Source of the DNA: Malacoraja senta
Lineage: Eukaryota
Direction: 5' to 3'
DNA length: 64,000 nt
Assembly (NCBI GenBank): GCA_038087875.1
Contig: CM075994.1
Coordinates: 2,978,001-3,042,000 of the forward strand
Below the pieces are notes generated by a model, which saw nothing but the letters and a program-made list of their open reading frames with translations, was not told the origin of the DNA and did no database searches. Below are positions 1-64,000 of the stretch, piece by piece; position 1 is the stretch's first letter; each line of letters opens with the position of its first letter. Both the position numbers and the translations under genes were made by a program.

Positions 1-254
1 TCCTTCCAAAGTCCACAATCAGTTCCTTGGTTTTGCTGGTGTTGAGGGCCAGTTTATTGTGCTGGCACCATATGGACAGTCGCTCGATCTCTTTTCTATA
101 CTCTGACTCATTCCCATCAGTGATATGTTCCACAACAGTGGTGTCGTCAGCGAACTTGATGATGGAGTTCGCACTATGACCGGCTACGCAGTCATGAGTA
201 TAGAGTGAGTACAGTAGTGGGCTGAGCACGCAGCCTTGAGGTGCTCCCGTGCTT
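1..254 (-). mobile_element. Rex1/Babar-type non-LTR retrotransposon reverse transcriptase fragment
   Basis: Minus strand translates GAPQGCVLSPLLYSLYTHDC...SIIKFADDTTV...LNTSKTKELIVDFG, typical Rex1/Babar RT motifs; runs off the window start. Confidence 0.8.
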
Positions 255-588
255 AGAGTTTAGAGTTTAAAGATACGACATGGAAACAGGCCCTTTGGCC
301 CACCGAATCCACGCCAACCATCGATCACCCGTTCATGCTAGTTCTACATTACCCCACTATCGCACCCACTCTTTACACACGAGGGAGCAATTTACAGAGT
401 CCGATTAACCTACAAACCTGCACGTCTTTGAGATGTGGGAGGAAACTAGAGCACCCACATTCAGGCAACCCACATGTTCACAGCGAGAATGTGCAAACTC
501 CACACAGACAACACCTGTGGTCAGGATCGAACCAGGGTTTTGCGTGCTGAGAGGCAGCAGCTCTATCAGCTGCACCACAGTGTGGTCC
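255..588 (-). mobile_element. tRNA-derived SINE (HE1/V-SINE-like)
   Basis: Minus strand has a tRNA-like head with A/B boxes (ggttcgatcc), a V-SINE-like core, and a LINE-derived tail gggccaaagggcctgtttcc followed by (ctctaaa)n. Confidence 0.8.
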
Positions 589-881
589 AAGGTGTGGCCA
601 AATATTCTCATTCTTAACTCCACCTCATTCAGCTATTCTGATATCGTACTTTAATACTTTTTGCAAACAATTTGCATTGTACTACAATCTTATTCCATTC
701 TGCTTTTGCACTCGTCATTGCATTTATTATATTTATCACTGTTCTATGTGTACTGTTTACTTTGTGTGCTTCATGTAACTAATGAATCGCCCCTTGATGT
801 GGAAGTTAATAAACTAATTTGAATCTGAATCTGATGTTCCTACATAGCGCTTTAAAAAACCATCTGAAGTTCTTAGTAAAG

Positions 882-971
882 ACACAAAATGCTGAAGTAA
901 CTCAATGGGTCAGGAAGCATCCCCAGAGAACGTGGACGGATGATGTTTCGGGTCGGTACCCTTCTTCAGAC
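882..971 (-). mobile_element. Penelope-like short repeat with minimal hammerhead motif
   Basis: Minus strand reads agtCTGAAGAagggtaccgacccGAAAcatc; flanked by an 8-bp direct repeat tagtaaag (874-881, 972-979). Confidence 0.7.
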
Positions 972-997
972 TAGTAAAGTGTTCCAGAAAATACAGC

Positions 998-1322
998 ATA
1001 GTTTAGTGTAGAGATACAGCGTGGCAATAGGCCCTTCGGCCCACCAGGTCTGCACCGACCATCGATCAACTGTTCACTAGGTGAATGTTATCCCAATTTC
1101 ACATCCACTCCCCACATACGAGGGACAATTTACAGCAGCCAATTAACCTACAAATCTGCACATCTTTCGAAAGTGGGAGGAAACAGGAGTACTCAGAGCA
1201 AACCCACATGGTCATACGGGGAACGTACAAACTCCGTACAGACAGCACCCGTAGTCAGGATTGAACCTGGGTCTCTGTTGCTGTAAGGCAGCAACTCTAC
1301 CGCTGCGCCACTGTGCTGCCCC
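998..1322 (-). mobile_element. tRNA-derived SINE (HE1/V-SINE-like)
   Basis: Minus strand head ggggcagcacagtggcgcagcggtagagttgctgcc...ggttcaatcc; same family as 255-588. Confidence 0.85.
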
Positions 1323-1510
1323 AATTCATCATTCATAGGATTAATTATCTCTTTCCAGTGTTCAGACTCACATAGTCACACTGCAAGATCAGAATGTAAA
1401 TCAAAGAGAATGATTTGAATGTATCAAACTCACACATTTAGCAATCAGTATGCAATCTACATACAGCATGGGAACAGGCCCTTCGGCCCAACTTGCCCAC
1501 ACTAACCAAC

Positions 1511-2385
1511 CAGTGCCGGATTTAGATGAAGACAGGCCCTAGGCTATTCCACTTGTGAGGCCCCTCCCAATCCCCCACCACAGCTTTGAAGTTAACATTT
1601 GTCCTCGCTTTCTTGTTAAGTAGGTCAACATGCCATTCCTGTGCTTCTCTGAGTTTTCATGAGTTTGGATAAGACAGGGGTTTTGCCAATCATCAAACCC
1701 TTCAGAAGCTAAAGATGTTGCAGAAGATTAAATGTTTGGAAAGAGTTACAAACAAAGCAATATACAGTATCTGGCCTTTTGAGGGAGAATACACAAGCCA
1801 CTCTCGGCTATATGTTTCTCCATTGACTTTTGTTGAATAAAAAAGAGCGTTTGTGGTAAAACCTAGACTGCTTTTTATACACTCGCTTGGAATTTGAAAA
1901 TGGTCCACAATGATGCTGAACTTGAGAGAGGCCCCTTTCTACCCAATAGGATATGTTACAGTTGAAGGGTTTCGGCCCAAAACGTTGCCTATTTCCTTCG
2001 CTCCATAGATGCTGCTGCATCCGCTGAGTTTCTCCAGCATTTTTGTCTACCTCTGTTACAGTAGATCTATGTTTGGCATCATCTATATCTGAGTCTGGAA
2101 TACCTTGGACTTGGTCTACCTTACCAGGTGTGAGCTGAAAATTCTGACTATCCACATTATTTTCTTGTCTCTCTTTAGCCTCTCCCTGTCCATTAAGTGA
2201 CTCCTGAATTAGTTCTCTATATTCATTTTGAGCCGGCATCATGGCTGCTTTCTCATATTCAGCTTGCTGTTCCACATCCTGCTTCGCTGTTTCTGTTTCA
2301 GGGAGGTTTTCTTCTGGTTGAATGCTAGTGGTTGACTGGATAGCTCCACCACATTGATTTCCTTGTGTTAGTATCAATGTATCTG
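1511..2385 (-). mobile_element. Degenerate hAT (Tip100/ZMYM1-like) DNA transposon remnant
   Basis: Minus strand gives REWLVYSPSKG and, after a frameshift, GFDDWQNP...HENSEKHRNGMLTYL, resembling the TTF-type zinc finger region. Terminus cagtgccggatttag at 1511. Interrupted by a Penelope-like repeat at ~1964-2052. Confidence 0.65.
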
Positions 2386-2952
2386 CTTTACTCAGAACTG
2401 CTGTAGATTTGGGAGCAACAGCAACAGGAGATTAGCAAGAGATACGACTGATTGGCTCTAGCCCGAGTGGGAGGAGCGAAGTGAGTCAGAGGGGGGAAAA
2501 CAGTTGAAAAGTAGAAGCCAAGCACAGGCAGACTTTACTCAGAACTGCTGTAGATTTGGGAGCAACAGCAGCAGGAGATTAGCAAGAGATACGACTGATT
2601 GGCTCTAGGCCCGAGTGGGAGGAGAGAAGTGAGTCAGAGGGGGGAAAACAGTTGAAAAGTAGAAGCCAAGCACAGGCAGACTTTACTCAGAACTGCTGTA
2701 GATTTGGGAGCAACAGCAGCAGGAGATTAGCAAGAGATACGACTGATTGGCTCTAGCCCGAGTGGGAGGAGAGAAGTGAGTCAGTGCCGGGAAAACAGTT
2801 GAAAAGTAGAAGCCAAGCACAGGCAGACTTTACTCAGAACTGCTGTAGATTTGGAAGCAACAGCAGCAGGAGATTAGCAAGAGATACGACTGATTGGCTC
2901 TAGCCCGAGTGGGAGGAGAGAAGTGAGTCAGTGCCGGGAAAACAGTTGAAAA
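2386..2952 (+). repeat. Four ~147-bp tandem monomers forming the CR1 5' UTR (putative internal promoter)
   Basis: Units start at 2386, 2533, 2681 and 2828; each contains ATTGG (reverse CCAAT), gggaggag and, in every copy, TGAGTCA. Confidence 0.85.
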
Positions 2953-3132
2953 CTGAGGAATTTTGTTTGTAAATTGGTAAATCAGGCAATTTATCCATCA
3001 ATTTAAGCAAGACGGCTCTTAGCGAGCGGCAGTGAGTGAGCGGCCCTGTGAGTAAAGTGTGAGTCTTTGGCTCGAGAGTCTTCGGCGAGGAGACCACGCA
3101 ATACGCTTGAGAGGTAGAGACGAAAGAAGGAG

Positions 3133-4059
3133 ATGTCAGGCAAGCTGATTCAGTGCGATGCTTGCAGTATGTGGGAGGTCAAGGACACCGCTGGTGCCTC
3201 TGGCTGCTACAAATGCGAGAAGTGCATCCAGGTAGAGCTCCTGAAGGGCCGTGTTGGGGAACTGGAGAAGCAAGTGGATGACCTCCGGTTCGTCTGAGAA
3301 ACGGAGTCGTTCCTCGACAAGTCCTACAGTACGATTGTTACACCTAAGGTACTGGAAGAGAGAAGGTGGGAGACGGTGAGAAAGGGAGGGAAGCATGGAA
3401 TGCCAACGTCCCCGGGTGTTGTACCTCTTGTGAACAGGTTCACCCACTTAGAAGCTGTTGGGACAGAATACGTGTTTACACTGAGCAGCGGACTGGCTTG
3501 CGATGCGAATAGGGCTGTTGAGCCAAAACCAAAAAGGCCTAAGGCAGGCAACGCCATTGTAGTGGGAGACTCCATTGTGAGAGGTATGGACAGGGGTTTC
3601 TGTGGCAACAGACGGGATGCGAGGATGGTGTGCTGCCTTCCTGGTGCCAGGATCCAGGATGTCACGGACAGAGTGCAGAAAATCCTCAAGGGCGAAGGTG
3701 AACATCCGGAAGTGGTAGTGCATGTCGGCACAAACGATGTCGGAAAGAAGGGGATGAATATTCTGCAGCGTGACTTTAGAGAGCTCAGAAAAATGCTGAA
3801 AAGCAGGACCTCCAGGGTTGTTATCTCCGGTTTGCTTCCAGTTCCTCGTGCTGGCGAGAGCAGGAACAGGGAGATACGGGACCTGAACGTGTGGCTCAGG
3901 AATTGGTGCACGGGGCAGGGATTTAGATTCTTAGATCACTGGGATCTGTTTTGGGGTAAGGGGGAACTGTACAAAAGGGACGGATTGCATCTTAACAGGT
4001 GTGGAACCAGCATTCTGGCAGGCAGGTTTGCCACTGCTACACGGGTGGTTTTAAACTGA
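3133..4059 (+). pseudogene. CR1 ORF1 (zinc finger, coiled coil, SGNH esterase) with one premature stop
   Basis: ATG at 3133: MSGKLIQCDACSMWEV...CEKC; TGA at 3295-3297; downstream in the same frame are the GDS, GTND and DGLH SGNH motifs. Confidence 0.9.
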
Positions 4060-7000
4060 ATAAGGGGGGTGGGGTGTCGAATCGGATAGTGGAGGATGGA
4101 GTTAAAGGGAAAGGGTTTCTTAAATGTGTGAGCGTAGAGACAGAGGAGTGTAAAATGAGGGTAGAAGCAATAGGTAGCAAGGTGAAAAGTAAAAGTGGAA
4201 GACAGACAAAACCAGGGCAAAAATCAAAAAGGGCCACTTTTCAACATAATTGTATAAGGGGTAAGAGTGTTGTAAAAACAAGCCTGAAGGCTTTGTGTCT
4301 CAATGCAAGGAGCATTCGTAATAAGGTGGATGAGTTGAATGTGCAGATAGCTATTAATGACTATGATATAGTTGGGATCACGGAGACATGGCTCCAGGGT
4401 GACCAAGGCTGGGAGCTGAACATCCAGGGATATTCAATATTCAGGAGGGATAGAGCGAAAGGAAAAGGAGGTGGGGTAGCGTTGCTGATTAGAGAGGAGA
4501 TTAACGCAATGGAAAGGAAGGACATTAGGTTCGAGGATGTGGAATCGGTATGGGTAGAGCTGCGAAACACTAAGGGGCAGAAAACGCTGGTGGGTGTTGT
4601 GTACAGGCCACCTAACAGTAGTAGTGAAGTTGGAGATGGTATCAAACAGGAAATTAGAAATGCGTGCGACAAAGGCAAAACAGTTATAATGGGTGACTTC
4701 AATCTACATATAGATTGGGTGAATCAAATTGGCAGGGGTGCTGAGGAAGAGAATTTCTTGGAATGTATGCGGGATAGTTATCTAAATCAACATGTAGAGG
4801 AACCAACGAGAGAGCAGGCTATTTTAGACTGGGTATTGAGTAATGAGGAAGGGTTAGTTAGCAGTCTTGTTGTACGTGCCCCCTTGGGCAAGAGTGACCA
4901 TAATATGGTTGAGTTCTTCATTAGGATGGAGAGTGACATTGTTAATTCAGAAACAATGGTTCTGAACTTAAAGAAAGGTAACTTTGAGGGTATGAGACGT
5001 GAATTGGCCAAGACTGACTGGCAATTAATTCTAAAAGGGTTGACGGTGGACATGCAATGGAAGACCTTTAAAGACTGCATGGATGAACTACAAAAATTGT
5101 TCATCCCAGTTTGGCAAAAGAATAAATCAGGGAAGGTAGTGCATCCGTGGATAACAAGGGAAATCAGGGATGGTATCAAAGCGAAGGATGATGCGTACAA
5201 ATTAGCCAGAAAAAGGCAGCATACCGGAGGACTGGGAGAAATTCAGAGACCAGCAGAGGAGGACAAAGGGCTTAATTAGGAAAGGAAAATAGATTATGAA
5301 AGAAAACTGGCAGGGAACATAAAAACTGACTGCAAAAGTTTTTATAGATATGTAAAAAGAAAGAGATTAGTTAAAACAAATGTAGGTCCCTTGCAGTCAG
5401 AAACAGGTGAGTTGATCATGGGGAACAAGGATATGGCGGACCAATTGAATAACTACTTTGGTTCCGTCTTCACTGTGGAAGACATAAATAATCTGCCGGA
5501 AATAGCAGGGGACCGCGGGTCAAAGGAGTTGGAGGAATTGAGTGAAATCCAGGTTAGTCGGGAAGTGGTTTTGGGTAAATTGAATGGATTAAAGGCCGAT
5601 AAATCCCCAGGGCCAGATAGGCTGCATCCCAGAGTACTTAAGGAAGTAGCTCCAGAAATAGTGGATGCATTAGTAATAATCTTTCAAAACTCTTTAGATT
5701 CTGGAGTAGTTCCTGAGGATTGGCGGGTAGCAAACGTAACCCCACTTTTTAAGAAGGGAGGGAGAGAGAAAACGGGGAATTACAGACCAGTTAGTCTAAC
5801 ATCGGTAGTGGGGAAACTGCTAGAGTCAGTTATTAAAGATGGGATAGCAGCACATTTGGAAAGTGGTGAAATCATTGGACAAAGTCAGCATGGATTTACG
5901 AAAGGTTAATCATGTCTGACGAATCTTATAGAATTTTTCGAGGATGTAACTAGTAGCGTGGATAGGGGAGAACCAGTGGATGTGGTGTATCTGGACTTCC
6001 AGAAGGCTTTCGACAAGGTCCCACATAAGAGATTAGTATACAAACTTAAAGCACATGGCATTGGGGGTTCAGTATTGATGTGGATAGAGAACTGGCTGTC
6101 AAACAGGAAGCAAAGAGCAGGAGTAAACGGGTCCTTTTCACAATGGCAGGCAGTGACTAGTGGGGTACCGCAAGGTTCAGTGCTGGGACCCCAGCTATTT
6201 ACAATATATATTAATGACCTGGATGAGGGAATTGAAGGCAATATCTCCAAGTTTGCGGATGACACTAAACTGGGGGACAGTGTTAGCTGTGAGGAGGATG
6301 CTAGGAGACTGCAAGGTGATTTGGATAGGCTGGGTGAGTGGGCAAATGTTTGGCAGATGCAGTATAATGTGGATAAATGTGAGGTTATCCATTTTGGTGG
6401 CAAAAACAGGAAAGCAGACTATTTTCTAAATGGTGGCCGACTAGGAAAAGGGGAGATGCAGCGAGACCTGGGTGTCATGGTACACCAGTCATTGAAAGTA
6501 GGCATGCAGGTGCAGCAGGCAGTGAAGAAAGCGAATGGTATGTTAGCTTTCATAGCAAAAGGATTTGAGTATAGGAGCAGGGAGGTTCTACTGCAGTTGT
6601 ACAGGGTCTTGGTGAGACCACACCTGGAGTATTGCGTACAGTTTTGGTCTCCAAATCTGAGGAAGGACATTATTGCCATAGAGGGAGTGCAGAGAAGGTT
6701 CACCAGACTGATTCCTGGGATGTCAGGAGTGTCTTATGAAGAAAGACTGGATAGACTTGGTTTATACTCTCTAGAATTTAGGAGATTGAGAGGGGATCTT
6801 ATAGAAACTTACAAAATTCTTAAGGGGTTGGACAGGCTAGATGCAGGAAGATTGCTCCCGATGTTGGGGAAGTCCAGGACAAGGGGTGACAGCTTAAGGA
6901 TAAGGGGGAAATCCTTTAAAACCGAGATGAGAAGAACTTTTTTCACACAGAGAGTGGTGAATCTCTGGAACTCTCTGCCACAGAGGGTAGTCGAGGCCAG

Positions 7001-7091
7001 TTCATTGGCTATATTTAAGAGGGAGCTAGATGTGGCCCTTGTGGCTAAAGGGATCAGAGGGTATGGAGAGAAGGCAGGTACGGGATACTGA
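4060..7091 (+). pseudogene. CR1 ORF2 (AP endonuclease + reverse transcriptase), disrupted
   Basis: NARSI/GITETW/GDFN/SDHN endonuclease motifs; YLDFQKAFD, GVPQGSVLGP and KFADD RT motifs; frameshifts around 5210-5290 and TAA at 5907-5909. Confidence 0.95.
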
Positions 7092-7187
7092 GTTGGATGA
7101 TCAGCCATGATCATATTGAATGGCGGTGCAGGCTCGAAGGGCCGAATGGCCTACTCCTGCACCTATTTTCTATGTTTCTATGTTTCT

Positions 7188-8631
7188 AACACGTTTTCTG
7201 AAAGCCCTTTAAAAAGCCAAGCCAAGCGGGCAAACTCTTTGCAAGCCAACAAAACACGTTTTTTGAAAGCCCTTTAAAAAGCCAAGCCAAGCGGGCATGC
7301 ACTTTGCAAGCGAACAAAACACGTTTTCTGAACGCCCTTCAAAAAGCCAAGCCAAGCGGGCAAACACTATGCAAGCCAACAAAACACGTTTTCTGAAAGC
7401 CCTTTAAAAAGCCAAGCCAAGCGGGCAAACACTTTGCAAGCCAACAATACACGTTTTCTGAAAGGCCTTTAAGAGCCAAGCCAATTGGGCAAACACATTG
7501 CAAGCCAACAAAACAAGTTTTCTGAAAGACCTTTAAAAAGCCAAGTCATGCGGGCAAATACTTTGCAAGCCAACAGAACGTGTTTTCTGAAAGCCCTTTA
7601 AAAAGCCAAGCCAAGCGGGCAAACTCTTTGCAAGCCAACAAAACACGTTTTTTGAAAGCCCTTTAAAGAGCCAAGCCAAGCGGGCATACACTTTGCAAGC
7701 GAACAAAACACGTTTTCTGAACGCCCTTCAAAAAGCCAAGCCAAGCGGGCAAACACTATGCAAGCCAACAAAACACGTTTTCTGAAAGCCCTTTAAAAAT
7801 CCAAGCCAAGCGGGCAAACACTTTGCAAGCCAACAATACACGTTTTCTGAAAGGCCTTTAAGAGCCACGCCAATTGGGCAAACACTTTGAAAGCCAACAA
7901 AACACGTTTTGTGAAAGCCCTTTAAAAAGCCAGGCCATTGATAAACACTTTGAAGCCAACAAAACAAGTTTTCTGAAAGCCCTTTAAAAAGCCAAGCCAA
8001 GCGGGCAAACACTTTGCAAGCCAACAAAACACGTTTTCTGAAAGCCCTTTAAAAAGCCAAGCCAAGCGGGCAAACACTTTGCAAGCTAACAAAACACGTT
8101 TTCTGAAAGCCCTTTAAAAAACCATACCAAGTGAGCAAGCATTTTGCAAGCCAACAAGGCACGTTTTCTGAACGCCCTTCAAAAAGCCACGCCAAGCGGG
8201 CAAACACTATGCAAGCCAACAAAACACGTTTTCTGAAAGCCCTTTAAAAAGCCTAGCCAAGCGGGCAAACACTTTGCAAGCCAACAATACACGTTTTTTG
8301 AAAGCCCTTTAAAAAGCCAAGCCAAGCGGGCATACACTTTGCAAGCGAACAAAACACGTTTTCTGAACGCCCTTCAAAAAGCCAAGCCAAGCTTGCAAAC
8401 ACTATGCAAGCCAACAAAACACGTTTTCTGAAAGCCCTTTAAAAAGTCAAGCCAAGCGGGCAAACACTTTGCAAGCCAACAAAACACGTTTTCTGAAAGC
8501 CATTTAAAAAGCCAAGCCAAGCTATCAAACGCTTTGCAAGTCAACACAACACGTTTTCTGAAAGCACTTTAAAAAGCCAAGCCAAGCTAGCAAACGCTTT
8601 GCAATCCAACACAACACATTTTCTGAAAGCC
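7188..8631. repeat. 65-bp tandem minisatellite array (~22 copies)
   Basis: Unit aaaacacgttttctgaaagccctttaaaaagccaagccaagcgggcaaacactttgcaagccaac; starts at 7251, 7316, 7381. Confidence 0.95.
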
Positions 8632-8982
8632 ACTTCGAGGGGACTGACCGCGGAGTATACGTTCGTTCAGTGTTAGTCACAGCTCAGTGAGCCGTGACAC
8701 TCTCGCTTCATCCGTCTCCTAGAGACTGAGTGAGGCACGACACTCCCGGCTTTAATAGTCCCCCCTGCCGCCAGCGAGGGCAACAGAGAAAATGGCGAAA
8801 TATATTAAAACATTAATAACTCTCTGATTTTTTATCGATGGGAAAAATCCTCCGGTCCAATCCGGGGGAGGGGGACACTGAGTGAGGTGGCCAACAATGT
8901 CGGCCGTAAGTTGCGGCGTTCTCCCGGAAATCACGACACAGAAAGTCGAAAGCGATCAAGATCTTAGTTTTAGTAATATAGA
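8632..8982 (-). mobile_element. 5' end of a non-autonomous Helitron carrying the 65-bp array
   Basis: Minus strand begins A|TCTATATTACTAAAAC; homologous to the 5' part of the element at 40334. Confidence 0.65.
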
Positions 8983-9039
8983 TGTGTCATATGTTTAATG
9001 TCTTGCCGTAATGTTATATGTTGACCAAAATGTCGAAAA

Positions 9040-10912
9040 ATGTTTTCTGACAGCCCTTTAAAAAACCAAGCCAAGTGAGCAAACATTTTGCAAGCCAACA
9101 AGACACGTTTTCTGAAAGACCTTTAAAATGCCAAGCCAAGCGGGCAAACACTTTTCAAGCGAACAAAACACGTTTTCTGAAAGCCCTTTAAAAGGCCAAG
9201 CCAAGCGGGCAAACACTTTGCAAGCCAACAATACACGTTGTCTGAAAGGCCTTTAAGAGCCAAGCCAATTGGGCAAACACTTTGCAAGCCAACAAAACAC
9301 ATTTTCTGAAAGCCATTTAAAAGGCCAAGCCAAGCGGGCAAACACTTTGCAAGCCAACAAAACACGTTTTCTGAAAGCCCTTTAAAAAGCCAGGCCATTG
9401 GCGAACAATTTTCAAGCAAACAAAACAAGTTTTCTGAAAGCCCTTTAAAAAGACAAGCCAAGCGGGCAAACACTTTGCAAGCCAACAAAACACGTTTTCT
9501 GAAAGCCCTTTAAAAAGCCAAGCCAAGCGGGCAAACACTTTGCAAGCCAACAAAACACGTTTTCTGAAAGCCCTTTAAAAAACCATGCCAAGTGAGCAAG
9601 CATTTTGCAAGCCAACAAGACACGTTTTCTGAAAGACCTTTAAAAAGGCAAGCCAAGCGGGCAAACATTTTCAAGCGAACAAAATACGTTTTCTGAAAGC
9701 CGTTTAAAAAGCTAAGCCAAGCGGGCAAACACTTTTCTTTTTTTTTTTTTTTTTATTTTTATTTATTAGAAGTACATTACATCACAGCCACATACATTAA
9801 TACTCGTCATTTATATCTTCTTACAATTAATGTACTCCCTTTATTTTTTTTTTTTTTACACTAAAGAAAGAAAAGATTGAAAGAGAGAAGAAAGTGAAGG
9901 AAAAAGTGCAAGTGTAGAAAAGTGTAGAAAATGTAACAACAAAAAAAAAAAGGACGAGGACCCTATGAGAGCGAAATTAAAAACAAAAAGAAAAAGAGTT
10001 AAGAAATAGGCCCTAAGAAAAGAAAAGAGAGAGAGAAGAAAAGAAAAACAAATGTTTTTTTTTGAGCATCACGTAAATAGGACATACCAACTCTTCAACT
10101 ATCATCCCCCCTTACCCGACCTCAATTTTTTATTTTTTTAAAGTACTTTTGCACCCTATGTTTGTAATAATTCTATAAATGCAGACCACGTCAGGTGGAA
10201 GTGATCTGGTTTACCTGCTAGGAGGAGTCTTATCTCTTCAAGGTGTAGTGTTTCAAACATATTTGAAATCCACATATTTATAGTTGGGGCAAACACTTTT
10301 CAAGCAAACAAAACACGTTTTCTGAAAGCCCTTTAAAAAGCCAGGCCATTGGCGAACAATTTTCAAGCAAACAAAACAAGTTTTCTGAAAGCCCTTTAAA
10401 AAGACAAGCCAAGCGGGCAAACACTTTGCAAGCCAACAAAACACGTTTTCTGAAAGCCCTTTAAAAAGCCAAGCCAAGCGGGCAAACACTTTGCAAGCCA
10501 ACAAAACACGTTTTCTGAAAGCCCTTTAAAAAACCATGCCAAGTGAGCAAGCATTTTGCAAGCCAACAAGACACGTTTTCTGAAAGACCTTTAAAAAGGC
10601 AAGCCAAGCGGGCAAACATTTTCAAGCGAACAAAATACGTTTTCTGAAAGCCGTTTAAAAAGCTAAGCCAAGCGGGCAAACACTTTTCAAGCAAACAAAA
10701 CACGTTTTCTGAAAGCCCTTTAAAAAGCTAAGCCAAGCGGGCAAACATTTTGCACGCCAACAAAACACGTTTTCTGAAAGCCATTTAAAAAGCCAAGCCA
10801 AGCTATCAAACGTTTTGCAAGCCAACACAACACGTTTTCTGAAAGCCCTTTAAAAAGCCAAGCCAAGCTAGCAAACGCTTTGCAAGCCAACACAACACAT
10901 TTTCTGAAAGCC
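9040..10912. repeat. Second 65-bp tandem array, interrupted by an L1-like insertion
   Basis: Same unit as 7188-8631; includes a near-identical ~390-bp (6-monomer) higher-order duplication. Confidence 0.95.
9738..10286 (-). mobile_element. 5'-truncated L1/Tx1-like LINE 3' end
   Basis: Poly(T) at 9738 onward; homologous to 48770-49302; 15-bp TSD gggcaaacacttttc (9723-9737, 10287-10301). Confidence 0.85.
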
Positions 10913-11265
10913 ACTTCGAGGGGACTGACCGCGGAGTATACGTTCGTTCAGTGTTATTCGCAGCTCAGTGAGCCGTGACCCTCTCGCTTCCTCCGTCTCC
11001 TAGAGACTGAGTGAGGCACGACACTCCCGGCTTTAATAGCCCCCCCTGCCGCCAGCGAGGGCAACAGAGAAAATGGCGAAATATATTTTAAAAAATAATA
11101 ATTCTCCGATTTTTCATCGATGGGAAAAATCCTCCGGTCCAATCCGGAGGAGGGGGACACTGAGCGAGGTGGCCAAAAAATGTCTGCCGTAAGTGGCGGC
11201 GTTCTCTCGGAAATCACGACACAGAAAGTCGAAAGCGGTCAAGATCTTAGTTTTAGTAATATAGA
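10913..11265 (-). mobile_element. Duplicated Helitron 5' end
   Basis: High similarity to 8632-8982, and ~55 bp of flank is duplicated with it. Confidence 0.65.
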
Positions 11266-11441
11266 TTTGTCATATGTTTAATGTCTTGTCGTAATGTTAT
11301 ATGTTGACCACAACATCGAAAAAGGAACACACGATACTAAGCTTCACAACTGTTCAACTTGCTTCAGTTGAAAAAGAAATCTGAATATTCAAATATAAAA
11401 CGGCTCAAAATCTACATATATTATACTTTATTGTGAAACAG

Positions 11442-11468
11442 AAACCATGTGGCGCAAGGCAAATGAAG
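11442..11468 (+). CDS. Candidate 27-nt phase 1-1 micro-exon (E)TMWRKANE
   Basis: gtgaaacag|AAACCATGTGGCGCAAGGCAAATGAAG|gtacca. Confidence 0.5.
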
Positions 11469-11580
11469 GTACCACATCACAAAACATAAAGTTTTCTGCT
11501 GAAATTTTGTTGAATATTACAAATGCAATCACCTTTATCAAATCACGCGAATATTTTCATTGTGGTTGTAATTATTTTAG

Positions 11581-11607
11581 ATCAACACAAGAAATGTTCG
11601 ATCAGCA
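11581..11607 (+). CDS. Candidate 27-nt micro-exon (D)QHKKCSIS
   Basis: attattttag|ATCAACACAAGAAATGTTCGATCAGCA|gtaagt. Confidence 0.6.
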
Positions 11608-11838
11608 GTAAGTCAAACCAAAGAAACCTATAGGCAAGTTGCCTGTCCTTTTTTCAAAGCTTCTATAGAGCCTTTTGAGGCTGATTTTTTAAGACCCTGA
11701 GTAACGCAACCAATTCAAACGGTCTCTGCCAAGCTACTACCTTGTTATATTCAAGTACAATTCTCACTGTCACACTGAAGTTTTCAAGCCGTGCGAGATC
11801 ATTTGAGCCCGAATATTTGATTCCCCAATTTCTGGCAG

Positions 11839-11865
11839 GGTAGACATGCACATTAATAGTAACTG
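11839..11865 (+). pseudogene. 27-nt micro-exon-like segment with in-frame TAG
   Basis: tttctggcag|GGTAGACATGCACATTAATAGTAACTG|gtgagc; TAG at 11841-11843 in phase 1. Confidence 0.45.
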
Positions 11866-12289
11866 GTGAGCAGGTGGCATTTGCGGAAGCAAAATAAAAT
11901 CAAAACTCTGCATTAACTCAGCGGGTCAGGTAGTCTCTCTGAAGGGAAATTGACAAACAATATTTCGGTTCTGCCTCTTCTTGAGACTGGTCAAATTTTC
12001 TGTCCTCACCCTCTAGAAGTTATCCCGGTCCCACTGATTTCTTCAAGATTCCTTATGCGCAAGATTCCTGCATCTGCATTCTCGCGTGTCTCCATATACT
12101 GTGGCATTGCCTTCTAAGAATCCCAATAGCTTTAGACAGCCAACGTAGTTCATTTCATTTTCTATGTTTGAAATCCATTAAAAGTATCCTAAACATTAGA
12201 AATAACAAAAAATGCATATAAAGTTTGATTGCCGTGGAGAATACTAATACGGACGGTCATTTAGAGATTAAGAGGGTTCATAGGTACAA

Positions 12290-13110
12290 ACGGTTCAAAG
12301 TTTCATTTATTGTCACATACACCAATTGCTGTAGTGAAATTCAAGTTGGCATTGGAGCACATTAATGAGAATACAACATAACATTTTAAATAAATTTAAC
12401 ATAAAACATAAAAACATCCCCCCCACAATGGTTCCCACTGTGGTGGAAGGCACAAAGTCCAGTCCCCTCCCCTTTTCCACCCATAGTCGGACCTATTGAG
12501 GCCACCGCAGTCGCCGCTACGGGGCCCGAAGTTTCAGGCCCTTCTCGCGGGGCGATGGTGCGCTGGCGTCGGGAGAACTCTCTCAGCGGCTTGGGATGCT
12601 TGGAACGGCCATTTCCTTACCGGAGACCACGGCTTCCGAAGCCAACTGGACGGAGCTTCATCACTGGCGATCTCGGCGAGAGATCCCAGGCTCCCGATGT
12701 TAAAATCATCGCCGCCGCCCGCGGCTGGCCGCTCCACAGACCCGCAGCTCCGCGATGTTCATCGGCGGGCTCAGCTCTCCGGAGCTCCATGGCGGCGAAC
12801 CGGGCAAGGCATCGCTCGCTCCGCTCCGCGATGGCGCTCCAGCGCTGTGCCGCCGCCGAAGCCGTGGTTCTGGCCGGTCCCGTCAGGAAACGCCGCTCCG
12901 GACCTCGATGGTCGGCCGCGAGGACGGGTCGAAGTTGCTGCTCGGAGGAAAGCTGCCTCTCCGACCAGATAGGGACTAAGAAATACAGTTTCCACCCCCC
13001 ACTAAAAAAAAGAATATACCTCCAAACAAAACACTGTTTAACATACTAAAATGTTTTAAAAAAATGAAAGGCCGGACAGCTGCAGGCATGGCAGCCATAC
13101 CCAAAGGGAC
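12290..13110 (-). mobile_element. GC-rich non-autonomous retroposon with Rex1/Babar-like 3' tail
   Basis: Minus-strand tail gtgacaataaa; body related to 16298-16990, 20187-20995 and 50530-51003. Confidence 0.55.
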
Positions 13111-13129
13111 GTAGCCCCCTCACTCAGGA

Positions 13130-14045
13130 AGATGTGCTATGGCTGCTGAAGAGCAAAAAGGTGGATACATATCCTGGACCTGCTAGCATATATCCTAGGT
13201 TATTGCGAAAGTTAAAGGAGCAGATTGTGGAGCTTTGACTAATTCCGTTGCGTCTTCGTTAGCGATAGACGGGTTCCCGGAGGACTGGAATTATCTAATC
13301 TCGTTCCTTTGAAAGTTGAATGTAGTGAAAATTCGGGGAATTATATGCCAGAGGGTCTCATGTAGGTGGTTGGGAAGTTATTGGAGAGGATTTTTCGAGA
13401 TAGGATTTATACCAATTTAGAACATAATGTGATAACTGGGGTGAAGGAACTTGGCGTTGTACAAAGTTGATCGAGTTTTCTCAGAAGGTGCGGAAGGTGG
13501 CTGACGAGAGTCGGGATATCGATATCGCCTACATGATATTAGGAAGGAGTTTGATAACGTCCGCCTTGTAAGCCTGATCCAGAAGTTTAGCATGTACTGG
13601 AGTAACAGTAATTGGTCGGATAGATTTAGAACTGGCTGACTGATAGAACATAGAGTGTAGTGGTGGAAGAAAAATATTCAGGGTGGAAGTTTGTGAACAG
13701 TAGATTTCCACAACGAACTCTGTTGTATGCAATGCACATTGGGATATATATCAACTGCAGAAATGGGTGAGAAATGGCAGATGGAGTTTAATCCGAGCAA
13801 GTGGGATGTACAGCACTTTGGGAGGATAAATATAAGGGGAATTTAAGCAATTAATGGTATGAGTCGAAAGAGTATGGGTGTGCAGAGTAAACTTGGAGTC
13901 CAAACCTACAACTCCTTGAAAGTCGCAACATGTGTAGGCAAAGTGGCAATGAAGCCCTATGGTATGCTTGCTTTCATAGATCGACGAACTGGGTATAAGA
14001 CTTAACAGGTTACAATGCAGCTTTATGGAAATTCTGTTCGGGCGC
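13130..14045 (+). mobile_element. Old, degenerate CR1 ORF2 fragment
   Basis: Eroded similarity to the RT region, e.g. tggcagatggagtttaatcc and ggtatgcttgctttcatag. Confidence 0.65.
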
Positions 14046-14202
14046 ATGAAGAGCCCGAACATAATTTGACCAAATTGTGGTGAAATATCTCTGCCAGATT
14101 TTTATATCAGCACTCTCCAGAATGTGCATTAAAAGAGCAATTTCAACGGAGAATATTTAATAATGAATATTTCATAATGTATTAATTACCTTTGTTTTCC
14201 AG

Positions 14203-14220
14203 CCGAAGCACTTAGCGTAG
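14203..14220 (+). CDS. Candidate 18-nt micro-exon (A)EALSV
   Basis: tttgttttccag|CCGAAGCACTTAGCGTAG|gtaaga. Confidence 0.6.
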   Translation, partial: PKHLA

Positions 14221-15092
14221 GTAAGATATGTGCACAGATAATGTAGAATGAAATAAGCAACTATTTCCATCGGATTTCTTCCCAATGGAAAATTAGCAGG
14301 GCACCTCAAATGTTTATTTGAAATCCGACGTGATTAAGATTTGTGCAATCGCAGTGATGATGTGCACCCTGGAACATTGCCCTTCAATTATTTTCTCATT
14401 TTGATATAATCAACAAATTCTAACTTGGACTGAGAAGAAGGAGAACTCCAGATCTGGTACGTGCAATTAGGGGATTATGGTAATTGAAATAGATAAGAGA
14501 AAAATAATGAAAGTTCTCCCAATACACAGGAATCAGTTTCCAGTAAGAAAAGGGGCACACATTGGTGTGAGCACGAAAACATTTACATAACTTTACTTTT
14601 TATCTGAAGTATGGAAACCTTCCGTGTACTGATTTGTCAGTGAGTAAAACACGGTATACCAATGGATTAGTAAAACAAATAATGTTGGGCCACGCGAGGA
14701 TTCTTCCTCATACCGTTTTGCTGGCACTACCACGATATGGTGCAGACAGTAAGTTAGGGCCATGCGGAAGCTAATGACTGTCACGAATATTCCTAATTCC
14801 GCCCTGCTATGCAGAGGTGCGTTTTTTTGCAAGTATTGAACTGCTAAGTCGCGTACGACCATCAGTTGTTCATGTATTCACACACAAATGTTTTATTCAG
14901 AGAATTAATATGTTTTCCCTGCACGACCGGCGATATTTATCAGAGAGCTGTTCGTAAAGGATATGGAAATAGTTTTATCGAGGGACATTCGATTTCATAC
15001 AGCTACTCCATGTTGGGAAATTAATCGGCGTCGATATTTTTTGTTCAGTTCCTTTGTGGCAATAATAGCCTGTCACGTTTATCATATTGCAG

Positions 15093-15119
15093 AAAATGAA
15101 GCACTTCAAATAAAACTAG
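15093..15119 (+). CDS. Candidate 27-nt micro-exon (E)NEALQIKL
   Basis: catattgcag|AAAATGAAGCACTTCAAATAAAACTAG|gtaaga. Confidence 0.65.
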
Positions 15120-15127
15120 GTAAGACA

Positions 15128-16185
15128 AACATAGAACATAGAAACATAGGAAAATAGGTACAGGAATAGGCCATTCGGCCCTTCGAGTCTGCACCGCCAT
15201 TCAATATGATCATGACTGGTCATCCAACTCAGTATCCTGTACCTGCCTTCTCTCCATACCCCCTGATCCCTTTAGCCACAAGGGCCACATCTAACTCCCT
15301 CTTAAATATAGCCAATGAACTGGCCTCAACTACCTTTTGTGGCAGAGAATTCCACAGATTCACCACTCTCTGTGTAAAAAATGATTCTATCATCTCGGTC
15401 CTAAAAGACTTCCCCCTTATCCTTAAACTGTGACCCCTTGTTCTGGACTTCCCCAACAGGGAATAATCTTCCTGCATCTAACCTGTCCAACCCCTTAAGA
15501 ATTTTGTAAGTTTCTATAAGATCCCCCCTCAATCTTCTAAATTCTAGCGAGTACAAGCCGAGTCTATCCAGTCTTTCTTCATATGAAAGTCCTGCAATCC
15601 CAGGAATCAGTCTGGTGAACCTTCTCTGTACCTTTTGTGGCAGAGAATTCCACAGATTCACCACTCTCTGTGTTAAAATGAATTTCACATCTCGGTCCTA
15701 AAAGAATTCCCCCTTATCCTTAAACTGTGACCACTTGTTCTGGACTTCCCCAACATCGGGGAGAATCTTCCTGCATTTAGCCTGTCCAAACCCTTAAGAA
15801 TTGTGTAAGTTTCTATAAGATCCCCACTTAATCTTCTAAATTCTAGCGAGTACAAGCCGAGTCTATCCAGTCTTCCTTCATATGAAAGCCCTGCCCTCCC
15901 AGGAATCAGTCTGGTGAACCTTCTCTGTACTCCCTCTATGGCAAGAATGTATTTCCTCAGATTAGGGGACCAAAACTGTACGCAATACTCCAGGTGTGGT
16001 CTCACCAAGACCCTGTACGACTGCTTTAGAACCTCCCTGCTCTTATACACAAATCATTTTGCTATGAATGCTAACATACCATTCGCTTTCTTCGCTGCCT
16101 GCTGCACCTGCATGCCTACTTTCAATGACTGATGTACCATGACACCCAGGTCTCGTTGTATCTCCCCTTTTCCTAAGCGGCCACC
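15128..16185 (-). mobile_element. 5'-truncated CR1 with internal ~300-bp tandem duplication
   Basis: RT C-terminus HLEYCVQFWSP and LYSLEFRRL, the latter occurring twice (15331-15629 resembles 15630-15928); tail at 15128. Confidence 0.9.
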
Positions 16186-16297
16186 AAAGCTGATAGAAAA
16201 ATGATGCAGCCAAGTCCCTTGATATGATGCGCTCAGCCTTTGAGTCAAAAGGACTCTTGGAATCGGTCGAACTCAGGCAAACATAATTATGATAATT

Positions 16298-16990
16298 AAA
16301 GGTTTCAATTGTATTTTATTGTCACATGTACCAACTAAGGTACAGTGATATGGGAAATAGAATACTGCCATAAGAACAAAAACGTGACAACACCCACAAC
16401 TACATAAAAGTTAATATAAACGTCCACCACAACGGATTCCACATTCCTCACTGTGATGGAAGGCAAATAAGCTCAATCATTTTCCTTCTGCCGCGGTCGG
16501 GGCGATCGAAGCTCCCGCAGCCAGCAGTCGAATCGTTCCAAGCTCCAGCGTCGGGGTGGTCGAAGCTCCTGTGGCATGCCGTTCCCGGGGTCGGTATATG
16601 ACCTGAGACCGTGAACTCCGTGATGTTAAGTCCGCAAGCACCCATGGTTAGAGCTCCATGGTCGAACCCGAGCAAATGGATCGCGGGCTCCGCGATGTTA
16701 AATTCCCGTAGGTATCCGCTGTGGAGCTCTCAAAGGTCGGTATCCAGCAAAGACAGCCAACTCCTCGATGATAGGCCGCAGCGTGGACGGAGAAACGATA
16801 CGGGAAAAATCGTTCTCCGTCTAAGAAAGACACTAGAAAACGATTACCCAACCCACCCACCCCTCAGCCCCTCCCTCACCTCCACTTAAAACAAGCTAAA
16901 GCACACTAAAACGTACATTTTGTCTCAGACTATTAAAATTCAAAGAAAGAAGAGACAGACAGACTGGTGGTGAGACAGCCATTGCTGACA
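16298..16990 (-). mobile_element. GC-rich non-autonomous retroposon with Rex1/Babar-like tail
   Basis: ttttattgtcaca tail and the ccttccatcacagtgagga core on the minus strand, shared with 20187-20995. Confidence 0.55.
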
Positions 16991-16997
16991 TCCACAG

Positions 16998-17021
16998 AAA
17001 ACAGAGTCTGTCAAATTCATA
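16998..17021 (+). CDS. Candidate 24-nt micro-exon (E)NRVCQIH
   Basis: catccacag|AAAACAGAGTCTGTCAAATTCATA|gtgagg; only 59 nt from the next candidate. Confidence 0.35.
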
Positions 17022-17080
17022 GTGAGGTAACTGGCATGTTATTCAGTTCCCGATCAAATCATATTTCCCTTGTTCTAAAG

Positions 17081-17101
17081 ACAATGGAGACACTGATTGT
17101 G
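17081..17101 (+). CDS. Candidate 21-nt micro-exon (D)NGDTDC
   Basis: ttcccttgttctaaag|ACAATGGAGACACTGATTGTG|gtaatt. Confidence 0.5.
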
Positions 17102-17517
17102 GTAATTATATTTAACGTTCCTTAAGACGTGGTCTCTTTAATGGGAAGGCCATTCATATATTGATAAAATAGATATTCAGTCGTTAGCTGTTCATGGCAT
17201 TAAAGTACAAACTGTCCATTATAAGTTTACACAAGTCCTTGGTTACGTTGAACAACATTACTATCCACGCGTTTATCGTTGTCAGAACGTTTCATGTTTG
17301 ACTTTTGATAGCAAAACAAATTGTGCTGAATTAGGACAGCATCAATTATGCAAGAGAGGATCGCGCTAAATAAAATACTGGTAAAACAGGAAATTACCAT
17401 AAAGACGTTGAGAATTTTGGAAGGCTAATATTTTCTGTAAACGGTTTAAATCAGTTCAAACAAAATTGCACAATATTCTACGAGTTAATTATCGATACCC
17501 TCTGTCTATTTCATCAG

Positions 17518-17541
17518 CGGAAAAAGCAATGGAAATAAAAG
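17518..17541 (+). CDS. Candidate 24-nt micro-exon (A)EKAMEIK
   Basis: ctatttcatcag|CGGAAAAAGCAATGGAAATAAAAG|gtacga. Confidence 0.6.
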
Positions 17542-18158
17542 GTACGATTGCACAAAACGTTAACATTTTATCATACTATGGCGAATTCTCCAGCACACCT
17601 GTCAGAGGCCAGCAGATGTTACCAAAATGTTTTCCAATCAATTGATATATAGGTAATTTGTGATATCTGCACCTTTTACAGTCCCATCGTAAACGAACAG
17701 TGCTTTCATTCAAGCAAATTACATTCGTGTTTGAATACGTGAGAAACAAATCTATGTCCGGCTGATGTAGAATATTAGAGTCATTGAACGTTATAACTAT
17801 TTTAAAAACAAATTAAACTATAACTTTCCAACGTGCATTCATTAGAAAGTATGTGGGTCGGTTTGTTCAAATGTTCAGAATGTGCGCATGTGCGATGGTT
17901 TGTTACATTCGCGCCAGTGCTTCGAGACTACTCACCACAACAAGGCAAGGTTAATATGATTGCCCACCATAATTGGCATTGTATTTTTGCATGGTTTCAA
18001 ATCCGTTAGATCTAAAATAGAGGCGAAAATGTGAATAGTTACAGCAAGAAGAGAGAAAATATTGTTATATTTGTGGCCCATACTGTGACTCTCTGGCTAG
18101 TAAATATCGTGAATTTGACGTTGGAAAAGAAAATGAGAAAACTGTAAACATATGTTAT

Positions 18159-19197
<1,039 letters not shown>

Positions 19198-19802
19198 TAA
19201 ACAATAAACAGCTAGTTTGGACAGACAATTGGATATTGAAAATCTCGGCTATGCCCCAGATTTTACGAATTGCTTTCATTCATTACTGCATGCTCTAACA
19301 TTGGTTCAGAGGTTGCACATGAGCAATACGTAATCATATTCGAACACAAAACATGAAAAATGCTGATATCTTTGTAGTTAAACAAGGGGAGGTAGGCGTT
19401 ACAAACTGTAATGAATTGTAACACATACAGACGTTAAGCATATTCTTAAACACACACTTAAAAGTTATATTTTGTCGAAACCGATATGCGCGAGATCACT
19501 GAGCTACAGAACTCTTAACATTCTGCTTAGCATAATTTTGTGCACTTCACATACATATCCTATCATTTTAAATCCATTATTTGCTCAGTTCAATTTTGAA
19601 ATGGTCACAAACTAAATTGAATTGATATCCATTGTGCTTTCCTTCACTGTCTGAGGAAGTTCGATGTGTAAGTTTGTTTTTGGGTTATTGACGTTAAAAA
19701 TGATATGCCGCTCAATCCACTTAATTGCGATGTTGGTGCTAGATGCTCGTGACTCTCATAATCCATTTCATCAATGATTATCATCAAGATATTAGGTTAA
19801 TA

Positions 19803-19920
19803 CTTAAGAAGGGTCTCGACCCGAAACGTTCATTCGTTCCATAGCTGCTGCCTCAGCCGTTGAGTTTCTCCAGCATTTTTTTCTACCTTCGATTTTTCCA
19901 GCATCTGCAATTCTTTCTTA
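19803..19920 (+). mobile_element. Penelope-like short repeat with mutated hammerhead core
   Basis: cttaagaagggtctcgacccgaaacgtt...gagtttctccagcattttt. Confidence 0.7.
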
Positions 19921-20186
19921 ATCAATAATTTTAGATTAGTGCGATTACTTTTATAAAATAGTTCTAAATGGGTACGTCGGATAGCCCTTAAATAAAATGC
20001 AGAACGGCGAAGAAGATGAGGACGATGGCGATTCCGCTAAAGCTCATGCCTTCAATGCAAATCTGGCTTTGATTCATAAAGAATAACGAGGTGAGAAATT
20101 AGTTGTCCTCGCGTCGTATAGGCTTCAATAAAGCCGATTTAAATTATAATCCCTGATATGTATTAACCCTATTACCCCAATATTTC

Positions 20187-20995
20187 CGGAAGTGGCGGCG
20201 CTGCCCTGCAGCTGCGGCTCGCCTGCGGTCCGTTTGTCTTTTCTGTTTTTTGGTTTTCTTTGTCCTGTTGATTTAGTTGTGTATGTGTGTGGGGGAGTGA
20301 ATAAACTTGTTTTTAGTCTCCTCCTTCGGGGGGATGCGAACTTTTCTTGTCGTATCCCCCATCTCCGTCTCGGTCTGCGCTGAGGCCTAATCGCTGAGCT
20401 GGCGGCCTCCAACTGGGACCGACCTCGAGGCTCCGAAGGCAGAGCCAGGACTTACCAATGCGGGGCTGGCCGACTTCGGGGCTGTGGTGGCGTTGCGGCA
20501 GCAGCGATCCTACTTCGGAGCTTCGGAGGCTCGGCCGCGGGCCCAGTGGACTCCGCCGGGGGCCCAGTGGATAACAACGTTGGGAGCTCGCGGGTCCGAG
20601 GTTGGTGATCGGTTGTCGGAGCTTCCGCAACAACAGCTTCGTCCGCTGGACTGGAGGGTGGCAGCATCGTCCGCCCCGGGACGCGGAGTTTGAACCGGCC
20701 CTTTCGCGGAGCTCGGAAAGGCCGCGGGTCATACCATTACCCGGCGGGGTCACAACTTCGGAAGTCTGGATCGCCTCAACGCAGAGGGAGAACAAGGGGG
20801 GAAGAAACAAGGACTGTAAGACATTTGACTTCCATCACAGTGAGGAGGTGCATGGTAGACTCACAGTGGTGGATGTTAAATCTGTGTTCATTATGTGTTT
20901 TGTTATTTTATTCTATGTTATGACTGCAAGGCACGAGATTTCGTTCAGACTGAAAAGTCTGAATGACAATAAAGGATACTTGACTTTGACTTTGA
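20187..20995 (+). mobile_element. GC-rich non-autonomous retroposon with Rex1/Babar-like tail
   Basis: Starts cggaagtggcggcgctgcc; ends tgacaataaagga(tttgac)n, similar to the tail of 61085-61636. Confidence 0.6.
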
Positions 20996-21002
20996 ATTTC
21001 AG

Positions 21003-21026
21003 AGCTCAAGACGCAAAAGAAGTACG
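21003..21026 (+). CDS. Candidate 24-nt micro-exon (E)LKTQKKY
   Basis: ttgaatttcag|AGCTCAAGACGCAAAAGAAGTACG|gtaaga; resembles the exon at 61698. Confidence 0.6.
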
Positions 21027-21713
21027 GTAAGACCAATGCCACTAAGACCACAAAAATAGGTTGATAAATATTTACTTCAGCTTACATACACATTTGAAAT
21101 TACCCTATGCCTCAGATGTGGAAGGCGTGCGCGTTTTTTCAATATTTCACGCTGACGTTTTGCCATACGCCTTCATACTACTTTAATCGACCACATAAGT
21201 AAGAGGGAAAAATAATGTTGTGGTTCAGGTTTTAAATTTGTCATGATGGCAAGTTGTCAGCAAGGAAGAACAAATAACATGCGATTGCATTATAATAGAG
21301 CTAGAAAATAAGTGCGGGGAACATTCCTTTTTCGCTCTGATTTGCAGATGAAGCATAATTGGCGTCTGTAATTTAACTTAGCATTGTGGCACTTGAATGT
21401 CATCATGGTTTTTGTTCACTCTGATTTGAAGAACTGTAAAAATTCCTATTTTATGAATCTCACTCTTCTGATATTATCACATCTACATTACACTGTTGAT
21501 TCAAAATGAAATTGGAAAGATGATTATTTCTACTTCCACTTTGCTCGACGCATTGTATTTGCCATGTTAATGATCAAAATACAATGAACATAAAAACAAG
21601 AGTGAAAGCGAACGATCATCATACGCCCAATAATGTTGATGCTTTGTTTGTAACTTAACGTTTATGTGAATACTTGTGTTTACCTATTGACCAATTTCGA
21701 ATTGTTTCCTCAG

Positions 21714-21722
21714 GAGTCGACG
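21714..21722 (+). CDS. Candidate 9-nt micro-exon (G)VD
   Basis: attgtttcctcag|GAGTCGACG|gtaagg. Confidence 0.45.
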
Positions 21723-21904
21723 GTAAGGCCGACAACGAATTGTTCGGGTAAACCACAAATTTAGCTGCTTCATATTTTTTCCAGCTTGTGAATTTGAAGA
21801 TAAACTGGAGCCCATACTAAATGAAACACATTGAGCTAACTATTGCACGTGCAAGTAAAGCGGGACAGTATAGCCTCGTGCCGTGAAACTGATGTACATG
21901 GGAT

Positions 21905-24900
21905 AGAAACATAGAAACATAGAAAATAGGTGCAGGAGTAGGCCATTCGCCCCTTCGAGCCTGCACCGCCATTCAATATGATCATGGCTGATCATCCAAC
22001 TCAGTATCCTGTAGCTGCCTTCTCTCCATAACCCCTCATCCCTTTAGCCACAAGGGCCACATCTAACTCCATCTTAAATATAGCCAATCAACTGGCCTCA
22101 ACTACCTTCAGTGGTGGAGAATTCCAGAGATTTACCACTCTCTGTGGGAAAAATGTTTTTCTCATCTCGGTCCTAAAAGATTCCCCCCTTATCCTTAAAC
22201 TGTGACCCCCTTGTCCTGGACTTCCCCAACATCGGGAACAATCTTCCTGCATCTAGCCTGTCCAACCCCTTAAGAATTTTGTAAGTTTCTCTAGGATCCC
22301 CCCTCAATCTTCCAAATTCTAGCGAGTACAAGCCGAGTCTATCCAGTCTTTCTTCTTATGAAAGTCCTGACATCCCAAGAATCAGTCTGTTGAACCTTAT
22401 CTGTACTCCCTCTATGGCAAGAATGTCTTTCCTCAGATTTGGAGACCAAAACTGTACGCAATACTCCAGTTGTGGTCTCACCAAGGCCCTGTAAACTGCA
22501 GTAGAAACTCCCTGCTCATTTACTCAAATCCTTTTGCTATGAATGCTAACATACCATTCGCTTTCTTCACTGCCTGCTGCACCTGCATGCCTACTTTCAA
22601 TGACTGGTGTACCCTGACAACCAGCTCTCGTTGCATCGCCCCTTTTCCTAATCGGCCAGCATTCAGATAATAGACTACTTTCCTGCTTTTGCCACCAAAG
22701 TGGATAACCTCACATTAATCCACATTATATTGCATCTGCCATGCATTTGCCCACTCACCCAGCCTATCCAAGTGCCCTTGCAGCCTCCTAGCATCCTCCT
22801 CGTAGCTTACACATCCCCCAGCTTCGTGTCATCCGCAAACTTGGAGATGATGCATTCAATTCCCTCGTACAAATCATTAATATATATTGTAAATAGCTGG
22901 GGTCACAGCACTGAGCCTTGCGGTACCCCACTAGTCACTGCCTGCCATTCTGAAAATGACCCCTTTACTCCTACTCTTTGCTTCCTGTTTGCCAGCCAGT
23001 TCTCTATCCACATCAATACTGAACCCCCAATACGATGTATCTTAAGTTTGTATACAAATCTCTTATGTGGGACCTTGACGAAAGCCTTCTGAAAGTCCAG
23101 ATATAACGTCCTCGAAAAATTATATAAGATTCGTCAGACATGATTTACCTTTCGTAAATGCATGCTGACTTTGTCCAATGATTACACCACTTTGCAAATG
23201 TGCTTCTATCCCATCTTTAATAACTGACTCTAACAGTGTCCCCACTACCGATGTTAGACTAACTGGTTTGTAATTCCCCGGTTTTCCCTCTCCCCCTCTT
23301 TTTAAAAAGTGGGGTTGCATTAGCTACCCTCCAATCCTCAGGAACTATTCCAGAATATAAAGAGTTTTGAAAAATTATCACTAATGCATCCACTATTTCT
23401 GGGGCTACTTCCTTAAGTACTCTGGGATGCAGCCAATCTGGCCATGGTAATTTATCGGCCTTTAATCTATTCAATTTACCAAACACCATTTCCCGGCTAA
23501 CCTGGATTTCACTCAGTTCCTCCATCTCATTTTACCCGCGGTCACCTGCTATTTCCGGAAGATTATTTATGTCTTCCTAAGTGAAAACAGAACCAAAGTA
23601 GTTATTCAATTGGTCTGCCATCTCCTTGTTCCCCATGATCAATTCACCTGTTTCTGACTGCAAGACCTACATTCGTTTTAACTAAACGTTTTCTCTTCAC
23701 ATATCTATAACAACTTTTGCAGTCGGTTTTTATGTTCCCTGCCAGTTTTCTTTCATAATCTATTCCCCCCTTCCTAATTAAGCCCTTTGTCCTCCTCTGC
23801 TGGACTCTGAATTTCTCCCCGTCCTCTGGTAGGCTGCTTTTTCTGGCTAATTTTTATGCTTCCTATTTGTTTTGATACTATCCCTGATTTTCCGTGTTAT
23901 CCACGGATGCACTACCTTCCCATATTTATTCTTTTGCCATACTGGAATGAACAATTGTTGTAGTTCATCCATGCAGTTTTTAAATGCCTTCCATTGCATA
24001 TCCACCGTCAACCCTTTAAGAATCAATTGCCAGACTATCTTGGCCAATTCACGTCTCATACCCTCAACGTTACCTTTCTTTGAATTCAGAACCCTTGTTT
24101 CTGAATTAATTATGTCACTCTCCATCCTAATGAAGAATCAACCACATTATGGTCATTCTTGCCCAAGGGGGCACGCACAACAAGACAGCTAACTAACCAT
24201 TCCTCGTTACTCAATACCCAGTCTAGAATAGCCTGCTCTCTCGTTGGTTCCTCTACATGTTGGTTTAGAAAACTATGTCGCATACATTCCAATAAATCAT
24301 CTTCCTCAGCACCCCTGCCAATTTGATTCACCCAATCTATATGTAGATTGAAGTCAACCATTATAACTGTTTTACCTTTGTTGCACGCATTTCTAATTTC
24401 CTGTTTGATGCCATCCCCAACTCTACTACTACTGTTAGGTGGCCTGTACACAACACCCACTAGCGATTTCTGCCCCTTAGTGTTTCGCAGCTCTACCCAT
24501 ATCGATTCCACATCCTCCAATCTAATGTCCTTCCTTTCTATTGCGTTAATCTCCTCTCTAACCAGCAACGCTACCCCACCTCGTTTTCCTTCCTGTCTTC
24601 TACCCTGATTTTACACCCCTCTGTCTCTCTGCTCACACATTTAAGAAACCCACCACTTCTTATTCTCCGTTTATTATTTTGTTTTTCTTTCCACCCTACC
24701 TGTTGGGTCTGAGTGCTTCCATTCTATGCCTCCTGCCTCACACACTGTCTACTAGCTTTCTCTATTTGAGTCTCTCCCCCAAACCGTTCTAGTTTAAAGT
24801 CTCCCCAGTAGCCTTTGCAAATGTCCCCGCAATGATCTTGGTCCCCCTCGGGTTCAAGTGCAACACGCCCTTTTTGTACAGATCACACCTTCCCCAACAG

Positions 24901-26090
24901 AGGTCCCAATGATCCAGTAACTTGAATCCCTGCCCTCTGCACCTGTCCTTCAGCCACGCATTTATCCTCCACCTAGCTCCATTCCTACTCTCACTGTCGC
25001 GTGGCACAGGCAGTCATCATGAGATTGTTACCTTTGCGGTCCTGCTCCTTAACTCTCCTCCTAACACCCTAAATTCTCCTTTCAGGACCTCTTCTCTTTT
25101 TCTACCTATGTCATTGGTACCTATATGTACCACGACCTCGGGCTCCTCTCCCTCCCATTTCAGGGTATCTTGGACATGTTCAGACACATCTCAGACCCTG
25201 GCACTAGGGAAGCAAACTACCATCCGGGCCTCCTGACTGCGTCCAGAGAATCGCCTATCTGACCCCCTAAATATAGAGTCCCCTATTACTACTGCCCTCA
25301 TCTTTTCCTTACCCTTCTGAGCAACAGGGCCGGTATCTGTACCGAAGGCCCGTCCGCTGTTGCGTCCCCCAGGTAGGCTTTCCCCCCCAACAGTACTCAA
25401 ACAGGAGTACTTATTGCCAAGGTGTGCAGCCACCGGGGTACTCTCTAGTCCCTGCCTCGGCCCCTTGCCCTTCCTAACCGTGACACACTTCTCTGCCTCC
25501 TGTGATCTTGGAGTGAACACCTCTCTGTAATTCTTCTCTATGACCTCCTCGCTCTCCCTGACAGAACGGAGGTCATCGAGCTGCTGCTCCAGGTTCCTAA
25601 TACGGTCCCTTAGGAGCCCCATCTCAATGCACGTGGCGCAGATGTGGACGTCTGGATGGCTATCAGACCGCTTGACCTCCCACATCTGACATCCAGAACA
25701 GTAAACTGCCCTGGCCCTCATACTCCCCACTTACCCTGGATACAATACAAACTGCTGGAAGAAGGGATCTGACTCACAATCAGCTGCACCCTGTTGTCCG
25801 CTTCCACGAATCAGCGGCTTCCTCAAGCCCACTTGTTTTGAAATGCGAATGGAACGTTGGAACGTTACAGATATGGGTTCCTCCCTCTGCGACCGCTCCA
25901 ACGTCTCCTGGGCCTCTGTGACGCAAAGCCCCGCGACCGGGTTTTAAACTCACCGCTCGGACGTTACTCCGCCCAGTGTAACCGCTCCAACGGCTCCTGG
26001 GCCTCTGTAAAGCAAAGCCCCGCGATCGGGTTTTAAACTCACCGCTCGGACGTTACTCCTCCCACTGTAACCGCTCCCACGGCTCCTGGG
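21905..26090 (-). mobile_element. Near full-length decayed CR1 LINE with a different ORF1 type
   Basis: Tail at 21905; broken ORF2 at ~22000-24610; ORF1 at 25730-24789 (MRARAVYCSGCQMWEV, GDS, LHLN); ~89-bp tandem units at 25892, 25981 and 26070 at the 5' end. Confidence 0.9.
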
Positions 26091-27006
26091 CATACAAAGT
26101 GGAACTGCGGGAACACTGTAAAATAAACTGACATTAAATGTGAAATGCAAATAGGGTGACATGTTCAGATGGATAGCTTGTGGGTACGGGATGGGTATGA
26201 GAGATGGGAAATCTATGACAATATCACAGTGTGGCCATTGTTGTTCTGGAGATACGTTGACGTGCTTTCTCAACGCCTTGCTTTCACTGTTAGTCAAAAT
26301 GATCCGATGTCCGCCCCTGATTGCATCCTCAACAATGCATGTATTCTCTTGTGTGAATTAGTTCTCACGTTGTGCCAATGATTACCGCTTATCATAGAAC
26401 TCACTTGAGCCCAAGTTAAATGCCAACAATTGGATAATTTATTTTACTTTTCCATTTCCCATTTGGCGTGGAGGTCGTGCATTACTCGACCATCTATAAT
26501 TATCTGTACGACGCTGTCGTGGTCAATTTGTTCGCAGTCTTTAAAGTCTGTGTTCCATTGTACGGATTTGAAAATGCTTAATTATTTCAGAGATTCTTTA
26601 TGTTCGGGATTCATATTGAGAAGCCAGTCATAGCTAAAAATGTCTATACTTGTTGAAGTTCCAATCATGCCGTACACAATCTAATGGCATGTCAAGCGCA
26701 TGGTGAAAATAATTACGGACTGTAATTTACTTTAATTCACTTGAACATATTAATATTCCCAAGTTACCATTAAAATGCTTTAATGCATCTACATTGTATG
26801 TGATTTACGGTGCGTTTACCACCCAATAATTTAATAAAGGATGTAACATCGCAGCGTATTTCATTTTTAAAACAATAATGGTATGATTCGCGGAGTATTC
26901 GTCTCGTTTCGGTTTTTGACTTTAAAATTTCCATTGAGCGAAATACGTGCAATCCGCAGAGTTTGATTCTGCTAACTACTGCGTGAATATTCGTTTTGAT
27001 GAACAG

Positions 27007-27030
27007 CGAATCAAAATAGTATTCCAATTG
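27007..27030 (+). CDS. Candidate 24-nt micro-exon (A)NQNSIPI
   Basis: ttttgatgaacag|CGAATCAAAATAGTATTCCAATTG|gtgaag. Confidence 0.4.
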
Positions 27031-28313
27031 GTGAAGAATACGTCGGACAGTTAAAAAGGTTATTAATTACCACAGAAAGATTACGTATTTTGTTGCAAAT
27101 TATGTTGTGATTTCGCCAGTTTCAAGTTAATATATGTGCTTCATAATCACGATGCAAATGTTGACATTTTCCTTTTATTGTTTTTTTCAGAAATGGACTG
27201 AACACCAGCGTGCCTAGTGCGCTTTCACGGTTTTTTATGCGTTAATTAAAGATTTTAAACATCTTATGTATATATTCGCGTTAAAGGTAAGCACGCCTTT
27301 GAAGGTGAACAACAGTGTTAAGTGGGAATGGACATTAATTTAATGTAGATTAATTGCAATTTGTCTCACACTGCTGCTGGCAGCTATGCCGCTGATGTCC
27401 AAAGTGATGTTGCAAGGTGCCCCATGTTTATGTATGACTGAACAGTGCAGTAGCATAGAATGGAGGTAAACGGATGCACTTGTTTTAGATGATCTAATTT
27501 ACTGTAGAGCATAACATAATATAGGCAAGTCAAGCAGTTCAAATTATTGTATGCTTTGCCCTGAAATATACTGGATTTTTTAAGTTGTCGAGATGGTAAA
27601 ACATGGACGAATACAGAGAGCTTTGTTGCATTAATTCTTAGCAGAACCAACATTCGTAAAAACAATATTATTGTAGTATTATTGCAGTATTATTGTATTG
27701 CAAAACAACTACAGATCGATAGACATTTTGTGTACGCAGCTGCCTCAGAGCAGAATTGGACAACTAAAAGTTGGCAAGGCATTTTTATATTTCCCCATCA
27801 ATATTCAAGCATGATAATAGGTAAAGTAGCGACCCATCAGTATAGCGGAACAAAATGCATTCGTCGATATAGATTTATTTTTAAATCCTGCAGATTTACA
27901 TCAAGAATGCATGTGCCTCTACGACGTAGTTAAATCAATTTCGGTTGAGGTCATCCAGAAACAAGGAAGAACACAATCTAAGAACGTAATCAAGTGGTGT
28001 GACGAGAAAATATATCATGATTCAGAATTCAACCTTTACGTATCCCCAGCGCTTTATAAACAATCAAGCGTTCGTGATTTATTTAAAATGTTTTAACACA
28101 ACAACCTTTCTCAACATATCCCAAACATTTGCCCACAGAGTGTGACTAAAATATCTTGAACAAGGATAATAATCCTCCGCTTGCCCATTGCTGTTTGTCA
28201 TCTTTATCAATATTTGCGACCAAAACGTATATGGCCTGATGAGCAAGTTTTCAAATTACATGTGAAAATATATGATAAAGAACAGGAGTGGAAAATGGAA
28301 GTGATATTTGTAG

Positions 28314-28403
28314 GTCAATCGGCTTCTTTGTTGCTGGCAATGCATTTAATAAAACCAGTGAACAACTTTGAATCTCTTGTGGGATCTCTACACCCACGTA
28401 GGG
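28314..28403 (+). CDS. Candidate 90-nt phase 1-1 exon (G)QSASLLLAMHLIKPVNNFESLVGSLHPRR
   Basis: gatatttgtag|GTCAATC...CGTAGGG|gtgagt; open in phase 1. Confidence 0.45.
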
Positions 28404-28668
28404 GTGAGTCAGGTGATTCCCATAGCGTTACAGATGACGTGACTGCAATGGAGCACGGAAGAATATGTTTGCATCCAAGGATTGATTGATTAGAGGCATT
28501 CATTTTTTTCTATTTGGTTTGTTATACGTCAAACGTCGTTTTGAAGTTCTTACTTTATTTGGAGTATTCACTCTGAACATTTATGACGCGCCGAATTCGA
28601 CACAGTATACGTTGTATTTTTCAGGCCGTAATATACGTAAGATATCCATGCTTTTAACTTGTTACCAG

Positions 28669-28695
28669 GATCAGATATATGGGAAAAATACGTTG
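28669..28695 (+). CDS. Candidate 27-nt micro-exon (G)SDIWEKYV
   Basis: aacttgttaccag|GATCAGATATATGGGAAAAATACGTTG|gtaagc. Confidence 0.65.
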
Positions 28696-28834
28696 GTAAG
28701 CAGGAATATTACAATTGTGTTTCCTAGCGATAGAATAAGCAGACCGTCCGTTCATTTCATCTCATACTGATAGCGGTTCAGGTCAGATATGGGCAATACA
28801 GTTAATAAACGTATTTCACTCAGACAATATACAT

Positions 28835-29520
28835 TGAAACATAGCAAATAAGTTCAGCAGTTGGCCATTCGCAGTTCGAGCCCGCACCGCCGTTCAATAT
28901 CATCATGGCTGACCATCCAAAATCAGTACCTCGTACCTGCATTTTTCCCATGTCCATTGATGTCGTTAGCCCTGAGAAATAAATCGAAATCCCCCTTGAA
29001 AATATCCAGTGAAGGCCTCCCCGGCCATCTGTGCGGAGTGTTCCACAGATTCACAACACTCTGGTTGAAAAAAGCGTTTCCTCAACTCACTCCAAAATGG
29101 CCTACACCTTATATTTAATCTGTGATATTCTGGTTTTAGGCTCCGCCATCATCATTAAATTTTTTGGTGCATGACGCCTGTCCAAGCCCTTAAGAATTGT
29201 ATATGCTTCTGTGAAATCCGCATCCTTCTAAATTCCAGTGACTACATGTCGAGTGGACTCATTTTCTAATCATATGTCAGTCCCGTCACCCCGGGGATTA
29301 ACCTGGTGAATTTACGCTGCACTCCCTCAATAGCAAGAATGTCCTTCCTCAAATTAGGAGACCAAAACGGCACATAATACTCCAGCGATTGTCTCACCAG
29401 CGCCCTGAACAACTGCGGTAGGACCTCCTTGCTTCTACACTCACAACCCCTCGCTATGAAGGCTTATATGCCACAAGCTTTCTTCGCTGGCTGCTGTCCC
29501 TGTATGCTTACTTTCAGTGA
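28835..29520 (-). mobile_element. Degenerate CR1 3' fragment
   Basis: Reverse-complement similarity to 6500-7180. Confidence 0.85.
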
Positions 29521-29787
29521 CAATATGAGTGGCTTTTCCGTATATTCACGCATGGACATTTCAATCGCGCTTCTACGTATAACGTAGTTAAATACCCGCA
29601 ATTAAAAGTACAAATTGTGCGCCCTGCCAAATCAATTTCACCACACCTTCACAACCGATAGAAATCTCGTGTAAATAAAAAAATCATATATGTTCTCGCA
29701 CAAAATATAACTATACACAGAAATACGGAATACATGAAGTCCCCTTAGTGCATTTAAAGGGATAGTCTCCATTAATATTGAAGATAA

Positions 29788-30076
29788 AATATACAGCGCA
29801 GAAACAGGCCCTTTTGGTCATCGAGTCTACGCCAATCAGGGATCCGAATACATTAACAATACCCTACACACTAGAGACAATTTATAATTCTTACCAAAGC
29901 TATTAACCTGGAAACCAGAACGTATTTGAAATGTGGTAGGAAACCGTAGCACTCGGAGAAAAGCGACGTATTCCCGGAGAGAACGCACAAAGTCCGTACA
30001 GACAGCACCCGTGGTCAGGATAGAACCCGTGTCTCTGGCGCTGTAAGGCAACAGCTCTATGGCTGCGCCGCCGCAC
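29788..30076 (-). mobile_element. HE1/V-SINE-like SINE
   Basis: Similar to 998-1322 (gacagcacccgtggtcaggatagaacc). Confidence 0.75.
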
Positions 30077-30375
30077 AACGCCAAAAAAGCGCAGGAAATA
30101 TAAATCAAATCAATCAAATCTACACCCTTTCTGTCAAAGCGCCGACGCTTCTCGCGTATCATCTACCCAATACAGTCGAGAAGTATTTGAGAGAGTAGTG
30201 CCCTTGTTAACTGTAAATAACAAACTACACACACAAAACAGCAAAGGTACCGAAGGTCAATATCGAACCCGGTTCTCCAAGAGTTGGGAGAGAGCAGCAC
30301 TGTCCGCATAGCCTCTGCAGATGTCCATTTTGCATAGTTACACATTTATGCAACTCGTTATATTTAATTTTGTAG

Positions 30376-30402
30376 AATCTAAAGACATCGCCAAGAAAAC
30401 AA
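30376..30402 (+). CDS. Candidate 27-nt micro-exon (E)SKDIAKKT
   Basis: ttaattttgtag|AATCTAAAGACATCGCCAAGAAAACAA|gtacgt. Confidence 0.6.
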
Positions 30403-31076
30403 GTACGTAATAAAAAGCTGTTCATACTTTTCTATCGACCTTTTAACAACACACAAGGAAGATTTATACACAGAGGCACAGAGGACCATTCGAATGAATA
30501 AGGCATTAGAGAGCTAATAAATTGATTTAAAGATTAACAAACTGCAATCATTTAATATATCAAAACACCGCTCGACGGCATATTTAATATAAGGACAAAT
30601 TGCAAAATATGTTCATTATGCTGCAGTTTAATAACAAGTGTAAAGAAAGCTATCAACCAAATTAAAAAACTGAGTAATGTCTCAACTAAACTATGCTTCT
30701 GGCGAAGAGTAATGCGCAAAGTTACGGTTATAACATGTAACATATGCATGTTCCGGCTGTATATATCAAAATATTAGAACTTGTTCGTGGAAATAACATT
30801 CCTTCCAACAGATTATATGCTTGATTGATATAATTGTGTCCTATTATGAATTTCGACATCGCAAACTAAAAACCATGGTTGTTGTAGAATACAACGTCGA
30901 AGACGATAGGCATATTTCATGCAAAATATATTACTATTTCTCGAGCGTATATTTGTTCCGAGTTGGAATCGATTATCAATACATTTGATTAAATACAATT
31001 TTAATATTGTTGGAGCATAGCGTTGAACATTCAAACTTCTTAATGAAATGAGCATATTATTTCGCTTTTCTTCCAG

Positions 31077-31103
31077 TGAGACAGCTCCTCTTACAAAATG
31101 CAG
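31077..31103 (+). CDS. Candidate 27-nt micro-exon (V)RQLLLQNA
   Basis: cttttcttccag|TGAGACAGCTCCTCTTACAAAATGCAG|gtaaca; resembles the exon at 38353. Confidence 0.65.
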
Positions 31104-31199
31104 GTAACACACTCAGCCGAGGAAGAACGTAAAATCAATTTCCGAATTTCAGGTTTGTTCGTATGTATTGCATTTATAGTTACAACTTATTTTTAATTT

Positions 31200-31480
31200 T
31201 GGAAATACAGCATGGAAGCAGGCTCTACGACCCACCGAGTGCACATCGACCAGGCATCACCCATTTACACATGATGTATAGGATCCCACTGTCTCACACG
31301 AGAGCAATTTACAGAGGCCATTTAACCTATAAATTCACAGTTCTTCGGATGTGCGAGGCCGCAGGAATAGCAGCGAAAACCAAGGCGGTGTAAACAACCT
31401 TCGTGCAGCACCCACAGTCAGGAACATTCCAAGATCTCTGCATTCTGAGGCAGCAGCTCCACAATTGGATACTCTGTGGT
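31200..31480 (-). mobile_element. Old HE1/V-SINE-like SINE
   Basis: Eroded similarity to the other SINE copies (gcaatttacagaggcc, gaggcagcagctc). Confidence 0.6.
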
Positions 31481-32114
31481 GACCTTATATTCATTGCATT
31501 GAACCTTTTTCAGAGATTAAATGGATTCTCATACAGCCAAGCAAACATCTCTGATGCAAGACCATCAATCCAAAATGATAAATCAGATTCCTTACTTTGA
31601 TATTGCCAACTTTCTAACATGCCACGTAGATATTTGCTTTTTTTTCACCATTCCCAAACTATATCACGTTTTTTGCAATCGAATTTGCGTTTAGAAATTT
31701 ACTCTCATAAAGTGCACTTTTGTTTAATCCAAAATAAAGTTTATGTTTCATTATTCTGGGACGCCTTCAATAGAATACCCATAACCTTTCCAAATGGTTT
31801 CTTACTTAATCAGTCTGTTCTGCATTTCCTCAGAGATTAGTTCAGTTGCAAGGATACATTATGAAATTTGCCCTGATCGAGGCCACAGGTCGTCCGTTGA
31901 ATCTGTTTCATTATTAAGGGGGAGGGGGGGAAGCGAGTTAAGGGACATATTTCTATCGGCAACAATGAAGGCGAGAAGTTAAATATGTTTTCTCTCGCAT
32001 GCTATGATGAAATGTTGCAAAATCATTAAATCACTATTTGTAAAATACAAACAATTTCCTTAAACACAAACTTAAACAAAACGGCAGTACTGAAAATTGT
32101 TTTAATCCTTCAAG

Positions 32115-32150
32115 AAATTGTTGAACTCGAGCGCAAGTTGAAAGTTTCTG
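32115..32150 (+). CDS. Candidate 36-nt exon (E)IVELERKLKVS, coiled-coil-like
   Basis: taatccttcaag|AAATTGTTGAACTCGAGCGCAAGTTGAAAGTTTCTG|gtgaga. Confidence 0.65.
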
Positions 32151-32859
32151 GTGAGAGTTTATTCATCAATAAAGATGTTATATTTGCATCATTATAGTAT
32201 CACATCGTTGTTGCGGTCGACTCCATCGCTGTTCTTTACAATGTGTAATATTAATCTATTTCCATACTATAGTTCAGCCAGCAATCTCAACTTATTTGAT
32301 CTCTGATATAAACCCCTTTCAAGGATAATTGTTTCTAATTCACCGACTTCATTAATAACAAATATTTCATTACGTTTAATGGAACTCGTCACCTGCAAAA
32401 CATTTATTGTTGCCGAATGTCTCGCTAATTCTGTAATGTGAACAAAAATAGGCGGAAAATGCTTCTTAGATGCATGCATAGAGAACAGTCTTCGGCAAAG
32501 ACTCTATTTTTTGGAATTCATGAAAAATAGATCGATTGTATTAAGCCGCAACCAAAATGCAAAACCGATTGAGATGAGATGTAATTATGAAGACGAATGA
32601 ACTGAAACTCTTCCCGCAGACGCAAGATTTGGATCGCGACCCCATGTTCTTGCTCGTGCTTTGTAAAAACAAACTAACATCAAACAGATACTATAAATAG
32701 CTGCCCGTTTCAAAATATCGAAGGTCCATGTCCCTAACAAAACGCTGCCAGACCCTCTGATATCTTTAGGCAGATTTACCTTGCACAAGTAATGTATTTT
32801 GGCAGCTGGGCAGATTGAGTTGATTCATTCCACACGTCTGCCTTTCCCTTCTGTCGTAG

Positions 32860-32886
32860 TGGAACCCCGAAGCGAGAAGTTAAAAG
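32860..32886 (+). CDS. Candidate 27-nt micro-exon (V)EPRSEKLK
   Basis: ttcccttctgtcgtag|TGGAACCCCGAAGCGAGAAGTTAAAAG|gtaaag. Confidence 0.65.
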
Positions 32887-33999
32887 GTAAAGTTTATATT
32901 GCTTCTGCTTTATGATTAATAGTGGATGTTCTTTTGCAACCAAATACATGCCTATCGCATATAGTGCGTAACATGAATTACGACTAATTTTTACAATGAT
33001 TGTGATCAATTGGATGTGATTAATGGTTCGTTTCGAAATGCTCGTTAGTCAGGCAGAAGGTTTATTTTAACGATAAGACATTTAACATAAACACATTTCT
33101 CACAAATTACCCTCAAAATTACTTATATGCTTCGTTTCCACATCTCCGCGAAATTATTTTCGCTAACCTTCGATGTTTCTGCATTTGAAGGCAGGTTGTC
33201 AATATATATATCATATCAAACTGCAATAGGACACTGCGTGTCTGTCAAATCGCTTTTCATGTTTTCGTTCCAAGGATCACAACTCAGCTAAATCGTATTA
33301 GATTGAATAAACTATCACGTATTTCTCTTCACCTTCTCTTGATCACGATCTTCCAAAATATTTTGAGAAAGTGTATCCACCTAATAACAAAATGTGGCTT
33401 TTATTTGGACGAGTAAATAATAAACACAACGGAGTTCTTTGTACCACCCCCCCCCACCTAATAGTGAAAATATTTGTCCAGTTAATGATTTTTTGCTTCA
33501 AATGTATGTATCTGCACCACTGATAAGAATATCAGCCACTGTACTAGTACTTTTCATTTGATAGACACATTTCACTGACAACTTGACAATCTGTAATGAG
33601 CAGATTGAACATCGAAACAGCTCCTGGACCTGAGGTGGTGGGCTTCCAAATAATTGTATCTTCCGGCATTTCTATGTCGCCCATTTTAACGTAGGTCTAC
33701 GGTTCATTGACGTCACATTCGCACCAGCAGCTCCTTCATATTAAAATGCTTATTTCTCGCAAGATACCTCTATTTTGGATAGTAGGTCCATATTGCACAT
33801 CCAATGGAGCATTACAAGTTACAACAATTGTTCCTGTCTATTAAAGATGAACTGAGGGAGCAGCACATTCTTAAGTGATTCCATGTGTCTTGCAACATTG
33901 GTAGGCAATTTGTGTGTAGTTAATAAATGTCATCAAGGAAACTCAAAAGTGATACATCACGGGAATGAGTTTCGGAAACGTTGGATTTTTATTAAACAG

Positions 34000-34091
34000 T
34001 AGGCAAAATGCTGGAGAAACTCAGCGGGTGAGGCAACATCTATGCAGCGAAGGAATAGGTGACGTTTCAGGTCGAGACCCATCTTCAGACT
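34000..34091 (-). mobile_element. Penelope-like short repeat with intact minimal hammerhead core
   Basis: Minus strand reads agtCTGAAGAtgggtctcgacctGAAAcgtcacc. Confidence 0.7.
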
Positions 34092-34267
34092 TTTAAAATA
34101 AAATGTTGTTTTCGATAACTCATTGTGAAAAGCTCCTGATTGGAAACGTGATCCTCATGCGGATTTTCCGACCCTCGTCTGAAAGTCGCTTCCATCCTTA
34201 GATCGTGAAATAAATGGTGCCATGTTGCATTTCAAAATTATATAACATCCCCTATCTTTCTACAAAG

Positions 34268-34291
34268 GCTTCAACGAAAATCAATTTACAG
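34268..34291 (+). CDS. Candidate 24-nt micro-exon (G)FNENQFT
   Basis: atctttctacaaag|GCTTCAACGAAAATCAATTTACAG|gtgaat. Confidence 0.5.
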
Positions 34292-34666
34292 GTGAATCGT
34301 TTAAGTGATCCTTGGAGTACACGATTATATAGAGAGGGACAATATACTTGAAGGGGTATAATTTTCTGGATCATAAACGGGATCTGGCTACAGAGAAATG
34401 TATTGGGAAGTCATTTGAGATGTGTTACGTAATCTATCATCTGTACTTCATGCTTTGTTATGGAGGAGTCATATTTAAGTACGCATTAAAAACATACTAT
34501 GTAGTCATTGGGATGTATCAAATGTTATATATAAAACGTCAATAGCGAAATGAGATTGGAAGATATATATAATATCTGTCTGTCTCTCCGTCCGTCTCTC
34601 CATCTGTCTATCCTCACTTGTCTTATTGAATATTGATTGTAATCCGTTTCATGTATTTACGATTAG

Positions 34667-34693
34667 AATGCAAGTCACTTCTTCAAACTACTA
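34667..34693 (+). CDS. Candidate 27-nt micro-exon (E)CKSLLQTT
   Basis: tatttacgattag|AATGCAAGTCACTTCTTCAAACTACTA|gtaagt. Confidence 0.6.
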
Positions 34694-35521
34694 GTAAGTG
34701 ACGAGCTACTTCAAGTTTTTTACAGCTTACTTCTCTTAATGAACCATTAAAATAAATTTCGCAAAGTGGAAAAATATAAAGAATAGTTACCGCGAGATAG
34801 GTTAAAGTTATTAAATTCAGTGAAATTCTAAAAAGCATCAAAAACCGAGAATCCAATTCGTGAGGCGAGTATGGAATGTGGTCCGACGCATACCCAACAG
34901 TATCTTTACAAACAATGTCTGGAATCACACGGGTTGGCAACAATACAAGCTGGGTTCTCTGTAGACGTTTGATATGTGTTCATTGGTGCCGAATCTCCAC
35001 CGCTCCATCTGCACTATAGACATACCGTTCTATCATTCGGTTACAGAGTAGGAAAACACATCAATTGTCTGTTTCCCGTTTTGTGTAAATATCAGAGAAA
35101 CGGCGGGATTGTTTTGTAGGCATTAGAAAGCTTCATTACGTTCAGCGAGAAAAACGTTGAAGATTTTTCATCTGGATTTACACAAATAAATTGGACAATG
35201 CATGTTCATATTGCTCTATCACTTAAAGGCGGTATAACACAATGTTACAATCCTTGGATTTTAAAACTTGCAAGTACTCTCCGTGATATTAAGGATAAAG
35301 AAAGGCATTTCTTTTCCCTTTTATACTTAATTGCGCTCTTTACTAATGCCTTAAATGGAACATTCAATGCAACACTAACTGGTAGTAACATTGAATTAAA
35401 ACGCCAATTTATCTCATGCATCGCAATAATGCCACATTATTGCATGTAAAAATAATAACTATGCATACTGCTTTCCGACTACCAAACCAATACTTCTGCT
35501 CTGATTGATGCTCTGATACAT

Positions 35522-37524
35522 CTTTAAAAGAAAATATGTATAACACAGCAAAGAGTAGCCGGAAGCCAGAGGGTTGGGAAACTTTCATATGACAACAGAA
35601 GTAAACAAAACGGGCAATACGGGCTGAAAAGATGAAGTACCAGTGGAAGCTGGCCAGGAATATAAAGAAGGACAGTAAAAGTTTATTTAGATATGTTAAG
35701 GGAAAAAGAGTAGCAAAGTCAAATGTGGGACCCTTGAAGGCAGACACTAGTGAAATTATTATGGGCAACAAGGAAATGGCAGAAGACCTGAATAGGTACT
35801 TCGAATCTGTCTTCACTAAGAAAGACACAAACAATCTCCGAGGTGTACTGGAGGATAGATGATCTAAGGGAGTAGAGGAACTGAAAGAAATGTTCATTAG
35901 GCGAGAAATAGTATTGGGTAGGATAATGGGCCTGAAGGATGATAAATCCCCTGGGCCTGGTAGTCTACATCCCAGCGTCCTCAGGGAGGTGGCTCGAGCA
36001 ATAGTGGACGCATTGGTGATCATTTTCCAATGTTCTATAGATTCAGGATCTGTTCCTGTGGATTGGAGGATAGTTAATGTTATCCCACTTTTCAGGAAAG
36101 GAGCGAGAATTACAGACCAGTTACCCTGACTTCGGTGGTGGGAAAGATGCTGGAGTCAATTATTAAAGAGGTAATAATGGAGCATTTGGATAGCAGTAAA
36201 ACGATTAGTCCAAATCAACGGATTTATGAAATGGAAATCATGCTTGACTAATATTCTGGCATTTTTTGAGGATGTGACAAATAAAATGGATGAAGGGGTG
36301 CCAGTGGATGTAGTGCAACTAGACTTTCAGAAAGCCTTTGATAAGGTCCGGCACGGGAGACTGGTGACTAAAATTAGAGCACATGTAATTGGGGGTAGGG
36401 TGTTGACATGGATAGAAAATTGGTTGGCAGACCAGAAGCAAAGAGTAGGAATGAACGGGTCCTATTCAGAATGGCAGGCAGTGGCGAGTGGAGTGCCGAA
36501 AGGCTCGGTGTTGGGGCCGCAACTGTTTACCATAAAAATAAATAATTTGGAAGACGGAATTAGGAGCAACACTAGCAAGTTTGCGGATGACACAAATCTG
36601 AGTGGCAGTGTGAACTGTGAAGAGGATGTTAGGAGGATGCAGGGTGACCTGGACAGGTTGAGTGAGTGGGCAGATGCTTGGCAGATGCAGTATAATATAG
36701 ATAAATGTGTGGTTATCCACTTGGCGGCAAAAAAAAGGGGGCAGATTATTATCTCAATGGGGTTAGATTATGTAAGGGGGAGGTACAGCGAGACCTGGGT
36801 GTCCTGGTACACCGGTCACTGAAAGCTGGCGTGCGTGTACAGCATGCAGTGAAGAAAGCTAATGGATTGTTGGCCTTCATAACATGAGGATTTCAGTATA
36901 GGAGTAAAGAGGTTCTTCTGCATTTGTATAGGGCTCTGGTGAGACCACATCTGGAGTATTGTGTACAGTTTTGGTCTCCTAATTTGAGGAAGGACATCCT
37001 TGTGATTGAGGCAGTGCAGCGTAGGTTCACGAGATTGATCACTGGGATGGCGGGACTGTCATATGAGGAAATATTGAAAAGACTAGGCTTGTATTCACTG
37101 GAGTTTAGAAGGATGAGGGGGAATCTTATAGAAACATATAAAATTATAAAAGGACTGGACAAGCTAGATACAGGAAAAATGTTCCCAATGTTGGGCGTGT
37201 CTCGAACCAGGGGGCACAGTCTTAGAATAAAGGGGAGGTCATTTAAGACTGAGGTGAGAAAAAACGTTTTCACTCAGAGAGTTGTGAGTTTATGGAATTC
37301 CCTTCCACAGAGGGCAGTGGAGGCCAAATCACTGGATGGACTTAAGAGAGAGTTAGATAGAGCTCTAGGTGCTAGTGGAGTCAAGGGATATGGGGAGAAG
37401 GCAGGCACGGGTTATTGATAGGGGACGATCAGCCATGATCACATTGAATGGCGGTGCTGGCTCAAAGGGCCGAATAGCCTCTTCCTGCAACTATTTTCTA
37501 TGTTTCTATGTTTCTATGTTTCTA
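35522..37524 (+). mobile_element. 5'-truncated CR1 (RT region), decayed
   Basis: LDFQKAFD, GVPKGSVLGP, KFADD and HLEYCVQFWSP motifs; (tttctatg)n tail. Confidence 0.95.
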
Positions 37525-38352
37525 TTCGGCTGATAGCGTCATCTCCCATCTGATAATATTGAACAATAAATTGTGTCAATCGTAACCCCTTTGCACGAAT
37601 TTACAGCCGATATACCACTGTCTGGAAACAATTTCTGAAACATTAATAAACAAATACGATTTGTTTTCATTTTCTATCAATAGATTCATTATAAACTTAC
37701 TGTGAATTGTATTTCCACTCCGCATCCCTGATCAATTATCGTGTGTTTTAGCTGATCAGAAATTCAATTACAAAAAACGGTTGGGAAGTGGCTAGAGAGA
37801 GAGAGTGAAATAATGTGCACTACACAATATTTATTTCAAATATAGAAAAAAAGCGAAGTTATTCTTCTTGCTTACAATGATATGGCATCATACAATGAAT
37901 ACGATAACTGCAAGTTTTGAATGTATTCAAGGTAACAACAAGTTCGTGTTACATTTAATGCTATACATAAGTCATTAGAAATTAAAGACTGGAATAAATT
38001 TTAAAAAGGAAAATGAAAACAAATGCGCGGAAGATACCATGAGTGAACAGTGTCGCATGGCCGAAAGCGCCTTGGCTTCATTTCATGGAAATACACGTGT
38101 TAATAGGTAATACACTAAAGTAATACAATATTGACCAACAGAATAATAAAGCCAGGTGTTCCTGTTGCAAGCAATGGATGTATAAATAATAAAGTTTCAA
38201 ACATGAGATCAATTACCTGTCATCAGCAGTGGCGTTGTAATGCGAGAGCTATATTAATATTCGTTGCCCAATTTACGATGTGCTTTATTTTACATAGTGC
38301 GTTATTTGCAGAATAATGATAATATACACTGATTCGAATATTTTAATTACAG

Positions 38353-38379
38353 TGAGACAGGTGCTTGTAAAGGACATAG
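38353..38379 (+). CDS. Candidate 27-nt micro-exon (V)RQVLVKDI
   Basis: ttttaattacag|TGAGACAGGTGCTTGTAAAGGACATAG|gtaaat. Confidence 0.65.
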
Positions 38380-38705
38380 GTAAATAACAGTAGTCAAACT
38401 CAATAATACATATTTTGTAAGCGAACAATTTGCAAGACGCTAATAATGCATTTCCATTTCACTGCTTTCAATCTCTGCATTTTAATATAATAATTTGCTT
38501 GTGACATCGCATTAAAAATCAGCAGAAAATTCGTGAATGCCGTAATAATTCATCTTGTACGTGTTTTGTGAATGCAATTGAAAATTTATCAGAAAAAATA
38601 TAATAACATCCACACATATATACACACGATCAAGCAATACTAATTGTGTCTTCAAACCAGCTGAATCGATTGTGTTTCGATATTCATAAGAAACTTTGGT
38701 TTCAG

Positions 38706-38741
38706 AGATAGCCAAACTACAGACTCAACTGCAGGAAGCTG
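38706..38741 (+). CDS. Candidate 36-nt exon (E)IAKLQTQLQEA, coiled-coil-like
   Basis: tttggtttcag|AGATAGCCAAACTACAGACTCAACTGCAGGAAGCTG|gtaagg. Confidence 0.7.
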
Positions 38742-40333
38742 GTAAGGCACTTAATTTACAAAGTATTTTCTTCATCTTGAAATACAATGTAGAATAGGCA
38801 ACATGTTCGCATGATTTTGCTCAACAATGGCGGTTTCCGTGAATAAACAAATAAACCAGATTATCAGTCAGTTAAATTATCAGTAAAGGCAAATTTCCTT
38901 GGAATACATTTTGTGAACATAATTTGCTGTGATCCTTGTGAAAATACAGAAAATAAAAATGCAATTATTGATTTTTACTGCAAGGTACATTTTTCGACAT
39001 GCTTTGATAGTTGACAGCGATCTGAAAGTTATCTTTAAATATAGTTCAACGATTCTATTGTCCGTGTTTCAGTTCAAATTGCTTATGGGTATGCTGAACT
39101 AAAGAAATAAACCGTTCTTACTTTCACCTGCAATGCTTGGTTACCTACAGATAGGAAATATCGTTTGTGAATTATTCCCGAGTCTCATTTACCAAATGCC
39201 CGGGTGTTTGCCCTACCGCCTTTCTCTTCTTGTGACTGTAATTGACCTTGCATGCCACAATTGGAAGACTATAGCTATGAATCCGAGTGCACGGGGGGTA
39301 ACACCAAATGGAGCAATGTAACCGTTGATATGATCATTATCGTTCAAAATTCAATGCAGTATTCAATACGTTAAGGAAAAAAAATAAAGGACGTGATCCA
39401 CACTTTGGTGAAGGGGCGCGTTGTAGACCATATAGCAGAATAGTACATCAACTAAACACGTTTTGTAAGTGAATTTGGTTAATATTCAATTTCACATCTG
39501 AAAATCTCCCGGTAATTCCCATTGTTTAAAGATAAATAAATTGTCGAATAATGTTTCAATCATGTGCAAGTAAATTAAAAGCACTACTTGTGTTTTTATT
39601 GGTTACATGTTACAGATCAATACCTAGCCGCACATGTATATATGATGTGCAGCTAAGTATGAACAAAAAGGGCATATTAAGTTTTTCGCAAATCACAGAA
39701 GGATGGCATCCAGTTACACCTTTCACGGGCAAGGCAAGGTAAAATTACAGCAAACGAAAAGCAGTCTGCGTCTTTCAAACGCCGTTAAAAACTATGAACC
39801 TCATAGGGCGCTCGAGAGAGTAGCGAACTGCACAATGTAAACCAAATATTTTATTATTTGCAAACGATACCAAAACAAAAAAAGTTAAACGTGTCACCAT
39901 TATGAACTAGGGCTTTAGGCATTCCAAATCGCAGGAGCACATATTTTGATCGACACTAAAAATATTATGTAAAATCCATTGGAAAATCCTGGGGAGGCGA
40001 TGGCATAAATTCAATTGATAATTTTCTCGTGCTTTCAAATGTAATTATTTTGTCAGATATCAGCCACTATAAATAATTAAGGTAGGCAATAACTTCGAAT
40101 TACGTTCTAGAATCCCTCGTTGTAAATCTTGGGGATACAAAGAGTGAAATATTCAGTAAAGGTGCCAAATAACAGTACACAAAAGTGACATTAATTCTAA
40201 ATTTTTACTGAAACGGCGCAGTTTGATACAGTATATAATACGTGCAGTTGAAATAATAATGGTGTGAAAAAATATTCATTATAGTTTTGAAAATTATCGC
40301 TTCATGGTGGGAATTTACAATTGTTTATCCATA

Positions 40334-41714
40334 TCTATATAACTAAAAGTCTCATCTTGACCACTTCCTGTCTCAGTTCAGTTCAGTTTTATTTGTCATA
40401 TGTAGGTTCACCCTGGGTCACCGGTACAATTAAATGTTTTGACAAGACAACGGGTCACCTCAGCAATGATATTGATTTTAGAAAAGAATTCTACCATATA
40501 TCGCTATAATTTTGGCCATCTTACTCGCAGTCATCCTCCGCTGAGGCAGCCCCGGGGATTTTTCAGATCAATGAAAAATAAAAAAAGTTATGAGTGTTTA
40601 AAAAATCTTGAGATCAGCTGATTGGTCCACTCGCCTGTCAATCACGACGATGAATGTAACGTCCCTTCACGGGAGGCATGTATATAAAACCCCGGGTGCC
40701 TGGACGTGAGTCAGTCACTCTGGAAGATCGCGAGGGGGGTTACATTGATTCTAAGCTGTGAATCAACTGAAATCTGAGTCTGCAATGTACTTGCAATAAA
40801 TTATTTGTTAGCCCTTAATGACAATGCATTGAGTTGTTTGGCAATTTGTTGGCCTGCACTCTGTTTGAAATGCTATGAAATTGAATTTGGGGGCCTGCAC
40901 TCTTTTTGAAATGCTATGAAATTGAATTTGGTGGCCTGCACTCTGCTTGAAATGCTATGAAATTGAATTTGGTGGCCTGCACTCTGCTATAAATGCTAGG
41001 AAATTTAATTTGTTGGCCTGCACTCCGCTTGAAATGCTATCAAATTTTATTTTGTGTCCTGCACTCTGCTTGAAATGTTATGAAATTGAATTTGGTGACC
41101 TCCACTCTGCTTGAAATGGAATTTCAAGGAATAACCGTGAGTGAACTGACAGCCCATCAGCCCTGAGTGATTTATCTGCCAGACCACCTGACCAGAGTGA
41201 CTGAGATGCCAGCCCACCAACCCTAAGTGACTGAGCTGCCAGCCCACCGGCGCTGAGTGACTGAGCTGCCAGCCCACCATCCCTGAGTGATTGAGCTACC
41301 AGCCCACCAGGCCCGAGTGACTGAGCTTCCAGCCCACCAGCCCTGAGTGACTGAACTGCCAGCCCACCAGCTCTGAGTGATTGAGTTGCCAGCCCACCAG
41401 CCCTGAGTGACTGAGCTGCCAGCCCGCCAGTCCTGAGTGACTGAGCTGCCAGCCTACAAGGCCTGAGTGACTGAGCAGCCAGCCCACCAGGACTGAGAGA
41501 TTGAGCTGCCAGCCCAATAATTCATTCGGCCTACAATGTCCATACTAGCCCTCTGGAAACCAGTTCCTTCGGCCCACAACACACATACTAGCTCCCAGAA
41601 CCTCCCCCCCCCCACACTGGCCACCAATATTGGAATTGGTGGAGAGGTGGAATATTGCGTTGGGGGACCAGCCCTCCAGTGTATACATGGGACCTAGGTG
41701 ACTACCTAGTCTAG
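40334..41714 (+). mobile_element. Complete non-autonomous Helitron with internal 41-bp and 30-bp tandem arrays
   Basis: A|TCTATATAACTAAAA 5' end; 3' hairpin ctaggt-gact-acctag then CTAG|T; 41-bp units at ~40851-41115; 30-bp units at ~41161-41516. Confidence 0.75.
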
Positions 41715-42465
<751 letters not shown>

Positions 42466-42499
42466 ATCATATAAATTAACGAGAATGAGTCGAATGAGG

Positions 42500-43522
42500 G
42501 GTCTGTGTTGGGTCCACTGTTGTTTGTCATGTACATCAATGATCTGGATGATGGTGTGGAAAATTGGATCAATAAGTATGCAGATGATACTAAGATAGGT
42601 GGTGTGGTGGATAATGAAGTAGATTTTAAAAGTCTACAGAGAGATTTAGGCCATTTGGAAGAATGGGCGGAAAGATGGCAGATGGAGTTTAATGCTGATA
42701 AATGTGAGGTACTACATCTCGGCAGGACAAATCAAAATAGGACGAACATGGTAAATGGTAGAGAATTGAGGAATGCAGTTGAACAGAGGGAGCTAGGAAT
42801 AACTGTGCATAGTTCCCTGAAGGTGTAATCTCATGTAGATAGGGTGGTAAAGAAAGCTTTTGGGGTGCTGGCCTTTATAAATCAGAGCATTGAATATAGA
42901 AGTTGGGATGTAATGTTAAAATTGTACAAGGCATTGGTGAGGCCAATTCTGGAGTATGGAGTACAATTTTGGTCGCCTAATTATAGGAAGGATGTCAACA
43001 AAATATAGAGAGTACAGAGGAGATTTACTAGAATGTTGCCTGTGTTTCAGCAACTAAGTTACAGAGAAAGGTTGAACAAGTTAGGTCTTTATTCTTTGGA
43101 GCGCAGAACGTTAAGAGGGGACTTGATAGAGGTGTTTAAAATTATGAGCGGGTTAGACAGAGTTGACGTGGATAAGCTTTTTCCATTGAGAGTAGGGAAG
43201 ATTCAAACAAGGGGACAGGACTTGAGAATTAAGGGACAGAAGTTTAGGGGTAACATTAGGGGGAACTTCTTTACTCAGAGAGTGGTAGCTGTGTGGAATG
43301 AGCATCCAGTGGAAGTGGTGGATGCTGGTTCTATTTTATCCTTTAAAAATAGATTGGATGGGTATATGGACGGGAAAGGAATGCAGGGTTATGGTCTGAA
43401 TTCAGGTAGATGGGACTAGGGGGAAGTATTTATTTTTAAAAAAAAATGTTCGGCACGGACTTGAAGGGCCGAGATGGCCTGTTTCCGTGCTGTAATGGTT
43501 ATATGGTTATATGGTTATATGG
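42500..43522 (+). mobile_element. 5'-truncated CR1 of a second subfamily
   Basis: LGPLLFVMYINDLD and KYADD motifs; (gttatatg)n tail. Confidence 0.9.
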
Positions 43523-43866
43523 AAACGCATAGATAGATAGGCTATTTATTGGTGCTGGTGGTACGAGAGATTCATTGAGGCTCAGTGTCCAAAGATAATT
43601 TGTTAATATTTTTGTTGTTTGCAGCTCAGAATGTGCTACAAATCAGAATGACTTTTTTGTGTTTTTCCGTAAAAGATATTTCAATTAACATTTGTTTTAT
43701 TTGCGCCCTAATTACTCAAATGCAGCCCAGTTATCAAAGACTTCACAGATTAGTTTTATTTTTATTCTTTCTGATCACGGTGTTAAGCTTGTGAATGATA
43801 TAAAATCCCTCAGAGTGATTTGCTACATCAAAATATTAAATATAATCATATTATATTAATGACCCC

Positions 43867-44604
43867 GTTTGGGAAAAGGGGTCATCAACACCGGGATCTG
43901 GGGTCCTTTTTTTCAGTCAATTAAAGTAAGCATGCAAGTACAGCAGGCAGTGAAGAAAGCTAATGTCATGTTGGCCTTCTTAACAATAGGAGTTGAGTAT
44001 CGGAACAAATTGGTCCTTCTGCAGTTGTACAGGGCCCTAGTGATACCACACCTGGAGTATTGTGTGCTGTTTTGGTCTCCAATTTTGAGGAAGGACATTC
44101 TTGCTATTGAGGGAGTGCAGCGTGGGTTCTCAAGATTAATTCCAGGGATGGCGGGACTGTCATATATTGAGAGAATGGAGCGGCTGGGCTTGTATATGGA
44201 ATGTAGACGGATGAGAGGGGATTGTATTGAAACAAAAGATTATAAAGGGTTTGGACACGCTAGAGGCAAGAAGCATGTTCTCGATGTTGCGGGAGTCCAG
44301 AAACAGGGGCCACATTGTAAGAATAAGGGGTAAGCCATTTAGAACGGAGATGATGAAACACTTTTTCACGCAGCGAGTTGTGAGTCTGTGGAATTATCTG
44401 TCTCAGAGGGCGGCGGAGACCGGTTCTCTGGATACTTTCAAGAGAGAGCTAGATAGGGTTCTTAAAGATAGCGGTGTCACTGGATATGGGGAGAAGGCAG
44501 TAACGGGGTACTGATTATGGATGAGCAGCCATAATCACATTGAATGGCGGTGCTGGCTCGAATGGCCGAATGGCCTACTCCTGCTCCCATGGTCCATTGT
44601 CTAT
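43867..44604 (+). mobile_element. CR1 3' fragment
   Basis: PHLEYCVLFWSP and FFTQRVV motifs plus 3' UTR. Confidence 0.9.
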
Positions 44605-45505
44605 GCTAGTGCTGGAACTGATTTTAATATTGTGTTTGTCTTGAGAATTCATCGATATTTCGTGAAAATTCTAAATTATTTGGCAGTGTATCAATTTTCA
44701 ACATCTAATGACATAATTCGCTTGGGCCAATTACTTACACGTGCTTTTGATTACTCAAAGTAAGTATTTTAATTATTTGACCTGAATATTTCACGCGTGA
44801 CTTCAGTCTTTTAAATTGTTTAATTACTCCTGTGAATCATCGGATGGCGAACATGGTGGAAAAAATGATGGTTACCTCATGTACTGCGAAAGAAACATCT
44901 GTCGTGGAGATCCTGGAGGGCCTAGGGCCATGGTATATCCTACTTAAGGTCACCCTCCTCATTTAATATAAATATTAAAGCATTTCGTAAATTCGTTCTT
45001 AGACAGTCTATGACAACTGAACACCTTGTTCGTACTTCCTCTCGCAGAAGTAAATGGGTTCTACCATTCCACAATGTTGATTTCTCATTCGCGGTGGTTC
45101 ATGCGTGACTAGCCTTTGAACTCGCTGTAAGCATCTTATTCCTTCTGTTCCCCCATAAGCCAGGTGCCATATGGGATGGCTTGACGTAAGATGACGGCCC
45201 CCGATATTGCCTCCGTTTCATTCCACATAGCATTCACATACTTCTTCTCAAGGTAGAATTAAAAGCTACATTTCCTGTATCAATACACTTTTTTCGGTTC
45301 CAATATATTTAGTAGTGGTAGGTTGCACCTCAATTCGGATAATCATGCCTGTTGCATATATACAATCTCACCTCAAGGAGTTGATATTATGATTGGCCTC
45401 TACCTTTCCACCGAAACAACAAGCCATTAAAGTCAATTAATTAGTTCAGGCAAGCACGTCATCGGTAGACGGTGTTATATGATTGTTTTAATCTTTTTTC
45501 ATTAG

Positions 45506-45532
45506 GATTTAATGTTCTTCTACAAGTTCACA
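45506..45532 (+). CDS. Candidate 27-nt micro-exon (G)FNVLLQVH
   Basis: ttttttcattag|GATTTAATGTTCTTCTACAAGTTCACA|gtaagt. Confidence 0.6.
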
Positions 45533-46227
45533 GTAAGTTACTCATATAATACCTCCCACATACAAATAAAGCATTCGTTGTATTATTGTGATAGTTTGAT
45601 TATCACAATGACGAATGCTTTCTATGTGCTTCTTATTTCTTCTGAGCTCGGCGTTATTCAGAATGACTGTGTGAGCATACTCTGCCTCCTTCACTTTGCA
45701 TAGACCCATAATTCGGTTGGGCGGTGGCTACATCAAATGCACAATTTACTCCTTTTGGTGTCGATCGTGAGCAAATTGTATAGTCTGTGTTTGGATGAAA
45801 TATGTCTGAGGCTTTCACAAAAACAAAGAACGACATCTAGAAAGCTCTGGCAGTTATTTTGCAATACTCATTCGTTACTGGAATAATGCCAAATTATTCG
45901 TGAATCTCCAGAACTCCACCCAAGCTGCCTACAATAATCGCTCGTGATTTCAGCGCAGTTAGTTGGGCAAGGCATTTGAAAAATAAAGTGCAATCGTTCA
46001 ATCAGGGAAAACAGAAGAATATTCAAGAGTAGTGCATATCTCTTTATTCAAGTAAATCCAGTGTGGCTAACTTAGTTAAACGTTTTAAGAATATAATATG
46101 GAAGACGGATAAGCTCAGAGATGTTATATATTGTTCGTTTGTTTTAGCCAGGTATTTTATAATTAACCATAAATTATGAAAGCGAGAAAAAGAGAAGAAT
46201 ATTTATTGTATGCAATATATCTTTCAG

Positions 46228-46254
46228 GGGACGATGTACAAAAAAGGGATGAAG
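46228..46254 (+). CDS. Candidate 27-nt micro-exon xDDVQKRDE
   Basis: atatctttcag|GGGACGATGTACAAAAAAGGGATGAAG|gtaatt. Confidence 0.65.
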
Positions 46255-47279
46255 GTAATTTTCGTGATAGGTGACATCACTTTAAATTTTGAGGAGCAGA
46301 CCACAGAGAGCAAACTGACCGAAATATGAATGTGAGAGTTGTGAGAGCAAAGGGTTATATTTATATGTATACGGCAAATTATTCGTAGAAGTTAACCTGG
46401 AGCCGCATACAATATCAGCGGTTTCTATTAGTGAGCAAGGATATACGTAGCATTTTTTAAAAGTATTTTGTATTTGTCTGCATGTAAGATAAAACACTGA
46501 AAAAAATCACGTTATCACTCTTAAACCATGGGACCGGATAGGACAAGGAGTCTAGCATTCAAGAAAAAATATTACCGGAAGCAGGTCAATGACTTGGATA
46601 AAAAATTAACATGACGCTGCTCAGGGGGTACCGCAACCCCTTGTCCAATAAATATTAAAAGCATAATGTAGAAATTAATCACGAAGCGAAAGCATGCAAA
46701 ACATTACAAGTAGTTCATCGTATGAAAGTGCAACCAGTATATTTCGTGTTAGAATAAGCCGTCACCTGGAATAGGGTGCATCGATTTGCTTTCTCTTCCT
46801 AACGGAAATATGGAAGTTGTGTGAGATGTTCAGCTGAGGCCTGGTACATACATTCGCAGGTGGGTGGATTTTTCAGATGCGGAGGAAACAAAACACAATC
46901 TTTCAACCTGCTTATGGTGTTATTTTGATAACTCAAACACTATTATTCAAACCTTCAGAGCAGATGCAGGGAAGATAATTTGCTGAATGTCTAGTCAAGA
47001 ATCAAAGTATCGAAGTAAATAGTCGGTCATGCAAGATTTTGAATAAAAGATGTCTGCACGTTCACTTTTTGTGATTCCCCTGGAAATATTTGTGGAAGTC
47101 TACTACTTCATCCAAGGCAGGGGTAAGGAGATATTACGTGCGTCGGTTGGCGTGAGATTAGAGGAGGAACTTGACGCAAACGGGCAAGATCTATCGTAAT
47201 CGTGCAAGAAGTCTGGGCATTGGTATGAAGAACCCGATGAAGCTTATACACGTTAACATTATTTTATTTAAATATCCAG

Positions 47280-47306
47280 GTTGTGGCGTAGATGTCCCCT
47301 TACTAT
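47280..47306 (+). CDS. Candidate 27-nt micro-exon (G)CGVDVPLL
   Basis: ttaaatatccag|GTTGTGGCGTAGATGTCCCCTTACTAT|gtaagg. Confidence 0.55.
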
Positions 47307-47493
47307 GTAAGGGTCGTTATTCGTCAGACTTAATTACATTAGTATGAAGCTGCGCCAGTCGAAACCCCAGCAAATGATGAACTTCAGCGCAGAATTTGTA
47401 CATTATAATTAATTAATTTCACAGATTATTTGTTATTTTTTATTCAAGCTTTCTCAGTTGATTGATAATCAAATTTTGACCTACATATTTCAG

Positions 47494-47529
47494 TAATGGA
47501 AAAGCTGTCAAGAAGTTTGCAAGACGCCG
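47494..47529 (+). CDS. Candidate 36-nt exon xMEKLSRSLQDA, coiled-coil-like
   Basis: acatatttcag|TAATGGAAAAGCTGTCAAGAAGTTTGCAAGACGCCG|gtgaga. Confidence 0.65.
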
Positions 47530-47610
47530 GTGAGATAACCTAAATTGCTGTTAAAACGTACATATTTCGTAATCACCAGCAACATTTGCCCAGCGTTTCT
47601 TCCGTTTCAG

Positions 47611-47634
47611 AGGGGGGGTTTTCCCCGCGAGGAG
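47611..47634 (+). CDS. Candidate 24-nt micro-exon (E)GGFSPRG
   Basis: ttcttccgtttcag|AGGGGGGGTTTTCCCCGCGAGGAG|gtaata. Confidence 0.55.
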
Positions 47635-47661
47635 GTAATATAACATTGAACAAATATGAGA

Positions 47662-49302
47662 AAACGTATTAAAAAACTGGATTCAGACATTACTAATTTT
47701 ATATGGGACTATAAATCACATAGAATACAAAGAACACACTAGAACAAAGCTAAAGTATTAGGGGGGTTAGCACTCCCTAACTTCATGTATTATTATCGGT
47801 CAGTAAATATAAGAAATATGGTTCAACTGATGGACAACTCTGCCCAGCAAGTGGACTGGATTGTTATGGAGAGAGAGGACTGCTCCTCTGGAAACATTGG
47901 AGCGATCCTTCTCTCACCAATGAAATTGAATAACATAAATTATAACAAAAACCCAATTATACATAGTACAATCAGAACTTGGAAACAAATAAAACAAAAG
48001 TTAAAATTAAGACATTTATCGCTTTTATCTCCCATAATTAATAACCCTTTATTTAATCCCTCTATTACAGACAAATATGTCATACAATGGGATAGACTAG
48101 GAATTAAAACGTTCGGTGACTTGTACGAAACTGGAAAATTACTATCATTCCAACAATTACAAATAAAATATACTCAGAAATAATCAATATTTTAAATATT
48201 TTCAAATATGTGACTATTTGAAAAAATATACAAAAGATCATTATAGCCCAGCAGATGTATTGGATGAAGTAATGCAGATAAAAGCTGAATCAGCAAACGT
48301 AATATCATATTTGTATAATATTATCTTAAATGTAGAAATACCATCTACGGAAGGTATTAGAAGAGACTGGGAATAAGAATTAGCTATTAAAATCTCAAAG
48401 GAAAGGTGGAATGAACATTTATTAAACGTGCATAAATGTTCGTTTAATGTAAGACACACTTTAATACAATTTAAAATTTTACATAGATTATATTATTCTA
48501 AAATTAAATCAATACAATTTTCCCAAATGTATCATCAATTTGTGATAAATGTCAATCTCAAGAAGCTACTATAGCGCACTCATTTTTTAAATCTTTACAA
48601 AATTATTTAAAATAGAACTGATACCCAAAGCAGAATGGATTATCTTCGGAACAACGGAAGATAGTCCAGAACTAAATGTGTTCCAAAATAAATTAATAGA
48701 CTATGGGTTAATAACTGGAAACAAGTTAATACTAAAATTCGGGAAAAACGCTCCAATACCAACTTTAAACATGTGGATTTCAAACATGTTCCAAACATTA
48801 CACCTAGAAGAGATAAGACTCCTCCTGGCAGGTAAACCAGACCACTTCCACCTGACGTGGTCTGCATTTATAGAATTATTACAAGTATAGGGTGCAAAAG
48901 TACTAAAAAAAACTGAGGTCAGGTAAGGGGGGATGAAAGCTGGAGAGTTTGGTATGTCCCATTTGCGTGATGCTTACAAAAAAGTATTTGTTTTTCTCTT
49001 TTCCCTCTTTCTCTTTTTTCTTCTTTTTTAGGGTCTATTTCTTAACTCTTTCTTTTTGTTTTTTAATTTCTTTCTTATAGGGTCTTTGTTTTTTGTTTTG
49101 TTTTTGTTGTCACGTTTTTTACACTTTCACTTTTTTCCTTCACTTTCTTCTTTCTCTCAATCTCATCCTTTCCCTTTATTAGTGTAAAAAATAAACGGAG
49201 TACATTAATTGTATAAGATATATGTGACGAGTACTAATGTAACTGGTTGTAATGTAATGTACTTCTAATAAATAAAAATAAAAAAAATAAAAAATAAAAA
49301 AA
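47662..49302 (+). mobile_element. 5'-truncated L1/Tx1-like LINE (ORF2 C-terminus, 3' UTR, poly-A)
   Basis: GGLALPNF, QFKILHRLY and CDKC..H motifs; poly-A; 14-bp TSD gaacaaatatgaga (47648-47661, 49303-49316). Confidence 0.9.
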
Positions 49303-49996
49303 GAACAAATATGAGAGCATCTTCTCAACGCTGGCAAAAAAAGTATTTTCATATATCAGTTTGATGACTTTGTCATACTGGACGTCATTTGTTCACTGTT
49401 TATCCAACACGTCCAGTCGTCATATTGCATTTCTTTATTTTCAAGGTATTTTATTGAACGAACTTTTTCGGGTGGCGGTGTTCCCAATCTAATGAACGGC
49501 GTGCTCAAGAGTATGCCTGTGCTTGAGGAACTTCCGTCCCTGTGAATTTATTGCCGAATTGTCCGTTAATGTATAGGGGATAAATGAAATCACTCCTTCC
49601 CTGTTGTCCATTGCAGTTGCTCCATTCCAACAACTTTTCATTTGCCCCGCTTTGTTTTCTTGAAATCTTCTTCTTTTCATGTCATTGATATTGAAGCTGC
49701 GTTTCGTCTTTATAAATAACATGATACATCATTTTGCAATTCGTTCCTTATTAGTACATTTGAATTCCTTCGGATGCGCGCAGGAATCAGTAAAATGCTT
49801 CCAAGCTGTGTGAATCAGTTACTAATTTAGTCGGTCACTCAAACACTTGGGACCTTATATACAATTAATCCACGAATGCGCTCCTAATGAAATTATAGAA
49901 TATCCTGAGAAAACATTTGAATTATATCCTTGTCTCAGAATGACAATGCCCTGCCTAGCATCGAAGTATTGACGTTCTATTAAAATATGTTTGTAG

Positions 49997-50023
49997 AAAT
50001 CAATATCCGAAAAAAAGATTCCG
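49997..50023 (+). CDS. Candidate 27-nt micro-exon (E)INIRKKDS
   Basis: atatgtttgtag|AAATCAATATCCGAAAAAAAGATTCCG|gtaaaa. Confidence 0.55.
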
Positions 50024-50107
50024 GTAAAAACAAATATATGTTCATCATTTATGTTTTATGTTTTTACCGGTAAATGACTTTCGGGAAACCGATCGCATGC
50101 TTGGCAG

Positions 50108-50125
50108 ATAAAGGAGATATTATCG
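50108..50125 (+). CDS. Candidate 18-nt micro-exon (D)KGDII
   Basis: gcttggcag|ATAAAGGAGATATTATCG|gtgact. Confidence 0.4.
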
Positions 50126-50277
50126 GTGACTGATATATTGTGGAGTAGAGGATTAGATTTCGGAAATAAACTGCCACACAGATTTTGCTCCATTTCTGGA
50201 CACGGTGGCATGTGGCATCTCAACTCCAAGCTGCTCTGTCTTGAGTTGACCTATACACAGCTCGGAGCATGCTGCAG

Positions 50278-50292
50278 AATCACCATGCATAG
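50278..50292 (+). CDS. Candidate 15-nt micro-exon (E)SPCI
   Basis: catgctgcag|AATCACCATGCATAG|gtacgt; weak pyrimidine tract. Confidence 0.35.
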   Translation, partial: NHHA

Positions 50293-50308
50293 GTACGTTT
50301 TATTTGGG

Positions 50309-50423
50309 TTATTATTATTATTATTATTATTATTATAATTATTATTATTATAATTAATTGTTATTATTGTTATTATTAGTATTATTAGATGTAGTTGTTG
50401 TAATAGTAGTAGTAGTAGTAGTG

Positions 50424-50495
<72 letters not shown>

Positions 50496-51005
50496 CTGGT
50501 AGAAGTAGTAGTAATAATAATAATAATAATAATACATTTTATTTATGGGCTCCTATACAACAGTCCCAATGACACCTTACAAAATTTAACAAAGAAACAT
50601 ATAATCAGAGTAAAATAAGTCATAAAGACATCACCAATACACAAATTAAAGACAGAAATTCGATCCAAAAAACAACAACAACAAAATTTCAGAAACACAA
50701 TGTGAAGAGAGAGCAGCGGCAGCTAAACCGCGCCAGCGTCCACTCTCCCTTCCGACCGCCATCTTGGACACAGACTAACATAGACAGTACACACAAAAAT
50801 CATCCCCCCACAATGGTTACCACTGTGGGGGAAGGCACAATGTCCAGTCCCCAACCCCAGTTCTCCCCAAAGTCAGGCCTATTGAGGCCTCCGCTATTGC
50901 CTCTACGGAGGCCCGATGTTCCTGGCCGTTCTCACCGGGTGCTGTTGCCCCGGCGTCGGGAGAGTCCTTTCGGCGGCTGGGCCACCTTGAACGGCCACCT
51001 GGAAC

Positions 51006-51044
<39 letters not shown>

Positions 51045-51096
51045 CAGTAGTAGTAGTAGGAGTAGTAGTAGTAGTAGCAGTAGCAGTAGTACTTGC

Positions 51097-51129
<33 letters not shown>

Positions 51130-51190
51130 TGAAGTAGAAGTAGTGGTAGTAGTAGTAGTAGTAGAAGTAGCAGTGGTTATAGTAGCGGTG
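50309..51190. repeat. (TTA)n/(GTA)n trinucleotide microsatellites split by a retroposon fragment (50530-51003, minus strand)
   Basis: Direct reading; the insert shares ccccccacaatggtt...gaaggcaca with 12410-12460. Confidence 0.9.
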
Positions 51191-51251
51191 GAATTCGCAG
51201 TAGTATTAATGTTTTGTTATTGCTGTTATTAATGTTGGTACAATATCACAG

Positions 51252-51278
51252 AATTGGCTGACCATTTGAAAGTCGATG
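51252..51278 (+). CDS. Candidate 27-nt micro-exon (E)LADHLKVD
   Basis: caatatcacag|AATTGGCTGACCATTTGAAAGTCGATG|gtgagt. Confidence 0.65.
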
Positions 51279-51317
51279 GTGAGTAATTATATATCTGTCT
51301 AGTCCACTCCCCTGGCA

Positions 51318-51415
51318 TCAGTCTGAAGAAGGGTCTCGACCCGAAACGTCACCCATTCCTTCTCTCCAGAGATGCTGCCTGCCCCACTGAGTTACTCCAG
51401 CATTTTGTATCTACG
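51318..51415 (+). ncRNA. Penelope-associated minimal hammerhead ribozyme motif
   Basis: CTGAAGA (51323-51329), helix II gggtc/gaccc, GAAA, then GTC cleavage triplet. Confidence 0.6.
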
Positions 51416-51689
51416 TGTGAGTAATTAATACTTGTAATGCATCTCGCGGAAAACACTGAACATTTTTCGCAAGTATGAGAATACATTCTGCAAAGGTGAA
51501 CCCTACAGTTATGGTAATCTTTGGAGTGATTTAAAGAGAATAACACTTATTTCCATAAACAGTTCACAAGCTACCTTGAATGGTGTACATTAATGCAGCA
51601 ACTCCTTCCCCAACTCGGTCATAAAATACAGTTCACATCAATTTACACATTTGTCCAAAGTTATTTTACTGCAATACTGTGATAAATCA

Positions 51690-52258
51690 TTGGAGGGGCT
51701 TTTGCAGGATCCTAGTGCAAGTACACCTGGAGTATTGTGTGCAATTTTGATCTCCAAATTTGCGGAAGGACGTTCTTGCTTTTGTGTGAGTGCAGCACAG
51801 GTTAACAAGATTAGTTCCCGGCATGGCGGGACTGTCATATGTTGATACAATGGAGTGGATGGGCTTGAAAACTCTAGAATTTTGAAGGCTGAGAGGGGAT
51901 CTAATTGAAACATATAATATGTTTTAAGTGTTTGGACACGCTAGATGCAGGAAGCATGTTTCCGATGTTGGGGAAGTCCAGATCCAGGGGCCACAGTTTC
52001 AGAATAAGTGGTAAGCAATTTAGAACGGACATGAGAAAATATTTGTTCACAGAGAGTTGTGAGTCTCTGGATGACGATTATCTAGATATTTTCAAGAGAT
52101 AGTTAAATAGAGCTCTTGAAGATAGCGGAGTCAAGGGATATGGGGAGAAGGCAGGAACGGGGTACTGATTGTGGCATGATCACATTGAATGGCGGTGCGG
52201 GCTCGAATGGCCAAATGGCCTAATCCTGCGCCTATTATCTATTGTCTATTGTCTACTG
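51690..52258 (+). mobile_element. Degenerate CR1 3' fragment
   Basis: cacctggagtattgtgtgca ... ggagaaggcaggaacggggtactga and (tattgtc)n tail. Confidence 0.85.
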
Positions 52259-52475
52259 TCTAAATATCTATATTTCTCAACGCTGCTGGGCATATTTCTT
52301 GGCGAGACATCGAAGTGGTACGATCAACGATCGTGCATGTCGTTGTAAATATGAAAACATACCCAGAAGAAAGAACAGTGGCATTCAATATTATAATATC
52401 GAAGTTCAGCTAAATTTAGGAATTTTAATTCGAATTTCAAGGTCGCAAATATATCGAGTTTCTCTATTGTTGCAG

Positions 52476-52502
52476 TTGACCGAATGAAAGAAACTAAAAC
52501 AG
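52476..52502 (+). CDS. Candidate 27-nt micro-exon (V)DRMKETKT, weak donor
   Basis: ctattgttgcag|TTGACCGAATGAAAGAAACTAAAACAG|gtccaa. Confidence 0.45.
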
Positions 52503-53012
52503 GTCCAAAGCTTTCTGAAATTATTGATGTAATTATGGGAATAAAGTGTATAATTGTAGGGAACCAGTATATATGGTCAGATCGGGGGGAGTTCCCTCCG
52601 CCACGGGAACCATGGAATCCCGTGCTACCTGCTCCATGGTCGGATATTCGGCGACTAAACCAAATCCCCCACCTGGTTTGCCAGGTGAGAAGGGGGCTGC
52701 GGACTCCCAGCAGGTCCAATAACAAGACTTGTTAAACGGCGGATGAGCTTCTAGCGAGCCAACGGCCATCAGTAGAAGTCACTGTCGTACATAGAATTGT
52801 GAGGAATGATGATAAAGCACAAAATCCTATACTTCCAGCGGCGGAAATCCACAGGAACTGGAGTACAGAGATGTGTGGTGCGTTCATCACCGTTCCCTTT
52901 GGAAACCAGCACCACTATGTCGTTAATATTTTCAACGATTATAAATGAATGAAGTACATAATTCAAAATCCCATCACGAAACCATGCCTTGGAGAAATAT
53001 TTTATCTGCCAG

Positions 53013-53042
53013 TTGTGATTAACTATGGATTTAAGGAAGAAA
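53013..53042 (+). CDS. Candidate 30-nt micro-exon (V)VINYGFKEE
   Basis: tttatctgccag|TTGTGATTAACTATGGATTTAAGGAAGAAA|gtaact. Confidence 0.45.
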
Positions 53043-53883
53043 GTAACTGGACTCGCAAAGAATATATAAATTGTGTAATGTGTGGATTTAGGTTATGCCG
53101 TTTGCCCTTGATTCCATTAAGTATACAATTAAATTGTAACAGCGACTGCTTGATGTATGCACATCACATGGTCGAAAACGCAGAAGTAATATAAACTGTT
53201 ATTTCATTTTGGCAATTGTATAAACATATAATTGTTGGCATATTATTTTAAAAATGTATATTCGCATTCGCACTATCCGCTTTAAGAGAATATCAAGGCC
53301 GTAAATGATTGCTAAAGACAGCTACTACCCACACACTTTACCCACCAGATTCCATCCGCCATTTGGTTACATCTGCCGTTCAATGTTCCCCTTATACTTG
53401 ACATTAACATGATATTTGTGACCCGATCATTGCCGTCCAGCAGCTACCTCTACCGTCAACATACTATTCACCTGAAATCATCCTCCACTTTTCGGCCCAA
53501 TTTGCTTCAAGATATCTCCATGCCTACATTGTTTTAAACTCCACTAGTTCCCAATCTCATCCCGTCTGCACATCATGCAGGCCCATGAATTCTTATCGCC
53601 TGCTGCCTGCGCCGCACCTCTCCCTTCTACATTTCATAATGGCTCCCACCTCTTTCCACTCTCAGGCTCGAACCAGGATTTCGGCACATTATATTGACAA
53701 TTCCATTTCCCCTGGAGATGCGGCTGGACGCATTGAGTTCCTCGGGAAATTTGTTACAGATTGCATCATTAGCAGTCTCATGTAACTCCTCGAGAAATTC
53801 TGCAATTATTTTCACTTGTAGTCTTTACTACACATATCTCCAGTTAATAGTTAGATCTAAAATGTGGGCATATTAAATTACAG

Positions 53884-53919
53884 AACTGGAAACCGTAGCC
53901 GACATTCGTAAGGACGTCG
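53884..53919 (+). CDS. Candidate 36-nt exon (E)LETVADIRKDV
   Basis: ttaaattacag|AACTGGAAACCGTAGCCGACATTCGTAAGGACGTCG|gtaaga; internal in-frame donor after 53907. Confidence 0.6.
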
Positions 53920-55426
53920 GTAAGATTAACGTCAGCTATACCATTTGGGATGAATTGGCAGCACACGTAGCAGTTATGCCATGGGTAGACTCACTAATTC
54001 AAAAAAAGCATAATGAAAATCGCAAGCTTTTGTTGATTCGGTGAGTCTATACTTGACATAACTGTCACAATGATGTTCTCAGGTTGGCCGATATTGTTGT
54101 AAACTCCATGCTAAAGTATGAGTTTTTATTCATAAAAGTAACAAAGATTTCACAGATCACGTACTGTTTTATTTATCAACTTCACGCTTTCTGCGCTCAC
54201 ACGGTTCAATTATCTCTTCTGAAATGGACTTGATTGAATTTGCTGTTCGTATATTCAGAACATTTTATTCAGCTATGGAAATACTAATAATCGCAAATAC
54301 AAACATATTTACATTTCAATGCACGATATATCATGGTTATTGCCTATAGACGAGACCCCAAATATTTTGCGCGTATACTAATCCATGATGAGAGGACATT
54401 ATATATCTCCCTTTTCAATTCATATTCCGCCAATCATGGCAACATCCAAACAAATGTTGGACTTTTACGTTATTTTCTTTCTTTTTAATGGGAGAGCTGA
54501 CCAAACACAACATAATCATGTTTGAATGTAACTGCAACTACATCTATCACCTCGCCTGCCGTCGTACTAACCATTTTCTGTGTCATGAACCTCAAATGTT
54601 TCGTGGTATTTCTGTCAATGGCGTGGGATCTATTTAGCTTTGCTCACAGCAATCGTGCGCAGATGATTTAGAACTTAATGCACTGATGCGAATCATTTGG
54701 GAAAAGTGAAATAAACTATGCTTCAACGTACAACTCAAATGATCAACCTACTTCCATGCAGCTCGGCGTATGGCATAATACTGATGGGTCACATGAACAT
54801 ATCGATCGGTGCTCAGTTCAGTAACTTATCGAACGGCCTTGCACTAAATAATAATTCCATGCGGAAATGATAATTGAACCGGTCTATGACCACTGTGTCG
54901 ACCATCTTGCTGGTCTACCTGCTGTTTGAGAAGTAATGAATTACTTCTCAAATGAATCACCCATGAAAATGAGAAGAGAGCTTTTTCTATTCCTTCTATG
55001 TTGTCTGAAATGCGTGCCATAAGATTTTGCGACACCAGTGTGGTTAGCCGTGACGAGTGCAGATATTTTTTTCCTACAAACTAAAAGCAGCATGAATACT
55101 TTAAGATTTTGAAGGCTTTATTTAAAAAAACAATCTGTTTACACTTTTACTCTTGCACTTTAATGCACATCTCTTAAATACATGTTGTCCCAGATGACAT
55201 TTGACCCGTCCTTGTCGGTCGTGACCGAATTTTCTCCTCCTTCTATACCTTTCAATTTCATGTTGCTTTCATCAGTCATCAAGTTATTTATTTTGAACCT
55301 TATCATCAGAGACCCAAAACCTTCCGAAATGCTAATTTATTTTCGTTTCGATAAATGTCTATTTGTTCTCCGTTTGTGCACTACCTCTGCTTATGTTGAT
55401 ATAATGTCACAGTTTAATTCTGAAAG

Positions 55427-55453
55427 CTTATCTCTCTTCACTGCGAATTCACT
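55427..55453 (+). CDS. Candidate 27-nt micro-exon (A)YLSSLRIH
   Basis: taattctgaaag|CTTATCTCTCTTCACTGCGAATTCACT|gtaagt. Confidence 0.45.
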
Positions 55454-56047
55454 GTAAGTGTAACCATTTTGCAGAAGTCCTAAAGTGCCGAAGGATCTCA
55501 TCGGGGAGGCAACGGCTGCGGATGGAACGAATATGCGACGTTTCCAGTTCGAGAATATCTGCAGGCGATTGGAATGGTGAGGGGAGGGGGAATGGTGAGC
55601 TAGCGCTTCCAATCTTTCCACTGTCTAATGGTGATTTATGACTTTATATAGCTATATCATTCCTCAACCTTCAATATATGTTGTCCGTTTCTCAATCGTT
55701 TGTTTCCATCTCCTCGCCAAGTCTCATGAAACCATTTTGTCACGTGTCAGCAAGTCCTTATAAATGAAAATGTATCTTGCTTCATGTTTTCTAAGCAAAA
55801 GGAAACGTTAGCAACATATTTGACCAATCTAGATGTTTAACATAATGCTTAGTTTATCGTTGCGTATCAGTGGACACCGGTGGGCAATTGCACGAATCAA
55901 ACTATGCAACCCACACAGACATATGTATGCTTTTCAGAATGAAATGTCTCGTTTGGGGAGGAATAGGAAGTGTGCATCACATAATTTCATTGCATATTTC
56001 TCGATATTTTCTTAATATTTTCTTAAATTGTGCGCTTTATTTGGCAG

Positions 56048-56074
56048 AACAAATATTCTATATAAAAGAAGAAG
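56048..56074 (+). CDS. Candidate 27-nt micro-exon (E)QIFYIKEE
   Basis: tttatttggcag|AACAAATATTCTATATAAAAGAAGAAG|gtaaaa. Confidence 0.6.
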
Positions 56075-56189
56075 GTAAAATAAGTGAGGATATCTCATTG
56101 ATTTCCTCTATGGACCAACAAAAATGCATGCCGAACCATCTAGCTGCATAGAACTAAACGTTCATCATGTTATCTGCAGGTTTGCGTTG

Positions 56190-57212
56190 TACATCTATTG
56201 CGAAAAAACGGTATAAGATAGCGCTAAAATGTTTGGCCCAACTTACTCACCCTTGTCATGTGCTGTAAATGAATCAAGTTTTGTTCACATCGATGCTATA
56301 TTTTAAAATTTAGTAACGTTTAAAAAACGAACTCAAAGCAACGCTTATAGGGTAGAGTTCCCGTGCGCGTCTTCACTATCTTCGCACATGGCACCCAACA
56401 GGTCCTCAGCAGCGCCTGCGTAGTTGGGGGCTTTCCAGAATTCAGATCGTAATATATTTTTCACAACGGCGACACGGGTAAGACTATTTCCTTTTTAAAT
56501 TCTGCCGCCCCGGGCCCGCGGGGATCCGCTGCCTTGGCGCTGAGGCTGGGGATGCGTCTGCGGGCGGCCTGCTCCGGGGTGGGGAGAGGCCACGCCGACG
56601 ATCCGGGGATTGGGCCCTGAGGCTGGCTCTGATGCCGACATCTGCTGCTGCTGCTCCGGGCCCGCGCGTCGAGCTGAGGCGCGCCGAGGATCCGAGGCTC
56701 GGGCGCTTGGCGTGGAACTGATGTCGACGGCTGCTGCTGCATCGGGCACGCAATGAGGGAGACCAGCGGGCACTCGACATCCTGGGGAGGTGGGGGGGCA
56801 GAGTGGGGGATTGATGTTGAGGAGGGGGTAGGGAGGGAGAGGGGGGAAATTGGGGTTGAGGAGGGATAGTGGCGGAGGTGGGGGAATAGAGGGAGAGGAG
56901 GGCAGTGGGGAGGAGGTGGGATATTGGGGGGGGGTCGTGGGAGGTGAGGAGTGGGGTATTGTGGGGCACTAAGGGGCAGGGACGGGAGAGGAGTTAAGGA
57001 TGGAGGGAGTGAGTGACTGAGGTTAGGAGAAAGGAGAGGGAAGGAGAGGTGAGCGCGAAAAATGAGTCGCGCCTGCGCAGGGGGGAACTATTTCTGAGTG
57101 GTGGAATATTGCTTAGGGTGAAAGGGTCGCGTTGCGGGAACGGGTGGATAATTGCGACGGTGAACTGGTTGCGTTGGTGGACCAAGGGGCCAGCGGGTCC
57201 CACTTATTCTAC
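56190..57212 (+). mobile_element. Helitron-like non-autonomous element with GC-rich/G-rich interior
   Basis: 3' end ggaatatt...ttgcgttggtggacca...gggtcccacttattctac resembles the other Helitron 3' ends. Confidence 0.5.
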
Positions 57213-57647
57213 TGTATAATAATGATGACGTAGCAATTCGATATATGGGGAGGGAGTACCATGCACCGGACGCAATGGCATTATCAGTTTTATTTAATTG
57301 ATAACTTAACTGGTAATTTATATGACATATTACTCTGATAGTTAACTTGAAGCATGTCATATCATTGCACATTTCATATCGGGAAATATTGGCAAAATGA
57401 TTTGAAATGTGTATGTATGGCAGTTCTGGGGAGCACTCCTTCATAACGTAGAATGCCTGATCCACGCATAGGAACTATCGGATGTGAGTTGTGTAGTTCT
57501 ACGTGACATATGAGATATTTACAGGTACAGTAGAGACTCATACGGAACGGAAGCAGGGTCTCCTGTGCAATCAGCATTGGCACTCCGATGACCCAAGCAA
57601 ACTAGTCATGTTTGCCTAAATTTGGTCCCTATCTCTATACAACTTCC

Positions 57648-60260
57648 TGATTCGTGTGGTACACGGTCGTGGCGTCGAAGGTCGAGAAGCCGAAGCAAAG
57701 AAGTGGAAGCCAAATAACCGAATGAAAACGAAGCCTACACGCCAAATAACCGAAAGCGTACGAAGGCGAAACGTCAACTAACCGAAAGGGTGAGACGCCT
57801 AAAAGCAAAATAAGCGAAAGGGCGGGACGCTCAACAGCCATATAACCGAAAGGCTGCGTCGCCAAAAATGAAACTCACCGAATTGTCGCTCTGCCGAAAC
57901 GCCACCTTCCAGAAAGGCTGCTCGCCTACAATCAACGAACCGTGTGCCGCTCAACAGAAAATTCAACTAACGGTCATGACGTTACCGGGGGGCGGGACTT
58001 GTAATGGATTGGCCCAGACCCCCGCGTCCATCACATCACTGGCCGGTGGGGACGGGAGGGTGGGGGTCATTTTCCCACACAAGCCATAGGTGACTGGGCA
58101 ATTTGAACCCAAGCACCAAGTTGTAAGCGGCCGAAGGTGCGCATCCCTCGAGACAGCCCATACTCTCCCACGGCCACGGCCGCCCTACGCCTCAGTTCCG
58201 CCGTGCGGCCGCACTGTGACGGGCTGTGAGTCGGGTGGAGCGGAGGTGTGGGGCAGGCTGGTCCCTCCGCCCATCAGATTCACTGACCGCGATACACCGC
58301 AATCGGGCCCATACACCCACACCAGGTTGATTCCCCCCTCCCCTCCGACCCGCGGACCCTGACACCCACACCTGGTGATTCACCCCCACGCCGGCCGCGG
58401 GGACAGACGTCTCATGGCATAGTTAATCGCTTTTAAACATGGGGGGACACATTCCCTGGCGGGACAGTGACAAATGTACATCACAACGAACAATTTGAAT
58501 TCCGCTCACTCCCCACCCCCTTGACAACAAGAAGCATGTTTAATTATTACCGACTGGTTGCCTGCGGAACGCAAACGAGCTCCGCAGGCAAGGCAACGCA
58601 ACGGACACAAAAAGCTTTAGTAACTCAGCAGAACAGGCAGCATCTGGTGAGAAGGAATGGGTGGCGTTTCGGGTCGAGACTATTCTACAGACCTGAATAC
58701 TAGGTCTGAAGAGTCTCGACCCGAAACGTCACCCATTCCTTCTCTCCAGAGATGCTGTGGGAAGGGCTTACGACAGCTGGTTTTAAAGGACAGCATCTAC
58801 CAACAATGTAGGCACTATGAAACCAGCTGCCCCAACACCTTCCCACAGGACGGGGTTTTAACTCGGTATTAAACATAACAAATGAGTTACATTGATTTAT
58901 ACACAAAAATGTTACATGTATAAATAGTTCTTACATTCGGGAACCTGGTTAATTCAGTGGTGTGATTATTTGCCTGGCCTTTGATTTAGCCGGTGGTCAC
59001 ATCCATTCCATCCCTCCCTCGCAAAAATGTGATATTCCATCAAGGGCAAGCATGGTTGAATGGATGCATGCGGCATGTAAAGCGTCTCTTCCATGCGCGC
59101 AATACATGAACCCGACGAAATGAGACAACTGTCACACCAAAGATGGACCCAAAATGCTGGAATGACTCAGTGGGACAGGCAGCATCTCTGGAGAGAAGGA
59201 ATGGGTGGCGTTTCTGGTCGAGAATTTTCTGACCTAGTCATCAGGTCTGAAGAATGGTCTCGACCCGAAACGACGAAACGTCACCCATTCCTTCACTCCA
59301 GAGATGCTGCCTGTTCCGCTGAGATACTCCAGCTTTTTGTGTCTATATCTGTTAAAACAGTTTAACTATTATCTCGTGTTTTTGTGCGTGCGAGCTCGTA
59401 TGCGTTTCGCATGCAACCAGACGGTAATACATAACACGTGCTTCTTGTTGTTAAGGGGGGAAGTGGGAGGAGATAAAATTGTTCGTTGTCATGCACACTT
59501 GTCATCGGCCCACCAGGGAATGGGCTTGTCCCCCCATGTTTTAAAAGCGATTTACTATGACCCGAGCCGTCTGTCCCCGCGGCCGGGGTGGGGGTCATTC
59601 ACCCGGAGTCGGTGTCACAGTCCGCGGGTCGGAGGGGGGGGGGCGATCACCCTGGTGTGAGCGTTGGGGTCCGATGGTGGTGCATCGCGGTCAGTGACTC
59701 TGAGTGGGCGGAGGGTCCAGCCTATCCCACACCTCCGCTCCACCCGAGCCACATCTCGTCACAGTGCGGCCGCACGGGTGAGACGAGGCGGAGGGCGGCC
59801 GTAGCGGTGGGAGAGTGGGGGCTGTTCCGAGAGATGCGCAGCTTCGGCCACTTACAACTTGGTGCTTGGGTCAGATTGCCCAGTCACCTATGGCTTGTGA
59901 GGGAAAATGACCCTCACCCTCCCATCTCCACCGGCCAGTGATGTGATGGACACGGGGGTCTGGGCCAATAGCTGACAAGTCCCGACCTCGGCAACGGCAT
60001 GTCCGTAATTTGACTTTCTGTTGAGCGGCATTCGGTTCGTTGACTTGTAGGCGGCGCAACCTTCCGGGAAGGTGGCGTTGCGGCAGAGCGGCCATTCGCT
60101 GAGTTTGCTTTTAGGCGACGTAGCCTTTCGATTAGTTGGCTTTTAGGCGTCCCGCCCTTTCGGTTATTTGGCGTTTCGGCTTCGTTTCCATTCGGTTATT
60201 TGGCTTCCACTTCTTTGCTTTGGCCTCTCGTCCTTCGACGCCACGCCCGCACAAGAATCC
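57648..60260. mobile_element. Foldback-like element with ~900-bp imperfect inverted arms
   Basis: 57666-58585 is the reverse complement of ~59385-60248; subterminal gccaaataaccgaa repeats. Confidence 0.75.
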
Positions 60261-60261
60261 G

Positions 60262-60760
60262 CATACCTGTCCAAATATGTATCGGTCGCAACGACTTCAT
60301 CTGGATGTTAGTTTCATATGCTCGCCACCTTAAATGAGAACAAGTTGTCCCTCGGGTTCCTAATACATGTTTCCTTTATCACCTCAAACTTATGAACTCT
60401 AATTCCTAATTCCCCAACTCTCGTAAAAATACTGTGAGTATGAACAAAAAGTATTCTTCTCATTAATGTATACACCTCCAACTGATCATCTTTTAGCCTC
60501 CTGCACTCCAATGAATAAATATGTGGTCTGCCAAACCGCCCTCGATGGCTCAAGCCCTCAGGTCCAGGCAGCTTCCTCGCAAATCGTCGCTGTACTCTTT
60601 CCAGCTGAATGGCAACGCCCACATCAGAGTAACCAAAACGGGCTACAACACTGCAAGCGCGGCCTCATGAACGTCTTCTACAACTACAAAATAATGCCCT
60701 AACTTCTATATTGCATTCCCTGTCAGATGAAGGCAATATGAAGGCAGATGTACTGCTTTA
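60262..60760 (-). mobile_element. Old CR1 3' fragment
   Basis: Minus-strand LERVQRRFARKLPG...YSLECRRL; continues the LINE tail interrupted at ~57650. Confidence 0.75.
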
Positions 60761-61084
60761 CAATTACACTGGTGCGGATGTAAATGATATATATGCATGT
60801 AACATAAGAATACTTGGAAAATGGAGTACTGCGTTATATTGTCACGAAAAATATGCGCATTCTGAAATGTAATCACGACCCATGGACGTCCTTTTCCCAT
60901 GGTTCATAAATTGAAGACCGAAACGAGCAATAGATGATTATTCTTGTTTGCAAATTATTCTTTATCTAATAACTCGCTGCAGGATATATATTTGACCTAT
61001 AAAATGAGTGAATTTAACCACACGTTTTATAGTATGTCACATTGTCATCGGTCAAGTTACACAACACGAACTTTAATCAATGGG

Positions 61085-61636
61085 TGTAAACCTCTACAGG
61101 TGTACAGGAGAGAGCATGCTGACCGGTTGCATCGTGGCAAGGTTCGGCAATTTGAGCGCCCAGGAGCGTAAAAGACTACAAAATGTAGTAAACACTGCCC
61201 AGTCCATCATCGGCTCTGACCTCCATACCATCGAGGGGATCTATTGTAGTCGTTGCCTCAAAAAGGCGGGCATCATCATCAAGGAACCACACCGTCCGAG
61301 CCACACACTCATCTCCCCGCTACGTTCAGGTAGAAGGTACAGGAGCCTGACGACTGCAACGTCCAGGTTCAGAAATAGCTACTTCCCCACAGCCATCAGG
61401 CTATAAAACTCACATGAAACAAATCTCTGAACATTAATAGACCATTACCTTTTTATTTGCACTTTATCTATTTATTTATTTATGTCTGTATATATTTATA
61501 TAATGGTATATGGACACATTGATATGTTCTGTTTTCATGCCTATTCTATTCTGTTGTGCTGAAGAAAAGCAAGCATTTCATTGTCCTATCTGGGACACAT
61601 GACAATAAATTGTATTGACTTGACTTGACTTGACTC
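61085..61636 (+). mobile_element. Rex1/Babar LINE 3' end
   Basis: ESMLTGCI...RLQNVVNTAQSIIG...SGRRYRSL...RFRNSYFPTAIRL; gacaataaa and (gactt)n tail. Confidence 0.85.
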
Positions 61637-61697
61637 TTGAAATGATGGTATCTCTAAATAAGTGTCGTTTGTCTCCGTCCTTATTTCGTTATTTCAG

Positions 61698-61724
61698 AGC
61701 TTAAAGATTTTCAAAAGAAGTCAG
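61698..61724 (+). CDS. Candidate 27-nt micro-exon (E)LKDFQKKS
   Basis: ttcgttatttcag|AGCTTAAAGATTTTCAAAAGAAGTCAG|gtaaat. Confidence 0.65.
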
Positions 61725-61977
61725 GTAAATAATAGGATGTTTCAGTTTAGACTTTCAGTGTGTACTTTGAAAAAATAATATAGAAACACGCCCCACAAAG
61801 TGCACTTCCTTGAAGGTGACATTATGTCAATGAAAAACTATTGATATCGTGCGATCTGGATGTAAAATAGCCACCAGCAATATGTTGCTTTTGCATCTAC
61901 ATATATAGAGTTATGGAAACATGCCTTCGGCCCAGCTTGGTCATACCGGTATAGATGCCTCTTCTACACTAGACCCA

Positions 61978-62158
61978 GTAGACAAAAATGCTGGAGAAAC
62001 TCAGCGCGTGAGGCAGCATCTATGGAGCGAAGGAAATAGTCAACATTTCGACCCGAAACGTTGCCTATTTCATTCGATCCACAGATGCTGCCTCGCCCCC
62101 TGAGTTTCTCCAGCATTTTGTCTATCTTCGATTTTCCAGCATCTGCAGTTCCTTCTTA
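61978..62158. mobile_element. Palindromic (head-to-head) Penelope-like repeat
   Basis: gacaaaaatgctggagaaactcag ... ctgagtttctccagcattttgtc inverted around ~62050. Confidence 0.7.
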
Positions 62159-62164
62159 TAGAAT

Positions 62165-62790
62165 AGTCCCAATTGCCTGCGTTTGGCCCGTATCACTCTA
62201 AACCTTTCGTATTCATGTATCTGTCCAAGTGTTTTTTAAATATAGTTATAGAACCTGCTTCAAACACGTCCTCTGGCAAATCGTTCCATATACCCACGAC
62301 CATCCGCCTGAAAAAAATGCCCCTCAGCCTCCTATTTGCTATTTCCTTCTCACCATGAACATTTGTTTCCGGCTTCTTGATTCCCCTATTCTGGGAAAAA
62401 TACTGTGGATCTTCCATATATATTCCCCGCATTATCAAACACACCTCCATAATACCATCTGTTAACATCCTACGCTTCAAGGGATAAAGTTCTGGCCTGC
62501 CCAACCTCTCCTTATATTTCAGGCCCTCAAATTCAGCCAACATACTCGTAAATCTTCACGGTACTCTTTTAATCTTAACAATATCTTTCAAATAGTATGA
62601 TGACCACACATTGGCACAATACTTCAAATTCGGCCTCGCCCACGTCGTATATAACAGCAGCATATAATCGCAACATCCATACTCAATACCCAGACTATTA
62701 AAGGAGAATATGCCGAAATCCCTCCAGAACACCTTATCTAACGGTGTTGGCACCAACAAGGCACTATGTACGTGGTGTCCTAGATACATC
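62165..62790 (-). mobile_element. Old CR1 3' fragment
   Basis: ARPNLKYCANVWS and FKKHLDRYM on the minus strand. Confidence 0.8.
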
Positions 62791-63250
62791 TACGCTGTAA
62801 AAACTCTCTGGAGCCAATGGTTAATATGTTCAATTCCCTTAATATCGTTTCAAAATATGCAGCATGTCTATATTCTGCCTCCGGCTTTCTTCTTGTGAGC
62901 GCATCTAGTAAAGGCGCTGCACAATTGGACTCGATCGTGGGCATGGTCAACTAACCCTCGAACATACATCCGGAGAGCTAATATAATGTACTCCAGATCC
63001 CAAAATCTACTGTGTCTTGTGTCTCAAACATATAAAATTTGCCAAGTTTAGCGGTAATATTAGGTCGCCGATTTTTCCTATATGTAAAAGAAAATAGCTG
63101 ACGTCGAGTCTTCGCCTCCCTTGAAAAGCTGGCACTGTTCTGTTCCATTCTGCAATGTGGCTCTAAATGGAAGAAAAACAGACGTCTACGCGTAGCGGGA
63201 AACATCACTTAGATTAGTTACATGACAGCAATAAACACAAGGATGTAAAG

Positions 63251-63274
63251 TTCACACTCCATATCCCGGAACGA
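63251..63274 (+). CDS. Candidate 24-nt micro-exon (V)HTPYPGT
   Basis: gatgtaaag|TTCACACTCCATATCCCGGAACGA|gtatgt; poor pyrimidine tract. Confidence 0.3.
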
Positions 63275-64000
63275 GTATGTAAACAATACAAGAGGACGAT
63301 TTGTACAAGTTATTAGGATTATACGTTGCGATAAGAATTAGACAACACTTAAAGTAGGGTTGTTTTTTTTACCATACCTTACATCTAGCTTCGTATGCAC
63401 GAAGATGACAATAATTAATGGGCAGTACATTTTATGTCAGTCATCCTTTCGATGACCAATTTATTGTATCAGCAGTCCTGAGACTTCCATGTCTGGACAT
63501 AGGAACAGGGGAGTTAGACACTGACTAGTCGACAAATGCATTTCGCTTACAGCCCTTCGGCCTTTACCAGATTTGTTCAATGTGACCATTGCTTTCAAGA
63601 AATAAAGTGGCGTCAAGTATTGTCCCTGATACCTATTTAATAATGTTATATTATTAATATTCCCACCGCGACCCCCTATTACCCCATTCCTCCAGTTCCC
63701 TTCTGCCTACATTCCGGTTTCCGCCCTCACGGTTTACGCATCCTCACTCCTTATTACATATTAATTTATTATCACTTCATGTACGCCTAAACCTATTGCT
63801 TCACTTTCATCTCTGGTTTTGTCCAGGCATCTGCCAAATGCCCCTTAACTAATTCTACGTATCCCTTGGTTCGGCTCTCAGCTCTCGTCCAGGCTTCTCC
63901 CCTTCTATGACCGTTCTGAAGACGAATGCATGCAAGGGATGGTGCCCAAACACCCGAGTGAAACAGGCAGTCTGTATTTTTGCTCGATATTCCAGCATAG

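What the first reader, a model, noticed from the sequence alone, without database searches (positions are those of the whole stretch)
11442..63274. Hidden array of ~35 symmetric phase-1 micro-exons (mode 27 nt): a large micro-exon gene invisible to the ORF track
Seen: in the non-repeat DNA of the + strand, pyrimidine-tract-AG...GT(A/G)A-type signal pairs recur at lengths that are multiples of 3. Nineteen are exactly 27 nt, four are 36 nt, seven are 24 nt, and the rest are 9, 15, 18, 21, 30 or 90 nt. Read as phase 1-1, 18 of the 19 27-mers are open and most end in G, giving E/D/G/V/A junction codons. The peptides are very diverse (ETMWRKANE, DQHKKCSIS, ENEALQIKL, GSDIWEKYV, VRQLLLQNA, VEPRSEKLK, ECKSLLQTT, GCGVDVPLL, ELADHLKVD, ELKDFQKKS). 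Known analogues: chicken BG/butyrophilin cytoplasmic tails, TSBP1 and triadin use runs of tiny phase-1 exons, and schistosome MEGs generate variation by skipping symmetric micro-exons. Inference: because the exons are symmetric, any subset can be skipped in frame, so this could be an undescribed combinatorial or hypervariable protein system in a cartilaginous fish. Caveat: I picked candidates by eye, so selection bias is possible, and I saw no start, signal, transmembrane or terminal exon.
Basis: partly seen in the sequence, partly recalled or inferred. Interest (0 to 1): 0.88.

Follow-up and report, generated by a model that had tools for sequence, protein, structure and literature searches.

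The report
Giant micro-exon coiled-coil B30.2 gene family
The tiny exons are real: they belong to a family of very large genes in sharks, rays and chimaeras that build a long coiled-coil rod from many 27- and 36-base exons and usually end in a butyrophilin-like B30.2 binding domain, a design that automatic annotation appears to capture only in fragments.

Summary
Observation confirmed. With a splice model trained outside the window, 27-nt AG..GT pairs number 10 on + and 0 on −; the permutation mean is 0.26. About 28 candidates lie in the window. The array continues downstream: 187 candidates over ~740 kb, about 1,780 aa if joined. Of 94 exons picked on splice signals alone, 92 are open in phase 1. 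A 27+36-nt pair makes 21 aa, three heptads. Seventeen exon pairs duplicated ~360–400 kb apart give dN 0.32 and dS ~3.2, with flanking introns at random identity: old purifying selection. The same-strand array ends in a phase-1 B30.2/SPRY exon 756 kb from the window start, closest to BTN3A1 among solved structures. That domain belongs to a cartilaginous-fish clade with five copies in this genome, each beside micro-exons. Relatives include a 1,697-aa elephant-shark protein, and their models differ by exact 6-, 9- and 12-aa cassettes. No Ig, RING, B-box or transmembrane exon was found. No RNA data were available, so whether the window's block splices through to B30.2 (~55%) or is a separate tail-only paralogue (~30%) is open. 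'Hypervariable, schistosome-like' is not supported.

The parts
11442..11468 (+). 27-nt phase 1-1 micro-exon; first detected exon of the array
   Evidence: paired by order with +368372
11839..11865 (+). 27-nt AG..GT unit with good splice signals but a phase-1 stop (decayed or poison exon)
14203..14220 (+). 18-nt micro-exon
   Evidence: paralogue +369895
15093..15119 (+). 27-nt micro-exon; matches Narcine protein residues 64-72
   Evidence: (p 0.02)
17518..17541 (+). 24-nt micro-exon
21003..21026 (+). 24-nt micro-exon
21714..21722 (+). 9-nt micro-exon
   Evidence: paralogue +383100
28669..28695 (+). 27-nt micro-exon; matches Narcine residues 107-115
   Evidence: (p 0.04)
30376..30402 (+). 27-nt micro-exon (ends in A)
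31077..31103 (+). 27-nt hallmark exon; the same type lies 28 kb and 65 kb upstream of the two C18 B30.2 exons
   Evidence: (p 0.01)
32115..32150 (+). 36-nt micro-exon, heptad type
32860..32886 (+). 27-nt micro-exon
34268..34291 (+). 24-nt candidate (generic matrix only)
34667..34693 (+). 27-nt micro-exon with weak acceptor; clear paralogue at +409868
38353..38379 (+). 27-nt hallmark exon, second copy in the window
38706..38741 (+). 36-nt micro-exon, heptad type
45506..45532 (+). 27-nt candidate (weaker donor)
46228..46254 (+). 27-nt micro-exon
47280..47306 (+). 27-nt candidate (generic matrix only)
47494..47529 (+). 36-nt micro-exon, heptad type
47611..47634 (+). 24-nt linker-type micro-exon
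49997..50023 (+). 27-nt micro-exon
51252..51278 (+). 27-nt micro-exon
52476..52502 (+). 27-nt candidate
53884..53919 (+). 36-nt micro-exon; matches Narcine residues 167-178
   Evidence: (p 0.01)
56048..56074 (+). 27-nt micro-exon
60727..60771 (+). 45-nt candidate
61698..61724 (+). 27-nt micro-exon; last detected in the window. The array continues outside the window along G000:C18 to 3.54 Mb, resumes at 3.64-3.73 Mb and ends in a phase-1 B30.2 exon at C18:3733604-3734124
   Evidence: outside parts:

Best explanation
The window holds the 5'-most detected block of a very large gene of a cartilaginous-fish family built as a long coiled coil followed by B30.2. SHOWN: the exons are phase 1-1; the commonest pair, 27+36 nt, codes 21 aa with hydrophobic residues at positions 4, 11, 14 and 18 (three heptads); the exons are under purifying selection; they are homologous to the coiled-coil part of B30.2 proteins from ray, shark and chimaera; a B30.2 exon closes the same-strand array. 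INFERRED: the window block splices on through ~190 exons and across a ~100-kb intron that holds an antisense RBM4-like gene. That would give a ~745-kb gene and a protein of ~1,800-2,000 aa. INFERRED mechanism: two chains form a rod of roughly 270-300 nm (0.15 nm per residue, textbook value) carrying B30.2 heads that bind a cytosolic ligand, like a butyrophilin tail or a TRIM coiled-coil-PRYSPRY half without Ig, RING or B-box. Exon duplication lengthened the rod. Skipping a 27+36 pair would shorten it in register; skipping one exon would break the heptad phase. Family membership and coding status about 0.9; the single continuous transcript about 0.55.
For: Exon statistics. Heptad pattern: 36-mer positions 2, 5 and 9 are 82%, 97% and 61% L/I/V/M/F (n=34); 27-mer position 4 is 65% and position 7 is Lys in 39 of 63. 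Selection: 17 pairs, 73 of 137 aa identical against about 20 expected; codon-position identity 0.66/0.80/0.46; flanks 0.508 against 0.510 random. Six of 21 window exons match the Narcine N-terminal 207 aa at p<=0.05, five of them in colinear order. One hallmark exon pattern has 6 matches in the genome, all on C18 +: two in the window and one just upstream of each C18 B30.2 exon; control 0. Five B30.2 exons form a distinct group (E<=4e-36, next 1.5e-21), each on the strand of nearby micro-exons (for one of the five the evidence is). Clade SH-aLRT 100. A Callorhinchus model has ~1,500 aa before SPRY, and its two versions differ by exact 9- and 12-aa inserts. The 187 candidates sum to 1,776 aa, a similar size. 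The start of one short model (Leucoraja) is a translated polypyrimidine tract with another strong exon 20.7 kb upstream, so short models can be 5'-truncated. No start, terminal or B30.2 exon was found between the blocks.
Against: No transcript from this organism was seen. No start exon was found. The Narcine (353-378 aa) and Scyliorhinus (442-460 aa) models cover only the last ~200-280 aa of rod. The exons after RBM4 match them better than the window exons do, so that block may be a gene by itself. Only 4 of the scanned exons match the long Callorhinchus protein at p<=0.015, not in order. A minus-strand array at C18:4.65-5.6 Mb has no clade B30.2 on its strand. The window block lacks the ~10 exons that precede its paralogue within 32 kb. 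Scaffold gaps lie at -21, +97, +187, +236, +265 and +598 kb. The 17 exon pairs were chosen by order, length and likeness, which inflates identity, and dS is near saturation.
Confidence: 0.55

Rival explanations
1. The window block (to about +197 kb, or to RBM4) is a separate, functional paralogue that lacks B30.2: a rod-only protein that could pair with a B30.2-bearing paralogue, as proposed for chicken BG tails and orphan B30.2 domains.
For: The RBM4-like gene and a ~100-kb stretch with almost no exons separate the long array from the B30.2 block. Database models start inside the last block. A 32-kb exon-poor stretch follows +197 kb. The minus-strand array has no clade B30.2. BG/orphan-30.2 pairing is suggested in PMC5938342 (passage).
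Against: No terminal exon or stop-bearing last exon was identified, and the last exons before RBM4 keep GT donors in both paralogous arrays (weak, since unique introns are still 70-75% alike). At least one short model is 5'-truncated. A long B30.2-bearing relative exists.
Confidence: 0.3
2. A partial duplicate of the middle of the gene that is no longer expressed (pseudo-exons).
For: The block begins abruptly with exons that are internal in its paralogue. One exon carries a stop (11839). Window splice scores are lower than the downstream ones on which the matrix was trained.
Against: Introns have decayed to random identity and third codon positions to 0.46, yet 14 of 15 exons stay open with intact splice sites and dN is about a tenth of dS. 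Loss of function, if any, must be recent.
Confidence: 0.07
3. A hypervariable, combinatorially spliced system like schistosome micro-exon genes, where skipping creates a diverse repertoire.
For: All exons are symmetric. Models of relatives differ by single 6-, 9- or 12-aa cassettes. An Atlas cluster of long SPRY proteins carries a name with 'isoform X51' (a lead only).
Against: Purifying, not diversifying, selection, and a conserved heptad register. Each isoform pair seen differs by one cassette. The Callorhinchus differences are between two annotation versions, not isoforms. No signal peptide or transmembrane exon was found.
Confidence: 0.07
4. Chance splice-like signals picked by eye.
Against: Strand, permutation, phase, paralogy and homology tests all reject chance.
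Confidence: 0.01

Closest known systems
Butyrophilins (BTN/BTNL)
   Same: Heptads followed by a terminal B30.2 (PMC4046983 and PMC5938342, passages). The best solved-structure match of the B30.2 exon is BTN3A1 (E 3e-24), ahead of TRIM58, pyrin and TRIM21 (E 8e-19 to 1e-16).
   Different: Butyrophilins have Ig domains, a transmembrane segment and only a few heptads. Here there are up to ~190 exons, mostly 27 and 36 nt, and no Ig or transmembrane exon was found.
Chicken BG genes, including intestinal zipper protein
   Same: A long coiled-coil tail built of many tiny phase-1 exons with split junction codons, alternatively spliced and in expanding gene clusters (PMC5938342 and PMC4046983, passages).
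   Different: BG exons are 21 nt (a few 18 or 24), about 28-38 per gene, with IgV plus transmembrane and no B30.2. Here the unit is 27+36 nt, the genes span hundreds of kb, and B30.2 is present.
Enterophilins (guinea pig)
   Same: Recalled, not tested: extended leucine-zipper heptads followed by B30.2, cytosolic. The library passage confirms only an enterophilin-1/SNX1 interaction (PMC13749957).
   Different: Far shorter (recalled). No sequence comparison was made, and exon sizes were not checked.
TRIM proteins with PRY-SPRY (the database labels TRIM39-, TRIM58-, TRIM69- and A33-like given to the relatives)
   Same: Coiled coil followed by B30.2. The Atlas model of the Narcine protein resembles TRIM and butyrophilin models at TM about 0.5.
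   Different: No RING or B-box in any relative scanned or in 85 upstream ORFs.
Uncharacterised long SPRY proteins of chordates in ESM Atlas clusters (1,277-1,802 aa)
   Same: Similar length with SPRY/PRY; feature scores 0.92 and 0.90 to the Callorhinchus protein.
   Different: Automatic names only. Members could not be fetched, so species, exon sizes and kinship are untested. They suggest the long-rod-plus-SPRY design is not unique to cartilaginous fish.
Schistosome micro-exon genes (MEGs)
   Same: Many symmetric micro-exons (recalled; one review appeared in a search listing only).
   Different: MEGs code short, secreted, fast-evolving proteins (recalled). These exons code a conserved coiled coil linked to B30.2.

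Membership tests
Butyrophilin / BTNL | Terminal B30.2 (PRY-SPRY) exon in phase 1 | tested here: met
   PF00622 E 9.6e-12; phase-1 acceptor with a 27-nt exon upstream. Splicing from the window block itself is not shown.
Butyrophilin / BTNL | Heptad repeats on small exons before B30.2 | tested here: met
Butyrophilin / BTNL | Extracellular IgV/IgC domains | tested here: not met
   No Ig family in 85 of 89 + strand ORFs >=75 aa from four candidate 5' regions (4 long ORFs left out), nor in the family relatives scanned. A 200-N gap at -21 kb and truncated models limit this.
Butyrophilin / BTNL | Transmembrane exon | tested here: inconclusive
   None found near the array starts. The hydrophobic start of the Leucoraja model is a translated polypyrimidine tract. 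The hydrophobic start of the Callorhinchus model could not be checked on DNA.
Chicken BG | Tail of many 21-nt exons, one heptad each | tested here: not met
   7 of 187 candidates are 21 nt; 98 are 27 nt and 45 are 36 nt
Chicken BG | IgV plus transmembrane, no B30.2 | tested here: not met
TRIM (RBCC-PRYSPRY) | RING and B-box | tested here: not met
Schistosome-type MEG system | Nearly all coding sequence on symmetric micro-exons | tested here: met
   no convincing large internal exon in the array
Schistosome-type MEG system | Extensive combinatorial skipping in transcripts | not testable with these tools
   The only runs listed were DNA
Schistosome-type MEG system | Fast, diversifying evolution; secreted product | tested here: not met
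   dN 0.32 against dS ~3.2; no signal exon found
Cartilaginous-fish coiled-coil-B30.2 clade (defined here) | Rod exons homologous to those of clade proteins | tested here: met
Cartilaginous-fish coiled-coil-B30.2 clade (defined here) | Window exons and B30.2 on one transcript | not testable with these tools
   needs long-read RNA

The most novel reading that the evidence does not exclude
An undescribed, >400-million-year-old (divergence date recalled) family of half-megabase-scale genes in cartilaginous fish. Each has 150-200+ symmetric micro-exons and makes an Ig-less, butyrophilin-related cytosolic rod with B30.2 heads. Rod length and heptad register would be tuned by regulated exon skipping, and the genes are largely missed or truncated by annotation. 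They fill several megabases on two contigs here.
Probability: 0.35. Interest if true: 0.8.

Novelty: new variant of a known kind. Interest (0 to 1): 0.66.

Why it matters
The family would be among the most micro-exon-rich vertebrate genes, and it shows a blind spot in annotation: relatives are filed under misleading labels (TRIM39-like, A33-like, nuclear-pore anchor-like), and at least one model is truncated with an artefactual hydrophobic start. It extends the tiny-exon coiled coil plus B30.2 design of butyrophilins and BG genes to cartilaginous fish with a different unit (27+36 nt = 3 heptads). That bears on where butyrophilin tails came from. It also gives a direct test of whether micro-exon skipping tunes the length of a coiled-coil rod.

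Tried and rejected
RNA evidence: no RNA holder was listed. Both runs laid on window 44001-50250 are DNA contigs that cover the introns. This is no evidence on expression.

N-terminal anchor or signal peptide: three database relatives start with a short hydrophobic stretch. For the Leucoraja one, the matching DNA here is the polypyrimidine tract of a 27-nt exon, with a further strong exon 20.7 kb upstream. I reject it for that model; the other two were not checked.

Start, Ig, RING, B-box or transmembrane exons: none convincing in four candidate 5' regions.

A nearer B30.2 between -200 and +484 kb: none by local tblastn.

A ~1-kb stretch shared by the ends of two paralogous arrays looked like a terminal exon. 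It is no better conserved than other unique intron DNA (70-75%) and may be the antisense RBM4 3' UTR.

Collagen-type 27/36-nt exons: rejected, Gly is 2.5% of residues.

Close DNA paralogues of window 30300-32950: only a short dispersed repeat.

Long homologues by the coiled-coil part of the Callorhinchus protein: only its older model, among 7,999 candidates scored.

The AlphaFold job on the Narcine protein was still unfinished at each collection and is not used. The careful tree search did not finish; the quick tree is cited.

Earlier findings of the scan: nothing by place, sequence or words.

Literature: no paper on this family (0-1 hits each, unrelated by listing); one search gave nothing useful on TSBP1 structure. 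The library lacks most subscription papers.

Full report
OBSERVATION. The window is G000:C18:2978001-3042000 in a 1.94-Gb genome. A generic splice matrix (frequencies recalled) gave 11 AG..GT pairs of 27 nt on + and none on − at thresholds 0/1. A matrix trained on 53 exons downstream of the window gave 22 pairs of 6-60 nt on + (18 of them 3n, ten 27-nt) and 6 on − (one 3n). Shifting donors against acceptors 2000 times gave a mean of 0.26 and a maximum of 3 27-mers, against 10 observed. Of 15 window exons chosen on splice signals alone, 14 are open in phase 1, 5 in phase 0 and 9 in phase 2. I support about 28 candidates, not ~35. The one at 11839 has a stop, and the one at 48808 lies in a repeat and is dropped.

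EXTENT. The upstream 200 kb has no such excess. Downstream the array continues: 134 candidates on + against 9 on − over 453 kb under identical rules, which require an open frame and include an exon-body score. From the first window exon to C18:3.729 Mb there are 187 candidates (98 of 27 nt, 45 of 36, 20 of 24), 1,776 aa if joined; about 50 kb of that span was not fetched. Two exon-type patterns matched 18 and 14 places in the genome (controls 0 and 1). All lie on C18:3.0-4.15 Mb (+), C18:4.65-5.6 Mb (−), C5:15.7-18.1 Mb (both strands) or one small contig. Samples from the other arrays confirm them.

WHAT THE EXONS CODE. The commonest neighbours are 27 and 36 nt (54 of 117 successive pairs). 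In that 21-aa unit, hydrophobic residues fall at 4, 11, 14 and 18, with Lys at 7 in 39 of 63 exons: three heptads. Lys, Leu, Glu and Arg make up 45% of residues and Gly 2.5%. The window block (11-66 kb) is colinear with a block at +368 to +462 kb. Seventeen pairs, chosen by order, length and likeness, share 73 of 137 aa against about 20 expected from other array exons of the same length. Codon-position identity is 0.66/0.80/0.46, dN is 0.32, dS about 3.2 (near saturation), and flanking introns are at random identity. That is old purifying selection on a rod, not hypervariability.

THE 3' END. A phase-1 terminal exon at C18:3733604-3734124 (756 kb from the window start) codes a 172-aa B30.2/SPRY domain. 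Its best PDB match is BTN3A1. In this genome it heads a group of five (100, 71, 40, 38 and 38% identity, E<=4e-36; next best 1.5e-21; 150 of 740 candidates scored). Four have a 27-nt exon just upstream on the same strand; the fifth has such exons 60-80 kb upstream. A quick tree of 67 domains puts these five with Narcine, Scyliorhinus, Cetorhinus, Rhincodon, Leucoraja, Callorhinchus and two unnamed sequences in one 15-row branch (SH-aLRT 100), apart from 52 mostly unnamed B30.2 domains. The sister group was not determined.

RELATIVES. Database models are Narcine 'A33-like' (353-378 aa), Scyliorhinus 'TRIM39-like' (442-460 and 358 aa) and Callorhinchus 'nuclear-pore anchor-like' (1,697 aa), among others. 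Pfam finds only SPRY or PRY in them, apart from one sub-threshold hit. Narcine isoforms differ by exact 6- and 9-aa cassettes. One Scyliorhinus pair and one Callorhinchus pair differ by 9 aa, and two annotation versions of the long Callorhinchus protein differ mostly by 9- and 12-aa inserts. These sizes match the 18-, 27- and 36-nt exons here. Six of 21 window exons match the Narcine N-terminal part at p<=0.05 against shuffles (18 of 118 over the wider region), five of them in order. A hallmark exon occurs twice in the window and once just upstream of each C18 B30.2. So the window's exons belong to this family.

WHAT IS OPEN. The long array stops at C18:3.54 Mb. An RBM4-like gene lies antisense at 3.55-3.60 Mb (RRM and CCHC). 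Then 29 candidates at C18:3.64-3.73 Mb, colinear with the Narcine protein, lead to B30.2. Either this is one ~745-kb gene with RBM4 in an intron, or the window block is a separate rod-only paralogue. For one gene: no terminal or start exon was found between blocks, the summed length resembles the Callorhinchus protein, and the Leucoraja model proved 5'-truncated, its hydrophobic start being a translated polypyrimidine tract. For separate genes: the short models, the exon-poor stretches, the weak match of these exons to the long Callorhinchus protein, and a minus-strand array with no clade B30.2. No Ig, RING, B-box or transmembrane exon was found in four candidate 5' regions. No RNA run was available.

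MECHANISM. Most likely a cytosolic, dimeric coiled-coil rod with B30.2 heads that binds a ligand at a distance set by rod length; this is inferred from butyrophilin, BG and TRIM knowledge. Symmetric phase-1 exons allowed growth by duplication and allow in-frame skipping. A 27+36 pair removes three whole heptads, while a single exon shifts the register. The ligand and tissue are unknown; dimer formation is inferred, not shown.

COMPARISON AND NOVELTY. Butyrophilins have Ig, transmembrane, a few heptads and B30.2. BG genes have IgV, transmembrane, many 21-nt exons and no B30.2 (PMC5938342 and PMC4046983, passages read). Enterophilins are recalled as heptads plus B30.2; only an SNX1 passage was seen (PMC13749957). 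This family works like those tails but fails membership on Ig and on exon size. ESM Atlas lists chordate clusters of long SPRY proteins (1,277-1,802 aa, automatic names), so the overall design may recur elsewhere. Searches found no paper on this family; the library is limited to open papers, and no supplements were read. PMC10789856 (passages) was used only for FoxG neighbours. Verdict: real, a new variant of a known kind, interest 0.66.

Noticed in passing
L038:28-1134 (− strand; about 29-30 kb upstream of the window): Intact single-ORF FoxG gene (Forkhead, E 3.6e-39), head to head with the array. A 200-N scaffold gap at -21 kb lies between them. The paralogue (foxg1b or foxg1c) was not determined.
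   Followed up: partly
L074-L084 (C18:3.547-3.604 Mb, − strand): RBM4-like gene (RRM, CCHC). 28 kb of it is repeated at 99.6% on both sides of a 200-N gap, probably an assembly artefact.
   Followed up: partly
L075:5700-6161 (+): Fragment of a CCCH zinc finger, ZFP36-like by recall, 3.6 kb after the B30.2 exon; it appears frameshifted.
   Followed up: no
C18:4.65-5.60 Mb; L101: Minus-strand micro-exon array between two plus-strand parts of the second gene copy, with no clade B30.2 on its strand. Near-identical exons lie at C18:4989314, C18:5596182 and C4996. It may be an inversion, a misoriented scaffold or rod-only genes.
   Followed up: partly
C18:6.5-11.6 Mb and many small contigs: A separate, very large set of other B30.2 exons (740 candidates, 150 scored, 26-34% identity to the array's domain).
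   Followed up: no
window 3298-7091, 24110-25730, 35409-37418: LINE-like endonuclease and reverse-transcriptase ORFs, CR1-type by recall.
   Followed up: no
window 7188-10912: Three arrays of a 65-bp tandem repeat just upstream of the first micro-exon.
   Followed up: no
window 11839-11865: 27-nt unit with good splice signals and an in-frame stop; a decayed exon, or a poison exon that could switch the gene off.
   Followed up: no
L025-L026 region (about -156 to -148 kb, + strand): A few strong small-exon signals upstream of FoxG (39, 30 and 15 nt), one with a Gly-X-Y-like peptide; possibly another gene.
   Followed up: no
+150 to +197 kb (L009-L014): A run of about ten near-regular 27+36-nt exon pairs, the purest form of the three-heptad unit.
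   Followed up: partly
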